Origin: Thermoproteota archaeon | GTDB taxonomy: Archaea > Korarchaeota > Korarchaeia > Korarchaeales > Korarchaeaceae | Assembly: GCA_027491915.1 (NCBI GenBank) | Contig: JAOZGC010000002.1 | Span: forward strand, 384,001-448,000 | Length of the DNA stretch: 64,000 nt | Reading direction: 5' to 3' | Part shown: positions 1 to 64,000 of the stretch, piece by piece | Layout of the letters: each line of letters opens with the position of its first letter | Position numbering within the stretch: the stretch's first letter is position 1 | Made by a program: the position numbers and the translations under genes | The notes under the pieces: generated by a model | Seen by the model: the letters and a program-made list of their open reading frames with translations, nothing else | Databases searched by the model: none | Told to the model about the DNA's origin: nothing

Positions 1-46
1 GGGGGGAGATAGGCGGGGAGCCCGCCCGGCCCTGGGGCGCCGGGAC

Positions 47-1852
47 CTAGCGGCCCAGCCAGCCGGCCTCCACCAGGTCCTCCGCCACGTCCCCCCAGCG
101 CCCCTCGGGGAGGTCGACCTCCGCCCGGGCGGAGGTCGGGGCCGGCGGCCCGCCCGCCTCCTCGGCCGAGACCGCCAGCGCCAGGTGGAGGGCGGCCCGA
201 CCGAGCCTGCGGTCCTCCACGTAGCGCAGCCCCCTGTTCATCGGCATCCTCCGCACCATCTCGGGCGCCAGCGGCGGGCAAGGTATCAGCCTGCGGTACC
301 CCGACCCGCGGCCCCAGGTCCCGGCGGGTCCACCCAGGAGGGCCTCCACCCCCCGGGCCATCTCCCCCAGCCGGGAGGGGTCCGTCCCCGGCAGCCTGGA
401 CAGGGACTCCACGGCCGCCGCGTACGCCCCCGGGATGAGGGACCTCCTCTCCTCCGAGTCCGCCCCCAGCAGGTCCCTGACGCCGGCCGCTGCCAGCAGC
501 ATGGCAGATTCCCTGGAGACGGCCTCCGGATCACCGGCCGACAGGGCCGAGGCCACCCCGGCCGCGGCGGCCGCCACGGCCCCGAGGGAGGGGGGGTCCA
601 GGTTCTGGGGGAGGTCCCCGTCCGTGTGGTAGAACCTGTCCGGCCACTCCCCCACCATGGCCTGGGGCACCCCCACCTCCGGGTCCGCGAAGACCACGTG
701 ATCGCTACCGCCGGAGAAGGTCAGCAGGTTGACGGCCTCGCGCGCCATCCTCGAGCCCTCGAACCCCTCCACCGACGGGAGGGCGTCCTCCAGGGCCCTG
801 GCCACCATCGGCGGCAGGTATCCCGGGGAGTAGAGGGGGAACCCGGTGACGTGGAGGGCGCCGCCGGTCCTGGACAGGTCCGACCCCACCATGTCTAGGT
901 TCAGCGCCCCCGCCAGCCTGCCCGGCAGGGAGGGGTCCAGGTCCAGCGCCGCCAGCGTCCCGGTGAACTCGGGCACCCACCAGACCTTGACCCCCACCCT
1001 CATGTCGGCCGACTCGGAGATCTCCCCCAGGATCCTGGCTGCCTCCAGCGCGGCCGCCGACCCCGAGGCGTTGTCGTGGGCGCCCGGATTTGGGTGGCAC
1101 GCGTGGGCCACCATCAGGAACCAAACGTCCTCCCTGCCCGGTATCTCGGCCTCCAGGATCCCCGCCTCCCCGATCCCCAGCTCGGCCTCCACCTCCACCC
1201 GTACTACCACCCTCCTCCCCCTGGAGAGCCAGGACCTGAGGCGGGCCGCCCACTCCCCCGACACGGTCACGGCCGGCGGCGGCCGCTCCCCGGCGGCCGG
1301 CCAGAGCCCCTCGTAGGGGAACCAGCTCTGGTCCCCCCAGGTCCTGTACTTCACCAGAGCCGAGACCCCGGCCTCCGCGGCCACCCTGCCAGCCCACCAG
1401 GTCCTCCCGGAGATTAGGGCGGCCTTCCCCGAGGCTCCCCCGTAGTCGCCTGGCCTGACCCCCTCCCCCGCGTCCACCAGCTCGGCCTCCAGGGGTCCCC
1501 CGGTGGGGGGAGAGTGGGCCACCACCAGGGTGGGTCTCTCCCGGAAGTCCCCGACCTCCCTCCTCTCGGGCTCCAGCACCTCCAGCCTTCCCCCCCAAAC
1601 CCTCCACCCCATCGGGGCCCTGTATCCCCCCCTGATCAAGGTGGACCCGTCGGCCGGGATGCGGAGGATCCTGGCGGACAGGCCCTCGTCCTCCAGCTCC
1701 CCCCGGAGGAACTCCAGGGCATCCATCAGGCCCGGAGATCCCTGTATCCTGTGGAACTCGGAGAGGCGCCAGGCGATCCCCGCGGCCCTCCTCCCGGAGG
1801 CCAGCTTCAGGGCCCTCCCGACGAACCCGTCCAGCTCTCCCAGGGCGACCAC
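47..1852 (-). CDS. M28-family aminopeptidase-like protein with PA domain (DUF4910-like)
   Basis: Zn-peptidase motifs AHACH...GAHDNASG, PEFTG, LNLDMVG, GSDH and FYHTDGD; PA-like insert. Confidence 0.75.
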   Translation of the reverse strand: MVALGELDGFVGRALKLASGRRAAGIAWRLSEFHRIQGSPGLMDALEFLRGELEDEGLSARILRIPADGSTLIRGGYRAPMGWRVWGGRLEVLEPERREVGDFRERPTLVVAHSPPTGGPLEAELVDAGEGVRPGDYGGASGKAALISGRTWWAGRVAAEAGVSALVKYRTWGDQSWFPYEGLWPAAGERPPPAVTVSGEWAARLRSWLSRGRRVVVRVEVEAELGIGEAGILEAEIPGREDVWFLMVAHACHPNPGAHDNASGSAAALEAARILGEISESADMRVGVKVWWVPEFTGTLAALDLDPSLPGRLAGALNLDMVGSDLSRTGGALHVTGFPLYSPGYLPPMVARALEDALPSVEGFEGSRMAREAVNLLTFSGGSDHVVFADPEVGVPQAMVGEWPDRFYHTDGDLPQNLDPPSLGAVAAAAAGVASALSAGDPEAVSRESAMLLAAAGVRDLLGADSEERRSLIPGAYAAAVESLSRLPGTDPSRLGEMARGVEALLGGPAGTWGRGSGYRRLIPCPPLAPEMVRRMPMNRGLRYVEDRRLGRAALHLALAVSAEEAGGPPAPTSARAEVDLPEGRWGDVAEDLVEAGWLGR

Positions 1853-1876
1853 CCGAACCGGATCCCCGCGCCGGGC

Positions 1877-2665
1877 TCAGACCTTAAAATATCGGCCCGG
1901 GAGGGGGCCGACCTCGAACTCGCGGAAGCCCAGCTCCCTCAGGGGCCGCATCGGCCCCCACCGCCCGACGTCCCCCGGGACGACGCCCATCTCCCCCGGC
2001 GGGACCTCCACCCTGATACTCGTCTCCGACAGGACCCTCACCCTCACCGCCGACGCGCCCCCGCCCAGGATGGCCTCCTCGGCGAGGTCCAGTCCCCTGA
2101 GCAGCCTGGGGGTCGCCCCGAATCCCGGGGGGAGCCTGGTCAGCAGGCAGCTCTCCGGCGGGGGGACCGCCAGGCCGGCGGCGCGCGACGCCCTCCTGAC
2201 CTCCTCCCCCGAGAGACCCGCCTCGGCCAGGGGGCTCGCCACCCCGAGCTCCCCCAGGGCCGCGATCCCGGGCCTGTCCTCCCGGAGGTCAGAGAGGTTG
2301 GTCCCGTCCGCCACCTCGGCCCCGGTCCAGGATGCCAGCCTCCTCAGGGCCCTCATCATCCTGAGCTTGCATCGGTAGCACCTGTCCCTCAGGTTCCACC
2401 GGATGGACGGGACCGAGAGGGCGCCCGGGTCCCTCAGGATCAGGTGCCTGACGCCCAGCCTCCTGGCCACCGAGGAGGCCCTCCTGACCTCCCTCTCCGG
2501 GGTGTAGGGCGCCGCCACGGTGACGGCCAGCAGCCCCTCCCCCAGGACCCTGGAGGCGACGGCCGCCAGCAGGGAGCTGTCCGCCCCTCCGGACAGGGCG
2601 AGCACGACCCTCCCCATCGCCGAGAGGCGCCCCTCCAGGGCGGCCAGCCTGGCGCCTACTCCCAC
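1877..2665 (-). CDS. larE: LarE, ATP-dependent sulfur transferase for nickel-pincer nucleotide cofactor synthesis
   Basis: PP-loop SGGADS, RCYRCK, DGTNLSD..DRPG, SPLAEAGL, SCLLTR; divergent from larB/larC. Confidence 0.9.
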   Translation of the reverse strand: MGVGARLAALEGRLSAMGRVVLALSGGADSSLLAAVASRVLGEGLLAVTVAAPYTPEREVRRASSVARRLGVRHLILRDPGALSVPSIRWNLRDRCYRCKLRMMRALRRLASWTGAEVADGTNLSDLREDRPGIAALGELGVASPLAEAGLSGEEVRRASRAAGLAVPPPESCLLTRLPPGFGATPRLLRGLDLAEEAILGGGASAVRVRVLSETSIRVEVPPGEMGVVPGDVGRWGPMRPLRELGFREFEVGPLPGRYFKV

Positions 2666-2729
2666 CGCCGTCGCCGATCCCCGGGCGGCGCCGGCCCACC
2701 GTTAAAAATCACCCCCGCGCGGCCGCCGT

Positions 2730-3518
2730 ATGGCCTCGGGTCTGAGGTCCGTGCTCGAGAGGCTGGCCAGGGGGGAGCTGACCCCGAGAGACGCCGAGAG
2801 GGCCGTCAGGGCGTGGGCCGTGGAGTCCCTGGGGGAGAAAATCAAGTTGGACCTCGGGAGGGAGATCAGGAGGGGCCTGCCAGAGGTCGTGATGGCCGAG
2901 GGGAAGGACCCCGGCGACCTCCTCCGGGCGGTCGAGGCGGCCGTCGAGAGGTCCGGGATGGTCCTGGTGTCCAGGGTGGGGCCGGAGCACAGGGAGATCC
3001 TGGAGGGGCTCGGGTCCAGGTGGGAGGTGGCCTCGGCCGGCGGGGTCTTCGTGGTCAAGAGGGCCGGCTTCCGGCGGGAGGCCCTCGGGGGGAGGGTGGG
3101 GATCCTGGCCGCCGGCACGGCGGACGTTCCCCTGGCGGAGGAGGTCCGGCTCATACTGGAGGAGGTGGGGTGCGAGACCGTGACCTCCTACGACGTCGGC
3201 GTGGCCTGCCCCTGGCGGACCCTGGAGGCGGTCAAACTCCTCTTGGACGCCGACGTCGACGTGATAGTCGCGGTCGCCGGCATGGAGGGGATGCTCCCAT
3301 CCTTCGTGGCCTCCCTGGTGGACGTCCTGGTGATAGGGCTCCCCAGCCCGGTCGGCTACGGGGTCGGCGGTCGGGGCGAGGCGGCCCTGCTCTCCATGCT
3401 CCAGACCTGCAACCCCGGGCTGGTGGTGGTCAACGTGGGCAACAGCGTGGGGGCGGCTTACGCCGCCGCCGCGGTGGCGGCCAGGGCCGCCGGGGGGCGG
3501 GGGAGGGGGGGAGGTTGA
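2730..3518 (+). CDS. larB: LarB, NaAD carboxylase/hydrolase (AIR-carboxylase-like)
   Basis: GLPEVVMAEGK, AAGTADVPLAEE, YDVGVA, VAGMEG, PSPVGYG, VVNVGN. Confidence 0.92.
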   Translation: MASGLRSVLERLARGELTPRDAERAVRAWAVESLGEKIKLDLGREIRRGLPEVVMAEGKDPGDLLRAVEAAVERSGMVLVSRVGPEHREILEGLGSRWEVASAGGVFVVKRAGFRREALGGRVGILAAGTADVPLAEEVRLILEEVGCETVTSYDVGVACPWRTLEAVKLLLDADVDVIVAVAGMEGMLPSFVASLVDVLVIGLPSPVGYGVGGRGEAALLSMLQTCNPGLVVVNVGNSVGAAYAAAAVAARAAGGRGRGGG

Positions 3519-4777
3519 GCGCGGGCAGGGTGGCCTTCATAGACCCGAGGGCCGCCGGGATATCCGGCGACATGTTCCTCGGGGCCCTGCTTGACCTGTC
3601 CGGGGAGGAGGGCATCCTGGAGAGGGTGGCCGAAGCGGTGGCCGGCGCGTCCGACAGGTTCAGGCGGGTCGGGGTGTCGACCGCCAGGGTGGTCAGGTCA
3701 GGGCTGTCGGCCACGAGGGTCGAGGTGGACTGCGACTGGGACGCCCGACCAGTCCCCCCCGAGGAGATCCTGGGGGAGGCCGCCAGGGCCGCCCGGGGGG
3801 TCGGCCTATCGGAGGGGGCGCGGTCCCTGGCGGTCAGGGTCGTGGAGATCCTGGCCTCAGCCGAGTCGGCCGTCCACGGTCCCGGGGCTCACCTGCACGA
3901 GCTCGCCTCCGCCGACACCCTGGTGGACGCCGTCGGGGCCGCGGCCCTGATGGAGTCCCTGGGGATCCTCCCGGGGGAGGCAGAGATCGTGTCGGCCCCC
4001 CCTGCCCTGGGCTCCGGGTTCGCGGAGACGGACCACGGCAGGGTGCCGGTCCCCGCGCCGGCGACCCTGGAGATAGCCTCCCGGGCCGGCATGCCCGTGA
4101 CCGGATCGCCGGCCGCCGGGGAGCTGACCACCCCGACCGGCGCCGCCATCCTGGCCGCCGCGTCGGCCAGGTTCTCCTGGTCCCTGCCGGACATGGTGGT
4201 GGGAGGCGCGGGCCGGGGCGCCGGCGCCCGAGAAATCCCCGGGATACCCAACGTCCTGACCGTGGTGGTCGGGTCCCCCCACCCCCACCCGGGGGAAGGG
4301 GCCCGGCGGCTGGCCGAGCTGGCGACCCACGTGGACGACGTCCCCGGGGAGATTCTCGGGGCCGCCATCTCCAGGCTCCTCGAGGAGGGGGCCCTGGACG
4401 TGGCCGCCGTACCGACCGTGACCAAGAAGGGGAGGCCGGGTCACCTCATCCTCGTCCTGGTCGACTGGGACAGGAGGCTGGACATGGCGTCCGCCCTGAT
4501 GAGGGAGACGGGTTCCGCAGGGGTGAGGATCAGGGAGGTCGGGAGGGTGGCGGCCGAGAGGTCCACCGGCGAGGTCGCGGTGCCCGTCGGCGGCCGGGAG
4601 TTCCGGGTCAGGCTGAAGGAGCTGAGGGTCCCCGGGGGAGGGGTCAGGCTGAAGCCCGAGTACGAGGACGTGGTCTCACTGTCCAGGGAGGCCGGGATCT
4701 CCCCCAGGGAGGCCTACGACCTGGTCTCGAGGGCCATCGCCGGGGCGCGCGCGGGGGAGGTCGAGGGCGGGGGGTGA
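3515..4777 (+). CDS. larC: LarC, nickel insertion protein (real start is TTG at 3515, not 1514)
   Basis: AGISGDMFLGALLDL, HLHELASADTLVD, HGRVPVPAPAT, ELTTPTGAA, TKKGRPG, KPEYED; TTGA overlap with the larB stop. Confidence 0.92.
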   Translation: MSAGRVAFIDPRAAGISGDMFLGALLDLSGEEGILERVAEAVAGASDRFRRVGVSTARVVRSGLSATRVEVDCDWDARPVPPEEILGEAARAARGVGLSEGARSLAVRVVEILASAESAVHGPGAHLHELASADTLVDAVGAAALMESLGILPGEAEIVSAPPALGSGFAETDHGRVPVPAPATLEIASRAGMPVTGSPAAGELTTPTGAAILAAASARFSWSLPDMVVGGAGRGAGAREIPGIPNVLTVVVGSPHPHPGEGARRLAELATHVDDVPGEILGAAISRLLEEGALDVAAVPTVTKKGRPGHLILVLVDWDRRLDMASALMRETGSAGVRIREVGRVAAERSTGEVAVPVGGREFRVRLKELRVPGGGVRLKPEYEDVVSLSREAGISPREAYDLVSRAIAGARAGEVEGGG

Positions 4778-5976
4778 CGGCGGCGGCCGATCGGGTCGGT
4801 CGGCCCGGGACCAGGGGGAACCTCCGCACTCTCGTGGTCGCCCAGGCCCTGACCGGGGCGTACGTCGGCGCCTACTACGTGATACTCCAGCCGATGCTCC
4901 TGTCCCTCGGGATGACCGTCGGCGAGATAGGGGTCCTGATGTCCCTGGCCGGGATGGGCGGGCTGATATCCTCCCTGGTGCAGCCCATAGGCGGGGTCCT
5001 GTCCGACTTGCTGGGTCGGAAGCCCCTGATCCTGACCCTGCACGCGCTCGGCGTCGCCTCGTGCCTGGGCCTGCTGGCGGCCAGCCTGGCTCGAAGTCCC
5101 GAGGCCGCCGTCGCCGCGGTGCTAGTCTCGGCGGCCTCTTTCGTGGGATCCCCCGCCTGGGACGCGGCGGTCGCCGAGTCGACCGAGCCGGCCAGGTTCG
5201 GCGCCGCCTTCGGCGCGGTCGCCTCCGCCAGCACCCTCGCCGGGTTGATCTCCTCCCCCCTGTCCGGGGCGGCCGCCGACCTCCTCGGCTACCCCCCGGT
5301 CCTGGCGGCCGCCGCCGTCCTCCAGGCGGCCGCCGCGGCGGCCGTGTGGCTGCGCTACCGGGAGGGTCTGCCCCCCGCGAGGAGGGAGAGCCTGCCCCGA
5401 ATCCTCTCCAGGGTGCTCTCCCCACCTGGCAGGCTCAGGGGGATCTTCGCCGTGATGGCCATGGACTCTGCGGCCTGGTGGGTGGTCACCCCAATCCTCA
5501 CCGGGATGCTGGTCGACTCCTACGGCCTGACCAACCTGGAGGTCGGGATCCTGTCCGCGACCTTCTCCGCGAGCTGGGCTGTCTTCCAGATGCCGGCCGG
5601 TTTGCTGGTCGACAGGTTCGGTCCCAGGCCGGTCTTGACGATTTCAGAGGCGTTGGGCGTGCCCCTCGCCCTCACACTATCTTCTAAACTCGGATTCTCC
5701 TCTCTACTGGTCGCGGAGGTCATCTTGGGCGCGGCCGTGGCCACCTGGATACCGAGCTTCAAGTCCTACGTCATCTCGGCGGCGGGGGAGGACGACGTCG
5801 CCGGATCCATGGGGAGGCTAAACGCCCTCCGCGGCGTTGTGGGCTTCCCCTCCCCCGCCCTGGGGGGGGTCCTCTACGAGACCTGGGGGATGACCGGCCC
5901 GCTGACCGCGCTCGCACTGGGGTCGGTCGCCGTCGCCGCGGCCGCGTGGCTCCTGCTCGGCCCGCCGGGAGACTGA
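4774..5976 (+). CDS. MFS transporter
   Basis: About 12 hydrophobic segments; motif A GVLSDLLGRK and GLLVDRFGPR; GTGA overlap with larC. Confidence 0.85.
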   Translation: MTAAADRVGRPGTRGNLRTLVVAQALTGAYVGAYYVILQPMLLSLGMTVGEIGVLMSLAGMGGLISSLVQPIGGVLSDLLGRKPLILTLHALGVASCLGLLAASLARSPEAAVAAVLVSAASFVGSPAWDAAVAESTEPARFGAAFGAVASASTLAGLISSPLSGAAADLLGYPPVLAAAAVLQAAAAAAVWLRYREGLPPARRESLPRILSRVLSPPGRLRGIFAVMAMDSAAWWVVTPILTGMLVDSYGLTNLEVGILSATFSASWAVFQMPAGLLVDRFGPRPVLTISEALGVPLALTLSSKLGFSSLLVAEVILGAAVATWIPSFKSYVISAAGEDDVAGSMGRLNALRGVVGFPSPALGGVLYETWGMTGPLTALALGSVAVAAAAWLLLGPPGD

Positions 5977-6023
5977 GCACCCGACCGTCTCATTTTTTAC
6001 CCTCCCGAGCCGACGCCCGGTCG

Positions 6024-6494
6024 GTGAGGGCTCTGGTCTCTGAGGGAGACGAGGCGCCGGACTTCGAGCTGCCGGCCCACACGGGGGAGACCGTCAGGCT
6101 CTCGGATCTCAGGGGGAGGCCGGTCGTCCTCTACTTCTATCCGAGGGCGGGGACCCCGGGCTGCACCAGGGAGGCCGAGAGGTTCAACTCCCTCCTGGAG
6201 GAGTTCTCCTCTCTCGGCGTGGAGGTCCTAGGGATCAGCACAGACTCCCCGCGGGCCGCGGCCAGATTCGCAGATAGGCTCGGCCTCCGATTCAGGCTCC
6301 TTTCGGACGTCGACGGGCGGGTCGCCTCGTCCTACGGCGCGCTGAAGGCGGGCACCAAGAGGCCGAGCGCGAGGAGGGTCACCTTCATCCTGGGATCCGA
6401 CGGCAGGATCCTCAAGATCTTGGAGGGAGTGAGGCCGGCCCAGAGGCACGCCGACCTGGCGCTGGAGTTCGTGAGGGAGAAGCTCGGTTCCTGA
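6024..6494 (+). CDS. bcp: Peroxiredoxin, BCP/PrxQ type
   Basis: GDEAPDF, VVLYFYP..TPGCTRE, RVTFI; start placed at GTG 6024. Confidence 0.88.
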   Translation: MRALVSEGDEAPDFELPAHTGETVRLSDLRGRPVVLYFYPRAGTPGCTREAERFNSLLEEFSSLGVEVLGISTDSPRAAARFADRLGLRFRLLSDVDGRVASSYGALKAGTKRPSARRVTFILGSDGRILKILEGVRPAQRHADLALEFVREKLGS

Positions 6495-6500
6495 CCGGAT

Positions 6501-6536
6501 CCGATATTCACGATCGAGTATATCGGGCTTTATTAG
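6501..6536 (+). promoter_or_regulatory. 26-bp palindrome abutting the TATA box of the aor operon
   Basis: CCGATATTCACGATCGAGTATATCGG (22 of 26 positions self-complementary) followed by TTTATTAG at 6529-6536. Confidence 0.65.
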
Positions 6537-6566
6537 CTCTCCAGGCCCCCCGGGAGTAGACCGGAC

Positions 6567-8414
6567 ATGCCGGGAGGCTATATGGGCAAGATCCTGTACG
6601 TCGACCTCTCCTCCGGCTCCATCAAGGAGGAGCCCATAGACGAGGAGGTCGCCCGCAAGTACCTGGGTGGTAAGGGATACGCGGTCTACCTGCTCTATCA
6701 ATACCTGAAGGAGTACGAGGCCAGGGGCCTGGCCCCGCAGGACATAGACCCGCTGGGACCCGAGAATGTCCTGATATTCGCCACCGGACCTGGGACCGGG
6801 ATACCCGGGTTTCCGTCCCCGGGCAGGTACCACGTCATGGCCCTGAGGTCTCCCCTCACCGGCTCCATAGGCAGCGGCAACTCCGGCGGGGAGTTCGGGC
6901 CATTCATGAAGTTCGCCGGCTACGACATGATAGTGATAGAGGGGGCGTCCGACAGGCCGGTCTACCTCTCCATAGTCAACGGGGAGGTCGAGCTCAAGGA
7001 CGCCTCCGACCTGTGGGGCATGACGGTCTTCGACACCACCAGGATACTGAAGAAGAGGGTCGGCGGGAAGAACACCAGCGTGGCCTGCATAGGGCCCGCG
7101 GGCGAGAACCTGGTTATGATGGCGGCCATAATGAACGACGAGCACAGGGCCGTCGGGAGGACGGGCCTCGGCGCGGTAATGGGGTCCAAGATGCTCAAGG
7201 CCATAGTGGTCTCCGGCGACCAGCAGGTCCCGGTGGCCAGGCCGGAAGACTTCAAGAAGGCGGCCGACAAGGCCCGCGAGCTCCTGATGAAGGACCCGGT
7301 GACCTCCGAGGGGCTGCCCAAGTACGGGACCGCCGTCCTCGTTAACATAATCAACCAGGCGGGCATGCTGCCGTTCAAGAACTGGCAGTTCGAATACAAC
7401 CCGGACGCCGACAAGATAAGCGGAGAGACCCTGGAGAAGGAGTACCTGATCAAGAGGAGACCGTGCTGGGGATGCATCATAGGCTGCGGCAGGGTGACCA
7501 AGGTCCAGATGGGCCCCTACCAGGTCCTCTACTCGGAGGGACCCGAGTACGAGTCCGTCTGGGCTCTGGGCAACGACACCGGCGTCATGGAGCTGGACGC
7601 CGTGATAAAGTCCAACCACCTCTGCGACGAGCTGGGCATGGACCCGATAAGCCTGGGCTCGACCATAGCCTGCGCCATGGAGCTCTACGAGAAGGGTTAC
7701 ATACCTGAGGAGGACCTCCAGGGGGTCGACCTCAAGTTCGGCAACCCGGCCGCCCTGGTGGAGCTCACCTGGAGGACCGCCTACAAGTCCGGGTTCGGCA
7801 AGATGATAGCCATGGGCTCCAAGAGGCTGGCCGAGGTCTACGGGGCGCCCGAGCTCTCCATGAGCGTCAAGGGTCTGGAGATGCCGGCCTACGACCCCAG
7901 GGGGGCCAAGGGCATAGGGCTGGAGTACGCCACCTCCAACAGGGGAGGGTGCCACGTCACCGGCTACACCATAGCCCCGGAGATCCTCTCCCACCCCGAG
8001 AAGATAGACCCGCTCACCCCGGAGGGCAAGGCCAAGTGGGTCAAGATATTCCAGGACTTCACCTGCGTGGTCAACTCCACCGTCAACTGTCTGTTCGACA
8101 CGTTTGCCCTGGGGGCCGGAGAGTACGCCGAGCTCCTCTCCGCCGTCACTGGGTGGGACCTCACCGAGGACGATGTGATGAGGATAGGGGAGAGGATCTA
8201 CAACCTCGAGAGGGTCATAATCAACAGGTACGGGTTCGACGGGAAGGACGACACCCTGCCCAGGAGGCTCCTGGAGGAGCCCATGCCCGAGGGTCCCGCC
8301 AAGGGCCAGGTCGTGGAGCTCGACAAGATGCTCAAGGAGTACTACGAGCTCAGGGGATGGGTCGACGGCAAGCCCACGCCGGAGAAGCTCAGGGAGCTCG
8401 AGATCGAGCTCTGA
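6567..8414 (+). CDS. aor: Tungsten aldehyde:ferredoxin oxidoreductase, canonical AOR clade
   Basis: GYMGKILYVDLS, SPLTG, IGPAGENL, GRTGLGAVMGSK, CWGCIIGC, GPEYE, PAYDPRG, SNRGGCH; followed by moaD and a radical SAM maturase. Confidence 0.93.
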   Translation: MPGGYMGKILYVDLSSGSIKEEPIDEEVARKYLGGKGYAVYLLYQYLKEYEARGLAPQDIDPLGPENVLIFATGPGTGIPGFPSPGRYHVMALRSPLTGSIGSGNSGGEFGPFMKFAGYDMIVIEGASDRPVYLSIVNGEVELKDASDLWGMTVFDTTRILKKRVGGKNTSVACIGPAGENLVMMAAIMNDEHRAVGRTGLGAVMGSKMLKAIVVSGDQQVPVARPEDFKKAADKARELLMKDPVTSEGLPKYGTAVLVNIINQAGMLPFKNWQFEYNPDADKISGETLEKEYLIKRRPCWGCIIGCGRVTKVQMGPYQVLYSEGPEYESVWALGNDTGVMELDAVIKSNHLCDELGMDPISLGSTIACAMELYEKGYIPEEDLQGVDLKFGNPAALVELTWRTAYKSGFGKMIAMGSKRLAEVYGAPELSMSVKGLEMPAYDPRGAKGIGLEYATSNRGGCHVTGYTIAPEILSHPEKIDPLTPEGKAKWVKIFQDFTCVVNSTVNCLFDTFALGAGEYAELLSAVTGWDLTEDDVMRIGERIYNLERVIINRYGFDGKDDTLPRRLLEEPMPEGPAKGQVVELDKMLKEYYELRGWVDGKPTPEKLRELEIEL

Positions 8415-8475
8415 GCCTCTCCCCCTCCATTTTTCTTCCGCCCGCCGGGCCGGTCCCGCAGCGGAGGGACCTCCC

Positions 8476-8769
8476 TTGCCCAGGGTGAGGCTGCTGCTCT
8501 TTGCCACCCTGAGGGAGAAGTTCGGCGTCAAGGAGCTGGACCTGGAGCTCGGTCGAGGAGGTGGGCTCAGGGAGCTGTTCGAGGCGGCCGCCGACCGGCT
8601 GGGCGGAGACTTCCTCTCCGAGGTGTTGGACGACTCCGGCCTCCCCAGGGACGACAGGATAATAATGGTGAACGGGAGGAACGTGAAGGACACCCCGGAC
8701 AGGGGGACCTCCATCAGGCTGGCCGACGGGGACGTCGTCGCGGTCTTCCCACCGATAGCCGGCGGCTGA
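8476..8769 (+). CDS. moaD: MoaD/ThiS/SAMP ubiquitin-like sulfur carrier
   Basis: LFATLRE, IMVNGR, DGDVVAVFPPIAGG with C-terminal GG. Confidence 0.9.
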   Translation: MPRVRLLLFATLREKFGVKELDLELGRGGGLRELFEAAADRLGGDFLSEVLDDSGLPRDDRIIMVNGRNVKDTPDRGTSIRLADGDVVAVFPPIAGG

Positions 8770-8804
8770 CAACATTTTTATAGCCACCGCCCGACGCCGC
8801 GACC

Positions 8805-10094
8805 GTGCCGGACGAGTACCCGAGGATCCTGCAGGTGGAGCCCACCAACGCCTGCAACCTGAACTGCATAATGTGCGTGAGGAGGACATGGGACGCCCGC
8901 GTCGGGTACATGGACCCCCGCCTCTACGAGAGGCTCGCCGAGGAGGCCTTCCCCCACCTGGAGAGGCTCACGCTGTACGGCCTGGGGGAGCCCACCTCCC
9001 ACCCGAACTTCGTCGAGATGGTGGAGATCGCCAGGCGCAGGCTCCCAGAGGAGGCCACCATCTTCTTCTCCACCAACGGGACGCTGCTCGGGCCGAGGAT
9101 GGCCGACAGGCTCGTCTTGGACCTGGGGGTGGACTCAATCTCCTTCTCCATCGACACCGCCGACGCCGCCAAGCTCTCCAGGATAAGGGAGGGGGCCAGA
9201 CCAGGCCTGGTCCTGTCCAACCTGAGGCACGTCGGGGAGATAAAGGGGAGAGCCCCCAGGGACTTCACCCTGGCGGTGGAGGCCGTCCTCATGAGGCAGA
9301 ACCTGGACGACCTGCCGGACCTGGTGAGGACCGCGGCCGACCTTGGGGTGGACGAGGTCTACCTCTCCCACGTCGTCCCCTACACCAGGCAGATGTACGA
9401 GATGGCGGTCTACCTGACCTTCACCAGGGAGGCCCTGGAGCTGGCGGGCCCGATCCTGGAGGACGAGGATCGGGTGAAGCTGGCCCTCTCCCAGGAGATG
9501 GGGATAGTCTACGCCGGTAGGTCTGAGGCCCCGGCCAGGGAGGTCCTCCTCAGCGTGTGGGACGAGGCCCTCGGCAGGGGCCTCTGGCTGAACCTCCCTA
9601 TGATGAGGGAGGAGTCTGACAGGCTGAGGGCGTTCGAGAGGGCAGCCTCCGCCGTGGAGGAGGCCGCCGAGCTGGCGGATGAGCTGGGGGTGAGGCTGCA
9701 CGTTCCCCCCTTCCACCCGGACGCCAGGGAGAGGAGCTGCCCCTACGTGGAGTCCGACGCGGCGGTCGTCAGGTGGGACGGCAAGGTGGCGCCCTGCCTG
9801 GACTTCATGTACACCCACCCGATGTGGGTGAACGGCCACCTCAAGCTCGTTAGGGAGGTCTACTTCGGCGACCTGAACGAGGAGAGCCTGGCGGACGTGT
9901 GGAACTCCCCGGAGTACGTCGAGTTCAGGAGGGCCAGGAGGTCCATGTCGGCCGAGATCCCGTGGTGCGGCGACTGCCCCTACTCCACCCAGGAGTGCTG
10001 GTTCACCAGGTCCAACGAGGTGGACTGCAGGGGGAACTCCCCCCACTGCGGCGAGTGCCTGTACAGCGTGGGCATATCCAGGTGCCTGATCTGA
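8805..10094 (+). CDS. cmo: Radical SAM/SPASM tungsten-cofactor oxidoreductase maturase (Cmo-like)
   Basis: CNLNCIMC, GLGEP, Cys-rich SPASM region (CPY, APC, CGDC..C..C..CGEC); aor-moaD-rSAM order as in Thermococcales. Confidence 0.8.
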   Translation: MPDEYPRILQVEPTNACNLNCIMCVRRTWDARVGYMDPRLYERLAEEAFPHLERLTLYGLGEPTSHPNFVEMVEIARRRLPEEATIFFSTNGTLLGPRMADRLVLDLGVDSISFSIDTADAAKLSRIREGARPGLVLSNLRHVGEIKGRAPRDFTLAVEAVLMRQNLDDLPDLVRTAADLGVDEVYLSHVVPYTRQMYEMAVYLTFTREALELAGPILEDEDRVKLALSQEMGIVYAGRSEAPAREVLLSVWDEALGRGLWLNLPMMREESDRLRAFERAASAVEEAAELADELGVRLHVPPFHPDARERSCPYVESDAAVVRWDGKVAPCLDFMYTHPMWVNGHLKLVREVYFGDLNEESLADVWNSPEYVEFRRARRSMSAEIPWCGDCPYSTQECWFTRSNEVDCRGNSPHCGECLYSVGISRCLI

Positions 10095-10176
10095 CCTCGG
10101 ACCCGCGCCCGTTCCGACCCGTTCCACCGGGTTCCTTATACCCCCGGCCCCCGTCCCACCCCACGGCGAGGGCACC

Positions 10177-11127
10177 ATGACGACCTCCGCGACGCTGGCC
10201 GTGACCCTCTCGATCCTGTCACTGTCGGTCGCGTCCGCCGCACCCGGATTCCTGTCCCCCTCCCGGCCCGGGGTTGGGGGGCCGACCCCCATGGCCCTCC
10301 AGGCCAACGAGACGGCCCTCCGGGGGGCGGGCAACGCCAGGGCCCTGTACGAGAGGGCCAGGGATTTCGCGCTGAACCTCGCCTCGAGGGCCGAGGGGGC
10401 AGGCCTCCCCGACGTGGCCGCATCCCTGAGGGAGGCCGTCTCCTCCGCGGACGAGCTCTATGGCAGGGCCGTCGAGGCCTACGACGAGGGCGACTTCGAG
10501 ACCGCGAGGTCCGAGTTCAGGGAGGCCCTCTCCACCCTGAAGGCCGCTGTGGCAGAGGCCCTCAGGGCCATGGGGGAGGCGGGCGAGAACGTCACCGGCG
10601 TCCGCAGGGCGCTGGCGGCCATAGTCAGGCTGAAGAGGTACATCTCCAGGGAGGAGCGGATCCTGGCCAGGATGGCCGCCGCGGGGGTGGACGTCTCCGA
10701 CCCGCGGGCCGCCCTGGAGAGGGCCAGGGGCAACCTGTCCGAGGCGGTGGATCTCTGCAGATCCGGCCGCTGCTCCGAGGCTCGGGAGAGCCTCCGCCAG
10801 GCGGCAGGCGAGGTCAGGTGGGTGGCCGGGTGGATAAGGGACCACGCCGACGATTTCAGGAACTCCACCCTGGGGGCCAGGGCCCAGAGGATCATCGCGA
10901 AGGTTGAGAGGGTGAAGTCCAGGCTGTCCAGGCTAGAGCAGAGGCTGCGCGATGCCAACAGGACGGAGGACGCCGAGGCGGTCGCCTCGGCCATCGAGAG
11001 GCTGAGCTCCCTGGAGGACCAGTTCAGGCAGGCCGCCGAATCTGGGGACCGGGAGGGGGCCGCGGCGGCGGTCAGGGAGATGTACCGGGTGCTGAGGGAC
11101 CTCAGGGCGGAGCTGAGGGGGGGCTGA
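10177..11127 (+). CDS. Secreted alpha-helical/coiled-coil protein
   Basis: N-terminal signal peptide, repeated amphipathic helices, several NxS/T sequons. Confidence 0.7.
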   Translation: MTTSATLAVTLSILSLSVASAAPGFLSPSRPGVGGPTPMALQANETALRGAGNARALYERARDFALNLASRAEGAGLPDVAASLREAVSSADELYGRAVEAYDEGDFETARSEFREALSTLKAAVAEALRAMGEAGENVTGVRRALAAIVRLKRYISREERILARMAAAGVDVSDPRAALERARGNLSEAVDLCRSGRCSEARESLRQAAGEVRWVAGWIRDHADDFRNSTLGARAQRIIAKVERVKSRLSRLEQRLRDANRTEDAEAVASAIERLSSLEDQFRQAAESGDREGAAAAVREMYRVLRDLRAELRGG

Positions 11128-11164
11128 CCTCCCCCTAATCCCACCTTTTTTTTACCCCGCGGGG

Positions 11165-12019
11165 GTGGGGCGCCGCGTGGGCGCCTGGGCGATACTGGCG
11201 GTCCTCCTGATGCTCCAGGCCCCTCCGGGTCCTGGGGTCCCCTCCTGCAACGTCTCGATCTACGGAGACGGGTGGGCCTCCGTGGACTGCAGGCTGCCGT
11301 CCCCCGGCAGGATGGAGGTTGAGGTCCCCCTCCTGGGGGGGGCCGACGCCCTCCTGGCGTCCGACGGGGAGGGGAACCCCCTGAACCACACCCCGCTCCC
11401 GTCCTCCGGCGCCGTACTGGTGGAGGCGGCGGACGCCGACGTGATCGTCGTCTCCTACCAGACACCCGACCTGACCGCCAAGTCGGACGGGCTGTGGACC
11501 GCGTCGGCCGAAGCGCCGCCCAACTGGACCGTCAGGCTGACGCTGCCGCGCGGAGCCGTAGTCCTCGGGGTCGACCCGTATCCGGAATCGCTCCTCTGGA
11601 ATGACTCCACGCCGATACTCACCTTCTCGGGGGGGTTCTCGGTCGACTACGCCCTGCCGCCCCCGGAGCGGGGGGGCAACTGGTGGGGCCTCGTCCCTCC
11701 GCTGGCAGCCGCCGCGGCGGCAGCCGCCGCGGCCTACCTCCTCGCCCGGCGGGTCGGGCGCCGCAGGTCCGAATCCACCGGGGAGAGGCCCAGGCTCTCT
11801 CTGGACGACGTGGCCGTGCTCAGGTACGTGGCCGCCGCCGGAGGCAGTGCCTACCAGTCGGAGATCAGGGCATCCCTCGGGATGCCCAAGACCACCCTTT
11901 GGAGGAGGCTCAAGAGGCTCGAGGCCGCCGGCCTGGTGAGGCTCGAGGGAACTCCGGAAGGCCACCTCGTCGTCTTGACGGAGGAGGGGAGGGGGCTGGC
12001 CGGCCTCGGGGGGCCTTGA
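11165..12019 (+). CDS. Membrane-tethered winged-helix regulator (COG2512-like)
   Basis: Signal peptide, beta-rich ectodomain, TM helix, C-terminal YQSEIRASLGMPKTTLWRRLKRLEAAGLV. Confidence 0.8.
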   Translation: MGRRVGAWAILAVLLMLQAPPGPGVPSCNVSIYGDGWASVDCRLPSPGRMEVEVPLLGGADALLASDGEGNPLNHTPLPSSGAVLVEAADADVIVVSYQTPDLTAKSDGLWTASAEAPPNWTVRLTLPRGAVVLGVDPYPESLLWNDSTPILTFSGGFSVDYALPPPERGGNWWGLVPPLAAAAAAAAAAYLLARRVGRRRSESTGERPRLSLDDVAVLRYVAAAGGSAYQSEIRASLGMPKTTLWRRLKRLEAAGLVRLEGTPEGHLVVLTEEGRGLAGLGGP

Positions 12020-12058
12020 CCCACCGAGTCCGGATCGGGCGGGAGGTGAGGTGACCCC

Positions 12059-12796
12059 TTGAGGCGGAGGGCTGCCCTGGCCCTGGCCCTGGCCGCGGCC
12101 GCGCTCCTGGCCCTGGCCGCGCTAATCGCGGTCAACCCGGATTCCGCCGGCCGGTCCGGGTGCCCCCGGGGGGTCCTCATACTGGATACCCTCTCCTCCA
12201 CGGACCCCAATCCCGATATGCTGGCCAGGGTCGCGGCGGACCTCAGGTCGGCGGGGTGCCGGGTGACTACCCTCCTGGGCCGGAACGCCACGGTGGAGAA
12301 CATCTTGAGGTACTTCCCAGACGCCGACGTTATCTTGGCAAGGGTCCACTCCCTCAGGGCCCATCTCCAGTCTGGAGAGGTCGGGACCATCCTGGTCACC
12401 GCGGAGCCGTACAGCAGGTACGCCCACTCCTACCTGCAGGCCTCCGGGGGGGCCGTGGAGGTCCGGCTGAATCCCTCCGGCGCCGGGGTGGAGGGGAGCT
12501 ACTTCGGCCTCACCTCCTCGATCCTGGCGCCCAGGCTGCGCGCCTCGGGCGCGGCCTTCGTCGGCTGCGAGACCGGCGACGGGGACGACCTGGCCTCGGC
12601 AGTCCTCTCGTCCGGTTGGTGGTTCGTCGGTGTGAGGGGCGACGTCAGCGTCGGTTACGCCGACGCCCTGTTCGAATCCGTGGCCGAGGGACTGGTCAGG
12701 GGGGAGGATCTCTGTTCGGCCGTCGACCGATTCGCCTCCCTGGTGGGTCCCGACCCCAACTTCGGCGGCGTCCCCTCCTGCCTCGAGAGACCGTGA
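12059..12796 (+). CDS. Membrane-anchored exported protein, possible caspase/CHAT (clan CD)-like fold
   Basis: N-terminal RRR plus hydrophobic anchor; NATVENI, ILARVHS, AFVGCETG. Confidence 0.6.
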   Translation: MRRRAALALALAAAALLALAALIAVNPDSAGRSGCPRGVLILDTLSSTDPNPDMLARVAADLRSAGCRVTTLLGRNATVENILRYFPDADVILARVHSLRAHLQSGEVGTILVTAEPYSRYAHSYLQASGGAVEVRLNPSGAGVEGSYFGLTSSILAPRLRASGAAFVGCETGDGDDLASAVLSSGWWFVGVRGDVSVGYADALFESVAEGLVRGEDLCSAVDRFASLVGPDPNFGGVPSCLERP

Positions 12797-15399
12797 GCGC
12801 CGCCAGGGACGCGGCCGCCCCGGAGGCCAGCGAGATCCAGACTGCCCGATCCAGCTCCCCCGTCCGGCGGACCGCCTCGGCGCCGACGCCGCCGAGCGAC
12901 CTGCCCGGGGGCCTCAGTCTTCCCCCTCTCCTTCCCCCGGGTCCGGCCCCCGCCCCCCCGGCCCCCAGGGCCGCAGCCATGTATTGGTACCTCCAGGCCC
13001 CGGACCCGGGCGGGGCCTCCACCGCGCCGCCCGACTCCCCGGCGGGCCACGGGAACGCGCCGTCCCAAGAGTATGTTCCGCGGATCCTGGCGGCGTTGAC
13101 GGCCGCAGAGTGCGGATTGTAAACCAGGTAGTTCCCCGATCCGTCCACCTCGCTCTCCTCCACCAGCCACCAGGTCGAGACGTCGCCGTAGTCGAATCCC
13201 GGAGGGCCGCACCTCCCCTGAGGGTCGGCGGGCCCGGAGACGTAGTCCGGCACGTCGTCCCCGTCGTCCCCTCCCCTGTAGAGCCATACCGTGGCCCCCG
13301 GCATGGGCCTCCCCCTCCAGCTGACCACGGCGTATCCGAGCCAGAGCTTGACGGCCGAGCCCAGTCCGTTTCCGGTCACCGAGTTGGCCGAGCACAGGTC
13401 GCTGAGGTTGGCCCACGGGGAGTCCACCACCCTGATCCCGTACCCTCCGTTCCCGGACAGGTCCGACCCGGTTATCCCCAGCCCCGCCGGATCCGTCGGG
13501 GTCGGGAGAACGTCGTCGCTCCCGTCCGGGGCCGCCGAAGAGCCGAAGTGGGGCTCCACCCTCACCCCGTCGCCCTCGTTGTTCCTCACGGTGGCCCGGT
13601 CGATCACCCCGGACGAGCCGATCCAGTATATCCCGTCCAGCTGGTTCCACTCCACCTCGTCCATCGTGGAGTTGAACCGCGTCGCGTTGATCAGCACCAC
13701 GCCGTACCCCCTGTTCCCGTAGACCCGATTCCCCAGGAGGAGGGTGTCAGCTGGCCCCGGGGCCGCGGGTCCGGTGACCGGGAACCCGAGGTGGGTGGCC
13801 GGCGCCGGGACTGACAACACGGCTATCCCGCCGCCGTTCCCGTCGGCCCTGTCACCCGTCGGGTTCCCGGCGGAGTCGAACGCCCCCACCAAGTTGAAGG
13901 TTATGTTGTTCCCGTCTGTGCCGGTCCCGTTCACCACCACCCCGTCGTACCTGTGGTTCGCCACCACGTTGCGGCTCACCACGTTGCCCGCGGCGCCTCG
14001 GGTGATTATGATCCCCAGGCTGGCAACCGAGACCTCGTCGGAGTAGATTACATTGTCCACCACCGAGTTCCCGCCCGTGCCGGCCCCGGACAGCTCGACG
14101 TCCTGATAGGAATTGTAGGCGATCGTGCTCCGTCGGACGATGTTCGAGCTCGCCCCCCCCTGAGATGGTCACGCCGCCCAGCAGGTTCCCGCCGGGGTTC
14201 CCCGCCGAGCTCACCCCAACCAGGCAGTACGCTATCTCGTTGTTGGACGTGTCCGCCCCCGACAGCAGGATCCCCTCGGCCCCGTTGCCCACCACCTCGT
14301 TTCCGGCGTGGATCGTGTCGCCCGAATCTCTCCCTATGAAGTTTCCGGAAGGCCCGCGCCCGCTCGTGGAGTTGGTGATCAGGGCTATCCCCACCGACGG
14401 GGTAACCAGGTTCCCGGCCCCGTCGATCCCGTTGAGGGAGACGTTGTTGCCGTAGACCTCGATCCCCTCCACCCTCCCCCGGAGCACCACGCCGGCGGAG
14501 GCCCAGAGGAGCCCGTTGTGCTTTATCTCGTTCCACGTTACCGACGATTCGTTCAGCACGCCGGAGCCGTTCTCGTCGAGGACCACCCCGTCCAGGCCGT
14601 TGCCGGATATGTTGTTGCCCTCCCCCGGGGCCCCTATTCTCACCCCAGATATGTTCGCCCCCCTGACGAGTACCCCCGCCCCGCGGTTGTCGGCCACCCG
14701 GCTCGACCTGACCTCCACCCCGTCGTCCACCGGGAGGCCACCGCCCCCGTTCCGCTGCAGGATCCCGGCGATGGCGCATCCCTCGACGACGCTGCGGACG
14801 ACGGTCACGTTGTTCGCGGCCGAGAGGATCCCGACGTCCGCCGATCTGATCTCCGAGTCCGCGACGGTCAGGTTCCCGAAGTTCGGGGCCCCCCAGGCCC
14901 ACATCTCGGCTGACACGCCGTAGTGAGAGTCGGTCACTGTGACGTTGGCCACCAGGACCGCGTCCCTGGCCAGGGTGACCTCGATCCCGGCGTAGGCGAA
15001 GTTGGACAGGGTCAGGTTCCTGATCTCCGTCCTCCCCCACCAGACCGTCACCACCAGTCCTGAGGGGACGGAGCCGCCGCCGTCCAGGACTATGGGCCCG
15101 CCCGCGGTCCTGCCGTCTATCGTCACGGGCTCGACTATCTGGGGCAGCTGGGAGGAGAGGTGGATGGTCCCGGACAGGGATCCGTCGAAGGTTATCGCGT
15201 CCTGACCGGGATTTCCGTTGGCCGCGTTTATGGCCTCCCTCAGGGTGCAGTCTCCGGCGGGGGGCGAATCGCAGCTCCCGTCGTCCGTGTCGGCCAGGCT
15301 GTTCACCGTGTAGGTGGCCGCGTGGGCGACCCTCAGCGGGATCGCGGAGACCGCCAGGGCGGCGGCCGCCAGGGCGACGAGCCGCCTCACCCGGATCAC
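12696..15399 (-). pseudogene. CSLREA-domain / parallel beta-helix surface protein interrupted by one frameshift in a G8 run
   Basis: Signal peptide, TVNSLAD...CTLREAINAAN, many NxxxG beta-helix repeats, C-terminal TM plus basic tail; ORFs 13852-15432 and 12696-14063 join if the run at 14153-14160 is 7 nt. Confidence 0.85.
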
Positions 15400-15491
15400 C
15401 GTCCCCCGGGGAGGCGACGACAATATAACCAATCTAGGCCGCCGCGTCCCGGAGGCGCCGCGTTTATAACTCCCCCGCCCGGGCCGGGCCG

Positions 15492-16208
15492 ATGCTCCAG
15501 ATCTCAGCCTCCGCGTTGGAGCTGGCCCTGATGACCGTGGACCTGGTCCTCCTGATAGCCACGATAGTCCTGTTGACCCTGAGCTTCAGGGAGCTGAGGG
15601 GGAGGCACGAGCTGCTCAGGCTCCTGAGTCTCTCCGTCAGCGTGCTGAGCAGGAGGGAGTACTTCTCCGCCGTGCTCGACGCGATGAGGGGGGCCAGGGA
15701 GGAGCTGGTCGGGGCGATAACCGGGGCGCCCCCGAGGACCGAGGACGAGGAGGAGGCGGTGTCGAAGATAGAGTCCCTCATCTCAAAGGCGGTCTCCTCG
15801 GGGGTGAGGGTCAGGTACGTCATACCCAGGGCCGTGACCCACATACACGTGGGCTACAGGTACACCAGGGCGGGGGCCGAGGTCAGGTACAGGAAGGGGA
15901 TCGTGGTCTACGATCTCAGGTACCTGGTGGCCGACGGCAGGAAGATAGTCATAGGGCTCCCGAAGCCCGAGGGGGAGGAGGAGCCCACCAGGAAGGGATA
16001 CGTGCTGGAGTCCATGACCCTGGCCAAGCTGCTCCTGGAGTCCTTCGAGTCCCACTGGCAGGCCCCCGACTCCGTCGGGTACGACGAGTACGCGGCCCAG
16101 GTGATATCCGAGATGAGGAAGGTCAACCCGGGCATAGCCGACGAGACCATAGCCGGCCAGCTCAGGATACCCGTTGAAGAGGTCAGGAGACTGTCCTCCC
16201 AGGGCTGA
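15492..16208 (+). CDS. Membrane-anchored protein with TrmB-effector/PLD-like domain and possible C-terminal HTH
   Basis: N-terminal TM; GVRVRYVI, GAEVRY, RYLVADGRKIVIG, FESHW; tail DETIAGQLRIPVEEVRR. Confidence 0.6.
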   Translation: MLQISASALELALMTVDLVLLIATIVLLTLSFRELRGRHELLRLLSLSVSVLSRREYFSAVLDAMRGAREELVGAITGAPPRTEDEEEAVSKIESLISKAVSSGVRVRYVIPRAVTHIHVGYRYTRAGAEVRYRKGIVVYDLRYLVADGRKIVIGLPKPEGEEEPTRKGYVLESMTLAKLLLESFESHWQAPDSVGYDEYAAQVISEMRKVNPGIADETIAGQLRIPVEEVRRLSSQG

Positions 16209-16379
16209 TCGCCGGGCCGAGGGGATTAAACCAGGCGGCGCGTCACGAAATGTCCCTGGAGAATCTGACTCCGCCCCACAGGTTCGGGGACGGGAGATCT
16301 CGGGAGACGATCGTTAAAAGGAGTCCGGGAGCGGAACCTGTTCAGAGGGAGTGGGGAGAGACCGGCCAGGTCGGCCCGG

Positions 16380-17423
16380 TCACACCCCACCCATGACGTA
16401 GGCCATGATGGCCTTCTGCACGTGGAGCCTGTTCTCCGCCTCGTCGAAGACCACGCTGTGGGGGCCGTCTATCACGTCGTCGGTGACCTCCATGCCCCTG
16501 TCAGCCGGCAGGCAGTGCAGGTATATCACGTCTCCCTTGGCCCTATCCAGCTTCTCCTGGGTGGTTATCCAGTCCTTGTGCTTGTTCATCAGGTCTATCA
16601 TCCCCCTCTCGTCCACCTCCGGCACCTTGGGCGGCATGAACTCCAGGGAGCCCCAGCTCTTCGGGTAGACCACGTCCGCCCCCTCGAAGGCCTCGTCCAT
16701 GTCGTACGAGATCTCAAAGCTCCCGCCGTACCTGTCCGCGTTATCCTTGGCCATCTCAATTATGTCCGGGTGGAGCTCGAGCCCCCGCGGGTGGGCCAGC
16801 GTCACGTCAGCCCCGAACCTGGTGAATATGAGGACGGCGCTCTGGGGGACGGCCACCGGCTTAACGCCCGCGCTGTAGGCCCAGCTGACCACCACCTTCT
16901 TCCCCTCGAGCCTGCCCTTGTACTCCATGACCGTCATGAGGTCGGCCATCGCCTGGTTCGGGTGATACACGTCGTCCTCCATGTTTATCACGGGTATGGA
17001 CGCCCAGTGGGCGAACTCCCTCACTATCCTGTCCCCCTTCCCGTAGATCCACTGGACCGGCTCCCCGTAGATCCTTATGGCTATGGCGTCCCCGTACCTG
17101 CTGAGGACTCGGGCCACGTCCGAGATCCTCTCGGTCTTGTAGGCTATCTCTTCCCCCTTGAGCGCCGGGGCGTAGACGGACTTCGGGGTCAGGTATATGC
17201 CCTGTCCCCCCAGCTGGAAGATCCCGGTCTGGAAGCTGTTCCTGGTCCTGAGGCTGCTGTTGTAGAAGAGCATGTATAGGGTCCTGCCCTCCAGCAGCCT
17301 GTGCGGAATTCTCTGCCTCTGCTTCGCCTTTAAATCGAAGGCCAGCTTCAGCACGGCCTCCAACTCTTCCCTACTCCACTCCTGGGTGGAGATGAAGTCC
17401 CTTCCCCTGAGATTCACCACCAA
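16380..17423 (-). CDS. Carbamoyltransferase, YgeW/AOTCase-like knotted subgroup
   Basis: SSLRTRNSF, HPNQAMAD, SWAYS..KPVAVPQS, YPKSW, HCLPADRG, EAENR; lacks the OTCase DxxxSMG motif. Confidence 0.85.
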   Translation of the reverse strand: MVVNLRGRDFISTQEWSREELEAVLKLAFDLKAKQRQRIPHRLLEGRTLYMLFYNSSLRTRNSFQTGIFQLGGQGIYLTPKSVYAPALKGEEIAYKTERISDVARVLSRYGDAIAIRIYGEPVQWIYGKGDRIVREFAHWASIPVINMEDDVYHPNQAMADLMTVMEYKGRLEGKKVVVSWAYSAGVKPVAVPQSAVLIFTRFGADVTLAHPRGLELHPDIIEMAKDNADRYGGSFEISYDMDEAFEGADVVYPKSWGSLEFMPPKVPEVDERGMIDLMNKHKDWITTQEKLDRAKGDVIYLHCLPADRGMEVTDDVIDGPHSVVFDEAENRLHVQKAIMAYVMGGV

Positions 17424-17746
17424 GGGTTGTCCCCCGGGGGCCCGGCCCCGGGCGGCGAAAACATAAACCTATCGGGCGCCGGCCTCACCCTGTGGGCGGA
17501 CGCCGGGCGGGACGCCTCTGAGCCATTCCAAGACCCCCAACCCGCCACCCGAGATAGGAATCGAGACGGGCCGCCCGGGTTGGGCGCGGGCATCTCGCCC
17601 CTCGGGTGTCCGATCCCGAATAATCCCGGGCGCTGGAGGTCGATCCTCGGGGAGCGGCTGGCCCCCGTCAACTTTTAACTCGGATTTCGCTCCAAATTGG
17701 TGGCACCTCGCCCTTGTTGGCCGACATATTTTTGGCCAATTTTTAA

Positions 17747-19102
17747 ATGGAGTCGATTAGGTTGACCGGGATGGGTCGGAGAGCCGTCCGGACCGGCCTG
17801 AGGTTGGCCTCGGTCGCTTGGATCTCGATCTCCATGGCGGCGACGGCGGCCGCCGTCGCCGGGGTCGGAATCGACTCGGTGGCCAGGGTCCTGACGTCCG
17901 AGTGGTACCTCGGCGTGGCCTTCTGGTTCCTCGTCCCCCTGGGGTGGCTCTCCCTCATATCCCTCCGGAGGCTAAGGCCGGGAAGGCCGGCGCTGCTGGG
18001 CGTGGACGTTCCCTGGCTCGGGGCCGCCCTGGCCCTCATGACCCTCTCGGTGCTCGCCGAGGCGGCCGCCGAGGCCGGGCCCGTGGATCCGGCGGTCTAC
18101 GTCGCGTCCACAACCGTCCCGGAGTCGCTGGGGATAGTCTCCTTCTTCACCTTCGTGGTCGACCTCTTCGAGACCTCTGGGCTGGCCCCCCGCCCCGGGA
18201 GGAGGGTCTCGCCGTTGATCCACGGAGTCGCGGCGGCGGCGATGGCCGCCCCGGCCCTGCTGGCCCTGATCTTCGCGGTCCGGTCCGGGAGGATCTCCCC
18301 CTGGGACGGAGTCGCCTTCGGCTTAGCGGCGGCCTGGCTGACCCACCTCCTGGCCAGGGCGGTCTCCGTACCGAGCGAGGCTCAGGAGGCGGCCGGTTCA
18401 GCGTGGGTGCTGGCTCTGGCGGCCCTGGCGCTCCAGCTCTCCAACCTGTGCTCTTGGTTCATCTCAGAGGCGGCCTCTCCCTCCCCCGTCTCGGGCCCGA
18501 TGGGGGTTCTCAGCGACGCAATGGACCTGATCAGCTGGACCCTGATCCCGCTGTCAGTCCTTTCCCTGGTTGGGTTCAGGGTGGAGTCCGCCGCGGCCGG
18601 GGTGGTCGAGCTGGTCGAGGTGCCCACCACGGGCCCGGTGCCGGGCGGCGTGTGGGAGAGGGCCCTCGCCCTCTCCCGGGGAGGGAGGGTGATAGTGGTG
18701 GGGAGGAGGTGGGTCCCCTGGATAGGGGCCCTGCCCCCCGGGAGGGGGGCTGCCATATACCTGACGGCCACGGTCGACTCGCCCAGGGAGCTCTCGCCCC
18801 GGGAGTTCGAGTGCCCCCCGGATCCGGAGACCCTGGCCGGCCTGGTGTCGACTCTGTCCGGGGGGTCGAGGTCGGCGGTCGTGGTGGACGACCTTTCCGA
18901 CCTGATACTCCTCTGCGGCCTGGACAAGGTTACGTCCTGCGCCCCGACCATGAGGGGACTGGCCGAGGGCGGGATATCCTTTCTGCTGCTCCTGAGGAGG
19001 GGGTCGGTGGGTCCCGGGGATCTCGCCTCCCTGAGGGAGGCGTTCGGGGGGAGGGAGTCCAAGGAGATCGCGGAGATCCGGGCGGTGGGCGATTCAAACT
19101 GA
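17747..19102 (+). CDS. Polytopic membrane protein with C-terminal DUF835/KaiC-like inactive ATPase domain
   Basis: About 8 TM segments, then a soluble domain with VVVDDLSDLILLCG; no Walker A; start uncertain. Confidence 0.6.
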   Translation: MESIRLTGMGRRAVRTGLRLASVAWISISMAATAAAVAGVGIDSVARVLTSEWYLGVAFWFLVPLGWLSLISLRRLRPGRPALLGVDVPWLGAALALMTLSVLAEAAAEAGPVDPAVYVASTTVPESLGIVSFFTFVVDLFETSGLAPRPGRRVSPLIHGVAAAAMAAPALLALIFAVRSGRISPWDGVAFGLAAAWLTHLLARAVSVPSEAQEAAGSAWVLALAALALQLSNLCSWFISEAASPSPVSGPMGVLSDAMDLISWTLIPLSVLSLVGFRVESAAAGVVELVEVPTTGPVPGGVWERALALSRGGRVIVVGRRWVPWIGALPPGRGAAIYLTATVDSPRELSPREFECPPDPETLAGLVSTLSGGSRSAVVVDDLSDLILLCGLDKVTSCAPTMRGLAEGGISFLLLLRRGSVGPGDLASLREAFGGRESKEIAEIRAVGDSN

Positions 19103-19273
19103 GTCTAGCGAGCCGGTCGGCGGATCCCCGGCCGATCTGCCCCCGAGATCGGGTCGGCGGATCGGAGCCCCGGCCCAGTCCCGGGAGGCCGGGCCCCAGG
19201 AGGTCAGATTAATATGTTGTCCTCCCCGGGCTCACGAGTCTCGGCGGCGACCGCCGGATCAGGAGGGGTAAGC

Positions 19274-20860
19274 TTGTCGGTTGGACGGGAGGAATCCGCG
19301 TCGGTCGGCGGCCATCCCGGCGAGGCGGGGTTGGCCGGGCCCCCGCTGGTCAGGATGGAGGGGATAGTGAAGAGGTTCCCTGGGGTCCTGGCCAACGACC
19401 ACGTCGACTTCGAGCTGGTGCCCGGGGAGGTGCACGCCCTGCTGGGGGAGAACGGGGCGGGCAAGACCACCCTCATGAACATCCTGTTCGGCATATACAC
19501 CCCGGACGAGGGCAGGATATACGTCAGGGGGGAGGAGGTATGGATAGGCTCCCCGAGGGACGCCATAAGGCTGGGGATAGGGATGGTCCATCAGCACTTC
19601 CTTCTGGTCGACAGGCACACCGTGGCTGAGAACGTAGCCCTCGGGTTCGCCGAGAGCCAGCTCTCCCCCCTGAGGGAGGTCAGGCGGAGGATATCTGAGT
19701 TCTCCGAGAGGTACGGCCTGAAGGTGGACCCGGACGCCTACGTGTGGCAGCTCTCCGCCGGGGAGCAGCAGAGGGTGGAGATAATCAAGGCCCTCTACGC
19801 CGGGGCGGACATCCTGATACTGGACGAGCCCACGTCCGTCCTCACCCCCCAGGAGACCAGGGAGCTCTTCGAGGTGCTGCGCAGGATGAGGGACGAGGGG
19901 AAGGGCGTGATCTTCATAACCCACAAGCTGGAGGAGGTCATGGCCGTGGCGGACAGGGTCACCGTCCTGCGCAGGGGGAAGGTGATCGGGACAGTCCCGG
20001 CCTCCGAGACGGACGAGAGGAGCCTGGCCAGGATGATGGTCGGCAGGGAGGTACTCTTCAGGCTGGAGAAGGGTGAGGTCCAGGTGGGTCCCCCGGCCCT
20101 CGAGGTCAGGGACCTCTGGGTGGTTGGGGACAGGGGGCTGGACGCCGTCAGGGGGGTCACCATGACGGTGAGGAGGGGGGAGATATACGGGATAGCCGGG
20201 GTCGCGGGGAACGGCCAGAGGGAGCTGATAGAGGCCATAGCCGGGCTGAGGAAGGTTAAGTCTGGCTCCATCCACATATCCGGGGTGGACGTGACCAACA
20301 AGAGCCCGAAGGTCATCCACGGGATGGGGGTGGCCCACGTGCCCGAGGAGAGGCTCAGGCACGGCATAGTCCCGAACCTGAGCGTGGCCGAGAACCTGGT
20401 CCTGAAGGACTACGACAGGGAGCCCTTCTCGAGGGGGGTCCTCCTGAACTACGAGGCCATAGAGAGGAACGCGGAGGACCTGGTGGAGAGGTTCGAGATA
20501 GTGACCCCGAGCATCAGGACCCCCGCGAAGCTCCTCTCGGGGGGGAACATACAGAGGCTGATATGCGCCAGGGAGTTCTCCAGGGAACCCAAGGTGATCC
20601 TGGCCGCCCACCCGACTTACGGCCTGGACGTCGGGGCCACCGAGTCCATCAGGAGGCTCCTGCTGGAGGAGAGGTCCAGGGGGGCCGCCGTCCTCCTGGT
20701 CTCCGAGGATCTGGAGGAGGTGCTGAACCTGAGCGACAGGGTCGGCGTTATGTACGGGGGGGAGATCGTCGGTGAGTTCAGGCCAGGGGAGGTCGACATG
20801 GAGGAGGTGGGCCTAATGATGGCCGGGGTCAGGAGGGGCGGATCCCAGGCGGCGGGGTGA
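19274..20860 (+). CDS. Nucleoside-type ABC transporter ATP-binding protein (tandem NBD)
   Basis: GENGAGKTT, GMVHQHF, LSAGEQQR, LILDEP, LSGGNIQR; TTG at 19274 follows SD AGGAGGGG. Confidence 0.92.
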   Translation: MSVGREESASVGGHPGEAGLAGPPLVRMEGIVKRFPGVLANDHVDFELVPGEVHALLGENGAGKTTLMNILFGIYTPDEGRIYVRGEEVWIGSPRDAIRLGIGMVHQHFLLVDRHTVAENVALGFAESQLSPLREVRRRISEFSERYGLKVDPDAYVWQLSAGEQQRVEIIKALYAGADILILDEPTSVLTPQETRELFEVLRRMRDEGKGVIFITHKLEEVMAVADRVTVLRRGKVIGTVPASETDERSLARMMVGREVLFRLEKGEVQVGPPALEVRDLWVVGDRGLDAVRGVTMTVRRGEIYGIAGVAGNGQRELIEAIAGLRKVKSGSIHISGVDVTNKSPKVIHGMGVAHVPEERLRHGIVPNLSVAENLVLKDYDREPFSRGVLLNYEAIERNAEDLVERFEIVTPSIRTPAKLLSGGNIQRLICAREFSREPKVILAAHPTYGLDVGATESIRRLLLEERSRGAAVLLVSEDLEEVLNLSDRVGVMYGGEIVGEFRPGEVDMEEVGLMMAGVRRGGSQAAG

Positions 20861-20864
20861 CCTC

Positions 20865-21941
20865 ATGAGGCTGGTGGTGGAGAAGAGGACCGTCGCGTCC
20901 AGGAGGTTCTCGGTCGCCGTCAGGGTTGCTTCGGTGGCCGCGGCCCTGCTCACCATGGCCGCCGTCTTCGCCGGGTACGGCCTGGACCCGGTAAGGGTGT
21001 ACGGCGGCATATTCTCCAAGGCCTTCGGAACGCCGGTGGGACTCGCCGAGACCGTGGTCAGGATGATCCCCCTCCTGCTGATAAGCTCCGGGCTCGCCCT
21101 GGTGTTCAAGGCCCAGTTCTGGAATATAGGGGCGGAGGGCCAGTTCCTGGCCGGGGCCATGGCCGCCTTCGTGGTGGCCACCTCCCTCCCGGACCTGCCC
21201 CCCCACCTGCTGATCCCCCTCATGTTCGCCGTCGGGTTCCTGGCCGGGGCCGCCTGGGGGGTGCCGACCGCCTTCATGAGGGCGAAGCTGAACGTCAACG
21301 AGGTGATAACCACCCTGATGTTCACCTACATACTCGACTGGATCTTCCAGTGGACCCTCTCCGGCCCGTGGAAGGCCAGGGAGACCGTCGGCCAGCTGAC
21401 CTACTCGGGTTTCAGGCACTCCGTCGTCATAACCGAGAACGCCTGGCTCCCCCTGATAGAGGGGACCAGGGTCCACTGGCCCACCCTCGCCCTGGCCGTG
21501 GCGGCCGCGATCGCGGCCTACCTCGTCGTCTCCAGGACCACCTTCGGGTACGAGCTCAGGGTCGTCGGGGACAACCCGGAGGCGGCCCGGGCGGCCGGAA
21601 TAAGCTACTCCAAGGTGGTCTCGGTGGGCATGATCATAAGCGGCGGGCTGGCGGGCATGGCGGGGGTCGGGGAACTGGCGGGGATCCAGCACAGGTTCAC
21701 GGCCGAGTTCCTGACGGGCTACGGGTACGATGCGATAATAACGGCTTGGCTCGGTGGGATGAACCCCGTCGGGCTCCTGGTGGCCAACTTCCTCTTGGGG
21801 GGCCTGGTGGTCGGGGGGGACTACCTCCAGATCAAGTTCAGGCTCCCGGGGGGGATGATCGACATGTTCAACGGCACGATCCTGTTCTTCGTGCTGGCCT
21901 TCGAGTTCCTCCTCAGGTACAGGATCAGGATAAGGAGGTGA
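20865..21941 (+). CDS. Nucleoside ABC transporter permease 1
   Basis: WNIGAEGQ, VNEVITTLM, TTFGYELRVVGDNPEAARAAGI. Confidence 0.9.
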   Translation: MRLVVEKRTVASRRFSVAVRVASVAAALLTMAAVFAGYGLDPVRVYGGIFSKAFGTPVGLAETVVRMIPLLLISSGLALVFKAQFWNIGAEGQFLAGAMAAFVVATSLPDLPPHLLIPLMFAVGFLAGAAWGVPTAFMRAKLNVNEVITTLMFTYILDWIFQWTLSGPWKARETVGQLTYSGFRHSVVITENAWLPLIEGTRVHWPTLALAVAAAIAAYLVVSRTTFGYELRVVGDNPEAARAAGISYSKVVSVGMIISGGLAGMAGVGELAGIQHRFTAEFLTGYGYDAIITAWLGGMNPVGLLVANFLLGGLVVGGDYLQIKFRLPGGMIDMFNGTILFFVLAFEFLLRYRIRIRR

Positions 21942-21949
21942 CCCCGTAG

Positions 21950-22885
21950 ATGCAGGCGGAGCTGATATCCAGCGTCCTCTGGATCGGGTTGAGGTCCGGC
22001 ACCCCCCTCCTGCTGGCCACCGTGGGGGAGATATACGCCGAGAGGTCCGGGATCCTCAACCTCGGGATAGAGGGGATGATGATAATAGGGGCCTTCACCG
22101 CCTTCGCGGTGGGCCAGGCGACCTCCAGCCCTTGGCTGGCCATGGCGGCCGCCGCCGCGGCCGGGCTGGCCGCCTCCCTAATACACGCCTTCATCAGCAT
22201 CCACCTCAGGGGGAACCAGGTGGTCTCGGGGCTGGCCCTGACCATGTTCGGCCTCGGGCTCACCAGCGTGGCCGGCGGGACCTTCGTCGGCGCGGCCCTC
22301 CCCAGGGAGGCCAGGATAATCCCATCCCCCCTGAGCGAGGAGCTGGCCGCCATCCCCGTGATCGGGAAGGCCCTGTTCGACCAGGATCCCTTTCTGTATC
22401 TCAGCATCCTGATATCGGTCCTGCTGTGGTTCGTCCTCTACAAGACGAAGTTGGGCATAGTGATCAGGTCCGTGGGTGAGAATCCGGCCGCCGCCGACGC
22501 CCTCGGGGTCAACGTATACGCGGTCAGGTACGCGTGCACGGCGCTGGGGGGGGCCCTGGCCGGCATGGCCGGATCATACATCACCCTCTCCCTGAGGCCC
22601 GGGTGGGTAGAGAACATCACGGCCGGCAGGGGTTGGATAGCGGTGGCCCTGACGATCTTCGCCCTCTGGGACCCCCTCAAGGCCATAGCCGGGTCCTACC
22701 TATTCGGGATAGTGGAGGCCGGGACCTACAACCTCCAACCCCTGGGTTTCAGTCAGTGGCTCCTCAACGCCATACCTTACGTCCTCACGGTCGTCATACT
22801 AGTTGCGGGCGCCACCGAAACCATGAGAAAGAAGATGGGAGCTCCAGCGGCCCTCGGCGTCCCTTACGTTAGGGGAGAGAAGTGA
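21950..22885 (+). CDS. Nucleoside ABC transporter permease 2
   Basis: ERSGILNLGIEGMM, NQVVSG, GENPAAADALGVNV, GRGWIAVA, APAALGVPY. Confidence 0.9.
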   Translation: MQAELISSVLWIGLRSGTPLLLATVGEIYAERSGILNLGIEGMMIIGAFTAFAVGQATSSPWLAMAAAAAAGLAASLIHAFISIHLRGNQVVSGLALTMFGLGLTSVAGGTFVGAALPREARIIPSPLSEELAAIPVIGKALFDQDPFLYLSILISVLLWFVLYKTKLGIVIRSVGENPAAADALGVNVYAVRYACTALGGALAGMAGSYITLSLRPGWVENITAGRGWIAVALTIFALWDPLKAIAGSYLFGIVEAGTYNLQPLGFSQWLLNAIPYVLTVVILVAGATETMRKKMGAPAALGVPYVRGEK

Positions 22886-22998
22886 TGGACGAGACGGGAC
22901 CGCTCCTCAAAGATCCTCAAGTATAGTTCACGCATTTGACTCAGACGATCTCCGCCCCGCGACCTGACGCCGAGCCCTGAGTGTCACCTTGAGAAACG

Positions 22999-23029
22999 TT
23001 TATTGGTATTCCCCTCCCGGGAGAATACC
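22999..23029 (+). promoter_or_regulatory. Internal promoter of the binding-protein gene with an inverted repeat
   Basis: TTTATTGG followed by GGTATTC-N11-GAATACC (23005-23029). Confidence 0.45.
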
Positions 23030-23048
23030 CCATCGAGGGTGAGACAGA

Positions 23049-24344
23049 ATGAGCTCGACCCAGTGGGCGGCGATAGCCCTCATCCTGTTCGTGGTGGGGG
23101 TGGGCATAGGCTACATGGCGGCCCCCAAGGGGGCCGCGCCGGCCCAGTGCCCCCCGTGCGAGTGCCCGCCGTGCCAGCCGCAGGCCGCCCCCCAGTATAA
23201 GGCGGCTTTCATATACATAGGGCCCATAGGGGACTACGGCTGGACCCACGAGCACGAGATGGCCAGGAGGGCCGTCCAGGAGATGTTCCCGTGGCTCAAC
23301 ACCACCTACATAGAGTCCGTCCCCCCCGACCAGGCCGAGGGCAAGATGGAGGAGCTGATCTCCGAGGGGTACAACATCATATTCACCACCAGCTTCGACT
23401 ACATGGATCCGACCATAAACGAGGCCAAGAAGCACTCTGACGTGTTCTTCTTCCACTGCTCCGGATACAAGCGCTGGAAGAACTCCGGCACCTACTTCGC
23501 GGACTTCTATCAGCTCTACTACCTAAACGGCCTCATGGCCGGCGCCCTGACCCGCACCGGGAAGGTCGGCTACGTGGCCGCCTTCACCATACCGGAGGTC
23601 GTCAGGCACATCAACGCCTTCGCCATAGGGGTCCACGAGGTCAACCCGGACGCCGTGGTCCTGGTGAGGGAGATAGGGGCCTGGTACAACCCGGACCTGG
23701 CGGCGGACGCGGCCGAGTCCCTGATCTCAGAGGGAGTCGACGTCCTGGCCTTCACCGAGGACTCCCCGACCGTACTGCAGGTGGCCCAGCAGCACCACGA
23801 CAGGGGTGAGAGGGTGCTGGCCTTCGGCCACTACAGCCCGATGAAGCAGTACGGGCCGGACGTGTGCGTCAGCGGTCAGATAGCGCACTGGGACAGGATA
23901 CTGGAGGACATACTGGCCAAGATATACTCCGGAGTCTACACCACCCAGAACCTGGAGAACGTCGACTACTGGTGGAAGCTAAAGGAGGGCGCCGTCGAGC
24001 TCGGGTGCGCCGACAACGAGCCCATCAACCCGATATTCATAGACGAGCTCAGGCAGGTCCACGTCAACGAGACCGTCCTCCTTCCCAACGGGACGGTGCT
24101 GGAGAACCCCGACGTCTACAAGCTGGTCATGGCCAGGATGATACAGATGGGCGTGGTCTGGCACCCGGACACCGGCACCTACACCTTCACCAACGACGAG
24201 TGCTTCGACCCGTTCACCGGTCCACTCTACGACAACCAGGGTCACCTGATGGCCCCGGAGGGTCAGAGGCTCGGGCACGACGCCCTGTGGACCATGCAGT
24301 GGTGGTACCAGAACGTGCAGGGACCGCCCCTAGGGGGAGGATGA
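23049..24344 (+). CDS. BMP/PnrA-family substrate-binding protein (purine/nucleoside)
   Basis: N-terminal TM anchor; GPIGDYGWT, IFTTSFDYM, HCSGYK, IPEVVRHINAFAIG. Confidence 0.9.
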   Translation: MSSTQWAAIALILFVVGVGIGYMAAPKGAAPAQCPPCECPPCQPQAAPQYKAAFIYIGPIGDYGWTHEHEMARRAVQEMFPWLNTTYIESVPPDQAEGKMEELISEGYNIIFTTSFDYMDPTINEAKKHSDVFFFHCSGYKRWKNSGTYFADFYQLYYLNGLMAGALTRTGKVGYVAAFTIPEVVRHINAFAIGVHEVNPDAVVLVREIGAWYNPDLAADAAESLISEGVDVLAFTEDSPTVLQVAQQHHDRGERVLAFGHYSPMKQYGPDVCVSGQIAHWDRILEDILAKIYSGVYTTQNLENVDYWWKLKEGAVELGCADNEPINPIFIDELRQVHVNETVLLPNGTVLENPDVYKLVMARMIQMGVVWHPDTGTYTFTNDECFDPFTGPLYDNQGHLMAPEGQRLGHDALWTMQWWYQNVQGPPLGGG

Positions 24345-24370
24345 CCTACCCTCCCCTCCCTCCCTTTTTT
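24345..24370 (+). terminator. Pyrimidine-rich oligo-T terminator
   Basis: CCTACCCTCCCCTCCTCCCTTTTTT directly after the stop codon. Confidence 0.5.
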
Positions 24371-24539
24371 GGTTAACACGTTATCCGCTTCGGAGTTCGA
24401 TCCCCTCGAGCGACCCCTCTCGGCCTCAAGTTAGACCTGAGAACCTTGGTAGGTCTGAATTCGTTGATCCGGAAAGTTTTATTTGAACCGCCCTCGCATT
24501 CTGCGGTTTCCGCCCGATCAGACCGAGCGGGGTGTCCGG

Positions 24540-25037
24540 ATGCCTGCTGTCGATAGGATACTCGTGGTCGATCCCGAGAGGTGCACGGGGTGCAGGATCT
24601 GCGAGGCGGCCTGCTCCTACCAGCACTACGGGGAGTTCAACCCCCGCAGGTCCTACATCACCGTGCTGAAGAGGGAGTCCGACGGTCTCTTCGTCCCCAT
24701 GGTCTGCCAGCACTGCGCCAAGCCGCTCTGCGTGGAGGCCTGCCCGACGGGGGCCCTCTACCAGTATGGGAGCGCCGTCTTCCTGGACAAGTCGAAGTGC
24801 ATAGAGTGCAGGCAGTGCGTCAACGCCTGCCCCTTCGGGGGGGTGGGCATAGACCCCGTCACCTTGCAGGTGGTGAAGTGCGACCTCTGCGGCGGGGACC
24901 CCCAGTGCGCCAGGAGGTGCCCCACCGGGGCGATATCCTACGTCAGGGCCGACCTGGTAGGGTACCGCAGGAAGCTCGAGGGGGCCGAGCGCCTGTCGAG
25001 GCTGACGAGCCTGATAGTCCCCTCGGGAGGTGGGTGA
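24540..25037 (+). CDS. 4x[4Fe-4S] small subunit 1 (DmsB/HydN/Wor-S type)
   Basis: CTGCRICEAAC, CQHCAKPLCVEACP, CIECRQCVNACP, KCDLCGGDPQCARRCP; overlaps the next gene by 8 nt. Confidence 0.9.
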   Translation: MPAVDRILVVDPERCTGCRICEAACSYQHYGEFNPRRSYITVLKRESDGLFVPMVCQHCAKPLCVEACPTGALYQYGSAVFLDKSKCIECRQCVNACPFGGVGIDPVTLQVVKCDLCGGDPQCARRCPTGAISYVRADLVGYRRKLEGAERLSRLTSLIVPSGGG

Positions 25038-26940
25038 GTTGAGGTACGGGGGGTACGCCGGCAGGTACATCAGGGTCGACCTGAGCAGCGGCTCCATCGG
25101 GGTGCTGGAGACCCCGGAGTCCCTGGCCAGGGACTACGTGGGCGGCCTGGGTTTCGGGGTGAGGCTGCTCTGGGACGAGGTGGACGAGCGGACCGACCCC
25201 CTGGGGCCGGACAACAGGCTGGTTATAGCCACCGGCCCGCTCACTGGAACCCTCTTCCCGGCCGCCGGGCGCTACCAGATGGCGGCCAAGTCCCCCCTAA
25301 CCGGCATCTGGGGGCAGTCCAACTCCGGCGGGTTCTTCGGCCCGGAGCTGAAGTTCGCGGGGTACGACATGGTGGTGATCCAGGGCAGGTCCGAGAGGCC
25401 TGTCTACCTGGTGATAGACGACGACGAGGTCAGGCTGGCCGACGCGTCCCACGTCTGGGGCAAGACCACCTTCGAGACCACGGACATCGTCAGGGAGGAC
25501 CTGGGAGACGAGACCTTCAAGGTGATGGCCATAGGTCCGGCGGGCGAGAACCTGGTCAGATTCGCGGCCGTCATAAACGACGCCGGCAACGCCGGCGGCA
25601 GGACCGGCATGGGGGCCGTGATGGGATCCAAGAAGCTCAAGGCCATAGCAGTCAGGGGGTCGAGGGGGGTCAGGGTGGCCGACGACGGGGCCTTCATGGA
25701 GGTGGTGGACGAGGCCTACGAGAAGCTCCAGGTCGAGTGGGGGGAGGCGGTTAGGGAGACCCTGACTAAGTACGGCACCCCAAACCTGGTGGAGGCCATA
25801 AACGCCATAGGCAGGATGCCCGTCAAGAACCACTGGACGGGGTACTGGGAGAGGGCCGACGAGATAGGCGGGGTGGCCATAAGGGAGAGGTACAGGGTCA
25901 AGCAGGGGTCCTGCTACGGATGCCTGGTCCAGTGCAAGTACTACGTGGAGGTCAGGGAGGGACCCTTCGCCGGCAGGTACAAGGGACCCGAGTACGAGGC
26001 CATAGTCTCGTTCGGCTCGTCCCTCCTGATAGACGACCTGCCGGCCATATTCCGCGCCAACCACCTGGCCGACGCCCTCGGGATGGACTCAATATCCCTG
26101 GGGATGACCATAGCCTGGGCCATGGAGTCCTGGGAGAGGGGCCTCCTGACGGCGGAGGACACCGGCGGTCTGGACCTCTCGTGGGGGAACGCGGACTCGG
26201 TGATCGAGCTCATCGAGAAGACGGCCTACAGGGAGGGATTCGGCGGCGTCATAGCGGAGGGAAGCAGGAGGGCCTCCCAGATCATAGGTAGGGGAACCGA
26301 GAAGTACGCCATGCACGTGAAGGGGCTCGAGATATCGGCGCAGGACGGCAGGGCCCACCAGAGCTCCGGCCTGACCCACGCCACCGCCGCCAGGGGGGCG
26401 GACCACCTGACCTCCCTGTCCTGCCTGGAGGAGAGGGGGTACGAGCGGGTGGCCGCCGAGAGGTACGGGGAGGACAAGGTCCGGGAGCTGACCGATCCCC
26501 TGGAGACCAAATACAAGGGGTGGCTGGTCAAGGACCTGGAGGACCTGTACGCCATGGGGAACTCCCTCATAATCTGCTGGTACGAGGTGGGCTGGCCCCC
26601 GGTCTTCTACTTCGACGACATGGCCAGGGCCCTGGCCGCGGCCACCGGGATGGAGGAGTACCGAGATCCAAGGGCGATAAGGATAGCCGCCGAGAGGATA
26701 GTCACCCTGAGGAGGATGTTCAACGTGAGGGAGGGACTCAGGAGGAAGGACGACACCCTGCCCGAGAGGTTCCTCAGGGAGCCCATGCCGACGGGCCCGG
26801 CCAGGGGGAACGTGTGCAGGCTGGACGAGATGCTCGACGACTACTACAGGGCCAGGGGCTGCGATCCGGAGACCGGCGTGCCCACCGACGAAACCCTGAG
26901 GAGGCTGGGGCTGGGAGACCTGGCCGGGAGGTGGAGGTGA
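25030..26940 (+). CDS. AOR-family tungstopterin oxidoreductase large subunit, paralog A
   Basis: KSPLTG, IGPAGENL, GRTGMGAVMGSK, CYGCLVQC, GPEYE, QDGR, RGADH. Confidence 0.92.
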   Translation: MGELRYGGYAGRYIRVDLSSGSIGVLETPESLARDYVGGLGFGVRLLWDEVDERTDPLGPDNRLVIATGPLTGTLFPAAGRYQMAAKSPLTGIWGQSNSGGFFGPELKFAGYDMVVIQGRSERPVYLVIDDDEVRLADASHVWGKTTFETTDIVREDLGDETFKVMAIGPAGENLVRFAAVINDAGNAGGRTGMGAVMGSKKLKAIAVRGSRGVRVADDGAFMEVVDEAYEKLQVEWGEAVRETLTKYGTPNLVEAINAIGRMPVKNHWTGYWERADEIGGVAIRERYRVKQGSCYGCLVQCKYYVEVREGPFAGRYKGPEYEAIVSFGSSLLIDDLPAIFRANHLADALGMDSISLGMTIAWAMESWERGLLTAEDTGGLDLSWGNADSVIELIEKTAYREGFGGVIAEGSRRASQIIGRGTEKYAMHVKGLEISAQDGRAHQSSGLTHATAARGADHLTSLSCLEERGYERVAAERYGEDKVRELTDPLETKYKGWLVKDLEDLYAMGNSLIICWYEVGWPPVFYFDDMARALAAATGMEEYRDPRAIRIAAERIVTLRRMFNVREGLRRKDDTLPERFLREPMPTGPARGNVCRLDEMLDDYYRARGCDPETGVPTDETLRRLGLGDLAGRWR

Positions 26941-26945
26941 TCCGG

Positions 26946-28130
26946 ATGGCCGATCTGTCGGTCGAGGTGGCCGGGATAAGGTTCAGGAACCCCGTCCTGA
27001 CGGCGGCCGGGCCGCCGAGCCAGAACGGCTCGGCCCTCCTGGCGGCGGCCAGGGCGGGGGCCGGCGGGCTGGTGGCCAAGACCATCAGCGTGGAGCCCGC
27101 GAAGGTCCCCAGGCCGACCATGGCCGCGCTGGACAGGGGGATGACCGACTTCTCCATCTACTACGCCCTTGGGGGCAGGATCGTCCGGAGGACCAGGACG
27201 AAGATGTTCACCCCGAGGGGTCTGCTGAACATAGAGCTGTGGTCCGACCTGCCCTACCAGAGGTGGCTGGACGTGGAGTACAAGGTGGCCAAGAGCTCCG
27301 GCCTCCCACTGATAGCCAGCGTAGGCTACACCGCCGACGACCTGAGGTTCCTCGGCCCCAAGGTCCAGGAGGCCGGGGTAGACGGCATAGAGTTCTCCCT
27401 CCACTACGTCGGCATAGACTACAAGCCCCTCCTGGAGATAGCCAAGGCACTGAGGGAGTCGGTGGACGTCCCGATATTCGCCAAGCTCAGCCCCCACATC
27501 CTGGGACTCACGGAGTTCGCCAAGGAGCTGGAGAGGATAGGCGTGGACGGGATAGTGGCCGTGAACTCCCTCGGCCCCACCCTGATGATAGACATAGAGA
27601 CCGGGAGACCGCTCCTCGGCGGGAAGATGGGTGAGGGGTGGCTCTCCGGCCCGGCGATAAAGCCGCTGGCCCTCAGGGTGGTGGCGGAGGTGGCCAAGAA
27701 CACGAGCCTCCCCGTCATAGGGGTCGGGGGAGTGACCTCCGGGGCGGACGCCATAGAGTTCTTCATGGCTGGGGCGTCGGCGGTGGAGATATGCACGGGC
27801 GCCATACTGGAGGGCCCGGGTATATACGGGCGGGTGGCCAGGGAGATAGGGGAGTGGCTCGACGAGCACGGGTACGACTCGGTGGAGGACGTGCGGGGGA
27901 TGGCGCTTAAGTACCTGCCGGAGGACTACCAGTACGAGGTAAGGAACCCGGGGGTAGATCCGGACCTCTGCACGGCCTGCGGCCTGTGCGAGGAGGTCTG
28001 CCGCTACGACGCGATAAAGGTGGTCGAGGTGGACGGAAGGAAGACCGCCTCCGTCAACCAGTACGCCTGCTACGGCTGCGGGCTGTGCACGACCGTCTGC
28101 CCCACGAGGGCGGTCAGGTTCGTGGACTGA
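26946..28130 (+). CDS. PreA/dihydroorotate-dehydrogenase-family FMN protein with C-terminal 2x[4Fe-4S]
   Basis: NPVLTAAGP, VAKT, LNIELWSD, AKLSP, LSGPAIKP, GVGGV, CTACGLC..C, CYGCGLC..CP. Confidence 0.88.
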   Translation: MADLSVEVAGIRFRNPVLTAAGPPSQNGSALLAAARAGAGGLVAKTISVEPAKVPRPTMAALDRGMTDFSIYYALGGRIVRRTRTKMFTPRGLLNIELWSDLPYQRWLDVEYKVAKSSGLPLIASVGYTADDLRFLGPKVQEAGVDGIEFSLHYVGIDYKPLLEIAKALRESVDVPIFAKLSPHILGLTEFAKELERIGVDGIVAVNSLGPTLMIDIETGRPLLGGKMGEGWLSGPAIKPLALRVVAEVAKNTSLPVIGVGGVTSGADAIEFFMAGASAVEICTGAILEGPGIYGRVAREIGEWLDEHGYDSVEDVRGMALKYLPEDYQYEVRNPGVDPDLCTACGLCEEVCRYDAIKVVEVDGRKTASVNQYACYGCGLCTTVCPTRAVRFVD

Positions 28131-28166
28131 TGGTTTGGATAGGTCGGTTCGGGTGGTGTGGTGAGT

Positions 28167-28670
28167 ATGGCGGAGCAGAGGGTCCTTCTGGTCAGCCCTG
28201 AGCTCTGCACCGGGTGCAGGCTCTGCGAGCTGGCCTGCTCCTTCCAACACTTCCGGGAGTTCGCCCCCTCCAGGTCCAGGATAACCGTGGTCCGCAAGGA
28301 GGAGGAGGGCCTGGACATACCCGTGGTGTGTCTCCAGTGCGAGGACGCCCCCTGCGTGGCGGCCTGCCCGACGGGCGCCCTCTGGAAGGAAGATGAGAGC
28401 GGCCTCGTGGCCTACGACTTCGACAGGTGCATAGGGTGCAAGGTCTGCATAACCGCCTGCCCCTTCGGAGGGATAGGGTGGGATCCGAAGAGCGGCAGCG
28501 TCATAAAGTGCGACTGGTGCGGCGGGGATCCCCAGTGCGCCAGGATATGCCCCACCGGGGCGATAAAGTGGGTGAGGGCCGAGGAGGCCGACGCGACCAA
28601 GAGGGACAGGGTGGCCAGGAGGTTCGAGGAGGTATCTCGACTCATAACGGCCGCCAGGGGGGGTGTCTGA
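28167..28670 (+). CDS. 4x[4Fe-4S] small subunit 2
   Basis: CTGCRLCELAC, CLQCEDAPCVAACP, CIGCKVCITACP, KCDWCGGDPQC; paralog of 24540-25037; 8-nt overlap with the next gene. Confidence 0.9.
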   Translation: MAEQRVLLVSPELCTGCRLCELACSFQHFREFAPSRSRITVVRKEEEGLDIPVVCLQCEDAPCVAACPTGALWKEDESGLVAYDFDRCIGCKVCITACPFGGIGWDPKSGSVIKCDWCGGDPQCARICPTGAIKWVRAEEADATKRDRVARRFEEVSRLITAARGGV

Positions 28671-30609
28671 GCTGTCCCGCCCCTACGGGGGATACGCCGG
28701 TAGGATACTGAGGGTCGACCTGTCCTCCGGCAGGGTGTCTACCCAGGACCTCCCCAGGGACTGGGCCAGGCTCTTCATAGGGGGGAGCGGCCTGGCGGCC
28801 AGGATCCTCTGGGAGGAGGTCGGCCCGGGGACGGATCCGCTGGGCCCTGACAACAGGCTCATAGTGGCGACGGGGCCCGTTACCGGAACCGCCTGGCACA
28901 CCTCGGGCAGGTCCGTCATGGTCTCCAAGTCCCCCCTCACCGGAATATGGGCGGAGTCCCACTTCGGGGGCCACTTCGGACCGGAGCTGAAGTACGCCGG
29001 GTTCGACGCCCTGGTGGTGAGCGGTAGATCCCCCAGGCCCGTTTACCTCTGGGTTCACGACGGGACCGCGGAGATAAGGGACGCGTCCGACATGTGGGGC
29101 ATGGACACCTACGAGACCACCGCGGCCGTCAGGGACGACGTGGGATACCCGGCGGCCAAGGTCCTCTCCATAGGCCCCGCCGGGGAGAACCTGGTCAAGT
29201 ACGCGGCCGTGATCACCAACTCCCACGACGCCGCCGGCCGGACCGGCATGGGGGCCGTGATGGGATCCAAGAAGCTCAAGGCCGTGGCGGTCAGGGGGTT
29301 CGGGTCGGTCAGGGTGGCTGACCCGGACAGGTTCTACGAGCTCGCCCTGGAGGCCAGGGACAGGGTCCTGGGCAGCGACCAGGCCATGGAGCTCAGGAGG
29401 TACGGCACCGCCATGCTGGTCGAGGTGAAGCAGGCCATCGGAGAGCTCCCGACCTACAACCACAGGAGCGGCGTCTTCGAGGGGTTCGAGACCATAGGGA
29501 GCCACCACATAAGGAAGAACTACTGGGTGGCGACCAAGGCGTGCTTCGCGTGCAGCCTGGCCTGCAAGAAGAAGAACCTCGTCAGGGGAGGGGAGTTCCG
29601 CGGCCTGTTCTCGGGGGGACCGGAGTACGAGGGTCTCTACGCCTTCGGGAGCAACTGCGGCGTGGACTACTTCCCGGCCGTGTTGAAGATGAACTGGCTC
29701 TGCAACAGATACGGCATAGACGTGATATCGGCCGGGGTGTCCATGTCGTTCCTGATGGAGCTCAGGGAGAGGGGGATCATCGGGGAAGACCTGCTGGGCG
29801 GCGTGGACCTCAGGTGGGGGAACCACGAGGCCATGATAGAGGCCCTGGAGCTGATAGCCAGGAGGGAGGGGGTCGGAGACCTCCTGGCAGAGGGGGTCCG
29901 GGAGATGGCCCGCCGGATAGGGGGAGAGGCGGAGAGGTACGCGATGCACGTCAAGGGGCTCGAGATATCCGGTCAGGATGGGAGGACCCACAGGTCCGCC
30001 GGGCTGACCCACGCGGTGGCCGCCAGGGGGGCGGACCACATGAGGGGACTCGTGACGGTCGACCAGCTCGCCTACAGGGACGTGGCTGCCGAGAGGTTCG
30101 GCGAGGACAAGGCCGACAGGGTGGTGGACGGATACTCCGAGGACTACAAGGCCCTGGCCGTCAAGATGCACGAGGACGCCTACGCCGTCAGGGACTCCCT
30201 CATAGTCTGCTGGTACTCGGTGGGCTGGCCTCCCCTTTTCTGGGTGGACGACTTCTCCAGGGTCCTGAGCGCCGTCACCGGGGAGGAGTCGTGGTCCGAC
30301 GTCGGGGAGGTCTGGCTGGCCGGGGAGAGGATAGTGAACCTGAAGAGGGCCTTCAACGTCAGGGAGGGGATAACCAGGAGGGACGACACCCTGCCCGAGA
30401 GGTTCACGAGGGAGCCCATGCCGGAGGGCCCGGGCAGGGGCCAGGTGGTTGACCTGGAGAGGATGCTGGACGAGTACTACGAGCTGAGGGGATGGGACTT
30501 GGAGACCGGCTTCCCCACCAGGGAGAGGCTGGAGGAGCTCGGCCTGTCTGACGTGGCCGAGGAGCTGGCCGGCGCGGGGAAGCTGGCCCGGGGAGGAGGG
30601 GGGTCCTAG
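28663..30609 (+). CDS. AOR-family tungstopterin oxidoreductase large subunit, paralog B
   Basis: KSPLTG, IGPAGENL, CFACSLAC, GPEYE, QDGR, RGADH. Confidence 0.92.
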   Translation: MSELSRPYGGYAGRILRVDLSSGRVSTQDLPRDWARLFIGGSGLAARILWEEVGPGTDPLGPDNRLIVATGPVTGTAWHTSGRSVMVSKSPLTGIWAESHFGGHFGPELKYAGFDALVVSGRSPRPVYLWVHDGTAEIRDASDMWGMDTYETTAAVRDDVGYPAAKVLSIGPAGENLVKYAAVITNSHDAAGRTGMGAVMGSKKLKAVAVRGFGSVRVADPDRFYELALEARDRVLGSDQAMELRRYGTAMLVEVKQAIGELPTYNHRSGVFEGFETIGSHHIRKNYWVATKACFACSLACKKKNLVRGGEFRGLFSGGPEYEGLYAFGSNCGVDYFPAVLKMNWLCNRYGIDVISAGVSMSFLMELRERGIIGEDLLGGVDLRWGNHEAMIEALELIARREGVGDLLAEGVREMARRIGGEAERYAMHVKGLEISGQDGRTHRSAGLTHAVAARGADHMRGLVTVDQLAYRDVAAERFGEDKADRVVDGYSEDYKALAVKMHEDAYAVRDSLIVCWYSVGWPPLFWVDDFSRVLSAVTGEESWSDVGEVWLAGERIVNLKRAFNVREGITRRDDTLPERFTREPMPEGPGRGQVVDLERMLDEYYELRGWDLETGFPTRERLEELGLSDVAEELAGAGKLARGGGGS

Positions 30610-30625
30610 AACGACGGCGGACCTG

Positions 30626-31969
30626 GTGATCAAGGGCGCCACCCTGCTGACGGACTCCCTCATGCTGGGGGGGGCCGGGGTGGCGGTCGAGGCCGGAAGG
30701 GTGACGGCGGTCGCCCTGGACCCCCACCTCCCCGACGCCTCCGAGGTCGTGGACGCCGGCGGCCAGCTCCTGATGCCGGGCGGGGTGGACTGCCACGCCC
30801 ACGTGTACGACCCCGACTACACCCACAGGGAGGACTGGGCCTCCGGCTCCGCCGCCGCGGCGGCCGGCGGGGTGACCACCCTGATAGACATGCCCCTGGT
30901 CCTGACCGTCATGCCGGAGCTGGCCAGGGAGAAGATCCAGGTCGGGGAGAGGGACTCCATGGTGGACTTCTCCCTCCACGCCGGCATGATGGAGACCGAG
31001 GAGCACCTACGCAGGATGCCCGAGCTCGTCGAGATGGGAATAAGGTCGTTCAAGGCCTTCACCACGGCCCCCTTCAGGGTGGGCTACGACTACATAGAGA
31101 GGCTGGCCGCCAGGGCCAGGGACCTGGGAGGGGTGGTCACGGTCCACTCGGAGGACGACGCCGTGATAAGGGAGGCCGAGAGGGAGGTCAGGGAGGTGAA
31201 GGGCAGGAGGGACCCCCTGGCCCACCACGACTCCAGGCCCCCCGAGGCCGAGGCGGCAGCCGTGGCCAGGCTGGTGGCGGCGGCCAGGGCGACCGGGGGG
31301 AGGATCCACGTGGCCCACATGACCACGGCCCAGGGGGTGGGGGAGGTGGCGGCCGCCAAGTCCGAGGGGCTGAGGGTCACCGCCGAGACCTGCCTCCACT
31401 ACCTGGTGTTCACCAAGGCCGACGTGGAGAGGTGGGGCCCGTACCTGAAGATGACCCCTCCCCTCAGGACTTCCTACCACGTCGAGGCCCTCTGGAGGGG
31501 GATAGCCTCCGGGGCCGTGGACGCCGTGGCCACGGACCACGCCCCGGGGACCAGGGAGGAGAAGGAGGTCGGCTGGGAGGACATATGGAGGGCCTGGGGC
31601 GGGATACCCGGGGTGGAGACCCTGGTCCCCGTCACCCTCAGCGAGGGGGTCTGGCGCAGGGGGCTGGACCCCAGGAGGGTGTGCAGGGTGCTGTGCCGGG
31701 GGCCGGCGGAGGCCTTCGGCCTCTACCCGAGGAAGGGTTCCCTGGCCCCCGGGTCGGACGCCGACCTGGTGCTGTTCGATCGGAAGGTTGAGAGGGTCGT
31801 CCGGGCGGCGGACCTCCACTACAAGGTGGGGTGGACCCCCTACGACGGGATCCTGGTCAGGGGCTGGCCCTCCAGGGTCTACGTGAGGGGGGAGCTGGTC
31901 GCCCTCGAGGGGGAGCCCGTCGGCCGACGGGGGCACGGGAGGTTCGTGCCCATGGGGGAGGTGTCGTGA
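30626..31969 (+). CDS. Cyclic amidohydrolase (allantoinase/dihydropyrimidinase-like)
   Basis: DCHAH, AAAGGVTT, SFKAF (carboxy-Lys site), HSED, HVAH, KMTPPLR, TDHAP, AWGGIPG, PRKG...DADL. Confidence 0.9.
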   Translation: MIKGATLLTDSLMLGGAGVAVEAGRVTAVALDPHLPDASEVVDAGGQLLMPGGVDCHAHVYDPDYTHREDWASGSAAAAAGGVTTLIDMPLVLTVMPELAREKIQVGERDSMVDFSLHAGMMETEEHLRRMPELVEMGIRSFKAFTTAPFRVGYDYIERLAARARDLGGVVTVHSEDDAVIREAEREVREVKGRRDPLAHHDSRPPEAEAAAVARLVAAARATGGRIHVAHMTTAQGVGEVAAAKSEGLRVTAETCLHYLVFTKADVERWGPYLKMTPPLRTSYHVEALWRGIASGAVDAVATDHAPGTREEKEVGWEDIWRAWGGIPGVETLVPVTLSEGVWRRGLDPRRVCRVLCRGPAEAFGLYPRKGSLAPGSDADLVLFDRKVERVVRAADLHYKVGWTPYDGILVRGWPSRVYVRGELVALEGEPVGRRGHGRFVPMGEVS

Positions 31970-33876
31970 TGGGATTCAAGGGTTGGGCCGGCAAGGTGAT
32001 CCACGTCGACCTCGGCTCCGGGAGCGTATCGGTGGAGCCTCTGGACGGATCGCTGGCCGCCGAATACCTGGGAGGGACGGGTTTCGCGGCCAGGTGGCTC
32101 TACGACGGGGTCGGTCCTGAGACCGACCCCCTGGGCCCCGACAACCTGCTCATATTCGCCGTCGGCGCCCTGACCGGGACGGCCTTCCCGCAGGCGAGCC
32201 GGCACGTCATAGCCGCCAAGTCCCCCCTGACCGACATATACGGCGAGTCCCACGCCGCCGGCCACTGGGGGGCCGAGCTGAAGTTCGCGGGATACGACGC
32301 CATCGTGTTCAGGGGGAGGTCGCCGAGGCCGGTCTACCTCTGGGTGGAGGACGGGTCGATAGAGCTCAGGGACGCCTCCGACCTGTGGGGCAGGACCACC
32401 TACGAGACCGAGGCCATGATAAGGGAGGAGGCGGGAGATCCCTTCGTCAAGGTCGCCTCCATAGGGCAGGCTGGGGAGAACCTGGTCAGGTTCGCGGGGA
32501 TCTTCAACGACCACGGGAGGGCGGCCGCCAGATCCGGCATAGGGGCGGTGATGGGATCCAAGAGGCTCAAGGCCGTGGCGGTAAGGGGGCACGGCTCGGT
32601 GGAGCTGGCCGACCCCGACAGGTTCATGGAGCTCTTCTTCGACTGGAGGGAGAGGATGCTCTCCCACCCCTTCACCCCGGACAGGGTCAAGTACGGCACC
32701 AACAACCTGGTGGAGCTGATGCAGGCCATAGGGAGGCTCCCGGCCTACAACCACAGGGAGGGGGTGTTCGACGAGTGGGAGAAGGTCTCCGGCGAGAGGA
32801 TAACCAGGGAGTACCTGGTCGCCCCGAAGGCCGACTTCGCGTGCCTCCAGAGGTGCGGGAGGTTCGTCAGGGTCCCCTCCGGCAAGTACGCCATGGTGGG
32901 CAAGGGCCCGGAGTACGAGGGGCTGGACGCCCTCGGCCCCAACGTGGGGAACTCCGACGTCGAGGCCCTCATATACGCCAACCACCTGTGCAACCAGTAC
33001 GGCATGGACGTGATATCCGCCGGGGGCGTCATAGCCTGGGCCATGGAGTCCTGGGAGAGGGGCCTCCTGACGGCGGAGGACACCGGAGGGCTGGAGCTCA
33101 GGTGGGGAGACGGAGACCTGATAGTGCAGCTCGTGGAGATGATAGCCTTCAGGAAGGGTTTCGGGGACCTACTGGCAGAGGGGGTCTACAGGGCCTCCAA
33201 GAAGATCGGCAGGGGAACGGAGAAGTACGCCATGCACGTCAAGAAGATGGAGATAGCTGCGCAGGACGGCAGGGCCCAGAAGTCCATGGGCCTGGCCCAC
33301 GCCACCTCCAACAGGGGGGCGGACCACCTGTACGCCTTCCCGGTGCTGGACGAGGTGGGCTTCGAGAAGGAGATAGTGGAGAGGTTCGGGGAGCGCTACC
33401 TGCCGGAGATGACCGACAGGCTCAATCCGAAGTACAAGGGGATCATGGTGAAGGAGCTGGAGGACTTCTGCGCCGTGGTTGAGGCCGTGGGGGTGTGCAA
33501 GTACGGGACCGTCATACCCCCCGTTTTCTACTACGGAGACCTGGCCGACGCCCTGACGGCCGCCACCGGGGTGACATACGACGAGGCCAGGCTCAGGCTC
33601 ATAGGGGAGAGGATAGTGAACCTGCAGAGGCTGTTCAACGTCAGGGAGGGGATAACCAGGAGGGACGACACCCTGCCCGAGAGGTTCACGAGGGAGCCCA
33701 TGCCCCGGGGACCCTCCAGGGGCCAGGTGGTGGAGCTGGACCAGATGCTGGACGAGTACTACGGGCACAGGGGGTGGGATCCGGAGACCGGGATACCCAC
33801 CAGGGAGAGGCTCGAGGCACTCGGGCTCGGGAGGGAGGCGGAGGAGCTGGCGGCCGCCGGCTACCCCGTCAAGTGA
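31969..33876 (+). CDS. AOR-family tungstopterin oxidoreductase large subunit, paralog C
   Basis: KSPLT, IGQAGENL, DFACLQRC, GPEYE, QDGR, SNRGADH; TGATG coupling to the upstream gene. Confidence 0.92.
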   Translation: MGFKGWAGKVIHVDLGSGSVSVEPLDGSLAAEYLGGTGFAARWLYDGVGPETDPLGPDNLLIFAVGALTGTAFPQASRHVIAAKSPLTDIYGESHAAGHWGAELKFAGYDAIVFRGRSPRPVYLWVEDGSIELRDASDLWGRTTYETEAMIREEAGDPFVKVASIGQAGENLVRFAGIFNDHGRAAARSGIGAVMGSKRLKAVAVRGHGSVELADPDRFMELFFDWRERMLSHPFTPDRVKYGTNNLVELMQAIGRLPAYNHREGVFDEWEKVSGERITREYLVAPKADFACLQRCGRFVRVPSGKYAMVGKGPEYEGLDALGPNVGNSDVEALIYANHLCNQYGMDVISAGGVIAWAMESWERGLLTAEDTGGLELRWGDGDLIVQLVEMIAFRKGFGDLLAEGVYRASKKIGRGTEKYAMHVKKMEIAAQDGRAQKSMGLAHATSNRGADHLYAFPVLDEVGFEKEIVERFGERYLPEMTDRLNPKYKGIMVKELEDFCAVVEAVGVCKYGTVIPPVFYYGDLADALTAATGVTYDEARLRLIGERIVNLQRLFNVREGITRRDDTLPERFTREPMPRGPSRGQVVELDQMLDEYYGHRGWDPETGIPTRERLEALGLGREAEELAAAGYPVK

Positions 33877-33923
33877 CCAGTATATAGGGAAATTTTTATG
33901 AATTCTTTCCCTATATACCGGTC
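33875..33923. promoter_or_regulatory. Perfect 13-bp inverted repeat enclosing a TATA box
   Basis: GTATATAGGGAAA (33880-33892), 13-nt spacer TTTTTATGAATTC, TTTCCCTATATAC (33906-33918); outer GACC/GGTC. Confidence 0.75.
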
Positions 33924-35306
33924 GTGCTTCCCAGGGAGACGCTGGTCAGGGTGCTGAGGGACCAGCAAGAGGGGGTACCTCCCCCCCTCGTGAGGAGGGA
34001 TATCTCGATACCCACCCGCCCACCCCTCAGGAGGGCCGTCTCCGTGGTGGGGCCCAGGAGGGCCGGGAAGACCTACTCGATGTTCCAGCTCATGAGGGAC
34101 CTGATGTCCGCCGGGGTCGCCAGGGAGAGGCTCCTCTACCTGGACCTCGAGGACTACAGGCTGGCCGGAGCCGACCAGCGTGACCTCGGGAGGATAATAG
34201 ACCTCCACGCGGAGATTTACCCTGAGGCCTCTCGGGGGGAGAGGTGGATCTTTCTGGACGAGGTTCAGGCGATCCTCGGGTGGGAGGGGGTCGTCAGGAC
34301 CCTCCTGGACCTGGGGAGATCGTGGGTCTTCGTCACGGGTTCCTCCTCCAGGCTCCTGTCCAGGGAGGTGGCCACCCAGCTCAGGGGTAGGACCCTGACG
34401 TTCGAGCTGTTCCCCTTCTCGTTCAGGGAGTTCTTGAGGGCCAGGGGGGCCGGGGACCTGGTCAACGCCGCCGCCGGGGCGTCGAGCTCCGAGGAGGCGC
34501 GCCTGAAATCGCTCCTCCGGGAGTACCTCTCGCGGGGCGGGTACCCGGAGGCGGCGCTGAACCCCGGACTCGGGGAGAGGATACTCAGGGAGATATGGGA
34601 GGTGACCGTTTCCAGGGACCTGATAGACAGGTGGGGGATAAGGAACGTCAGGGCCCTGAGGCTCCTGGTGGGGGCGGTCAGGAGGTCGAGGGAGTTCTCG
34701 GTGCACGGGTTCTACAGGTACCTGAAGTCGATGGGCCTCAGGGTCGGCAAGGACACCCTCTACAACTACCTGGAGTACCTGAGGGACGCCATGATCGTCT
34801 TCCCCCTGCGGAGGTACTCCAGGTCCGTCAGGGAGATCGAGGCCACGTCTCCAAAGCTCTACCTGGTGGACAACGGGCTCTACCTCGGGGAGGTCGGGGA
34901 GGGGGAACTCATGGAGAACCTGGCGTTCCTGGAGCTGAGGCGGAGGGGGGCGGTGGAGGGAGAGAGGCTCTTCTACTGGAGGTCCAGGTCGGGATCCGGG
35001 GAGGTGGACTTCCTGATTGCGGACTCCCGACTCCGCCCGACGAGGCTCGTCCAGGTGACCCGAGAGGTCAGGTGGGACGACCCCAGGCAGGTCAGGAGGG
35101 AGCTTGGCTCCCTCGTCAGGGCGGCCCGGGAGACCGGGTGCCGGAGCCTTTGGGTGGTCACCTGGGATCAGGAGGGAGCCGAGGTCTTCGAGGGCGCGGA
35201 GGTCGAGCTGGTCCCCATGTGGAGGTGGGCGCTCGGGTTCCCCTCGGGGTTCTGGGAGGGGGTATCCCCCAGATTCCCGGCGGGCGCTCACCCGCCGGGG
35301 GAGTAG
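33924..35306 (+). CDS. AAA+ ATPase with DUF4143 domain (COG1373-like)
   Basis: GPRRAGKT, IFLDEVQ, VTGSSS, LFPFSFREF, GGYPE, KLYLVDNG, EVDF...LVQVT. Confidence 0.9.
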   Translation: MLPRETLVRVLRDQQEGVPPPLVRRDISIPTRPPLRRAVSVVGPRRAGKTYSMFQLMRDLMSAGVARERLLYLDLEDYRLAGADQRDLGRIIDLHAEIYPEASRGERWIFLDEVQAILGWEGVVRTLLDLGRSWVFVTGSSSRLLSREVATQLRGRTLTFELFPFSFREFLRARGAGDLVNAAAGASSSEEARLKSLLREYLSRGGYPEAALNPGLGERILREIWEVTVSRDLIDRWGIRNVRALRLLVGAVRRSREFSVHGFYRYLKSMGLRVGKDTLYNYLEYLRDAMIVFPLRRYSRSVREIEATSPKLYLVDNGLYLGEVGEGELMENLAFLELRRRGAVEGERLFYWRSRSGSGEVDFLIADSRLRPTRLVQVTREVRWDDPRQVRRELGSLVRAARETGCRSLWVVTWDQEGAEVFEGAEVELVPMWRWALGFPSGFWEGVSPRFPAGAHPPGE

Positions 35307-36652
35307 CGGAACCCCGAGACGTCCCCCAGGATGAGGACCGGCTCCTTCCCCAGATCCAAGACCACCTCCCCCGCCCCCCGGGCTACCTCGCCGCCGGCCA
35401 GGTCCAGGACCGTTAGGTTCCCCCTCCCTTCTATCACCAGGGGACCGACCTGCTCCGGCCCCCTGACGACCCACCAGTCCTGCCAGACGACCGAGATCGG
35501 CCCTTGGGGCGTCGAGAACTTGAACAGGTAGGTCAGGGTGTCGTTCCGGGAGAGCTCCAGCTCGGCCCTCCCGAGCAGCCTCGAGAGGGTCTGGTACGCG
35601 TAGAACGCCCTCTTCTTGACCCCCTCCCCCCCGTCCCATGGTCCCTTCCCGTCGTAGACGAGTCCCGACTGGTCGAAGAATCCCTCGCCGGTCCCCTCGT
35701 AGCTGGGCTCCTCGACGTAGCACCAGAACACCTTCTCCACCCCCACGGCCCGGAGCACCACGAACCTCTTCACCAGGTCGGCGGCCTGCTCCTCCTCGGT
35801 CTGACACACCTCGCCGACGCAGCCGGAGAAGGTGGACGTCTCCTGGACCCAGATGGGCCTGTCACCCAGCCCGTACTCCTCCAGGACGGACCTCATCTCC
35901 CTGTATATCTCCACGCCGGACAGGTAGTTCTCGGCCCCGGGGAGCCGCCTGGACGGGGCCGCCAGCCCGTAGTAGTGGAAGTTGAACACGTCCACCAGGT
36001 CCCCGACCCCCCGATCCAGGAAGGCCCTCAGGTAGGGGATCAGGATGGACCCGTCGAGCAGGCCCCCCATGACGACCTTGCAGTCGGGGCAGGCCCTCTT
36101 TATCGCCGAGGCGTACACGGAAAATCTATCCGCGTACTCTTCCGGGCCGCAGGACGTCCCCCACCCGCCGTTCTCCTCGTTTCCCACCATCCAGAGGGTC
36201 ACCCTCCTCCCGACCAGCTCCGCTCCCCTGCCCTCGGTGTAGTACCTGACTATCTCCTCGACGGCCCGGGACGTCTCGTTGGGATCCCTCATCTCGGGGG
36301 CCCAGAAGGCTGCCAGCGGCTCCGATCCGTTCCCCACAACCCACCTCATCGCCTTTGTGTTCCTGATCTCCTGCTTGGATCCCACGTAATCGGGGGTGGC
36401 CCCCAGGAAGAAGCCGTAGCTGTGTACGTCCACCATGAGCTCGGAGAGGTACCTCTTGTCGTGGACTATACCCGTTATTCCGAAGAAACCGTCCCTCTCA
36501 GCCGGTTTGGGTTGGGGCTCCACCCCTCCCCCGGGCTCCACCCCTCCCCCGGGCTCCACCCCTCCGGGGCCTCTCGTGGCGAGCGCGGCCACAAAGAAGA
36601 ACGCGACGGCGACCGCCGCCAGGAGAATGGGGATCCTGCTCCCCCTTCCCAT
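35288..36652 (-). CDS. Membrane-anchored clan GH-A glycoside hydrolase (GH5/GH39-like)
   Basis: N-terminal TM; WMVGNEE (acid/base), FNFHYY, PIWVQETS (nucleophile), EQAADL, KVFW. Confidence 0.75.
   Translation of the reverse strand: MGRGSRIPILLAAVAVAFFFVAALATRGPGGVEPGGGVEPGGGVEPQPKPAERDGFFGITGIVHDKRYLSELMVDVHSYGFFLGATPDYVGSKQEIRNTKAMRWVVGNGSEPLAAFWAPEMRDPNETSRAVEEIVRYYTEGRGAELVGRRVTLWMVGNEENGGWGTSCGPEEYADRFSVYASAIKRACPDCKVVMGGLLDGSILIPYLRAFLDRGVGDLVDVFNFHYYGLAAPSRRLPGAENYLSGVEIYREMRSVLEEYGLGDRPIWVQETSTFSGCVGEVCQTEEEQAADLVKRFVVLRAVGVEKVFWCYVEEPSYEGTGEGFFDQSGLVYDGKGPWDGGEGVKKRAFYAYQTLSRLLGRAELELSRNDTLTYLFKFSTPQGPISVVWQDWWVVRGPEQVGPLVIEGRGNLTVLDLAGGEVARGAGEVVLDLGKEPVLILGDVSGFRYSPGG
36515..36565. 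repeat. 18-bp tandem repeat (about 2.8 copies) encoding a PGGGVE linker
   Basis: GGGCTCCACCCCTCCCCC twice plus a partial third copy. Confidence 0.9.
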
Positions 36653-36748
36653 GGGCGCGAAACCGACCGCTTGAATAAAAACGGCGGCCCCGCCGGCCGC
36701 TCGGCCGCTTTTTAATGGTCCCCGCGCGCCGCCCGACCGGGACCTCCT

Positions 36749-38602
36749 CTGGACGAGGGCGGGGAGATCTCGCTGAAGAGGGACGTCGGCTGGTTCGGAT
36801 CTTTCGCGATGGGCTACGCCGACGTCGGGGCCGACGTGTTCATGGCGCTCGGGATGGTGGCCTCCTATGCCGCCGGGGCGCTTCCCCTGGCCTTCTCGGT
36901 GGCCGCCGTCGTTTACGTCCTCACCGGCCTCGTCTACGCCGAGCTGGCCTCAACCTACCCCTACGCCGGCGGGGCCCAGGTTTACGCCGCCCGCGGCCTG
37001 GGAGACGCGGCTGGCTTCGTCGCCGGGTGGGCCCTCATCCTGAGCTACACCGTGGACGTGGCCCTCTTCTCCCTTGCGGCGGCCGGTTACCTGTCCTACT
37101 TCCTCCCCTGGCTTGCCTCCCGCGTCGAGCTGTTCGGCCTCGGCGTGCGCAGCGTCTCGGCGTGCGCAGCTCTTGTCTCGGCCTCCCTGACGGCCCTGAA
37201 CCTGGTCGGCATAAGGGGATCCTCCCGCCTGAACGAGGCCATGGTGGCGCTGGGCCTGACCGTCCAGGCTCTGCTCCTGATCGTTGGTCTCGCCAGTTTG
37301 GATTTGGAGTCCCTCTCCGCTTCCATCTCTGAGGTGGGCAGCCCTGGGGCCAGGCCAGGGGTCTCCTACCTCCCCGGAATAGACCTGAGGACGCAGAACT
37401 TCCTCTACGCGTCGACCCTGGCCATGAGTTCCTTCGTAGGGGTTGAGTCCATCGCCCAGGCCGCCGAGGAGATAAGGAGACCCCACAGGTGGATCCCCGT
37501 GGCCACCAAGCTCTCGGTGGCCTCCGTCCTCGTGTTCGCCCTGGGCCTCTCGGCGGTGGGAGTCGGGACGGTCGGGTGGAGGGCCCTGGCTGCGGCGGAG
37601 GAGAGGCCCCTGACCGCCCTGGCCTTCTCCCTCCCCCTGATCGGTCCGATCGCCTCTCCGGTCGTGGCCGCCACGGGCTTCGCCATAAACCTGGTCTCGG
37701 CAAACACCGGGATAATAGGGGTCTCCAGGGTGGCCTACTCCATGGGGAAGTACGGCCTGCTCCCCTCTTGGTTCAGGGTGGTCCACCGAAGGTGGAGGAC
37801 GCCGGCGCGCACCGTGCTGACGTTCGGGGCCATAGGCTCGGCTGCCGCCCTGGTGGGGGGGCTGGATTCCGTCGCCGACGTCTACGCCTTCGGCGCCCTG
37901 ATCTCCTATCTCTTGGTTCACCTGAGCGTCATAAAGCTGAGGAACATGGACAGGGACGCCTACAGGCCCTGGAGGTCTCCTGGCTCCGTCTCTATCTCCG
38001 GGCGCGAGGTCCCGCTCGTCGGGGCGGCCGGCGCGCTGGCGACGGCCTCGATGCTCGCCCTGGTGGCCGCCATGCACCCGGTGGGGAGGACCATGGGCTC
38101 GGCGTGGATCGCGGCCGGACTGGCCGTATACGCCTCCTACAGGAGGGCCGTCGGCCTGCCGATCCTGGGAAGGCTGTCCGGTTCGGCGGTGAAGCCCGCC
38201 TCCCGCGTACTCGACGTGTTGGTTCCCCTGGAGCCCAGGTTCCCCCCCGAGGTCATCGCCGAGGCCGTCTCCTCGGCCCTCAGGGACAGGGCGAGGGTCC
38301 ACCTCCTGGCGGCCGTCGACCCGACCTCGCCGGGCGCCGCGTCCGAGGCCGAGGAGCTTTCTCGCTTCCTGGACGAGGTCGCCTCCCTCCTCAGGGACAG
38401 GGTGGCCGGGGTCGGCGCCTCCCTGAGGTGGGGAGATCCGGCCGACGCCACCTTAGAGGAGGCGAGGCGCGGCTCCTACGACCTGATTCTGATCCTGGCC
38501 GGAAGGAGGCCCGTCAAGGGATCCCCTGGCGGAATTATTAGTCGGCTGACCAGGGATCTCCCCGGCAGGCTGGAGGTGGTGAGATGGGGAAGTTCCTGGT
38601 GA
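36749..38602 (+). CDS. APC-family amino acid permease with C-terminal USP-like domain
   Basis: LKRDVGWFGSFAMGYADVGAD, YAELAS..AGG, FVGVESIAQAAEE, SRVAYSM, RPWRSP; USP-like tail; start proposed at CTG 36749. Confidence 0.85.
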   Translation: MDEGGEISLKRDVGWFGSFAMGYADVGADVFMALGMVASYAAGALPLAFSVAAVVYVLTGLVYAELASTYPYAGGAQVYAARGLGDAAGFVAGWALILSYTVDVALFSLAAAGYLSYFLPWLASRVELFGLGVRSVSACAALVSASLTALNLVGIRGSSRLNEAMVALGLTVQALLLIVGLASLDLESLSASISEVGSPGARPGVSYLPGIDLRTQNFLYASTLAMSSFVGVESIAQAAEEIRRPHRWIPVATKLSVASVLVFALGLSAVGVGTVGWRALAAAEERPLTALAFSLPLIGPIASPVVAATGFAINLVSANTGIIGVSRVAYSMGKYGLLPSWFRVVHRRWRTPARTVLTFGAIGSAAALVGGLDSVADVYAFGALISYLLVHLSVIKLRNMDRDAYRPWRSPGSVSISGREVPLVGAAGALATASMLALVAAMHPVGRTMGSAWIAAGLAVYASYRRAVGLPILGRLSGSAVKPASRVLDVLVPLEPRFPPEVIAEAVSSALRDRARVHLLAAVDPTSPGAASEAEELSRFLDEVASLLRDRVAGVGASLRWGDPADATLEEARRGSYDLILILAGRRPVKGSPGGIISRLTRDLPGRLEVVRWGSSW

Positions 38603-38853
38603 TCCTCAACGTCTACGTTGACAGCAGGAGGCTGGAGGACGTGGTGGAGGCCCTCCTAGGGATGCCGGAGGTGGTGGACCTGTACGAGGTGACCGGGAGC
38701 TACGACGTGGTGGCGGTGGTGGAGACCGACTCCAAGGAGAGCTTCAGGTCTCTGCTGGTCAAGAGGATCCTGAGGATAGGGGGGGTCAAAGAGACCAACA
38801 GCTCCGTCATCCTCCACGTCCACAAGAGGGCCGGGGAGGCGGTGGAGGGTTGA
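38584..38853 (+). CDS. Stand-alone Lrp/AsnC ligand-binding (RAM) domain
   Basis: PEVVDLYEVTGSYDVV...IGGVKETNSSV; no HTH. Confidence 0.85.
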   Translation: MGKFLVILNVYVDSRRLEDVVEALLGMPEVVDLYEVTGSYDVVAVVETDSKESFRSLLVKRILRIGGVKETNSSVILHVHKRAGEAVEG

Positions 38854-39269
38854 GCCCAAAGCTGAGGGTCCTGGCGCCGGTGGCCGGCCCCGAGGAGGCG
38901 GCCGCCCTCCTGGGGGTCCTGTCGGGCGTCCTCGCGGGGGGCTTCGAGGTGGTCGTCCTCGGCGTCATCCCCGTCCCGGCCGCCTCCCCCCTGGACGCCC
39001 CGGAGCTGGCAGACGAGGCGAGGGAACTGGAGACGACCCTCGGCGCGGCCGCGGCCCGCTCGCCAGTTCTCCCCGGGCGGGTGACCGCGAGGGTGGTCCT
39101 GGCCAGGGATCCCGCCGGGGCTGTGATGGAGTCGCTCGAGGGGTTCGACCTGCTCGCGGTCTCCACCGGGTTCCTGAGGTCTGCGCGTGGGGTGTTCGGC
39201 GGGATCAGGGTCGAGGACGCGGCGGAGGCCGGCATCCCGGTGCTCGTCTGGGCCGCCCCAGGGAGGTGA
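38850..39269 (+). CDS. USP-like domain protein
   Basis: RVLAPV, VIPVP...PLDA, ARDPAGAV, DLLAV, IPVLV; TTGA coupling. Confidence 0.6.
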   Translation: MSPKLRVLAPVAGPEEAAALLGVLSGVLAGGFEVVVLGVIPVPAASPLDAPELADEARELETTLGAAAARSPVLPGRVTARVVLARDPAGAVMESLEGFDLLAVSTGFLRSARGVFGGIRVEDAAEAGIPVLVWAAPGR

Positions 39270-40072
39270 TCGCGTCGCCCTCCCCACCCGACAGGGGGGA
39301 CGCGCTCCGCGTCGTCGGCTGGCTCGCCCTGGCCCAGTCCGTCGCCGGGGCCGCGGCCTGGCGGTTCGGAGTCATCCCTGAGTACCAGGTCGGTCCGGCC
39401 GAATCGGCCGGCCTGTCGGCCGGCTACGTCCTGGCCGTCTTCGCGGCGACGACGCTGATGTTGTACCTGCTCAGGAGGAGGCTCCTCTCCCTCCTGAGGC
39501 TTCTGATCTCGGCCTCCCTCTCCCTGTCCACCCTGGTCACCACGGCCTACCTCCTGGAATCCGCGGGCCTCCGGCCCGAGGTTTACCTCCCCGCGTCGTG
39601 CGCCGCGGCCCTCCTGGTCCTCCGCCCCGGGCTGCCCGGGAACGCGGCGAAGGCCGTATCGGCCGGGGCACTGGGCTACTTCTTCTCCACCCTCTTCCCC
39701 ACTCACTTCTCCCTCATCCTACTCGCGATGATGGCCGCATACGACGCCTACGCGGTCTTCAGGGGTCCCCTGTCCAGGATCTTGTCGGACGCGGCCTCGG
39801 TCTCCGAGCCCCGGGGCGGCCGGGTGATGGACCTGCTGACCATCCAGACCGGCGGGGTCTCCATAGGGTACGGCGACGCCTTCTTCTACTCCCTGGCGAC
39901 CGCGGTGTCCGTGGGCTCCCTCCCGCCGGTCCCCGCCCTCGCCTCCGTGGTCGCCCTGGAGGCCGGGATAGCGGCGACGCTGCTGGCCCTCCCGAAGGTC
40001 GGGAGGCCCCTGCCGGGGCTGACCCTCCCGGTGGCCCTGTGGCTGGCCTCCCTCCTGCTCTGGGGACCGTAA
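39266..40072 (+). CDS. Presenilin/SPP-like GxGD intramembrane aspartyl protease
   Basis: Multi-TM; AYDAYAVF (YD), IGYGDAFFYS (GxGD), PLPGL (PAL-like). Confidence 0.85.
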   Translation: MIASPSPPDRGDALRVVGWLALAQSVAGAAAWRFGVIPEYQVGPAESAGLSAGYVLAVFAATTLMLYLLRRRLLSLLRLLISASLSLSTLVTTAYLLESAGLRPEVYLPASCAAALLVLRPGLPGNAAKAVSAGALGYFFSTLFPTHFSLILLAMMAAYDAYAVFRGPLSRILSDAASVSEPRGGRVMDLLTIQTGGVSIGYGDAFFYSLATAVSVGSLPPVPALASVVALEAGIAATLLALPKVGRPLPGLTLPVALWLASLLLWGP

Positions 40073-41197
40073 TCACCCCGGCGACGGCCGAGGCAGCCCG
40101 GAGGAGGCCAGGCGGGCGTATCCCTCCGCGGCCCTCCCCAACTCTCCCACCTCCACCGACTCGTCCGGCGTGTGGGCGGCGGACTCCTCGCCGGGGCCGT
40201 AGCCCAGGGTCGGGATCCCCTCCTCCCCGGCCGAGTAGGAGCCGTCCGTGCCGAACCTCCACACGGTCCTCCCAGCGCCGAGCACCCGCTGGGCCCAGTC
40301 GACCAGGGGACCCTCGTAGATCCAGGCCGGGAAGAAGGCCTCCACCTCCTCCGAGAATCCGGTGTAGCACCTGATCTCCCTCCGGACCACCCTGGCCTCC
40401 CTGGTTCCCCCGGCCGAGAGGAACCTCAGCACCGACTCCCTGGTCTCCCCCGGGACCATCCTGTAGTCCACCAGGACCTCGCAGGAGTCGGGGACCACTG
40501 GTATCTGCCCCGGACTGCAGGAGATGGCCACAGGGCAGGCGGTAGCCCTGCCGAGCAGGGGGTGATCGGGCAGGTCAGCCTCCCCCAGCTCCAGCGCTGC
40601 CCTGGCCGCCTTGACCAGCGCGCTGTCCCCGACGTCCGGCATGCTGGAGTGGCTGGTCCTCCCGCGGAACTCCAGGGCTACCTCGACCCTCCCCCTGTGT
40701 CCCACGGCCACCCTGAGTCCGGTGGCCTCCCCCAGGATGACCAGGTCCGGCCTCACCCCGAGCTCGTCCAGCGCGTGCCTCAGGCCGAACCCCTCCTGAT
40801 CCTCCTCGTGGACCACGAAGGCGAGGTACAGGTCGCTGGCCGGCTCCCCGATGAGCCCCACGGAGTGCACCATGGCCGCCACCGCCCCCTTCATGTCGGC
40901 CGCCCCCCGACCCACGAGCCTGCCCCCCCTGACCTCGCCGGCGAACGGGTCCACCGACCAGGCCGCCTCGTCTCCCGGGGGGACCACGTCCATGTGCCCG
41001 TCGAACAGGATCGCGCCCTCCCCGGACCCGGAGACTTTGGCCAGGACGTTTCCGACCCCATCCACCCTAACCCAGTCGACCCCCACCCTCGACAGCTCGT
41101 CCCTTATCAGGGCGGCCACGTCGCCCTCCGCCCCGGAGGGACTCGGGGTCCTCACCAGCTCCGCCGCGAACTCCACCAGTTCCCGGTCCGTGGGCAT
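40073..41197 (-). CDS. M20 metallo-amidohydrolase, YgeY-like
   Basis: LFDGHMDVV, GRGAADMKG, VHEEDQEG, GHRGR, WRFGTDG, GYGPGEE..AHTPDE. Confidence 0.8.
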   Translation of the reverse strand: MPTDRELVEFAAELVRTPSPSGAEGDVAALIRDELSRVGVDWVRVDGVGNVLAKVSGSGEGAILFDGHMDVVPPGDEAAWSVDPFAGEVRGGRLVGRGAADMKGAVAAMVHSVGLIGEPASDLYLAFVVHEEDQEGFGLRHALDELGVRPDLVILGEATGLRVAVGHRGRVEVALEFRGRTSHSSMPDVGDSALVKAARAALELGEADLPDHPLLGRATACPVAISCSPGQIPVVPDSCEVLVDYRMVPGETRESVLRFLSAGGTREARVVRREIRCYTGFSEEVEAFFPAWIYEGPLVDWAQRVLGAGRTVWRFGTDGSYSAGEEGIPTLGYGPGEESAAHTPDESVEVGELGRAAEGYARLASSGLPRPSPG

Positions 41198-41279
41198 AGG
41201 TCTCGACCGACCCCCAGGGATAAAAATCGGCCCGGCGTCGGTGCAATTTTTTTACAGCCGTCCCCTCCTCCCGGCCGCG

Positions 41280-42482
41280 ATGGACCCCCTCCTCTCCTTC
41301 GCGGCCGCCATGGCGCTCCTGGTGTCCCTGATGGCCCTGGGCAGGGACGTGGTCGAGGCGGTGGCCGCGTCCACCGCGGCCTTCGGCGTCCTGTCCCTCG
41401 GCTGGGGGGTCTTCCCCTCGGCCGCCAGGGGATTGGCCTCCACCGGCACCGTCAACCTTCTCTCGGCCGTGGCCCTGGCCCTCTCGCTGGCCCACGTGAT
41501 GAGGTGGGCCGGAATACTGGACGGGGCCACCGCAGCCTTCGTCTCCGTCGGGAAGAGATTCGCCGCCGTCTCCGTCCCGGCCCTCGTGGGCCTGATCCCC
41601 ATGCCGGGGGGAGCCCTGGTCTCGGCCATGATGATGAGGGGGGTATACTTAGACGACATGGGGGTGAACAGGCCCCTGGCCACCTTCCTCAACTACTGGT
41701 TCAGGCACGTGTGGGTGGCCGTCTGGCCCCTTTACCAGGGGATACTGATAACGGCCGCGATCCTGGACTCCCCCGTCAGGTCCGTGATCTCCGCCACCTT
41801 CCCGGCCTCGCTGGCCTCCGTGGCCGCCGGCCTGCTGGTCGCGGTTCCGGCCATGGGGCGGCCGTCCGGCGGGGGTTATCCCACTCCGGCCGGGTCCCCG
41901 TCCCCCGCATCGGCCGCCCGCGGCCTCTGGCCCTTCGCCCTGGTCGTCGCCTCCTTCCTGGCCGGGCTGCCGGTGACGGGCGCCCTCGCCCTCACCCTGG
42001 CCGCCGTCCTGGTGGCGACCAGGCCGGACCGTTCCGAGCTGCGGGAGGCGGTCGCCTTCGCGCTCAACCCCAGGTTCGTCGTCCTCATCCTCTCCGCCAT
42101 GGTCCTGAGGCAGTTCGTTTTGGAGAGCGGGGCCTCGGGAGAGTTCCTCTCCCTCCTGGGCGACGTGGGGGTCCCCCCCCTGGCCGCGGCCTTTCTCATC
42201 CCAATGGCGGTGGGGGTCTTCACCGCCGCCGAGTTCGTCTACGCCGCCTCCGTCTTCCCCCTGATGAAGGGACTGCTCGCCCCAGGGGGGATCATAGACC
42301 CCTCGGCGATGCTCACCGCCTACGCCGGCGGCTTCGTCGGCGTGATGCTGTCGCCGGCCCACCTCTGCCTCGTCCTGACGGCGGAGCACTTCGGGAGCCG
42401 GGTGCCCCCGGTCTACAGGTACCTGCTGCCCGCGGCGGCCGTCGCCGCCGCCCTGTCGGGGGCGGCAGCCCTGGCGCTCTGA
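41280..42482 (+). CDS. DUF401-family membrane transporter-like protein
   Basis: PALVGLIPMPGGALVSA, NYWFRH..WPLY, MLSPAHLCL. Confidence 0.82.
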   Translation: MDPLLSFAAAMALLVSLMALGRDVVEAVAASTAAFGVLSLGWGVFPSAARGLASTGTVNLLSAVALALSLAHVMRWAGILDGATAAFVSVGKRFAAVSVPALVGLIPMPGGALVSAMMMRGVYLDDMGVNRPLATFLNYWFRHVWVAVWPLYQGILITAAILDSPVRSVISATFPASLASVAAGLLVAVPAMGRPSGGGYPTPAGSPSPASAARGLWPFALVVASFLAGLPVTGALALTLAAVLVATRPDRSELREAVAFALNPRFVVLILSAMVLRQFVLESGASGEFLSLLGDVGVPPLAAAFLIPMAVGVFTAAEFVYAASVFPLMKGLLAPGGIIDPSAMLTAYAGGFVGVMLSPAHLCLVLTAEHFGSRVPPVYRYLLPAAAVAAALSGAAALAL

Positions 42483-42504
42483 GGCGGCGGGGATGGGATC
42501 GGGC

Positions 42505-43800
42505 TCATGATCCGGGGGATCCGCCCCCCCGGGCCGCCCTGATCTCCCTGAGTATCTCCTCCGCCCTGTCTATCCTTATCTTCCTCTCCCTCACCAGCCT
42601 CTCGACCACCAGGTCCACCTCCTCCGGGGTGGCTCCCGCCGCCATGGCCACGTTCCTGGCGTGCAGCTTCATGTGCCCTGCCTGTATCCCCTCCGTGGCC
42701 AGCGCCCTGAGAGCCGCGAAGTTCTGGGCCAGGCCGACCGCGGCCATCACCTCCGCCAGCTCCCTGGCCGTCTTGACCCCCATGATCTTCAGGGCCGCCC
42801 GGGCCACCGGGTGGACCCTGGCCACGCCGCCCACCGTTCCCACGGCCATGGGCATCTCTATCCACCCCCTGAGGTTCCCCTCCTCGTCCTTCCACCACCT
42901 GGACAGGGAGGTGTACCTCCCGCCCCTGGCGGCGTAGGAGTGGGCCCCGGCCTCCAGGGCCCTGGTGTCCTGACCCGTGGCCCTGGCCACGGCTATAACC
43001 CCGTTCATTATTCCCTTGTTGTGGGTCGCCGCCCTGTAGGGGTCGGCGGCGGCGAACTCGTAGGCGGCCACCACGCCGTCCACCACCTCCTCCCCCCCTA
43101 TCTCCTCCTTCAGGTAGGTTACCTCGGCCCCGGCGAGCCTCCTGTCGGCCAGGTTTGATATTATCCTCAGGAGGACCCGACCCCCGGTTATCCTCTCTAT
43201 CAGCGGGGCCACCGCCTCGGCCATGGTGTTGACCGCGTTTGCCCCCATGGCGTCCCTAACGTCCACCAGAAGGTGGGTTATGACCATCGGCCCGGAGCCC
43301 GTGCGGACGATCCTCGTCTCGACGTCCCTGGCCCCCCCGCCGAACCTGACCAGCACCGGATCCTGCTCGTTGGCGAGCTCTATTATGCGATCCTTCTCGG
43401 CCAGTATGGCCTCGGCGGCCGACTCCGGGTCGTCCACCCCCACCAGCTGTATCTGGCCTATCATTATCGGGTCGGTGGACCAGGCCCTGAAGCCGCCCGA
43501 CGCCCTGGCCATCTTAGCCGCGTTGCTGGCCGCCGCAACCACCGACGGCTCCTCTATGGCCATCGGGACCAGGACGTCCCTCCCGTTCACGATGAAGTTC
43601 ACGGCGACGCCCAGCGGCAGGGGCCAGACCCCTATCACGTTCTCTATCATCCTGTCCGCCATCTCCAGGGGGATGCCCGAGTAGAGGGCCCTCTCCTCCT
43701 CGTCGGAGAGGCCGGCGAACTCCCTGACGATCCGCCTCCTCTCCTCCATTCCCATCCTGTAGAAACCCGGGATCCTGGAAGATCTGGATCTGGACGGCAT
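42505..43800 (-). CDS. mvaA: HMG-CoA reductase, class II
   Basis: IENVIG, PMAIEEPSVVAA, DAMGANAVN, RAATHNKG, EGIQAGHMKLH. Confidence 0.93.
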   Translation of the reverse strand: MPSRSRSSRIPGFYRMGMEERRRIVREFAGLSDEEERALYSGIPLEMADRMIENVIGVWPLPLGVAVNFIVNGRDVLVPMAIEEPSVVAAASNAAKMARASGGFRAWSTDPIMIGQIQLVGVDDPESAAEAILAEKDRIIELANEQDPVLVRFGGGARDVETRIVRTGSGPMVITHLLVDVRDAMGANAVNTMAEAVAPLIERITGGRVLLRIISNLADRRLAGAEVTYLKEEIGGEEVVDGVVAAYEFAAADPYRAATHNKGIMNGVIAVARATGQDTRALEAGAHSYAARGGRYTSLSRWWKDEEGNLRGWIEMPMAVGTVGGVARVHPVARAALKIMGVKTARELAEVMAAVGLAQNFAALRALATEGIQAGHMKLHARNVAMAAGATPEEVDLVVERLVRERKIRIDRAEEILREIRAARGGGSPGS

Positions 43801-43822
43801 CCCGGTGGAGCTCGGAGATCTC

Positions 43823-45082
43823 TTATAAACCCGGCCCGGCCGCCGGGGAGGGGGCGCGGCGCCCGCCCGGCCGCGCGCCGTCTTTCACCTCCCCCCTGAA
43901 CAGGAGGTAGAAAGCCGCCACGTAGGCGCAGTAGGTCAGGCTGGTCGCGTAGATGGGAACGTCCAGATCGATCCGGTCCATCAACAATCCCCCGACCTGA
44001 GAGGCGACGGAGTTGGGGAGGGCCCAGGCCACGGCGTTCACGGCGGTCACGGACCCCCTCTCCTCTTCCGGGGTCAGCCTCATCATCAGGGCCGACTGGA
44101 GCGGGTTGACGGCGTTCATCAGGACCTGCCTCGGCAGGTACAGGGCGGCCGCGGCCGCGAAGCTTGGGGCGCTCGGTATGGCGGCCAGCAGCGGGATGGA
44201 GGCGGCCTGCGGCAGGACTATGGCCTTGAGGATCCCGAACCTCCTCGACAGGGGGGTCGAGAGGAGGTAGGCCGCGCCGACGCTCAGCTCGGCCATGGTG
44301 AAGAGGGTCCCTATGGGACCCGACTCAACCCCGAACTTGACGCTGAGGTAGTACCCTAGGAGGGGGATGCTCATCCCGGCGCCGAAGGAGACCAGGGCGC
44401 TGCTGACCGCGAACTTCCACGCCACCCTCCGGGCCCTGAGCCCCCTCAATCCCCCCCTCCCCGGCGCCGGCCTGAATCTCTCCCTGACCGGCAGCAGCGG
44501 GATCGCCCCCGCCAGCCCCAGGGAGCCGGCGACCAGCACCATCCTCCTGTAGGACTCCAGGTAGGTCCCGCCGGCCGCGACCCAGATCTCCGGTATCCAC
44601 CCGGCCAGCCCGCCGGCCGCGAAACCCGCGCTCCTGATCGTGGAATCCAGGCTGTACGCCTCTTCCACGAGATCTCCGGCCGCCTCTGCGAACAGGGCGT
44701 TCGACGCCGGTCCCGATAGGGCCCACCCCATACCCTCCATGGCGGCCGCCGCCATCAGGAACGGCAGGTCCACCCTCCACCACAGGACGAGGCCGGAGAG
44801 TGTGGAGAGGGAGTACCCGAGGAGGTAGAGCCTCTTCCTGCCGACCCTGTCCGACAGGACGCCCAGGGGCAGCATGAGGGCCCCCGAGAGGATCCCGGCT
44901 ACCAGGGAGTAGGTGCCTATCGTCGTGGCGGTGTACCCCGCCTCCTTCAGGTAAAGCTGCCAGAAGGATCCCCACACCCCCCAGCCGACGGACTGCAGTC
45001 CGCCGGCCGCTATCAGGAGTTTAGAATCCCTCCCCAGCCTGCCGTACCTCGCCGCCTCCTCCCGCAGCCTCCTCAATGCCAT
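43823..45082 (-). CDS. MFS transporter
   Basis: GVLSDRVGRK; about 12 TM segments. Confidence 0.85.
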   Translation of the reverse strand: MALRRLREEAARYGRLGRDSKLLIAAGGLQSVGWGVWGSFWQLYLKEAGYTATTIGTYSLVAGILSGALMLPLGVLSDRVGRKRLYLLGYSLSTLSGLVLWWRVDLPFLMAAAAMEGMGWALSGPASNALFAEAAGDLVEEAYSLDSTIRSAGFAAGGLAGWIPEIWVAAGGTYLESYRRMVLVAGSLGLAGAIPLLPVRERFRPAPGRGGLRGLRARRVAWKFAVSSALVSFGAGMSIPLLGYYLSVKFGVESGPIGTLFTMAELSVGAAYLLSTPLSRRFGILKAIVLPQAASIPLLAAIPSAPSFAAAAALYLPRQVLMNAVNPLQSALMMRLTPEEERGSVTAVNAVAWALPNSVASQVGGLLMDRIDLDVPIYATSLTYCAYVAAFYLLFRGEVKDGARPGGRRAPSPAAGPGL

Positions 45083-45168
45083 CGGGGAGCCCCCATCGGC
45101 CCTCAGGAGGGATCCGCGACCAAAAGTTTAACGGCGTGACCCCGGAAACTCCCGACGGGGATGGGCAT

Positions 45169-45486
45169 ATGCCCATGGCCGAGGTGACCGTGATCCCCCT
45201 GGGTGTCGGACCCAGCGTCGGCCGCTTCGTGGCCGAGTGCCTCAGGCTGGTCAGGAGGTCGGGCCTCAGGTACAGGCTCACCCCAACCTCCACGGTCATA
45301 GAGGGGAGCCTGGACGAGATCTTCGCCGTCGTCAGGGAGATCCACGAGGTACCCTTCTCCCTGGGCGCTCCCAGGGTCGTGACCGTGGTCAAGATAGATG
45401 ACAGAAGGGACAAGCCGGAGGACATGGATTACAAGATCAGGAGCGTCGAGGAGAGGCTGGGAGATGCCGACGCCGATGCCGCTTGA
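45169..45486 (+). CDS. MTH1187/YkoF thiamine-binding family protein
   Basis: AEVTVIPLG..PSV, TVIEG, RVVTVVKIDDRRDK. Confidence 0.88.
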   Translation: MPMAEVTVIPLGVGPSVGRFVAECLRLVRRSGLRYRLTPTSTVIEGSLDEIFAVVREIHEVPFSLGAPRVVTVVKIDDRRDKPEDMDYKIRSVEERLGDADADAA

Positions 45487-45955
45487 CGTCCCGCCGGATC
45501 TCCTGAACTACTCGGTCAGGGTGCTGGCCGCGGCCCTCATGGGAGGCGTCGTGGGATGGGAGCGGAGGACCCAGAGGAAGCCGGCCGGGCCCAGAACGCA
45601 TGCCATAATAGCCGCCACCTCGGCGGCCGTCATGCACGCCGCCTCTTCCGTCTTCCCGGCGGACGCCGGTAAGATGATGGCGGCCCTGGTTTCGGCGACG
45701 GGGTTCATAGGGGCCGGCGTCATCATAAGGTCCGAGCTCAGGGTGGTCGGCGTCACCACGGCCGCCACGCTGTGGGGGGTCACCGCCCTGGGCATAATGT
45801 CCGGCATGGGACTGGTGGCCCACGCCGCCGTCCTGTTCGCGGTCGTCCTCCTTCTGTTGGAGCTGAAGCAGCTGGTGGGAGAGCGTGAAGGCGGCCCCTC
45901 GGTCGAGAGAAAACCCACCGGAAGAAAAGAGGGAGGAGAGGAGGGGAAGGGATGA
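45464..45955 (+). CDS. MgtC/SapB-family membrane protein
   Basis: GWER..KPAGPRTH, GFIGAGVI, GVTTAATLW. Confidence 0.88.
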   Translation: MPTPMPLDVPPDLLNYSVRVLAAALMGGVVGWERRTQRKPAGPRTHAIIAATSAAVMHAASSVFPADAGKMMAALVSATGFIGAGVIIRSELRVVGVTTAATLWGVTALGIMSGMGLVAHAAVLFAVVLLLLELKQLVGEREGGPSVERKPTGRKEGGEEGKG

Positions 45956-45992
45956 GGGATCCCGCGGGGGCGGGCGGGGGGCGACCCGCTGA

Positions 45993-46913
45993 TCATCCCC
46001 CTCCGCCGCCGAATCCGGGCATCTCCGAGGGCGGCGCGGGCGGCCTGAACAGGCTGTCCGGCGCGGATCTCTGGACCGAGGTGGCCTCCATCTCGACGGA
46101 TCCGCCCGAAGACTGGCCCTTGAAGTAGGTCGGTATCCCGTCTCCCGTGAAGCACGCCTCGCTTCCCGTGCTCTCCCACGCGTAGCAGTAGGACGTCTCT
46201 CCCGCGTATATCCTAGTTCCGATGTAGACCGGCGTCTCCGTCTGGCTCTCCTTCCTTGCCTCGCCGACCGGATCCACGTAGTAGGTCTGCTGCTGAGACT
46301 GGGCAGCCCTGTAACACATCCACCCCTGGCCGGGTACCATGGTGCACTGGACGATTCCCTCCGGGGTGGATATCATCATGAACTGGACGGGCTGCCCCTG
46401 CGCGGTCGTGCTAATCTTATACATGATCTTGCCTCCCTTAACGGCCAGCTCCATGGTACCCGAGGTGCTCTGCCCCTCCGAAGTTCCCGTGAAATCATAG
46501 GTAACCCACCACTCGCGACTCCCCGATAGGAGCGACGCCAGATCTGGTCCTCCCTGCTGCCCTTGACCTCCTCCCTGCTGCCCTTGACCTCCGGCTGGCG
46601 GTGGCGGTGGAGGGGGAGGGGGGTGAGGCCTGGCGTGCTGGCCGCCCAGCCCCGGTATGAGCCCCGCCATTCCCGCGGCCCCGACCACTATCAGGACGAG
46701 CCCGGCCGCCGCGACGGCCATGCCCAGCTTGGCCCGCCCCCCTCCGGATCTGGCCGATTTGGATCTCGCCGCCACCCCAGATTTTCCCCCACTCAACCTG
46801 GACTCGTACTTCCTCCTCATGGACTCGTAGGTCTCCCTGCTTATCTTGCCCTGGGAGTAGGCCTCGTCCAACCTCCTTATGAGGTCCTCGACCCTCTCGC
46901 CTCTCTCAGGCAA
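45993..46913 (-). CDS. Single-pass membrane protein: SHOCT-like N-terminus, Pro/Gln/Gly linker, LolA-like beta domain
   Basis: LDEAYSQGKISRETYE, TM, poly-Pro, GQGQQGG twice, C-terminal PDSLFRPP; TTG start at 46913 downstream of a TATA. Confidence 0.65.
   Translation of the reverse strand: MPERGERVEDLIRRLDEAYSQGKISRETYESMRRKYESRLSGGKSGVAARSKSARSGGGRAKLGMAVAAAGLVLIVVGAAGMAGLIPGLGGQHARPHPPPPPPPPPAGGQGQQGGGQGQQGGPDLASLLSGSREWWVTYDFTGTSEGQSTSGTMELAVKGGKIMYKISTTAQGQPVQFMMISTPEGIVQCTMVPGQGWMCYRAAQSQQQTYYVDPVGEARKESQTETPVYIGTRIYAGETSYCYAWESTGSEACFTGDGIPTYFKGQSSGGSVEMEATSVQRSAPDSLFRPPAPPSEMPGFGGGGG
46549..46590. repeat. 21-bp tandem duplication in the linker
   Basis: CCTCCCTGCTGCCCTTGACCT twice. Confidence 0.85.
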
Positions 46914-47118
46914 GGCCCGTCTCCCCCTGAGATAATCTTGGAGGCGACCAGGATATAAGGGGTGTGGATCATTGTTCTCTGCCAGGGACCGCTGGGAAAG
47001 GAACGGAGCCCCGTCCCATCCAAACGTTACCCACATCTGCCGAAGAAGCCATTAGATGTTTCTCCATCTTTCCGGGAATCCGGACCACGTTTAAATTCAT
47101 CCGGGTGGGTTCAATGGT

Positions 47119-48423
47119 GTGAACCTCGTCGTCTGGATCCGGCGGGCATCCTGGGCGGCCGGGGTCGCGGGCCTGCTGATCACCATCCTGGCCCCCGGGT
47201 GGGTCTCAGAACCTGGCCCGCCCGATCCAGCCCGGCTGACCTCCGGAACGATCCTCCTAATCTCCACCGCGGCCGCCTTCCTGGCGGCCGCGAGGACGGT
47301 CGGCACCCCGGAGTACCACTTCAGCCCCTGGGGGCTCGTGCCGCCGGGCACCTTCCTGCTCCTCTCATACTCGGTCATGAGCCTCTCCGGGGCCCTCTAC
47401 GACAGGCCGCTCTGGTCGGGCCTCTACCTGGAGCACGCCCTGATGGCCGCCGGCCTCATAGCGATCGGGGTGGGCGTCAGGGGGTGGGCCGAGGTCATGT
47501 CCCCCAGGCCCAGGGTCGCGGGGACCGGGCGGATCCTGGCGGCCGCCGTGGTCTCGCTGGCCATGGTCGGGGCCATCCTCACGGCCACCGCCTGCCTGTA
47601 CTCCGGGGGATGCGGGATCAGGAAGAACGTCCTCCCAGAATACTTGATCATGGACCTCGTAATGTTCACCCTGTCCTTAGTGATGGCGGCCTGGCTGCTT
47701 AGGTCACCCGTCCTGTCCAGGTTTCCGGAGTCATTCTCTCCCCTGATATCGATCTACATCCTCTTCCCCCTGATGTCTCTCCTCTCCGTGGCGGACGACC
47801 TGATAGACATCCCGGGGGCCCAATCCGAGATGGCCATGATGTTCTACTACTTCCTGGCGCCGCCCCTCCTGGCGGCGGGAATCTTCTCCACGGCCCCAAA
47901 CGTCCGGGCCGCCGGCGACCGGGTCGGGGACGGTCCCTCGCTGACCCTGGCAGAGATATGCCCGGAGTGGAGGGACGCCGAGGGAGAGCTGGAGTTCCTC
48001 AGGTCGGTGTCCCACGGCAGGGTGATACTGCTCGTGTGCCACGCCGGCAGCCCCCTGATGAGGGCGGTCGAATCCTCCGACCTGCCCAGGACCGTGGCCC
48101 TGATGTCGGCGGGCGTGGACCACCCGGAGATGGTGGCCCCTCTAACTTTCAGGGTCGCCCCGGAGCCGGCCCAGATAATCAACCTGATGGAGAGGGTCAG
48201 GAGGTCCTCCGGGCCGCTGACCCTGGTGGTGGACAACCTCACCGACCTGATAACCCTGGGCGGGGTCGAGTCCACCTACAAGGTCGTCAGGGTGATCCTG
48301 GAGGAGCTCCGGGAGTCGGACGCCGCGGTCTTCCTCATGGCCCCGGCGGCCCACGACGGGAGGGTCGTCACCACCTTCAGGCTCCTCCTCCCGCAGAGGG
48401 TGTCCCTCTGCCCGGCTCCCTGA
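47119..48423 (+). CDS. Polytopic membrane protein with C-terminal DUF835/KaiC-like domain
   Basis: About 8 TM segments; LVVDNLTDLITLGG..AHD; same architecture as 17747-19102. Confidence 0.65.
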   Translation: MNLVVWIRRASWAAGVAGLLITILAPGWVSEPGPPDPARLTSGTILLISTAAAFLAAARTVGTPEYHFSPWGLVPPGTFLLLSYSVMSLSGALYDRPLWSGLYLEHALMAAGLIAIGVGVRGWAEVMSPRPRVAGTGRILAAAVVSLAMVGAILTATACLYSGGCGIRKNVLPEYLIMDLVMFTLSLVMAAWLLRSPVLSRFPESFSPLISIYILFPLMSLLSVADDLIDIPGAQSEMAMMFYYFLAPPLLAAGIFSTAPNVRAAGDRVGDGPSLTLAEICPEWRDAEGELEFLRSVSHGRVILLVCHAGSPLMRAVESSDLPRTVALMSAGVDHPEMVAPLTFRVAPEPAQIINLMERVRRSSGPLTLVVDNLTDLITLGGVESTYKVVRVILEELRESDAAVFLMAPAAHDGRVVTTFRLLLPQRVSLCPAP

Positions 48424-49594
48424 CCCCGAGCATCAGGGCCGCCGCGGCCAGGGACGTGACGATCGAGTAGGAGAAGGCGGCCGAGGCGCCCCAGCGATCC
48501 CACAGCAGGCCGAAAGCCAGGTTGGCCGCCGCGGTGGCCGCGCCCACGGCCAGGTAGTAGAGGCCGTACGCCGTCCCCCTCAGGGCGCCTGGGGCGAACT
48601 TGGCCACGGCGGCCCTCTGGACCGTCTCGACGGTCCCCATGTAGACGCCGAAGATCAGGGCCATGACCATAACGGTCGCCCGAGACAGGCCCGCCAGGCC
48701 CAGGGAGGAGGCGGCGGCCAGCGTGACGTATCCCGCGGCCAGCGCCCTGGCGCTCCCCACCCTGTCGGCCATCCTGCCGGCCGGGACGGCGGCCGCGGCG
48801 TGGACGAGGTTCATGGCGGCGTATATCAGGGGGACCGCGACGACGGCGAACCCGGCGTCCCTCGCCCTGACCAGGACGAAAGAGAAGCTGTAGGCCCCGG
48901 CCGAGAACAGCGCCACCGGGACGAGGAACCGCGAGAATCCTCCCCTTAGGATCTCGCCGGCGTTTCTGAGTCCCCCCGCCCCCCTCTCGTTCCCCTCCCC
49001 ACCTCTCCTCTCGCTCACGAAGAGGGTCAGGACCACCAGGGCCAGCGCCCCGGGGACTATGGACGCCAGGAAGACTCCCCTCTCCCCCACGACCGGGACG
49101 AGCGCCGCGGCCGCCAGCGGTCCGATCACGGCGCCCATCTGATCCATCGACCTGTGTATGCCGAAGGCCCTCCCCAGGCGCGCCTCCCCGACGGACTCAG
49201 ACAGCAGGGCGTCCCTGGCGGAGGTCCTTATGCCCTTCCCAACCCTGTCGGTGAGCCTCACGGCGAAGGCGCCGATCCAATCCCTAACCAGGGCCAGGGC
49301 CGGCTTTGCGAAGTTGGACACGGCGTATCCGGCCAGGACGACCGCCTTCCTGACCCCGAGCCTGTCGGATATCACCCCGGACGCCACCCTGAGCAGGTAG
49401 TTGACCGCGTCCGCCGTCCCCTCTATCAGCCCCAGAATCGCCCTGCTGGCCCCGAGGTCCTCCACTATGAACACCGGCAGCAGCCCGAGGATCATCTCCG
49501 TCGAGACGTCCGTGAAGAAGCTCACGGCCCCCAGGGCCAGGACGTTCCTCATCCCCCCGGTCGATCCCCCGCCGTCCTCCCCGCCGTCGGGCAT
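48377..49594 (-). CDS. MFS transporter
   Basis: VSFFTDVSTEM, GVISDRLG.RK, DRVGKGIRTSARDAL. Confidence 0.88.
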   Translation of the reverse strand: MPDGGEDGGGSTGGMRNVLALGAVSFFTDVSTEMILGLLPVFIVEDLGASRAILGLIEGTADAVNYLLRVASGVISDRLGVRKAVVLAGYAVSNFAKPALALVRDWIGAFAVRLTDRVGKGIRTSARDALLSESVGEARLGRAFGIHRSMDQMGAVIGPLAAAALVPVVGERGVFLASIVPGALALVVLTLFVSERRGGEGNERGAGGLRNAGEILRGGFSRFLVPVALFSAGAYSFSFVLVRARDAGFAVVAVPLIYAAMNLVHAAAAVPAGRMADRVGSARALAAGYVTLAAASSLGLAGLSRATVMVMALIFGVYMGTVETVQRAAVAKFAPGALRGTAYGLYYLAVGAATAAANLAFGLLWDRWGASAAFSYSIVTSLAAAALMLGVREPGRGTPSAGGGA

Positions 49595-49644
49595 CCCGAC
49601 CCGGGGGAGCCGGTGCTTATTTACCCATCCCTCCCCCGGGCCCG

Positions 49645-50472
49645 ATGGACTTCGGATCCCGCCACTGGCTCCACGCCCTCTCGGCCTACGCCCTGTTTAT
49701 GGCCGCCTGGGTACCCTACAGGTGGATCTGCGGGGGGCTGGACCCGGCGGAGGTGTACCTGATCGACCTGGCGGCGAAGCCGGCGATAACCGCCCTGGCC
49801 CTCTACCCGACCCTGGTGCTCGCCGACCGGGGTGGCCTGCGGGACCTGGGATTGTCGCCGGCCGGGATGCCGCGCCGCTACGCAGCCGGCCTGGTGGGGG
49901 CCGCGGCCATGTGGGCGGCCCACTACCTGCTGATCCCGACCCTCCTCGGGTACCCGCCGGGTCCCCCGACCCCGGATCTCGACCTCGAGAGCGCCCTGCT
50001 CTCCCTGGACATAATCCTGACGGCCGGCCCGATGGAGGAGCTGTTCGACAGGGGGTACGTCTTCCCCGAGATGCTGAGGTCGGCGCGCCCGGGGAGGATC
50101 GGGACCCTGGCGGCCGCCTCCGCCGCCTCGGCCCTCTTCGCCCTCTCCCACCTGCCGATAGACCTGTTCGTCTGGAGGGCCGGGCCGCTGTGGACGGCCT
50201 TCCACATGGCCTCGACCTTCGCGTTCGGTGCGGCCCTCTGCTGGCTCTCCCTGAAGACCGGGGGGATAGAGGCGGCCGTGGGGTTCCACACCGGTTGGGA
50301 CCTGGCGGTGACGATTCTGGTGGTCCCGTCGGTGGTCCCGGGCTGGGCCTACCCGATCAGGGAGGCCGTCGGTCTGACCCTGGGGGTGGCGGCGGCCGCG
50401 GCCCTCTCCGGGGCCCGGGGCGGGTGGCCCCGGGCGCCGAGCCGGGTCAGATCCTCCCCCCAAGGAACATGA
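49645..50472 (+). CDS. CPBP/Abi (type II CAAX) intramembrane metalloprotease
   Basis: EELFDRG, LFALSH, GFHTGWD. Confidence 0.85.
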   Translation: MDFGSRHWLHALSAYALFMAAWVPYRWICGGLDPAEVYLIDLAAKPAITALALYPTLVLADRGGLRDLGLSPAGMPRRYAAGLVGAAAMWAAHYLLIPTLLGYPPGPPTPDLDLESALLSLDIILTAGPMEELFDRGYVFPEMLRSARPGRIGTLAAASAASALFALSHLPIDLFVWRAGPLWTAFHMASTFAFGAALCWLSLKTGGIEAAVGFHTGWDLAVTILVVPSVVPGWAYPIREAVGLTLGVAAAAALSGARGGWPRAPSRVRSSPQGT

Positions 50473-51115
50473 CTATGGCCATGACCATCAGGCCGACCAG
50501 CATCTCGAGGGCCCCGTACAACAGCCTCCCGGCCCCGGATATCTTCCCGAGGTAGACCCCTATCATGAAGAGTCCCGACAGGGTGAGGCCGAAGGACAGG
50601 GGGAAGGCGTACCCGAGCTCCAGAATTCCAGCCTCGGCCGCCGCGAACGGGACGACCGCCAGCATGGAGGCGGCCATGGGGGCCGCCCCGGCCACCAGCC
50701 CTATGACCACGGCGGACAGCCTCATGGCCTTGGCCACCAGGGACCTGTCCAGGTCCATCATCACGGCGGCCTCCATCTCCCTCAGCTGGTGCAGCCTCTC
50801 GGCCCTCTCCGTCATGTAGGTGCCCACCATGGCGGATATCCCTATGGCCACCGCCCCTCCCGTCCCGGCGCTCACCACCAGCCTGGGATCCGGGGTCCCC
50901 GCGGCGTACGCCCCGACCACGACGCCGAGCATGGTCAGCACCCCGTCGAAGGAGTTGGTCACCGCGTATCTCCTTGCTATCTCCCACATCCCGGTCATGT
51001 GGGCGTAGGACTCGAAGCTCTCGTAGACCTCCAGCAGGGAGTCCCAGACCTCCCCCAACAGGAACCTGATCGACCAGAGGCGGCCCCTCCTCCTCTCCCC
51101 GCCCCTCTCCTCCAT
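50447..51115 (-). CDS. VIT1/CCC1-family transporter
   Basis: NSFDGVLT, GTYMTERAE; about 5 TM segments. Confidence 0.8.
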   Translation of the reverse strand: MEERGGERRRGRLWSIRFLLGEVWDSLLEVYESFESYAHMTGMWEIARRYAVTNSFDGVLTMLGVVVGAYAAGTPDPRLVVSAGTGGAVAIGISAMVGTYMTERAERLHQLREMEAAVMMDLDRSLVAKAMRLSAVVIGLVAGAAPMAASMLAVVPFAAAEAGILELGYAFPLSFGLTLSGLFMIGVYLGKISGAGRLLYGALEMLVGLMVMAIVMFLGGRI

Positions 51116-51201
51116 GCCGCCCCCCAGCCGCCCCCCTCAGATATAAGTCGGGCGCGGACGCTCCGGTCGATTTTTTTACGTCCGCCCCCGCCGGCCGCCG
51201 C

Positions 51202-52470
51202 GTGGACGGCCGGACCCAGAGGAGGAACCTGGCCATAATGACGGTCACCTGGGGGATCATGGCCCCCTTCTCCTCCGCCCTATCTACCTACTCCTCCCTG
51301 TACTTCCTGGAGCTCGGGGCCGGGCCGGCCGTCATAGGACTGATAGGCACCGTGTCAGCGGTCACGCTCGCCTTCTCCAGGCTGATAGGCGGATACCTGG
51401 CGGACACCGTCGGCCGCAGGATCCTGATGTCCCTCATGACGGTGGTCTACGGCCTGTCCAGCCTCATATACGCCCTCGCCCCCGACTGGACCTGGCTCGT
51501 CCCGGCCGCCTTCCTCTCCTCCCTGTCCCTCCTGTACCAGCCGGCGGTCACCGCGATGATGGCCGACAGCCTCCCCCCGGAGAGGAGGGGGAGCGGCCTC
51601 TCGGCGGCGCACACCGCGTCTGACGTCGTCGGCCTGGTGGGCCCCCCGGCCGCGGCGGCCCTCGTCGGCGCCGTCGGCCTGGTCCCGGCCGTCAGGATGA
51701 TGTACGTGGGAGACGCGGCCGCCAAGATATCCTCCGGGATCCTCCGCCTCTTCCTGAGGGAGACCCTTCCTTCCAGCAGGAGGCCCACCGTCAGGGGGGG
51801 TCTGAGGGATTATCTCTCGGCGGTAAGGATGCTCAGGGGAGACCTGGGGAGGGCCGTGCTGATAACGGCCGTGGGAGGATCCGTGGGCGCCATGGCCTTC
51901 CCCTTCGCCCAGATATACGCGGTGAAGGTCGTCGGAATATCTCCGGAGGCCTGGGGCATCATATCCACGATCATCGGGCTGGAGTCCACCGCCTCGACCC
52001 TGGTATCCGGGATCCTGGCGGACAGGGTCGGGAGGAGGGTCGTGCTCGGGGCCGGCTACCTCTCCGGGGCCGCGGGCCTGGCGATGCTGACCCTGGTCCC
52101 CAGGGGATGCTTCGCCGGGGTACTCGCCGCCATGGCCGTCGCCGTGGCCGTCGCCTCCTGGCCCTCCTCCTTCGCCATATTCGCGGACCTGACCCCGCCC
52201 GAGGCCAGGGGGAGGATGACCGCCGTCAGGGGACTGATAATGGGGAACCTCCGCGGCGCGTTCTCCGCGGCCGGCGGGGCCGCCTACCAGCTGAACCCGG
52301 CCCTGTCCTTCCTCGCCGGGGCCGCCGGCTACGCCGCGGTGGCCGCCTCGGCCCTCCTCCTGCTGCCCGGCGGGCTACCCCGGGCGACCGGAGTGGAAGG
52401 GAGGGCGATCGATTTATCACAGGGGACGGCCCACCCACACAATGGGAGCCAGGTTCTCCTCCAAGCTTGA
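51202..52470 (+). CDS. MFS transporter
   Basis: GYLADTVGRR and GILADRVGRR; about 12 TM segments. Confidence 0.85.
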   Translation: MDGRTQRRNLAIMTVTWGIMAPFSSALSTYSSLYFLELGAGPAVIGLIGTVSAVTLAFSRLIGGYLADTVGRRILMSLMTVVYGLSSLIYALAPDWTWLVPAAFLSSLSLLYQPAVTAMMADSLPPERRGSGLSAAHTASDVVGLVGPPAAAALVGAVGLVPAVRMMYVGDAAAKISSGILRLFLRETLPSSRRPTVRGGLRDYLSAVRMLRGDLGRAVLITAVGGSVGAMAFPFAQIYAVKVVGISPEAWGIISTIIGLESTASTLVSGILADRVGRRVVLGAGYLSGAAGLAMLTLVPRGCFAGVLAAMAVAVAVASWPSSFAIFADLTPPEARGRMTAVRGLIMGNLRGAFSAAGGAAYQLNPALSFLAGAAGYAAVAASALLLLPGGLPRATGVEGRAIDLSQGTAHPHNGSQVLLQA

Positions 52471-53902
52471 CTCGGCCCCCCTGGCGGCCACCTTCGGGGA
52501 CTTCATCCTCCTCCCGGGGAAGGCCGCCGTGGAGCCGTCCGAGGTGGACCTGTCCACCAGGATCTCCCCATCCATGAGCCTGGCCATCCCCCTGATCTCC
52601 TCCCCCATGGACACCGTGACGGAGGTGGACATGGCCGTCGGCATGGCCAGGCTCGGGGGGCTGGGCGTGGTCCACAGGAACTGCCCGGTCGAGGAGCAGG
52701 TGGCCATGGTCAGGGCGGTCAAGAGGGCCGAGAGCTTCATCATAAGGGACGTCGTCACGGTCGCCCCGGACCAGACGGTCTCGGACGCCAGGGCCCTGAT
52801 GGATGCCAGGGGGATCTCCGGCCTCCCAGTGGTCGCGGACGGGCGGCTGGTGGGGATAGTCACGAGGAGGGACGTGGCCTTCGCCGCAGACCAGTCGAGG
52901 CCGATCAGGGAGATAATGACGGTCGACCCGGTGACGGTGGGGCCCGACGTGACCCCCCAGGAGGCCAAGGCCCTGATGGGCCAGCACAAGGTGGAGAAGC
53001 TGCCGGTCGTCGACCGGGACGGCACCCTGCTCGGCCTCATAACCGCCAGGGACATATTCTCCATGGAGAGCCGGCCCGAGTCCACCAGGGATCGGGAGGG
53101 CAGGCTGGCGGTGGCCGCGGCCGTCTCCCCCTTCGACCTGGAGAGGGCAAGGGCCCTGGACCGGTGGGTGGACGCCCTGTTCACCGACGTCGCCCACTTC
53201 CACAACGAGGCCGCCATGTCCGCTGCGGCCAGGATGGCCAGGGAGGTGTCGGCGGACCTGTTCGTGGGGAACGTGGGCACCAGAGAGGCAGCCGAGGAGG
53301 CCCTCTCCAGGGTGGACCCCGTGGCCGGCCTCAGGGTGGGCATGGCCTCCGGCAGCATCTGCACCACCGGGGAGGTCACCGGGGTCGCCGCGCCCACCCT
53401 CTTCGCCGTGGCCCAGGCGGCCGACGCCGCCGAGGCCCTAGGGTCGGACGCGTCCATAATAGCCGACGGCGGGATCAGGGGACCCGGGGAGGCCGCCAAG
53501 GCCCTCGCGGCCGGCGCCTCGGCCGTAATGTTGGGGTACGCCCTGGCCGGATCCAGGGAGGCCCCGGGGCAGCCCCTCATGTTCGGGGGGAGGATGTACA
53601 AGTTCTACAGGGGGATGGGGAGCCCCTCGGCCAGGCGCAGGAGGTACGCCCTGGACAGGTACTCCAGGCCGTCCAAGGAGATAGCCGAGGGGATAGAGGG
53701 GCTGGTCCCCTACAGGGGGGACCTGGAGACAGTCGTGAGGAAGTTCGTCGCCGGGCTGAGGGCGGCCATGGGGTACGCCGGCGCGTCCAGCGTTCGAGAG
53801 CTCTGGGAGGTCGGGAGGTTCGCCAGGGTGAGCCAGGCGGGACTCAGGGAGATCTCTCCCCACGACGTGAGGCCCCTGGAGTGGCGTCCCGAGGTGGGCT
53901 GA
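52442..53902 (+). CDS. guaB: IMP dehydrogenase with CBS pair
   Basis: SSPMDTVT, two CBS domains, GSICTT, IADGGI, YRGMGS, flap RY, EGIEG. Confidence 0.9.
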   Translation: MGARFSSKLDSAPLAATFGDFILLPGKAAVEPSEVDLSTRISPSMSLAIPLISSPMDTVTEVDMAVGMARLGGLGVVHRNCPVEEQVAMVRAVKRAESFIIRDVVTVAPDQTVSDARALMDARGISGLPVVADGRLVGIVTRRDVAFAADQSRPIREIMTVDPVTVGPDVTPQEAKALMGQHKVEKLPVVDRDGTLLGLITARDIFSMESRPESTRDREGRLAVAAAVSPFDLERARALDRWVDALFTDVAHFHNEAAMSAAARMAREVSADLFVGNVGTREAAEEALSRVDPVAGLRVGMASGSICTTGEVTGVAAPTLFAVAQAADAAEALGSDASIIADGGIRGPGEAAKALAAGASAVMLGYALAGSREAPGQPLMFGGRMYKFYRGMGSPSARRRRYALDRYSRPSKEIAEGIEGLVPYRGDLETVVRKFVAGLRAAMGYAGASSVRELWEVGRFARVSQAGLREISPHDVRPLEWRPEVG

Positions 53903-53915
53903 TCGCCCCCCTCCC

Positions 53916-54482
53916 TCACCTCCTCGCCGCGCGGACGAAGTTCTCCAGTATCCTGGAGCCGAACTCCGTGTGGGACACCTCCGGGTGGAACTGGACCCCG
54001 AAGACCCCGAGGTCCTGGATCTCCATGGCCTGGACCCTGCAGGACCTGCTGGAGGCCGTCACGACCGCGCCCGGGGGAGGCTCCAGGACCTCGTCGTTGT
54101 GGGACTCCCAGGCCACGAACCTCCCGGGGACGCCCTCGAAGAGGGGCGAGTCGGCGATCACCTCCACCTCCACCCCGCCGAACTCCGGCCTCGCGGCCGG
54201 CCCCACCCTCCCCCCCAGGACGTGGGCCGCCAGGTGGTGGGACAGGCATATCCCCAGCACCGGCAGCCCGTGGACGACGTACTCCGGGGCCCGCCCCATG
54301 GACGGGAGGTCCCGGGGGACGCTCTGGGGCCCCCCTCCCATGACGAACGCGTCGGCCTCCACCTCGGAGGGGGGCACGCTCGCCGGCACCAGCCTGGTCT
54401 CCACCCCGATCTCCGAGAGCCGCCTGGCTATCAGGTGGTTGTACTGCCCCCCGAAGGTCACCACGGGGACCAGCATCTCCAT
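53916..54482 (-). CDS. guaAA: GMP synthase glutamine amidotransferase subunit
   Basis: FGGQYNHLI, PVLGIC, SHNDEV, GVQFHPEV. Confidence 0.9.
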   Translation of the reverse strand: MEMLVPVVTFGGQYNHLIARRLSEIGVETRLVPASVPPSEVEADAFVMGGGPQSVPRDLPSMGRAPEYVVHGLPVLGICLSHHLAAHVLGGRVGPAARPEFGGVEVEVIADSPLFEGVPGRFVAWESHNDEVLEPPPGAVVTASSRSCRVQAMEIQDLGVFGVQFHPEVSHTEFGSRILENFVRAARR

Positions 54483-54497
54483 CCCCCCGCGGGTCGG

Positions 54498-55622
54498 CTA
54501 CTCGAACTCTATCGTGGCCGGCGGCTTGGGCGTCAGGTCGTAGTAGAGCGCCCCGGCCCCGGGGACCCGGCGTCGGATCCCCTCGGCGATCTCCCCCAGG
54601 ACCCCCGGCGGCGGGAGGCACGCCTCGGCCGTCATGAAGTCCTCCGTGGACACCGCCCTGGCGGCCACGGCCAGCCGCCCGCCCCCCCACCTGTCAACCT
54701 CCATCAGGACCCTGACGGCCCCCGGCTCGGCCGCCAGGAGCTCCCCCCTGACGGGGGCCGCCGCGTCCGGGTAGTCTACCCCGGAGACGACCAGGATCTT
54801 GCCCAGCCTCCTCTGATCCCCCTTGACGCCCGTGGCCCTGGCGTCGAGCTCCCTCACTTCCACCCCCACCTCCCGGGCCAGGTCGGGCCTCTCCCTACCC
54901 CCGTCCTCGAGCGCGGCTGCCAGGGTCTGGGAGCAGCCCAGGGCCAGGAGGGCCGGTTCCACCACGCCCGAGGCCGCGCGGGCTGCCCCGAGCTTGTCCG
55001 GGGTGCACTCTCCGAGGCACCTGACCAGGAGCCCCGGTCCGGGGAAGGGCTGCCTCTCGACCACGGCCCGCGGGAGCCCGAGGTGCCTGGCGAGTTCCCT
55101 CACCTGATCCTTGTACAGGTCCCTTAGGGGCTCAACGACCGAGAAGCCGTACCTCTCCAGGGACCTTATCCCCACCTGCTCCAGGACGTTGTGCTGGGTC
55201 TTTATCCCGCCGACGGTCTCTATCACGTCCGGCGCTATGGTGCCCTGGACCAGCCACCGGGCCCCCACCTCGCCGGCCAGCCCAGCCAGGGCCGAGTAGA
55301 AGGCCTCCCTGAAGGCCACCCTCTTCTCCTCCGGATCGGACAGCCCGCTCACGGCCGCCGAGAACTCGGCCGACAGGTCGACCACCTGGGGGTCGAGGAC
55401 CCCCCCCAGCTCCCGGGCCACCTCGGCCGCCTCCCCCTCCCTGAGGAAGCCGGTGTCCAAGACGACCGCGTGGAGCCTGTCTCCCACGGCCCTCCGGGCC
55501 AGGACCGCGGCGACCGCGCTGTCTACCCCGCCGGACACGGCCGCCAGGGCCTCTCCCCTTATCTCCGACCTGAGCCTCCCGACCACCTCGGCCTCGAAGG
55601 AGAGGGGATCGAACCCCCGCAT
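54498..55622 (-). CDS. guaAB: GMP synthase ATP pyrophosphatase subunit
   Basis: SGGVDS, DPEEKR, QGTIAPDVIE, IKTQHNV, QPFPGPGL, KPPATIEFE. Confidence 0.92.
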   Translation of the reverse strand: MRGFDPLSFEAEVVGRLRSEIRGEALAAVSGGVDSAVAAVLARRAVGDRLHAVVLDTGFLREGEAAEVARELGGVLDPQVVDLSAEFSAAVSGLSDPEEKRVAFREAFYSALAGLAGEVGARWLVQGTIAPDVIETVGGIKTQHNVLEQVGIRSLERYGFSVVEPLRDLYKDQVRELARHLGLPRAVVERQPFPGPGLLVRCLGECTPDKLGAARAASGVVEPALLALGCSQTLAAALEDGGRERPDLAREVGVEVRELDARATGVKGDQRRLGKILVVSGVDYPDAAAPVRGELLAAEPGAVRVLMEVDRWGGGRLAVAARAVSTEDFMTAEACLPPPGVLGEIAEGIRRRVPGAGALYYDLTPKPPATIEFE

Positions 55623-55855
55623 AAACGACCTCCCGGGCCGCCGTTAAAAAGGCGGCGAGCGTCCCTTCCCTTCCAGCCCATGCGACCGTTGACGAGTCGA
55701 CCGGCCCCCCTCCTTCACCGTTCCTCAAATCCCGCGCCGAGAAGCCATTGGGAACCGGAGACTTACTCAGATTGGCCGGCGGGAGCCTCACCCTCGGGCG
55801 CTCCCGGGATGATCAACTTTTTTTCGATCCGACGGGGCCCGGCCCCCGATCCGAC

Positions 55856-57205
55856 ATGGTCCGCAGGCCGAAGATCGTGGTGGAGCCCCCGGGCCCCAAG
55901 GCCAGGGAGATCATAGCCAGGGACGAGGCCGTGCTGTCCAGGTCCCTAACCAGGACCGCCCCGCTGGTCGGGGTCGGGGCGGAGGGGGTCTGGGTCAGGG
56001 ACATAGACGGGAACGAGTTCCTGGACTTCGGGTCGGGAATAGCCGTCACCAACGTGGGCCACATGCACCCCAGGGTGGTGGAGACCGTCAAGAGGGAGGT
56101 GGAGAGGCTGATATTCGTCAACAGCTTCGACTTCCACACCGTCCCCCAGGTGAACCTGGCCGAGAGGCTGGTCCGGATAACCCCCGGAAGCTTCAGGAAG
56201 CGGGTTTTCTTCGTCAACAGCGGCACCGAGGCGGTGGAGTGCGCCATAAAGGCCTCCAGGTACAGGACGGGCCGCTACTACACCGTGGCCTTCATAAACT
56301 CCTTCCACGGCAGGACCATGGGGTCGCTGGCCCTTACCTCCACCTCCACGACCGCCAGGAGGAGGTTCCAGCCCATGATGCCCGGGGTGGTCCACGCCCC
56401 CTACCCCTACTGCTACAGGTGCCCCCTGGGGCACAGGGAGGGCCCCCCGGACTGCGGGTTCGCCTGCCTCTCCTACCTGGAGGATCAGATACTGGGCCAC
56501 GTGGCCCCCCCTGACGAGGTGTCCGCCATAGTATTCGAGCCCATCCAGGGGGCCGGAGGTTACGTGGTCCCCCCGGGGGAGTGGGTCAGGGGGCTGAGGA
56601 GGATCGCCGACGAGCACGGCATACCCCTGATAGCGGACGAGGTCCAGTCCGGCATGGGGAGGACCGGCCGGTGGTGCGCGGTCGAGCACTTCGGGGTGGT
56701 CCCCGACGGGGTCACCCTCTCCAAGGCCATAGCGGCCGGCTTCCCGTTCGGGGCGTTCGTCGGGAGGGCCGACCTGCTCGAGTGGGAGCCGGGGGCCCAC
56801 GAGAACACGCTGGGCGGGAACCCGGTGCTGGCCAGCGTGGCCCTCACGGTCCTGGACGTGATCGAGGAGGAGCGCCTCATGGAGAACGCCGAGCGGGTCG
56901 GCTCCCACATGATGGGGAGGCTGAGGGACATGGCGTCCGAGCACGAGGTCGTGGGGGACGTGAGGGGGAAGGGCCTGATGATAGGGGTGGAGTTCGTCAG
57001 GGACAGGGAGACCAGAGAGCCTGCCCCGAGGGTGAAGTCGGAGGTGATAAGGAGGGCCTTCAAGAGGGGGCTGATCCTCCTGGGGGCCGGGAGGTCCAGC
57101 CTCAGGCTGGCCCCGCCCCTCGTGATAACCGAGGAGGAGGCGGACGTGGGCCTGGACATACTGGAGGAGGTGATAGGGGAGGTCGAGGGGGACCTCCTCT
57201 CCTGA
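55856..57205 (+). CDS. Class III PLP aminotransferase (GABA/ornithine-AT-like)
   Basis: NSGTEAVE, FHGRT, EPIQG, ADEVQSGMGRTG, LSKAIAAG, TLGGNP, RLAPPL. Confidence 0.9.
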   Translation: MVRRPKIVVEPPGPKAREIIARDEAVLSRSLTRTAPLVGVGAEGVWVRDIDGNEFLDFGSGIAVTNVGHMHPRVVETVKREVERLIFVNSFDFHTVPQVNLAERLVRITPGSFRKRVFFVNSGTEAVECAIKASRYRTGRYYTVAFINSFHGRTMGSLALTSTSTTARRRFQPMMPGVVHAPYPYCYRCPLGHREGPPDCGFACLSYLEDQILGHVAPPDEVSAIVFEPIQGAGGYVVPPGEWVRGLRRIADEHGIPLIADEVQSGMGRTGRWCAVEHFGVVPDGVTLSKAIAAGFPFGAFVGRADLLEWEPGAHENTLGGNPVLASVALTVLDVIEEERLMENAERVGSHMMGRLRDMASEHEVVGDVRGKGLMIGVEFVRDRETREPAPRVKSEVIRRAFKRGLILLGAGRSSLRLAPPLVITEEEADVGLDILEEVIGEVEGDLLS

Positions 57206-57261
57206 CCCGACCCCGGAGGGATTAAAATGTCCGCCCGCCCGCGGATCGCGGTGGACGCGGA

Positions 57262-58281
57262 ATGACGTCCCGTCCCCTCCTGCTGGCGGTCCTGGTCCTG
57301 GCGCTCCTACCCAACCCGCCCGCGATATCCCGGGCTGGCGGGACGACCAGGAGGGTGGCCGTCTACTCCAACGACATAGACTGGGGACTGTGCGGGGCCG
57401 AGATAACCGAGGCCGCCGCCAGGGCCGGGGTCGTCCTGGACCGGGTGAGCGACCCCTCCCTGCTCCGGGACTACGACGCGGTCATAGTGCTCGGGGGGCA
57501 CATGGCCCCGACCGACCGGTCCATGCCCGACAACATCGCCTCCGACTACCTCACCCCCGACCAGAGGTCCAGACTGGAGGGGGAGCCGGACGCCGAGATA
57601 GTGGTGGTCGTGCCGGGCCGCCCGGAGATCTTCGTCTTCGCCGGCCACGACAGGTACGACACCAGGGACCTGGCCCTCTCGGACTCCGACGGGGACGGGT
57701 GGGGCAACGCCGCGGAGGTGGTCCGGGGCTCGAGGTTCGACTCCCCGGAGGGACCCCTGTGGGGGAGGGAGGTGCTGCTGATAGTCTCCCACGACGGCTT
57801 CCAGGACGTCGAGTACTCCACGGTCAGGGACCACCTGGAGTCTCGGGGGGCCTCGATCTCGGTGGCGAGCGACCTACCCGGAACGGCCAGGGGCGTCTCC
57901 GGGACGGAGGTTCACGTGGACCTCACCCTGGACGAGGTCTCGGTCTCCGACTACGACGCCGTGATCTTCATAGGGGGCCCGGGGACCCCCCAGCACCTCT
58001 GGGGCGACGGGCGGGCCGAGGCCATAGCCTCCCAGGCCGCGGCGCTCGGGATCCCGCTGGGGGCGATATGCCTGGCCCCCGGGGTCCTGGCCGACGCGGG
58101 GGTCCTGAGGGGGAGGAGGGCGACCGTCTACCCCGACCCCTCGGCCGTCCAGAAACTCCTGGACGGGGGCGCGGAGTACGTCGACGAGCCCGTCGTGGTG
58201 GACGGAACGATAGTGACCGCGAGGGACCCGGCCGCCGCCCGCGCCTTCGCCAGGGAGATCTCGAGGCTCCTCAGGTGGTGA
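57262..58281 (+). CDS. Secreted DJ-1/PfpI-domain protein with N-terminal S-layer/CWB2-like domain
   Basis: Signal peptide; VIVLGG..AGHDRYDT; DSDGDGW; FQDVEY, IGGPG, GAICLAP, DGTIVTARDP. Confidence 0.8.
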   Translation: MTSRPLLLAVLVLALLPNPPAISRAGGTTRRVAVYSNDIDWGLCGAEITEAAARAGVVLDRVSDPSLLRDYDAVIVLGGHMAPTDRSMPDNIASDYLTPDQRSRLEGEPDAEIVVVVPGRPEIFVFAGHDRYDTRDLALSDSDGDGWGNAAEVVRGSRFDSPEGPLWGREVLLIVSHDGFQDVEYSTVRDHLESRGASISVASDLPGTARGVSGTEVHVDLTLDEVSVSDYDAVIFIGGPGTPQHLWGDGRAEAIASQAAALGIPLGAICLAPGVLADAGVLRGRRATVYPDPSAVQKLLDGGAEYVDEPVVVDGTIVTARDPAAARAFAREISRLLRW

Positions 58282-58352
58282 GGGCCCAGAAGTGAAGGGC
58301 CAAACGGGAAAAAGGAGGTGGGTGTGGAGGGAGACGCGTGGCGGGCTCGGGT

Positions 58353-58700
58353 TCAGAGCCCCTTCTCCTCGAGCTCTATCTCGATCCCGCCGACCATCCC
58401 CGCGACCACGTTGTACAGGAAGGCGGCTATGGCCCCCACTATGCCCGCGATGACCCCGTAGATTATCCCGCCTATTATGGCCCCGACCAGGCCGATCCCG
58501 GCGAAGGCCAGCCCACCTCCCGTCACGGCCGGGCCGTGGCTCGGGGGCATCCCGAGGCCGGGACCCATACCGTAACCGTAGATCGACGGGAGCCCTATCA
58601 GGGCTATCAGGATCCCTATTATCAGGCCCAGGATTATACCCAGGACCAGGTAGACCTTGAAGACGGAGAACACCCCTATGTGGGTCAGCTCGTACCTCAA
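58353..58700 (-). CDS. Small membrane protein (DUF3566-like)
   Basis: IGVFSVFKV...FLYNVVAGMVGGIEIEL; two TM segments. Confidence 0.7.
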   Translation of the reverse strand: MRYELTHIGVFSVFKVYLVLGIILGLIIGILIALIGLPSIYGYGMGPGLGMPPSHGPAVTGGGLAFAGIGLVGAIIGGIIYGVIAGIVGAIAAFLYNVVAGMVGGIEIELEEKGL

Positions 58701-58840
58701 CCGCCGTCACCCCCGAGACCCGGGATCGCCTGAATATAAACGATGCCACCGCCGGCCGTAAAATCTGAGTCTGGGACCGGTCCCGAAGGGCGGGAGCGGC
58801 CCTTATATGCCGGATCCCGGGGGGAGGGGGGGGTGATCTC

Positions 58841-59137
58841 TTGGCCGTCGAGCTGAGGAGGAAGGCCCGAGCGTTCGTCCTGGTCTCGACCAAGCCGGGG
58901 GCCGAGGTGGGCGTGGCCCAGAGGCTCCTCACCTACCCGGAGGTCGTGGAGGCCCACGTCATACCGGGGGAGTACGACGTCCTGGCCGTCCTGGAGATCA
59001 GGAGGGACATAGTGGCCCCGAGCTCCGAGGAGATAATGGACTTCGTCATCAACACCGTGGCCAAGATGGACGGCGTGGAGGACACCCACACGATAATACC
59101 CAGCCACTCCTGGAGCAAGCTGCCGGGGGCGGGGTGA
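58841..59137 (+). CDS. Stand-alone Lrp/AsnC ligand-binding domain
   Basis: AFVLV, PEVVEAHVIPGEYDV, GVEDTHT. Confidence 0.85.
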   Translation: MAVELRRKARAFVLVSTKPGAEVGVAQRLLTYPEVVEAHVIPGEYDVLAVLEIRRDIVAPSSEEIMDFVINTVAKMDGVEDTHTIIPSHSWSKLPGAG

Positions 59138-59150
59138 CCGCCCGGCCCCC

Positions 59151-60227
59151 TCAGGGGATTATCTCCGTGGTGTTGTTGTAGGGGGGGTAGAGGACCTCTC
59201 CGGGGTCTATCCTCCCCTCGCCGATCAGGGCCCGGACCTCGTCGGCCACCGAGAGCACCTCGTCCACCAGGTGCCTGGTAAGGTCGCAGAGGGCCTCGAA
59301 TCCCTCCTCCCCCCAGAGCCTCTCGACGTGGGCGTAGAGGCACCTCCCCCCGCAGTACCTGAGGTAGGGGCACGACGCGCAGGGCTCCCCTATCGAGACC
59401 CTCCCCGGGAGATCCCCGGGCCCAACCGAGCCGAGCCTCCCCAGCTCGGCCCACCCCTCGGCCACGGCTATGGGGCACGCCAGTACCCTGCCGTCGGTGG
59501 ACACGGCGAAGGCGTCCCTCCCGGCCCCGCAGGGCGGGATCCCCATGGACTCTCCCGTGAGCTCCACCCTCAGCACCCCGAGCACCGGGACCAACCCCGG
59601 GACCCTGCCCTCCCTGGCCTCGGAGATCCAGTAGTCGACCAGCCTGGAGACCCCCGGCTTGTAGACGCGCTCGGCCCACCCCCGGAAGTCCGCCCACCCC
59701 TCGCTCCAGACGGCGTCTATCTGCCAGTGGACGTGGTCGAATAGGCCCAGCTCGAGCAGGTGCCTGGCGTCCCTGTAGACGTCGCTCCCCTCGGAGACGG
59801 TCATCCTGGCTATCAGGTCCCCGGAGAAGCCGACCTCCCTCAGCCACCTGGCCGAGGACAGGACGGTCCGGTACACCCCCCTGCCCCTGTAGCCGTCGGT
59901 GACCCCTTCCGGCCCGTCTATGGACAGCAGGACGGCGTCCATCCTCCTCCAGTACTCCGGGGGGAGCGCCCTGACCGCGGTCCCGTTGGTCTGCACCACG
60001 AACCTCCTGGCCGGCACCGCGTCCATGACCTCCATTATGAAACCCGGGTTTAGGAGGGGTTCCCCCCCGTAGAAGGCTATCGTGGCGTCTCCGTCCCCCT
60101 CCACGAGCCTTATCAGGTCTCCGAGATCGTACTCCACCCGCCACGGGACGATCTCGGGGTTGAAGCTCCCCCCGCAGTAGGAGCACCTCAGGTTGCACCT
60201 GCCGGTGGTGAACACGAAGTACAGCAA
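59151..60227 (-). CDS. Radical SAM/SPASM protein, AF0577-like archaeal family
   Basis: CNLRCSYCGG, FYGGEP, QTNG, SIDG, CGAG, ACP, CASC..CGGRC, C-terminal NNTTEIIP. Confidence 0.82.
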   Translation of the reverse strand: MLYFVFTTGRCNLRCSYCGGSFNPEIVPWRVEYDLGDLIRLVEGDGDATIAFYGGEPLLNPGFIMEVMDAVPARRFVVQTNGTAVRALPPEYWRRMDAVLLSIDGPEGVTDGYRGRGVYRTVLSSARWLREVGFSGDLIARMTVSEGSDVYRDARHLLELGLFDHVHWQIDAVWSEGWADFRGWAERVYKPGVSRLVDYWISEAREGRVPGLVPVLGVLRVELTGESMGIPPCGAGRDAFAVSTDGRVLACPIAVAEGWAELGRLGSVGPGDLPGRVSIGEPCASCPYLRYCGGRCLYAHVERLWGEEGFEALCDLTRHLVDEVLSVADEVRALIGEGRIDPGEVLYPPYNNTTEIIP

Positions 60228-60287
60228 CGGCGGCGGGGGGTCCGGGATCGGGTCGGGTTATAAACGTCCGCCCCCCGCCGGGTCTGG

Positions 60288-60941
60288 ATGCTCGTCGCCG
60301 GGGTGGACGAGGCCGGCAGGGGTCCGGTCATAGGGCCCATGGTCCTGGCCGCGGTGATGATCGAGGACGGAGACGAGGAGACCCTGGCCGAGGCCGGCGT
60401 CAGGGACTCGAAGCTCGTTCCTCCCGGCGAGAGGAGGAGGCTGGCCGCCCTGATAAGGGAGCTGGCGGTGGACTGGAGGGTGGAAGTCATCCCAGCCAGG
60501 ACCGTGGACTCCTTCGCCTCCTCCGGGGGGCTGAACCGTCTGGAGGCCGAGGTCGCGGCGCGGCTGCTGTCCTCGCTGAGGCCCGCCCCCGAGACCGCGG
60601 TGGTGGACGCCCCCGAGAGGAAGCCGGGGAGGTTCTCCCGCCTCCTGGCCGCCAGGGTGAGAATCCCCAGGCTGTTGACCGTGGCGGAGGCAGACAGGAG
60701 GTATCCGGTGGTGTCCGCCGCATCCATACTCGCTAAGGAGGAGAGGGAGGCGAGGGTGGCCGATCTGAGGGAGAGGCTCGGCGACTTCGGCAGCGGGTAC
60801 CCCCACGACCCGAAGACCATAGAGTTCCTCAGGAGGGTCCTCTCGTCCGGGGAGGTTCCGCCGGAGGTCAGGAGGAGCTGGCTCACCGTGTCCAGGGTCA
60901 GGAGGGAGCTGGGATTGGATTCGCTGGAGGGCTACCTCTGA
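60288..60941 (+). CDS. rnhB: Ribonuclease HII
   Basis: GVDEAGRGPVIGP, DSK, VSAASILAK, GSGYPHDP, PIP-box-like tail SLEGYL. Confidence 0.95.
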   Translation: MLVAGVDEAGRGPVIGPMVLAAVMIEDGDEETLAEAGVRDSKLVPPGERRRLAALIRELAVDWRVEVIPARTVDSFASSGGLNRLEAEVAARLLSSLRPAPETAVVDAPERKPGRFSRLLAARVRIPRLLTVAEADRRYPVVSAASILAKEEREARVADLRERLGDFGSGYPHDPKTIEFLRRVLSSGEVPPEVRRSWLTVSRVRRELGLDSLEGYL

Positions 60942-60967
60942 CGATCAGTTAAGATTATTTCTGCGGG

Positions 60968-61591
60968 TTGCCGGTGTCGCCGGAGTTGGACTTGGCCGCC
61001 GAGATCCTCTGGGGGGCAGCCGCGGCGGGGCTGGCCTTTCTCGGGATCCTGGTATACCTGGCGATCCACAGGAGGATAGCCGCCAGGGGGGGAGTGGTCC
61101 CCGAGCCCGATCCCCTGCGCAGGCTGGCCCTCAAGCTGGCCGCCTACGCCTCGGTCCTGGTGGCGGTCGGTCAGGGGTGGGACCTGCTGTACGGGTACCT
61201 GACCAGCGTGGTCGGGAGGGTCAGGCTGGAGCCCGTCAGGGTGGCCAGGGTGGACGAGCTCGGGCCCGGTCAGTTCGTCTACTTCACCCTGCCGGTCCAC
61301 CCCGACATGACCCCGGGGGACCACCAGTGCATGCTCATAAGGCTGGAGCCGGAGGAGGCGGCCTCCCTGGGGGAGGAGTTCGTGGCCTACAGCGCGGTCT
61401 GCACCCACCTGGGGTGCATAGTGCAGTACAAGCCTGATCAGGACGACATATACTGCCCGTGCCACGCCGGGATATTCGACCTCTCCGGAAAGAACGTGTC
61501 CGGTCCACCCCCGAGGCCCCTCCCCAGGGTGGAGATAGAGGTCACCGAGGACGGCGAGGTTATCGCCCTGGGGTGGGCGGGGGAGCGTTAA
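60968..61591 (+). CDS. Rieske [2Fe-2S] protein of a Rieske/cytochrome b complex
   Basis: CTHLGC, CPCHAG, GPPPRPL; two N-terminal hydrophobic segments; start may be TTG 60986. Confidence 0.9.
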   Translation: MPVSPELDLAAEILWGAAAAGLAFLGILVYLAIHRRIAARGGVVPEPDPLRRLALKLAAYASVLVAVGQGWDLLYGYLTSVVGRVRLEPVRVARVDELGPGQFVYFTLPVHPDMTPGDHQCMLIRLEPEEAASLGEEFVAYSAVCTHLGCIVQYKPDQDDIYCPCHAGIFDLSGKNVSGPPPRPLPRVEIEVTEDGEVIALGWAGER

Positions 61592-61630
61592 GTTTTTTGC
61601 CTGCCTCCCCTCCGGGGCCCGGCGATCGCC

Positions 61631-61870
61631 ATGGGGAAGATCCGGGTCACCATAGACCGGGACTCCTGCATATCCGACTTCGCCTGCGTCGCCGTATGCC
61701 CCGACGTCTTCGAGATGGCCGACGACGGGAAGAGCGCCATAACCGAGCAGTACAGGGTGGGCGGGGATCTGGGGGTCGGGGAGGTCCCCGACGACCTGGA
61801 GGACTGCGTGAACCAGGCCGTGGACATATGCCCGGTCAAGATCATAAAGGCCGAGAAGGTGGGGGGCTGA
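61631..61870 (+). CDS. fdx: Monocluster ferredoxin, Pyrococcus type (Cys-x2-Asp-x2-Cys)
   Basis: CISDFACVAVCPDVFEM...DC...DICPV. Confidence 0.92.
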   Translation: MGKIRVTIDRDSCISDFACVAVCPDVFEMADDGKSAITEQYRVGGDLGVGEVPDDLEDCVNQAVDICPVKIIKAEKVGG

Positions 61871-61915
61871 GCCCCTCCCCTCCCATCTTTTGACGGTCGC
61901 GGCGGGGGAGTCCGG

Positions 61916-63304
61916 GTGCCCGGTCGGAGGGGTACCCTGGGTCCCTGGCTCAGGACCCACTCCATATGCAAGATACCCGCGCACTCCCTCGGCCCACTGA
62001 ACGGTCTTGGGGGCCTGGCGGCCCTGATGCTCGGCGTGGAGGCGCTGACCGGGATCCTCCTCTCCCTCTTCTACGTCCCCAGGTTCGGCGGGGAGAACCT
62101 GGCCTACCGGAGCATAGTGGCGATTACCAGCGAGGTGAGGTACGGGCTCCTCCTGAGGTCCGTCCACTACCACGCCGGCAACCTGATGCTGCTGCTGTCG
62201 GTGGCCCACTTCCTGAAGACCTACATCCTGGGGAACTACGCCCAGCCCAAGGGGCTCTCCCACCTGCTGGGGGTGGCGACCGGGCTGACCGCCGTGGCCG
62301 CGGCCGTGACGGGCTACTCCATGAGGGCCGACTACGTGGGGGTGGAGGCCATACTGATAGGCCAGAACCTGGTCAAGGCCCTGCCCATGGGCGGGCTGAT
62401 CTTCAGGGCGATCTACGGGACGGGGGGGATGGACGACTCGCTCCTCAGGTACAACGCTCTGCACTTCACCCTGGGGGGCCTCCTCTTCCTGGAGCTTCTC
62501 CTCCACGTCTGGTTCAGCCACAGGCACCACGCCGCCCCCCCGGCCGACGGGTCCAGGCCCAGGCCCCTGATGCCGGTGTGGCCCAACTTCTTCCTCTCCG
62601 TCTCCTCGGGCGCCCTGATGGCCGTCGGGGCCCTCTTGGTGTTATCCTCCCTCTTCCCCCCCGGCCTGGCCGAGCCATACGTCCCCGGGACCGCGATACC
62701 GCCGGGAGTCCCGGAGTGGTTCATGGTGGCGGACTACACCCTAATCAAGAGCGGGATCCACCCCGGATTCGCCGGTGTGTTCGTCCCGCTGGCGGCCGTC
62801 GCCCCGATAGCCCTGATGCCGTGGATAGAGGGGACCGGGGACCGGGACCGGAGGATAGGGAAGAGGAGGTTCGCGGCGGCCTACCTGGCCGCCTTCATGT
62901 CCGTGTTCGCAGTCTTCACGGTCTGGGGGTACCTCACCGTCGGGGAGCAGGTCTCCCTGGAGGCCGAGCTGGCGGTCGGCGCGGCCGCCGCGGCCGTCCC
63001 CGCCGCCGCGGTCCTCTGGCTCACGAGGGTCCCCAGGGTCAGGTGGCCCGCCCGCCCGGGCACCGCCCCCGGGGACCGCGCCCCCCGGGACCGCCTCGCC
63101 GCCCTCGGTTCCGGCATACTGTCGTCGGCCGGGAAGATCTGCTGGACGGCGCTGGCGGGGCAGGTCGCGATAGCCTACCTGGGGTGGTCCCTGTCCCAGC
63201 GCGGGGAGTGGCTCTGGGCCGGGGCCTCCCTCGGCGCCTCCCTGATGCTGGCCGGGCTCACGGTCCTGGTGGCCAAGGCGGCGACCCTGGACTCCCCGGT
63301 GTGA
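61916..63304 (+). CDS. Cytochrome b (unsplit, with C-terminal TM extension)
   Basis: LTGILL, RSVH-x13-H, TGY, ALH-x13-H, Qo motif PEWF. Confidence 0.88.
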   Translation: MPGRRGTLGPWLRTHSICKIPAHSLGPLNGLGGLAALMLGVEALTGILLSLFYVPRFGGENLAYRSIVAITSEVRYGLLLRSVHYHAGNLMLLLSVAHFLKTYILGNYAQPKGLSHLLGVATGLTAVAAAVTGYSMRADYVGVEAILIGQNLVKALPMGGLIFRAIYGTGGMDDSLLRYNALHFTLGGLLFLELLLHVWFSHRHHAAPPADGSRPRPLMPVWPNFFLSVSSGALMAVGALLVLSSLFPPGLAEPYVPGTAIPPGVPEWFMVADYTLIKSGIHPGFAGVFVPLAAVAPIALMPWIEGTGDRDRRIGKRRFAAAYLAAFMSVFAVFTVWGYLTVGEQVSLEAELAVGAAAAAVPAAAVLWLTRVPRVRWPARPGTAPGDRAPRDRLAALGSGILSSAGKICWTALAGQVAIAYLGWSLSQRGEWLWAGASLGASLMLAGLTVLVAKAATLDSPV

Positions 63305-63352
63305 GCCCGGACGTGTTTTCCATTATTGGTAACGTGCCCGAGAAAAGATAAC

Positions 63353-63364
63353 GTTTAATTAAAC
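63353..63364. promoter_or_regulatory. Palindromic TATA element
   Basis: GTTTAATTAAAC about 25 nt upstream of TTG 63388. Confidence 0.45.
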
Positions 63365-63387
63365 TTCCGGTGGGCGCCCCGGCGAAA

Positions 63388-64000
63388 TTGCTCGGATTTG
63401 CGTCTCCACCGGCCGCGGCCGCCGGCGGGTTGGTTACCCCCGCGCCGGTGCTGGTCCTCGCTTCTGTGGGGTTCTCCACCCTCCTCTCGAGGCTGCTGAC
63501 CACGCTGCCCCGCCTCACGTCCGGCCCGGGCCGGAGGCGCGCTGTGCTCGGCCCGGCCGTCGGGCTGGCCGCGCTGGTCGCCTCGTCGGCAGCCTTCCTC
63601 TGGGGGCTGGTGTCCCCGCCGTCGGGCCCGGCTTTGACGCTGGTCACACTGATCCTGGCGGTCGCGGGTCACCGGATGGCGTCTGGGGGGGTGCGATCCC
63701 GGCCCGGGGGCCGGTCCACCCGGATCGCGGCCGCCGCATGCGTCGCCTGCGCCCTGGGGACGGCCGCCTGGTCTTCCTGGTGCGGACTCCGGGCCGGGCG
63801 GCCGTCTTGGGACGCTGTAGACCTGGCCCTCGGCCTCGCGGCGCTCGCCCTGGCGGCGGCCGAGTCTACCCACGCGATCCGGGCCTCTCTCGGGGTTGGC
63901 AGCCCCATGGAGAGCCTCTTCCTCTCCTCCTCTTCCCTCCTGCCCGTCTACTCCCTCTCCCTCCTGATCCCGTGCGGTTCGGCCTCACCCTCCCCGACCT
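63388..64000 (+). CDS. Polytopic membrane protein, truncated by the window end (not in the ORF track)
   Basis: Frame open from TTG 63388 to the end; successive hydrophobic segments such as PVLVLASVGFSTLL and AVGLAALVASSAAFLWG. Confidence 0.6.
   Translation, partial: MLGFASPPAAAAGGLVTPAPVLVLASVGFSTLLSRLLTTLPRLTSGPGRRRAVLGPAVGLAALVASSAAFLWGLVSPPSGPALTLVTLILAVAGHRMASGGVRSRPGGRSTRIAAAACVACALGTAAWSSWCGLRAGRPSWDAVDLALGLAALALAAAESTHAIRASLGVGSPMESLFLSSSSLLPVYSLSLLIPCGSASPSPT

Follow-up and report, generated by a model that had tools for sequence, protein, structure and literature searches.

The gene cluster described here is likely, at a probability of about 0.8, to encode reductive degradation of the purine ring, as an archaeal counterpart of clusters of the 2,8-dioxopurine type. 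It lies in a window of 64,000 nucleotides, the whole stretch of DNA that was analyzed. The cluster includes three tungsten-type oxidoreductases of the aldehyde oxidoreductase family, termed AOR_A, AOR_B, and AOR_C. More tentatively, and at slightly less than even odds, we propose that these AORs act on the ring in place of a xanthine dehydrogenase-type (Xdh) enzyme, with purines as their presumed substrates.

Genes in the window were called by Pfam and NCBIfam profile searches, which confirmed all genes named in the original prediction at their places. A carbamoyltransferase gene (16380-17423, minus strand), encoding OTCace_N and OTCace domains of the knotted type, is followed on the plus strand by a gene for a predicted 451-aa membrane protein (17747-19102) with no Pfam or NCBIfam match. 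The ABC importer genes encode a double ATPase (19214-20860; ABC_tran twice), two permeases (20865-21941 and 21950-22885; BPD_transp_2), and a Bmp/PnrA-type binding protein (23049-24344; PF02608 Bmp, 132.7 bits), all on the plus strand. Sequence inspection proposed an A/T-rich BRE/TATA-like element (24472-24485, plus strand), located approximately 55 nt 5' of the FeS_A start codon, as a possible operon promoter. The row that follows, also on the plus strand, consists of FeS_A, a WorS-like polyferredoxin (24540-25037; Fer4 family matches); the large subunit AOR_A (25030-26940; AFOR_N 281.8 bits, AFOR_C 434.1 bits); a PreA-like protein with a DHO_dh barrel and a C-terminal domain with two 4Fe-4S clusters (26946-28130; Fer4); FeS_B, a second polyferredoxin (28158-28670; Fer4 family matches); AOR_B (28663-30609; AFOR_N and AFOR_C); a cyclic amidohydrolase of the hydantoinase/allantoinase/dihydroorotase group (30626-31969; NCBIfam models); and AOR_C (31969-33876; AFOR_N and AFOR_C), which has no polyferredoxin of its own. 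The junctions calculated from the gene coordinates were -8, +5, +27, -8, +16, and -1 nt, in line with the overlaps or gaps under 40 nt noted originally. Downstream are an APC-family amino-acid permease (36809-38602, plus strand; AA_permease_2, 131.7 bits) and, 6.2 kb past AOR_C, a YgeY-like M20 hydrolase (40073-41197, minus strand; YgeY model NF009555). The window also contains a class-III aminotransferase gene (55748-57205).

This arrangement is far beyond chance, as two sister genera preserve it gene by gene and other phyla keep its core. The order importer-FeS_A-AOR_A-PreA-like-FeS_B-AOR_B-amidohydrolase-AOR_C was found in six genomes of the two genera. The importer genes were in conserved order in G001, G005, G009, G013, G006, and G014, and the Bmp/PnrA-type orthologues in the sister genera were 55-67% identical. 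The clusters of G001 and G005 also have the permease, the M20 hydrolase, and carbamate kinase, with a class-III aminotransferase 4 kb from the latter. Among 15 PreA-like loci at 52% identity or more, 14, which span Thermoproteota, Bathyarchaeia, Promethearchaeota/Thorarchaeota, and unclassified archaea, had an adjacent AOR, and the sole exception was on a 12-kb Hadarchaeales contig. A true SsnA gene (553 bits, cut-off 444) immediately precedes the importer in G001, and likewise in G006 and G014; Asgard clusters have a deaminase-like amidohydrolase instead. Bacterial loci of the same PreA-like motif group, in uricolytic clusters, contained true SsnA (L067 and L072) or true YgeY (L071 and L068), together with carbamoyltransferases, carbamate kinase, and Xdh parts. 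In addition, G005 and G025 have paralogous clusters in which PreA2 and two AORs occur with an SsnA-like protein and a cyclic amidohydrolase. In the sister genera, the true SsnA at the edge of the cluster and the carbamate kinase adjoining the M20 gene support the original prediction of a nucleobase-degrading system.

The original prediction was correct that xdh, ssnA, ygeX, preT, and carbamate kinase are missing from the window (Pfam and profile searches). The host is a small heat-loving archaeon. In its whole 1.12-Mb genome (91% complete), the MoCoBD_1/Xdh search detected no Xdh-family gene, and neither YgeX (diaminopropionate ammonia-lyase), PreT/Fer4_20, nor true SsnA was matched. No SsnA remnant was found by tblastn at 17300-19300 in the window, and the 451-aa membrane protein occupies the place that ssnA has in the sister genera. 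Of the five genes missing from the window, only arcC, for a true carbamate kinase, was found elsewhere in the genome (447.5 bits, cut-off 358; G000:C4:547793-548749), beside a second BMP-type importer. Lacking SsnA, the pathway here may have a gap or be wired in another way, and without both SsnA and YgeX the bacterial route cannot run here as described. The genome also has genes for AMP phosphorylase and a RuBisCO large subunit, assigned no further than large subunit, which is consistent with nucleoside feeding. Among 11 cluster-bearing genomes searched, with completeness figures covering only G000-G040 of the genomes compared, Xdh-family genes were not found in six (the analyzed genome G000, G006, one genome of Bathyarchaeia, and three from Asgard archaea) and occurred outside the cluster in five, including G005, where they adjoin an allantoinase-like amidohydrolase. 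The idea that AORs stand in place of xdh agrees with the former six, but the replacement is not universal.

The carbamoyltransferase matched best the N-acetylornithine carbamoyltransferase model NF003384 (302.4 bits, cut-off 288) and scored 181-186 bits on two YgeW models (cut-offs 453 and 500), so that the predicted carbamoyltransferase is present but is not a YgeW equivalog. It was 46-49% identical to the transferases of bacterial loci L068, L071, and L072, and orthologues with 80-85% identity lie close to the cluster in both G009 and G006. The enzyme is related to those of bacterial SsnA/YgeY clusters, and we propose that it yields carbamoyl phosphate by ureido phosphorolysis. The M20 hydrolase scored 303.2 bits on the YgeY model, slightly below the cut-off of 321, and the label is softened here to YgeY-like; its orthologues in G001 and G005 (58% identity) adjoin carbamate kinase, and cleavage of the remaining ureido group is its proposed role. 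The cyclic amidohydrolase, the proposed ring opener, was below the cut-offs of the allantoinase (330.5 bits, cut-off 357.85) and D-hydantoinase (309.2 bits, cut-off 393.25) models and above that of pyrC_multi (290.5 bits, cut-off 279.05). Its position in the cluster was kept in the sister genera, Asgard archaea, and Hadarchaeum. An APC-family permease orthologue with 60% identity directly follows AOR_C in G001 and G005 (sister genus g2), and the permease may carry either a substrate or an end product that is an amino acid. The importer ligand is presumably a nucleoside or base.

In a FastTree phylogeny of the large subunits, the cluster-linked AORs all grouped together as a clade of their own, and their active-site set is altered. 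We termed it the TEQDH clade after Thr243, Glu313, Gln at 427, Asp at 447, and His448 (PfAOR numbering). All 23 AORs from loci L052-L075 had Gln at 427 in place of Tyr427 of the aldehyde-oxidizing set, and Asp at 447 in place of Cys447. The Gln427/Asp447 signature was absent from three AORs of other contexts and from the fourth AOR of the window, and was present in 6 of the 150 best global representatives. According to the available text of PMC13328260, Tyr427 is one of four residues named as conserved in the aldehyde-oxidizing WOR members. AOR_D also belongs to the TEQDH clade but sits in an AorABC-like context without purine genes, which speaks against the proposed role. The clade-specific positions were concentrated at AOR_A residues 438-458, beside His448. 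The orthologues of AOR_A (motifs EISAQDGR and RGADH) were 74-80% identical in the sister genera, against roughly 50% for those of Asgard archaea; the orthologues of AOR_B (EISGQDGR and RGADH) were 63-72% identical in the sister genera. AOR_C, which has Asp at the first Cys of the 4Fe-4S motif, was 57-61% identical to the second AOR of Asgard clusters, and its motif ADFACLQRC was conserved in orthologues, including two Asgard ones. A-type and C-type AORs recur from Thermoproteota to Asgard archaea, with several orthologous types side by side. FeS_A has 16 invariant Cys in an 11-row alignment, enough for four 4Fe-4S clusters, and its homologues lie directly upstream of A-type AORs in other phyla; FeS_B was 51% identical to FeS_A. 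The metal would be tungsten, as in the family; WtpA was not found in the search. We know of no AOR-family enzyme acting on purine, and the text of the WOR review contained no mention of 'purine'.

The closest relatives of the three AORs were genuine aldehyde oxidoreductases (1AOR and 9MQX; 449-497 bits). Like the Pyrococcus furiosus aldehyde:ferredoxin oxidoreductase (1AOR; 449-485 bits, with 484.9 for AOR_A), they share the fold and retain Thr243, Glu313, and His448, and AOR_A and AOR_B have its four-Cys cluster motif. Unlike it, they have Gln for Tyr427, Asp for Cys447, an insertion after position 460, the Asp substitution of AOR_C, and dedicated polyferredoxins. The available text of PMC13328260 describes WOR Class II as WorL plus WorS and Class III as having an additional third subunit. 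AorABC of Aromatoleum aromaticum (PDB 8C0Z) resembles the present row in its AFOR_N and AFOR_C large subunit (395-446 bits against chain A), the 16-Cys polyferredoxin gene just upstream, and the flavoprotein gene next in the row. In contrast to AorABC, in which the flavoprotein is an FAD/NAD subunit, the present row encodes a DHO_dh/FMN barrel that has two 4Fe-4S clusters, positions 427 and 447 are Gln and Asp instead of Tyr and Cys, and the context is N-heterocycle breakdown.

The PreA-like protein scored 196 bits on the PreA model (cut-off 335) and 187 bits on the pyrD model (cut-off 270). The catalytic-Cys loop of DHODH and pig DPD is missing from it, Ser stands at the position of pig DPD Asn668, and it shares an E-x-S-(L/T)-H-Y loop motif with SsnA-adjacent bacterial PF01180 members. 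In the sister genera its orthologues (68-81% identity) sit alongside true SsnA. In the available text of Li et al. 2025 (PMC12507026), UacX is a PF01180 protein of SsnA neighborhoods that has no FAD domain and depends on a different donor, e.g., ferredoxin, for a ring reduction reported to be thermodynamically unfavorable. From these sequence features, the PreA-like protein is predicted to be a UacX-type FMN ring reductase with two 4Fe-4S clusters and no PreT partner.

The original prediction had named two possible roles for the AORs, on the ring or as suppliers of electrons. A competing explanation, which we regard as the main rival and as somewhat less likely, keeps the same purine cluster and takes the AORs as ordinary aldehyde oxidoreductases, which would feed very low-potential electrons via the polyferredoxins to the PreA-like reductase, which has no NAD(P)H module. 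The aldehyde would arise either in central metabolism or from what the pathway itself yields, such as a diamino acid that is then transaminated. This would be the canonical chemistry of the family, in keeping with the retained residues, the nearest solved structures, and the AorABC-like order of FeS, AOR, and PreA-like genes, and would supply the low-potential donor needed by UacX-type reductases (available text of PMC12507026). The end product may differ, as YgeX was not found, and the class-III aminotransferase genes near carbamate kinase in G001 and G005 and in the window also fit. However, no aldehyde-forming enzyme was conserved across the clusters, a single aldehyde would hardly account for the two to three distinct orthologous AOR types in each cluster, and Tyr427 is lost in the clade. 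Furthermore, the genomes without Xdh would have no known way to a 2,8-dioxo substrate.

It is improbable that the cluster acts on a pyrimidine or on a different single-ring amide (uracil, thymine, orotate, or hydantoin). In such a ferredoxin-dependent Pyd-like route, the PreA-like protein would be a PydAc-type reductase and the cyclic amidohydrolase a dihydropyrimidinase; the M20 hydrolase or the carbamoyltransferase would cleave an N-carbamoyl amino acid, and the AORs would donate electrons or oxidize malonate semialdehyde, which would render the route redox-neutral. The single ring-opening amidohydrolase in the cluster, the genome without SsnA, and the PreA/PydAc domain layout are compatible with this. 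As known for PydAc of Clostridium chromiireducens (Wang et al. 2020, PMC7332683, via the available text of PMC12507026), the protein here is PreA-only without PreT and would use a low-potential donor; in the present case, however, the catalytic-Cys loop seen in pig DPD is missing and the neighbors point to purines. Against a single-ring substrate are the missing catalytic-Cys loop, the Ser in place of Asn668, the true SsnA beside the sister-genus orthologues, and the occurrence of the same motif group in bacterial SsnA/YgeY/Xdh clusters, while the two kinds of ring-opening enzyme in the paralogous clusters fit two-ring substrates. The neighbors are a better fit to purine than to pyrimidine. 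It is highly improbable that generic AORs lie by chance among nucleotide genes, or that the PreA-like protein and amidohydrolase serve biosynthesis as dihydroorotate dehydrogenase and dihydroorotase. In favor of this, no other DHO_dh gene than the PreA-like one was found in the genome, an OMPdecase-family gene is present, and the amidohydrolase exceeds the broad pyrC_multi cut-off. Against it, the genes of the row overlap and are tightly packed, several phyla share the core, the pyrD score and the missing loop disagree, and the sister genomes have a separate PyrD-looking match of ~300 aa besides the PreA-like orthologue.

Reductive purine-ring degradation remains our preferred reading, and we propose the following model. 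The BMP-type ABC importer would bring in purine nucleosides or bases. The three TEQDH-clade AORs, two of them probably in complex with their own four-cluster polyferredoxins, would add or remove ring oxo groups, the job of molybdenum xanthine dehydrogenase-type enzymes in bacteria and formally the same change of oxidation state as from aldehyde to acid. Electrons would pass from the AOR 4Fe-4S cluster through the polyferredoxin and the two PreA-like 4Fe-4S clusters to FMN, and the UacX-type flavoprotein would then reduce and dearomatize the ring. Amidohydrolases would open the rings; one ureido group would be converted to ATP via the carbamoyltransferase and the carbamate kinase of the genome, and the other would be removed by the YgeY-like M20 hydrolase.

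An oxygen-free route of purine breakdown was found in gut bacteria in 2025. As given in the available texts of Li et al. 2025 (PMC12507026) and Liu et al. 2025 (bioRxiv 10.1101/2025.04.24.650524), the Clostridioides difficile-type reductive uric-acid/2,8-dioxopurine cluster consists of XdhD, UacX, SsnA, HyuA, YgeW or UacY, YqeA, YgeY, and YgeX. The archaeal cluster shares with it a PF01180 reductase without the FAD/NAD module, a hydantoinase-group amidohydrolase, a carbamoyltransferase with carbamate kinase, a YgeY-like M20 hydrolase, and, in the sister genera, true SsnA at the cluster edge. It differs in its archaeal host, its carbamoyltransferase, the three AORs and two polyferredoxins inside the operon, and a genome without an Xdh-family enzyme, YgeX, and true SsnA. 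The proposed kinship to the xdh/ygfK/ssnA/hyuA/ygeW/ygeY system was upheld in part, for the PreA-like motif group, the sister-genus SsnA, the AOR clade, and the lack of Xdh, but not for SsnA in this genome or a YgeW equivalog. Molybdenum hydroxylases of the xanthine dehydrogenase family, which have an unrelated fold and cofactor arrangement, hold the cluster position of the AORs in the bacterial relatives and would be functional analogues: by this analogy, the AORs are predicted to add or remove oxo groups of the purine ring and to pass electrons out via iron-sulfur clusters. The available texts of PMC12507026 and bioRxiv 10.1101/2025.04.24.650524 mention neither tungsten nor archaea, and a literature search found no published description of such an archaeal AOR purine cluster. 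If this reading is true, the sequences would predict a new role for the tungsten-type aldehyde oxidoreductase family.

Searches with Pfam and NCBIfam models recovered every gene named in the original prediction at its coordinates. From FeS_A through AOR_C, the seven genes of the row at 24540–33876 (FeS_A, AOR_A, PreA-like, FeS_B, AOR_B, cyclic amidohydrolase, and AOR_C) follow one another at junctions of −8, +5, +27, −8, +16, and −1 nt. The genome of this Korarchaeales archaeon (G000) comprises 1.12 Mb in four contigs, with the window at C4:384001–448000, is 91% complete, and has approximately 68% G+C; the window features that fit an archaeon are a gene for HMG-CoA reductase, a GMP synthase split into two genes, and, ahead of the operon, a TATA-like A/T-rich element. 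The G+C content of the window is also approximately 68%, versus 36% to 65% in the orthologous regions of relatives (36% in G030, 41% in G002, 44–47% in G025, and 58–65% in G005), indicating that composition has drifted widely inside a single order or phylum. The segment at 33924–36652, which separates AOR_C from the permease gene, holds a gene for an AAA_14/DUF4143 ATPase and a gene of 454 aa without a family on the opposite strand; it looks like an insertion specific to G000, because the permease directly follows AOR_C in G001 and G005. Purine nucleotide interconversion is also represented near the putative cluster for purine breakdown: genes for IMP dehydrogenase and the split GMP synthase, whose amidotransferase and synthetase are encoded separately, lie at 52442–55622, at a distance of 11 kb from the M20 gene. 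At 1877–3518, a divergent PP-loop ATPase-like gene (Asn_synthase/NAD_synthase match) stands with an AIR-carboxylase-family gene, a pair that may be akin to LarE and LarB, which act in the synthesis of the nickel-pincer cofactor.

The conservation of the cluster was investigated by searching 40 relatives with the PreA-like protein at an orthologue threshold of E < 1e-100. Orthologues were identified in five genomes of the sister genus g2, three of the sister genus g3, one of another family, and one of a further family in the phylum, and in none of the 10 genomes of genus g4. Six g2 and g3 genomes share the order importer, FeS_A, AOR_A, PreA-like, FeS_B, AOR_B, and amidohydrolase; AOR_C is directly next in g2 and approximately 13 kb off in G006. 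In G001 and G005 the row is extended by a permease and M20, with carbamate kinase after them; the carbamoyltransferase gene is found 6–8 kb upstream in G009 and G006, and G025 retains PreA-like, FeS, MoaD, AOR, and AOR. Matches to AOR_A of at least 48% identity occurred in all ten genomes with a PreA-like orthologue, in G010 (one beside a PreA-like paralogue, PreA2), in the incomplete genomes G016 and G031, and in 0 of the 10 g4 genomes; this co-occurrence is descriptive only, as kin are not independent.

A wider scan with an alignment (A2), using one genome per species, yielded 80 loci. Fifteen loci reached at least 52% identity, and in 14 of them, from Thermoproteota, Bathyarchaeia, Promethearchaeota, Thorarchaeota, and unclassified archaea, an AOR adjoins the PreA-like gene, mostly in the order FeS-AOR-PreA-like. 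The remaining locus is on a Hadarchaeales contig of 12 kb, where an SsnA-like gene precedes the PreA-like gene. Three of the scanned loci are presumably from Asgard archaea: L064 and L065 are labelled so, and L063 is labelled uncultured archaeon. L063 and L064 share the row amidohydrolase ... FeS, AOR, PreA-like, M24(−), PfkB(−), MoaD-like, cyclic amidohydrolase, FeS, and AOR, and L065 matches them as far as the cyclic amidohydrolase but lacks the second FeS-AOR pair. Paralogous clusters in G005 (C5:1–14000, L135) and G025 (C7:28001–48000, L134) contain PreA2, two AORs of the clade described below, and FeS, and each also encodes an SsnA-like protein together with a cyclic amidohydrolase, to which G005 alone adds M20; these clusters may serve a second heterocyclic substrate.

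As described in the parts of two pathway papers considered here (PMC12507026; bioRxiv 10.1101/2025.04.24.650524), urate is converted to 2,8-dioxopurine by XdhD or DOPDH, the ring is reduced by YgfK, or by UacX in C. difficile, and SsnA and HyuA open the rings. Ureido cleavage then proceeds through YgeW, which gives carbamoyl phosphate and ATP via YqeA, and YgeY, with YgeX acting last; SsnA is regarded as the best pathway marker (PMC12507026; bioRxiv 10.1101/2025.04.24.650524). UacX is characterized in the same part of PMC12507026 as a PF01180 protein that lacks an FAD domain and is thought to be ferredoxin-dependent. Tungsten and archaea go unmentioned in both papers.

The PreA-like protein, which is encoded by the only DHO_dh gene in G000, consists of PF01180 and two 4Fe-4S clusters (8 invariant Cys in the alignment) and appears to be a ring reductase of the UacX type, a PF01180 protein of SsnA neighbourhoods: its orthologues, at 68–81% identity, share a cluster with true SsnA, and its loop motif recurs in bacterial members beside SsnA. 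The protein did not reach the PreA equivalog model (196 bits, cut-off 335), and no Fer4_20 gene for a PreT partner was found in G000. Nor did it fit a biosynthetic dihydroorotate dehydrogenase, scoring 187 bits against pyrD_sub1_fam (cut-off 270) and lacking the catalytic Cys/Ser loop. Alignment of 36 PreA-like proteins separated two groups. Group 1 has the loop E-x-S-(L/T)-H-Y-x-G together with ELWS and GW(L/M/I)SG, and comprises the window protein, the SsnA-linked bacterial proteins, and the AOR-linked archaeal proteins, save that of Hadarchaeum L074, which is 40% identical and lacks the loop; group 2 retains P-T-x-C-P-H. The loop N-L-S-C-P-H of pig DPD, which we take to be the catalytic Cys671 loop (the roles of the other pig residues are likewise presumed), is replaced by S-L-H-Y in the window protein, with the Cys gone. 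Compared with pig DPD, group 1 misses the Cys671 loop and has Ser for Asn668, and the equivalents of Asn609 and Asn736 are kept.

Seven bacterial loci whose PreA-like relatives are 40–48% identical served for comparison. They include true SsnA (L067 and L072), true YgeY (L071, 573 bits; L068, 469 bits), and carbamate kinase (L072); Xdh parts occur in four of them (L067, L068, L072, and L073) and an AOR in none. Several independent neighbourhood links of this kind suggest that the pathway is probably the reductive degradation of a purine-type ring.

The genes for ring opening and carbamoyl transfer were scored against family models. True SsnA was found directly upstream of the importer in G001 (553.2 bits, cut-off 444), in the same place in G006 and G014, and elsewhere in the genome in G025. 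It was not found in G000. The sole superfamily member there reached 239–242 bits, against cut-offs of 444 and 455.5, shares 31% identity with SsnA of G001, and obtains its highest score as a chlorohydrolase or deaminase. Where the sister genera carry ssnA, G000 has a membrane protein without a known family, and a tblastn search for an ssnA remnant at 17300–19300 gave chance-level matches alone (E ≥ 0.1). The L063 amidohydrolase, the one scanned from the presumably Asgard group, is deaminase-like and not a true SsnA. The in-cluster cyclic amidohydrolase scored 309.2 bits against the D-hydantoinase (HyuA-type) model (cut-off 393.25) and 330.5 bits against the allantoinase model (cut-off 357.85).

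The gene at 16380–17423 (−) was confirmed as a carbamoyltransferase, but its original label, YgeW-like, proved too precise (181–186 bits, cut-offs 453 and 500). The protein narrowly passed the N-acetylornithine carbamoyltransferase model NF003384 (302.4 bits, cut-off 288), and its nearest context-bearing relatives, at 46–49% identity, are the transferases of bacterial SsnA/YgeY clusters; a separate true ornithine carbamoyltransferase is encoded elsewhere in G000. Similarly, the gene at 40073–41197 (−) is an M20 hydrolase as proposed, and the YgeY designation again claimed too much, its score falling just under the cut-off (303.2 versus 321). A genome search for ygeX, ssnA, and arcC had been proposed, and arcC alone was recovered: a true carbamate kinase (447.5 bits, cut-off 358) is encoded 100 kb from the window, where its neighbours are a transporter of the ECF type and a second ABC importer of the BMP type (G000:C4:547793–557090, L004), and arcC adjoins the cluster in G001 and G005. 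For the YgeX diaminopropionate ammonia-lyase, no TIGR01747 match at E ≤ 0.001 was obtained in G000; the PLP enzymes of the bacterial clusters score threonine-synthase-like, not YgeX. Genes for AMP phosphorylase (598.8 bits, cut-off 535) and for a RuBisCO large subunit (a family-level match) are also present in G000, so nucleotide ribose is probably usable by the organism through a route known from Thermococcus.

AOR_A, AOR_B, and AOR_C matched AFOR_N with 267–282 bits and AFOR_C with 421–464 bits, and their closest counterparts were genuine aldehyde oxidoreductases, with 449–497 bits against 1AOR and 9MQX and 395–446 bits against 8C0Z. FeS_A and FeS_B, adjacent small subunits as in a Class II WOR (WorL plus WorS), overlap their own AOR genes by 8 nt, and AOR_C has no small subunit of its own. 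Alignment of the polyferredoxins (A3) showed 16 invariant Cys, corresponding to four 4Fe-4S clusters. AOR_A and AOR_B retain all four Cys ligands of the AOR 4Fe-4S cluster. In AOR_C the first of these is Asp, a replacement kept in the C-type orthologues, including two from Asgard archaea.

In the part of the WOR classification paper (PMC13328260) considered here, aldehyde-oxidising members are described as having a little-varying set of residues, Thr243, Glu313, Tyr427, and His448. This set is incomplete in the cluster: Thr, Glu, and His are kept, and Tyr427 is replaced by Gln in AOR_A to AOR_D and in each of the 23 cluster-linked AORs. The motifs E-x-P-A-Y-D-x-R and R-G-(G/A)-C-H are shared by the four solved AORs and the fourth AOR of the window, versus E-(I/A)-(S/A)-(A/G)-Q-D-G-R and R-G-A-D-H in AOR_A to AOR_D. 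Both Gln and Asp (positions 427 and 447) occur in 23 of 23 AORs from loci L052–L075, and Trp and Cys are found in the three AORs of L076, L082, and L084, loci with a different PreA-like group. Among the best 150 representatives of a 1.8-billion-protein library, T-E-Q-D-H was found in 6 and T-E-Y-C-H in 27; these calls and those for the tree come from a fast alignment and are approximate for distant representatives. By topology alone, a FastTree of 95 sequences rooted on the sixth G000 paralogue placed all cluster-linked AORs in one clade, hereafter the TEQDH clade, with an A/B/D-type and a C-type branch. Few positions separate the clade from the canonical one (AOR_A 385, 438–458, and 478).

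G000 contains six AFOR genes: three in the operon, one at 6567–8414 of the window, and two approximately 35 kb beyond it. The window gene (E-M-P-A-Y-D-P-R, R-G-G-C-H) is followed by a radical-SAM/SPASM gene, the two spanning 6567–10094; the latter scored 284 bits against the tungsten-cofactor maturase model (cut-off 380). This fourth AOR looks like the ordinary aldehyde oxidoreductase of G000. FeS_D and AOR_D, a TEQDH-clade pair, are located at G000:C4:484379–487731 (L001:10379–13731). The AOR_D unit resembles AorABC in that it includes a dedicated polyferredoxin as well as divergent genes for a MoaD-like protein and an FAD/NAD oxidoreductase (PadH-like), and AOR_D carries the clade signature outside any purine context; an IF-2B-family gene lies downstream of the unit. 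A search for the tungstate-binding protein WtpA alone did not find it in G000, which says little. The AOR type of L076 and L084 (Chloroflexota) and L082 (Hadarchaeum) has E-F-A-A-W-M-P-E and R-G-A-C-H and travels with MtmB-like and B12-binding genes. All three loci also encode a PreA-like protein of the Cys-containing group and an octopine-dehydrogenase-like protein, with hydantoinase A/B in L076 and L084 and not in L082; they represent another putative AOR-linked N-compound cluster.

The original prediction named, as checks, co-occurrence of the AORs with the other cluster genes and their anti-correlation with xdh. An AOR stands beside the PreA-like gene at 14 of 15 loci; replacement of Xdh is not universal, as Xdh is encoded elsewhere in 5 of the 11 cluster-bearing genomes searched. 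For the XdhD/DOPDH-type Mo enzyme, no MoCoBD_1 match was obtained in the 91%-complete G000 or in the window, and no Xdh-family gene turned up in 6 of the 11 genomes, namely G000, G006, the three presumably Asgard genomes (L063–L065), and one from Bathyarchaeia; the absence counts are limited in that the presumably Asgard, Bathyarchaeia, and Hadarchaeum genomes have no completeness figure. Two MoCoBD_1 genes each were present in G001, G005, G013, and G025, and four in Hadarchaeum (G045). The strict proposition that Xdh never occurs in cluster-bearing genomes was consequently rejected, as these five carry two to four such genes each. At one G005 locus (G005:C4:48001–68000, L133), two Xdh-type large subunits, FAD subunits, and a long carbamoyltransferase-like gene surround an allantoinase-like amidohydrolase gene, whose G000 orthologue (L002:8642–10027, 59% identical) stands without those neighbours.

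These results bear on how the AORs participate. Direct action on the purine ring is the reading we favour, at a little short of an even chance, because of the cluster position, the loss of Tyr, the conservation of several paralogue types, and the genomes without Xdh, and because ring-carbon hydroxylation would formally resemble aldehyde oxidation. As its main rival, a possible though rather doubtful reading, the AORs would oxidise an aldehyde and merely feed the reductase. The Xdh genes in 5 of 11 genomes, the lack of SsnA in G000, and the occurrence of AOR_D outside a purine context all stand against the simple story. Under both readings, electrons would pass from the pterin site through the AOR cluster and the four polyferredoxin clusters to the two PreA-like clusters and FMN. 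Complex prediction for FeS_A (A3) and the PreA-like protein (A4) gave a score of 0.00 in two runs without controls and hence no answer, and no AOR-PreA or FeS-PreA fusion was present among 3 longer homologues, all of the PreT-PreA type, which is weak evidence. Our first idea, that uracil is fermented and an AOR oxidises malonate semialdehyde, was demoted to a rival once the SsnA links emerged.

Here, we propose, with a probability of roughly 0.4, that the TEQDH AORs are tungsten-dependent purine hydroxylases and dehydroxylases forming a self-contained redox machine with the polyferredoxin and the UacX-type flavoprotein. Electrons released at the pterin site by ring hydroxylation would be spent at the FMN site, dearomatising the same ring, and the AOR paralogues would be regiospecific for separate ring carbons or separate bases. 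Full-text literature searches, with subscription journals and supplements outside their range, returned no paper joining AORs or tungsten with dihydropyrimidine dehydrogenase, ssnA, dioxopurine, or Asgard purine/xanthine dehydrogenase. The terms purine, dihydroorotate, dihydropyrimidine, nucleo-, amidohydrolase, and uric are absent from the text of PMC13328260. The six tungsten oxidoreductases of the Wolframiiraptor paper, among them three 'AOR-like' lineages, are assigned there to aldehydes of sugars and peptides, and its text contains neither pyrimidin- nor operon.

If the proposal is true, these enzymes would be the first AOR-family members acting on N-heterocycles, and purine fermentation could dispense with NAD(P)H, free ferredoxin, and any molybdenum hydroxylase. 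The operon of approximately 9.5 kb offers a concrete unit for expression and assay. A purine-linked clade would constitute a new substrate class for the family and a second, unrelated pterin answer to xanthine dehydrogenase chemistry. It would also carry the 2,8-dioxopurine route, described in gut bacteria in 2025, to thermophilic and sediment archaea, including Asgard, and would account for some of their tungsten requirement.

Follow-up and report, generated by a model that had tools for sequence, protein, structure and literature searches.

An archaeal UacX-clade flavoprotein without the catalytic cysteine loop is encoded in a predicted operon with tungsten-type AOR-family oxidoreductases

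Introduction

The window analysed here is a 64,000-nucleotide stretch of a Korarchaeaceae genome (Thermoproteota archaeon, assembly GCA_027491915.1, contig JAOZGC010000002.1, positions 384,001–448,000 of the forward strand). A gene at positions 26946–28130 of its + strand encodes a 394-residue flavoprotein that is PreA-like in overall shape and has lost the loop carrying the catalytic cysteine of dihydropyrimidine dehydrogenase (DPD). This locus raises the question of what such a protein reduces and where its electrons come from. The first-pass annotation of the window proposed a different heterocyclic substrate, such as an oxidised purine, and an electron supply through FeS relays. A reductive route of anaerobic purine breakdown, which passes through 2,8-dioxopurine, was reportedly not elucidated until 2025, and then for bacteria alone, where it needs Se/Mo hydroxylases.

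Barba et al. 2013 (PMC4016543) describe a clade named ‘DHase X1’ with hyuA, ygeW, ygeY, ssnA, xdhABC, and yqeA as neighbours. In Life Metab, Li et al. 2025 (PMC12507026) name UacX of C. difficile as an FAD-less replacement of YgfK and propose that it is a ferredoxin-dependent 2,8-dioxopurine reductase; the text consulted gives a method for assaying UacX and contains no assay result. YgfK reduces 2,8-dioxopurine, as shown in the same study and in Liu 2025 (bioRxiv 10.1101/2025.04.24.650524); in Li et al. 2025, only assays coupled to SsnA revealed the reduction. An oxidised-purine role of the UacX clade has already been proposed in print for bacteria. The archaeal setting is not in print, and no description of the archaeal arrangement, with UacX in an operon with AORs, was found in the literature.

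Fold and active site of the flavoprotein

The protein contains DHO_dh and Fer4 domains (Pfam). Its AF2 model (pLDDT 92.1, pTM 0.89) comprises an FMN TIM barrel followed by a C-terminal 2x[4Fe-4S] domain, and the best fold match to the model is pig DPD (Foldseek, 1gte, TMq 0.77). The fold, the FMN motifs, and the C-terminal cluster motifs are shared with PreA, with domains IV–V of pig DPD, and with clostridial PydAc. The sequences VAKTIS and IGVGGV match the FMN motifs of DPD in the alignment and N95-I-E-L98 is present, so that the retention of these motifs claimed in the first-pass annotation was borne out. Eight cysteines (C342, C345, C348, C352, C375, C378, C381, and C385; positions 27969–28100, + strand) form two [4Fe-4S] motifs that correspond to the Fer4 matches.

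By contrast, the active site differs from those of PreA and DPD. In a phmmer alignment to pig DPD, the segment E-L-N-L-S-C-P-H is replaced by the shortened loop E-F-S-L-H-Y (residues E149–Y154; positions 27390–27407, + strand), and the translation and the alignment place this loop exactly where it had been annotated. Residues Ser670-Cys671-Pro672 of DPD are deleted, and the loop is 12 residues shorter than that of pig DPD, with EFSL---HY-----VGI----D positioned opposite a 22-residue DPD segment. The motif K-L-S-P-H (K180–H184; positions 27483–27497, + strand) takes the place of K-L-T-P-N, as had also been noticed. The DPD residues Asn668 and Asn736, two of the three asparagines that bind the pyrimidine, are replaced by Ser and His, respectively. 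H153 is set opposite DPD His673 in the alignment, which is ambiguous at this point. H153 or Y154 may stand in for Cys671, which would amount to the His/Tyr catalysis suggested previously.

The insertion that had been seen before N-I-E-L is lineage-specific, comprises 37 residues (59–95; positions 27120–27230, + strand), and is predicted to form a long beta hairpin. Its strands span residues 59–75 and 78–95 according to DSSP on the AF2 model (pLDDT 71–89), and phmmer aligns a 13-residue insertion ahead of L-N-I-E-L relative to pig DPD. The hairpin is found in relatives from the same phylum, from Desulfurococcus, and from some Asgard archaea, and is missing from Thor-type Asgard, Chloroflexota, and Clostridia members.

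With the PreA equivalog model (cut-off 335) the protein reaches 198 bits, and with the pyrD_sub1 model (cut-off 270) it reaches 189 bits, so that it falls short of both thresholds. Neither a Fer4_20 domain of the PreT/GltD type (PF14691) nor a PyrK Fe-S domain (PF10418) was found in the genome, the assembly of which is 91% complete; this agrees with the annotated lack of a PreT or PyrK partner. The protein therefore departs from PreA in its model score, in the loss of the Cys loop, and in the missing PreT, and from type 1B PyrD in its model score, in having no catalytic Cys, and in the missing PyrK.

Membership of the UacX clade

Without exception, the 35 relatives compared, which represent four phyla, carry the motifs E-x-S-x-H-Y, N-x-E-L-W-S, K-x-S-P, and N-S-x-G-P; this signature was derived in the present analysis and has no published definition. 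The residues conserved in all 35 sequences, which share 37–80% identity, are E149, S151, H153, Y154, N95, E97, W99, S100, K180, S182, P183, and N207, together with all eight cysteines. Because of this invariance, the changes in the active site are not a product of chance or decay. H184 of K-L-S-P-H varies within the family and is F, K, L, or N in some members. The Clostridia and Chloroflexota homologues all carry the loop form E-x-S-T/L-H-Y.

In a quick IQ-TREE phylogeny, a branch with a support of 97% separates all S-x-H-Y sequences from the Cys-loop and other short-loop families, VSY and YDW sequences included. The 394-residue protein groups with S-x-H-Y proteins from bacterial uricolytic clusters (ssnA/xdh/hyuA/ygeY), apart from proteins of the PreA/PydA type. 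The PreA-like proteins that retain the Cys loop form a separate clade (L074, L075, and 11 representatives). Judged by its motifs and its position in the tree, the protein represents, in an archaeon, the UacX/‘DHase X1’ clade within the DHODH/DPD superfamily; it is not the one-off that it first appeared to be, since a description of the clade dates from 2013 and its name from 2025. A search among longer proteins gave four matches, none of which has S-x-H-Y, so that no long fused form of the clade was detected. One longer protein, P0121, is a DHO_dh/GltD-like fusion with I-E-L-V-S-Y.

The survey of E-x-S-x-H-Y homologues and their contexts, which had been suggested as a check, links the clade to purine breakdown genes in bacteria. 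Homologues (E ≤ 1e-40) are present in 16 of the 300 Clostridia genomes searched, and 14 of the 16 adjoin SsnA-like and XDH-family genes; the same loci also carry genes for HyuA-like, YgeY-like, and YgeX-like proteins, carbamoyltransferase, carbamate kinase, and adenine deaminase. The 394-residue protein is 35–44% identical over its full length to the 14 Clostridia proteins in the SsnA/XDH setting. SsnA and xanthine-dehydrogenase-family neighbours also occur in nine of ten Chloroflexota loci, where the gene order is carbamate kinase, two carbamoyltransferases, PALP, Se-dependent XDH (954 bits, cut-off 830), SsnA (441 bits, cut-off 444), and then the homologue.

The protein resembles C. difficile UacX/DHase X1 in combining a DHO_dh barrel with two [4Fe-4S] clusters, in having no FAD/NAD(P)H domain, and in its HyuA-like, YgeW-like, and YgeY-like neighbours, to which SsnA is added in the sister genus; this likeness is drawn from Clostridia proteins with the same gene neighbourhood and from shared motifs. 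Unlike bacterial UacX, it belongs to an archaeal host, carries the hairpin, and is encoded with AORs and polyferredoxins instead of beside XDH-family genes. The E. coli NAD(P)H:2,8-dioxopurine oxidoreductase YgfK (DOPOR) is the functional equivalent proposed on the basis of Li et al. 2025 and Liu 2025, and carries out reductive dearomatisation before SsnA. YgfK has its own NAD(P)H/FAD part, unlike the 394-residue protein, and shares with the UacX family only the ferredoxin motif (hhalign probability 75%, 43 columns). Because YgfK has no detectable similarity to the barrel, the signature is not tied to 2,8-dioxopurine through YgfK.

By analogy with the bacterial systems, it is probable that the archaeal protein reduces a purine in oxidised form, with 2,8-dioxopurine or a closely related compound as the most likely substrate. 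The PreA architecture without the FAD/NAD(P)H part speaks for this function, as do the genes for a BMP-type transporter, a HyuA-like amidohydrolase, a YgeW-like carbamoyltransferase, and a YgeY-like hydrolase in the window. The substrate proposed in the first-pass annotation is largely supported by the SsnA/XDH neighbourhoods of the clade and by the proposal for UacX set out in Li et al. 2025.

A predicted operon with AORs and polyferredoxins

The gene for UacX is the third in a predicted operon of seven, which encodes a polyferredoxin, an AOR, UacX, a polyferredoxin, an AOR, a cyclic amidohydrolase, and an AOR, all on the + strand. The polyferredoxin FeS1 (24483–25037) has 16 cysteines in four [4Fe-4S] motifs (Pfam Fer4_11 and related), and its gene overlaps that of AOR1 by 8 nt. 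The true start of FeS1 is probably the ATG at position 24540, as the orthologues begin ~19 residues later in the alignment. AOR1 (25030–26940) is a tungsten-type AOR-family oxidoreductase with AFOR_N and AFOR_C domains. Its gene ends 5 nt before that of UacX, and the gene for the four-cluster protein FeS2 (28158–28670), which is 37% identical to E. coli YgfS, begins 27 nt after it, confirming the reported position between an AOR and an FeS subunit. The FeS2 gene overlaps that of AOR2 (28663–30609) by 8 nt. The cyclic amidohydrolase (30626–31969), which is allantoinase/dihydropyrimidinase/hydantoinase-like, occupies the HyuA-like position and is 32% identical to E. coli HyuA; its NCBIfam scores are 330 bits for allantoinase (cut-off 358), 309 bits for D-hydantoinase (cut-off 393), and 290 bits for pyrC_multi (cut-off 279). 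The start of the AOR3 gene (31969–33876) overlaps the amidohydrolase stop by 1 nt. This organization is consistent with the suggested electron supply through FeS relays. A complex prediction for UacX and FeS1, run without controls, gave scores of 0.00 and 0.00 and weighs neither for nor against a pairing.

Upstream of the operon, an ABC transporter (19214–24344, + strand) is encoded by genes for an ATPase (19214–20860), two permeases (20865–21941 and 21950–22885), and a BMP/PnrA-family binding protein (23049–24344; Pfam Bmp), and the same four genes are located upstream in loci L002–L004. The − strand encodes a carbamoyltransferase of the N-acetylornithine/YgeW-like (knotted) group (16380–17423; NF003384, 302 bits, cut-off 288), which scores 181–186 bits with the YgeW models, below their cut-off, and is 33% identical to E. 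coli YgeW; its orthologues occur in Asgard, Chloroflexota, and Clostridia UacX loci. A YgeY-like M20 hydrolase (40073–41197, − strand; NF009555, 303 bits, cut-off 321) is 32% identical to E. coli YgeY and is also found in L002. The window further contains a class-III aminotransferase gene (55748–57205), and a carbamate kinase gene is located elsewhere in the genome, which also has an OMP decarboxylase, another carbamoyltransferase, and another cyclic amidohydrolase.

UacX occurs in 11 of 43 genomes from the same phylum and in 87 of 301 sampled Asgard genomes, so that the putative ring-reducing enzyme of the reductive purine route is widespread in archaea. SsnA exceeds its cut-off in 11 of the 43 genomes, eight of which have both. 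In the sister genus, the UacX orthologues of which are 80% identical to the 394-residue protein, an SsnA gene (L002:437-1753, 553 bits) is located ~8 kb from UacX on the same contig. Archaeal UacX is tied to tungsten-type AORs and polyferredoxins: of the 14 archaeal loci in which the flank is long enough, 13 have an AOR gene directly upstream, as do 33 of another 40 loci. None of 17 archaeal UacX loci contains an XDH-family gene. The presence of UacX in an archaeon does not exclude XDH-family genes as a general rule, because seven of the 11 UacX-bearing genomes from the same phylum have such genes on other contigs; the absence does hold for 86 of the 87 UacX-bearing Asgard genomes and for the genome studied here.

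The association with AORs would also be expected if UacX were a subunit of a three-part AOR complex, an electron-transfer or diaphorase component without a substrate of its own that takes the place of AorC, the FAD subunit of bacterial AorABC. Its FMN would then relay the electrons released by aldehyde oxidation to a diffusible acceptor and not to a purine. The coupling of the genes by 5-nt and 8-nt junctions and the retention in AOR1 of equivalents of Glu313 and His448 of P. furiosus AOR fit such a complex. However, the same clade with the same pocket residues is found beside SsnA and XDH, without an AOR, in all 24 bacterial loci. Furthermore, the invariance of N95, E97, W99, S151, H153, and Y154 around the flavin would be superfluous in a mere electron carrier, and the 394-residue protein is not homologous to FAD/NAD-binding subunits. 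An AorC-like role is therefore improbable.

Proposed reaction and alternative functions

If UacX acts as an oxidised-purine reductase, electrons would enter through its two C-terminal [4Fe-4S] clusters and reach the FMN in the TIM barrel; ferredoxin could supply them, but the co-encoded polyferredoxin/AOR module is the likelier source here. The FMN would deliver a hydride to C6 of the oxidised purine, in a C5=C6 reduction identical to that of uracil by DPD, and hydride transfer to C6 of a 2-oxo-pyrimidine ring is presumably common to UacX and DPD. The proton may be donated by the invariant His153/Tyr154 pair in place of the missing Cys, which makes the pair a target for mutagenesis addressing how a Cys-less DPD-type barrel protonates its substrate. 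Amidohydrolases would subsequently open the reduced ring, and the ureido groups would be removed by the carbamoyltransferase, with carbamate kinase yielding ATP, and by the YgeY-like hydrolase. We infer this order of steps.

Unlike in bacterial UacX systems, no SsnA over the cut-off (best match 242 bits against 444, C4:91269-92540), no XDH-family gene, and no YgeX-like lyase were found in this genome, so that three of the eight enzymes of the bacterial pathway are missing from the 91%-complete assembly. The genes that are present, for a reductase, a cyclic amidohydrolase, an M20 hydrolase, and a carbamoyltransferase, would also fit a pyrimidine-type three-step route. The flavoprotein could accordingly be imagined as a ferredoxin-dependent, PydAc-like dihydropyrimidine dehydrogenase in reductive uracil or thymine breakdown, with the AORs oxidising end products of the malonate-semialdehyde type. 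The amidohydrolase would then act as dihydropyrimidinase and the M20 enzyme or the carbamoyltransferase would remove the carbamoyl group, whereas the aminotransferase could generate from a beta-amino acid an aldehyde that is an ordinary AOR substrate. Such a function is nevertheless unlikely, because the loop with the catalytic Cys has been lost, replacements affect two of the three pyrimidine-binding asparagines of DPD, the Cys-loop PreA-like proteins belong to another clade, and the gene cluster of the sister-genus orthologues includes a bona fide SsnA.

It is very improbable that UacX is the dihydroorotate dehydrogenase of this organism. In favour of that role, no other gene with a DHO_dh domain was found in the genome, which has an OMP decarboxylase and the second carbamoyltransferase and cyclic amidohydrolase, but a PyrD function was rejected because the protein has no catalytic Cys or Ser base, every PyrD model scores below its cut-off, and a canonical PyrD of ~300 residues coexists with UacX in the sister genus (G312, G314, and G315), Asgard G003, and Desulfurococcus G004. 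These PyrD genes, together with the lack of PreT and PyrK domains, also speak against an ordinary DPD or DHODH with PreT encoded elsewhere, the outcome that the first-pass annotation had set against its own proposal. Because the assembly is 91% complete, the organism's own PyrD may simply be missing from it.

Possible roles of the AORs

In the framework of oxidised-purine reduction by UacX, the AORs of the operon might conceivably be tungsten-dependent purine (de)hydroxylases that replace the Mo/Se enzymes of the XDH family and send electrons through the polyferredoxins straight to UacX, although we regard this only as a tentative suggestion. The AORs would then convert urate to 2,8-dioxopurine and carry out feeder hydroxylations. 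The result would be a tungsten-based archaeal 2,8-dioxopurine pathway with a type of reaction not known so far from the AOR family; AOR chemistry would extend from aldehydes to N-heterocycles, and purine fermentation would gain a tungsten-based, possibly ancient form. If the AORs only feed electrons, the operon would be a compact module coupling aldehyde oxidation to ring reduction.

AOR1–3 belong to the AOR family, like AorABC of Aromatoleum aromaticum (8c0z), to which they score 418–446 bits, and P. furiosus AOR. As in AorAB, four-cluster polyferredoxins accompany them; by contrast with AorABC, in which the third component is an FAD/NAD subunit, that of the archaeal operon is an FMN barrel. 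AOR1 scores 485 bits to P. furiosus AOR (1aor). The AOR3 orthogroup, which is shared with Asgard archaea, forms one branch with a support of 100. The operon AORs constitute their own clade, which includes AOR1, with Q438 and D458, and AOR2; in all 20 members, the active-site residues of P. furiosus AOR are changed, with Tyr427 replaced by Gln and Cys447 by Asp.

Catalytic loop and protein structure

The gene at 26946–28130 on the forward strand encodes a 394-residue protein, a newly recognised archaeal representative of the UacX/DHase X1 family. Pfam assigns it a DHO_dh domain and, at the C-terminus, two 4Fe-4S motifs. The protein reaches none of the curated NCBIfam cut-offs; the nearest models are PreA, at 198 bits for a cut-off of 335, and the type-1 PyrD subfamily, at 189 bits for a cut-off of 270. 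In a phmmer alignment with pig dihydropyrimidine dehydrogenase (DPD), a 22-residue stretch of the enzyme is paired with EFSL---HY-----VGI----D. Ser670-Cys671-Pro672 of DPD are absent, Asn668 is replaced by serine, and the loop is shorter by 12 residues. The first-pass annotation had placed E-F-S-L-H-Y in the position of the Cys loop, and its coordinates, 27390–27407, are exact. The other features that it listed are also seen against pig DPD: KLTPN is changed to KLSPH, N-I-E-L and the FMN-binding stretches are retained, and there are 13 additional residues before LNIEL. A confident AlphaFold2 model (pLDDT 92.1, pTM 0.89), for which 35 relatives were aligned, presents the insertion, residues 59–95, as a long beta hairpin. 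The top Foldseek match of the model is pig DPD (TMq 0.77), followed by DHODH 1B.

Family signature and phylogeny

A word-indexed search with the protein returned 4,933 matches, the best 120 of which are nearly all from archaeal metagenome bins. Homologous loci were taken from species genomes, 300 sampled Clostridia genomes, which contain 16 homologues at E ≤ 1e-40, and the 43 genomes of the organism's own phylum. At aligned positions of the fetched loci, the signature is E-(F/L/I/V)-S-(T/L)-H-Y, N-x-E-L-W-S, K-x-S-P, and N-S-x-G-P, and the survey of E-x-S-x-H-Y homologues suggested by the first-pass annotation finds it fixed across archaea, Chloroflexota, and Clostridia. An alignment of 35 sequences from the same phylum, Asgard archaea, Chloroflexota, and Clostridia, with 37–80% identity to the query, has invariant N95, E97, W99, S100, E149, S151, H153, Y154, K180, S182, P183, N207, G210, P211, W232, S234, and G235, together with all eight cysteines; H184, the last residue of KLSPH, varies. 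The changes in the loop and motifs are under strong selection.

An exhaustive search of 1.84 billion cluster representatives identified 365 proteins at E ≤ 1e-30. Among the best 150 of these plus the query, S-x-H-Y occurs in 27, a cysteine in the loop region in 47, and other Cys-less loops, such as the E-L-V-S-Y or N-Y-D-W variants, in 77. In a tree of 73 sequences from a quick maximum-likelihood search only, a branch with 97% support separates all S-x-H-Y proteins from the Cys-loop, VSY, and YDW families; the archaeal sequences form one group (support 89–94).

The best 150 representatives include at least two further Cys-less short-loop families of proteins with a PreA-like barrel and 2x[4Fe-4S], each forming one well-supported branch (97 and 99). 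E-L-V-S-Y is accompanied by K-L-S-A-N in the first, and N-Y-D-W replaces N-x-E-L-W in the second; representatives P0143, P0146, P0162, and P0168, with P0140, P0159, and others, span both. The 828-residue P0121 is a rare fusion protein with a Cys-less DHO_dh barrel of the I-E-L-V-S-Y type at the N-terminus, then an FAD/NAD(P)H part resembling GltD/PreT, and ferredoxin motifs at the C-terminus, a domain order that is the reverse of that in DPD.

Operon organization and putative electron partners

UacX is encoded third in a compact run of seven genes, which specify the polyferredoxin FeS1, the tungsten-type oxidoreductase (AOR) AOR1, UacX, the polyferredoxin FeS2, AOR2, a cyclic amidohydrolase, and AOR3. 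The successive junctions are an 8-nt overlap, gaps of 5 nt and 27 nt on the two sides of UacX, an 8-nt overlap, a 16-nt gap, and a 1-nt overlap. The FeS1 reading frame opens with a TTG (24483–24540); orthologues begin about 19 residues later, and the ATG at 24540 is the likelier true start.

These spacings agree with the earlier description of a gene lying between an AOR and an FeS subunit with no adjacent PreT or PyrK, the NAD(P)H-side partners of PreA and type-1B PyrD. That annotation had also considered a PreT encoded elsewhere; neither a PreT/GltD-type Fer4_20 domain nor a PyrK-type Fe-S domain was found in the genome assembly (1.12 Mb, 4 contigs, 91% complete), in which 26946–28130 is the sole DHO_dh match.

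Four genes upstream of the operon encode an ABC transporter whose binding protein is of the BMP/PnrA type. Further upstream, on the opposite strand, is the gene for a carbamoyltransferase of the knotted type, with 33% identity to E. coli YgeW. A YgeY-like M20 hydrolase (32% identical to E. coli YgeY) is encoded 6 kb downstream, and a carbamate kinase (47% identical to E. coli YqeA) elsewhere in the genome. IMP dehydrogenase (474 bits, cut-off 481.5) and two GMP synthase subunits, genes of purine nucleotide interconversion, lie together at 52442–55622, 20 kb from the UacX cluster. Divergently oriented genes for LarE (182 bits, cut-off 150) and LarB (197 bits, cut-off 175), of nickel-pincer cofactor synthesis, are at 1877–3518. 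Two reading frames of 455 and 526 residues at 12696–15432 on the reverse strand overlap by about 210 nt, and both carry repeats of the beta-helix/NosD type; a frameshift or an assembly error may have divided a single surface protein into the two.

Conservation of the AOR association

The operon block is kept in the sister genus (loci L002 and L003) and in L004, and the FeS-AOR-UacX core is also present in Asgard loci L006–L015, with the addition of two carbamoyltransferases, SsnA-like and deaminase-like amidohydrolases, a ThiS/MoaD-like gene, and an amidohydrolase-FeS-AOR3 module. Of the 14 archaeal loci with an upstream flank, 13 have an AOR gene immediately before UacX, the exception being L004 with two genes in between; the same arrangement is present in 33 of 40 further loci (10 from the same phylum and the 30 best of a 301-genome Asgard sample, in which 87 genomes have UacX homologues). 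The ThiS/MoaD-like small gene directly follows UacX in 11 Asgard-type loci (L005–L013, L015, and L024; for example L012:11195–11482) and in 14 of the 30 best Asgard loci; L014 ends inside the UacX gene, and no such gene directly follows UacX in the window.

Xanthine dehydrogenase (XDH)-family matches accompany 23 of 24 bacterial UacX loci (Clostridia 14/14, Chloroflexota 9/10), none of which has an AOR. By contrast, none of 17 archaeal loci has an XDH-family match and 16 have an AOR, the Desulfurococcus locus L037 being without one. Whole-genome searches found no XDH-family Mo-binding domain in the source genome or in Asgard genome G003. The domain occurs in 59 of the 301 Asgard genomes but in only one of the 87 with UacX (Fisher p 5e-9, which is overstated, since the genomes are related and the pattern follows lineages). 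However, XDH-family genes are present on other contigs in seven of the 11 UacX-bearing genomes of the organism's own phylum (none in the other four, the source genome included), which weakens a simple division into XDH bacteria and AOR archaea.

A quick tree of 45 AOR-family proteins groups all 18 cluster AORs in one clade (99% support), to which 25 other AORs from these or related genomes do not belong. The clade has two extra members, a G003 gene and the AOR of a fourth FeS-AOR pair of the source genome (C4:484379–486782). That pair, at C4:483088–486782 outside the window, adjoins a divergent Pyr_redox_2 flavoprotein gene in an AorABC-like trio. AOR3 is a single orthogroup common to the phylum and Asgard archaea (support 100). 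Within the phylum, AOR1 orthologues of at least 74% identity occur only in UacX-bearing genomes; G338, a 72% complete genome with SsnA and no UacX match, has a partial 69% match.

Scores against P. furiosus AOR (PfAOR, 1aor) are about 485 bits for both AOR1 and AOR3, and AOR1 retains the equivalents of Glu313 and His448 and the cluster cysteines. All 20 clade members carry residues rare in 24 other AORs, and the clade has two small insertions. Position 438 of AOR1 is Gln in 20/20; its PfAOR equivalent is Tyr427 (Tyr in 18/24 others), presumably the counterpart of active-site Tyr416 of P. furiosus FOR, a match backed by an equal 21-residue spacing to His. Position 458, beside the catalytic His, is Asp in 20/20, where PfAOR has Cys447 (others: Cys 13/24, Asp 1/24). 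The fourth AOR of the window, at 6567–8414, is a classical AOR (660 bits to 1aor) and falls outside the cluster-specific clade; it is followed by a MoaD-family gene (8476–8769) and a tungsten-cofactor-oxidoreductase-type radical SAM maturase (8805–10094; 284 bits, cut-off 380).

Bacterial contexts and the published pathway

SsnA-like amidohydrolase and XDH-family genes directly adjoin 14 of the 16 Clostridia homologues, and HyuA-like, YgeY-like, YgeX-like, carbamoyltransferase, carbamate-kinase, and adenine-deaminase genes are nearby. The remaining two (about 29% identity) retain the Cys loop and are located elsewhere. One Clostridia genome encodes, at L074:5571–10655, a PreA-like protein with a Cys loop (29% identity to the query) and, about 2 kb away, an AOR-family protein with 37% identity to AOR3; this could be a different kind of AOR/PreA-type pairing, in bacteria. 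In Chloroflexota, the genes run from a carbamate kinase through a pair of carbamoyltransferases, a PLP enzyme, an XDH of the selenium-dependent type (954 bits, cut-off 830), and SsnA (441 bits, cut-off 444) to the homologue. These neighbourhoods are the gene set of the reductive uric-acid/2,8-dioxopurine pathway.

Li et al. 2025 (PMC12507026) demonstrated that XdhD converts urate to 2,8-dioxopurine, which YgfK and SsnA reduce and open; C. difficile has, in place of YgfK, a PydA homologue without the FAD domain, named UacX, for which ferredoxin is the proposed electron donor and an assay method is described. YgfK has been independently named DOPOR by Liu et al. 2025 (bioRxiv 10.1101/2025.04.24.650524), and an uncharacterised "DHase X1" clade with neighbours hyuA, ygeW, ygeY, ssnA, xdhABC, and yqeA had already been defined by Barba et al. 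2013 (PMC4016543). The window protein thus belongs to a known, named, biochemically thin family, and the earlier guess of an oxidised-purine substrate coincides with the one published for it. The accessible portions of the three papers mention neither archaea nor tungsten; the conserved link of UacX to a dedicated tungsten-type AOR clade and polyferredoxins is a variant for which no printed account was found.

Proposed reaction and alternative substrates

2,8-Dioxopurine has C6-H beside C5, like uracil. The formation of ureidomethyl-hydantoin (Li et al.) implies that C6 must become CH2 and C5 CH, which is the DPD reaction on a purine. A hydride would pass from FMN to C6, and C5 would be protonated by an acid. 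The obvious candidate for this role, in the absence of Cys671, is the invariant H153/Y154 pair; the counterpart of H153 in the alignment is ambiguous, DPD His673 (phmmer) or Ser670.

No bona fide SsnA was found in the source genome (best match 242 bits, cut-off 444), nor was a YgeX-like lyase in this 91% complete assembly. In the sister genus, SsnA (553 bits) is encoded about 8 kb from UacX; SsnA and UacX each occur in 11 of the 43 genomes of the phylum, and together in eight. The genes may fall within the 9% that the assembly lacks, ring opening may be the task of the neighbouring cyclic amidohydrolase instead of SsnA, or the organism, with its small genome, may use a route that is shortened or different. 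In view of these absences, a 2,8-dioxopurine-type substrate is regarded as fairly probable rather than established, and a pyrimidine-type route is kept as its rival. A role of the protein as PyrD is a weak alternative, as relatives encode canonical PyrD besides UacX.

No canonical pyrD was found in the source genome, and sister-genus genomes have the gene. The source genome encodes an OMP decarboxylase (C4:78878–79471), a second carbamoyltransferase (C1:1206–2099), and a second cyclic amidohydrolase (C4:628711–630021).
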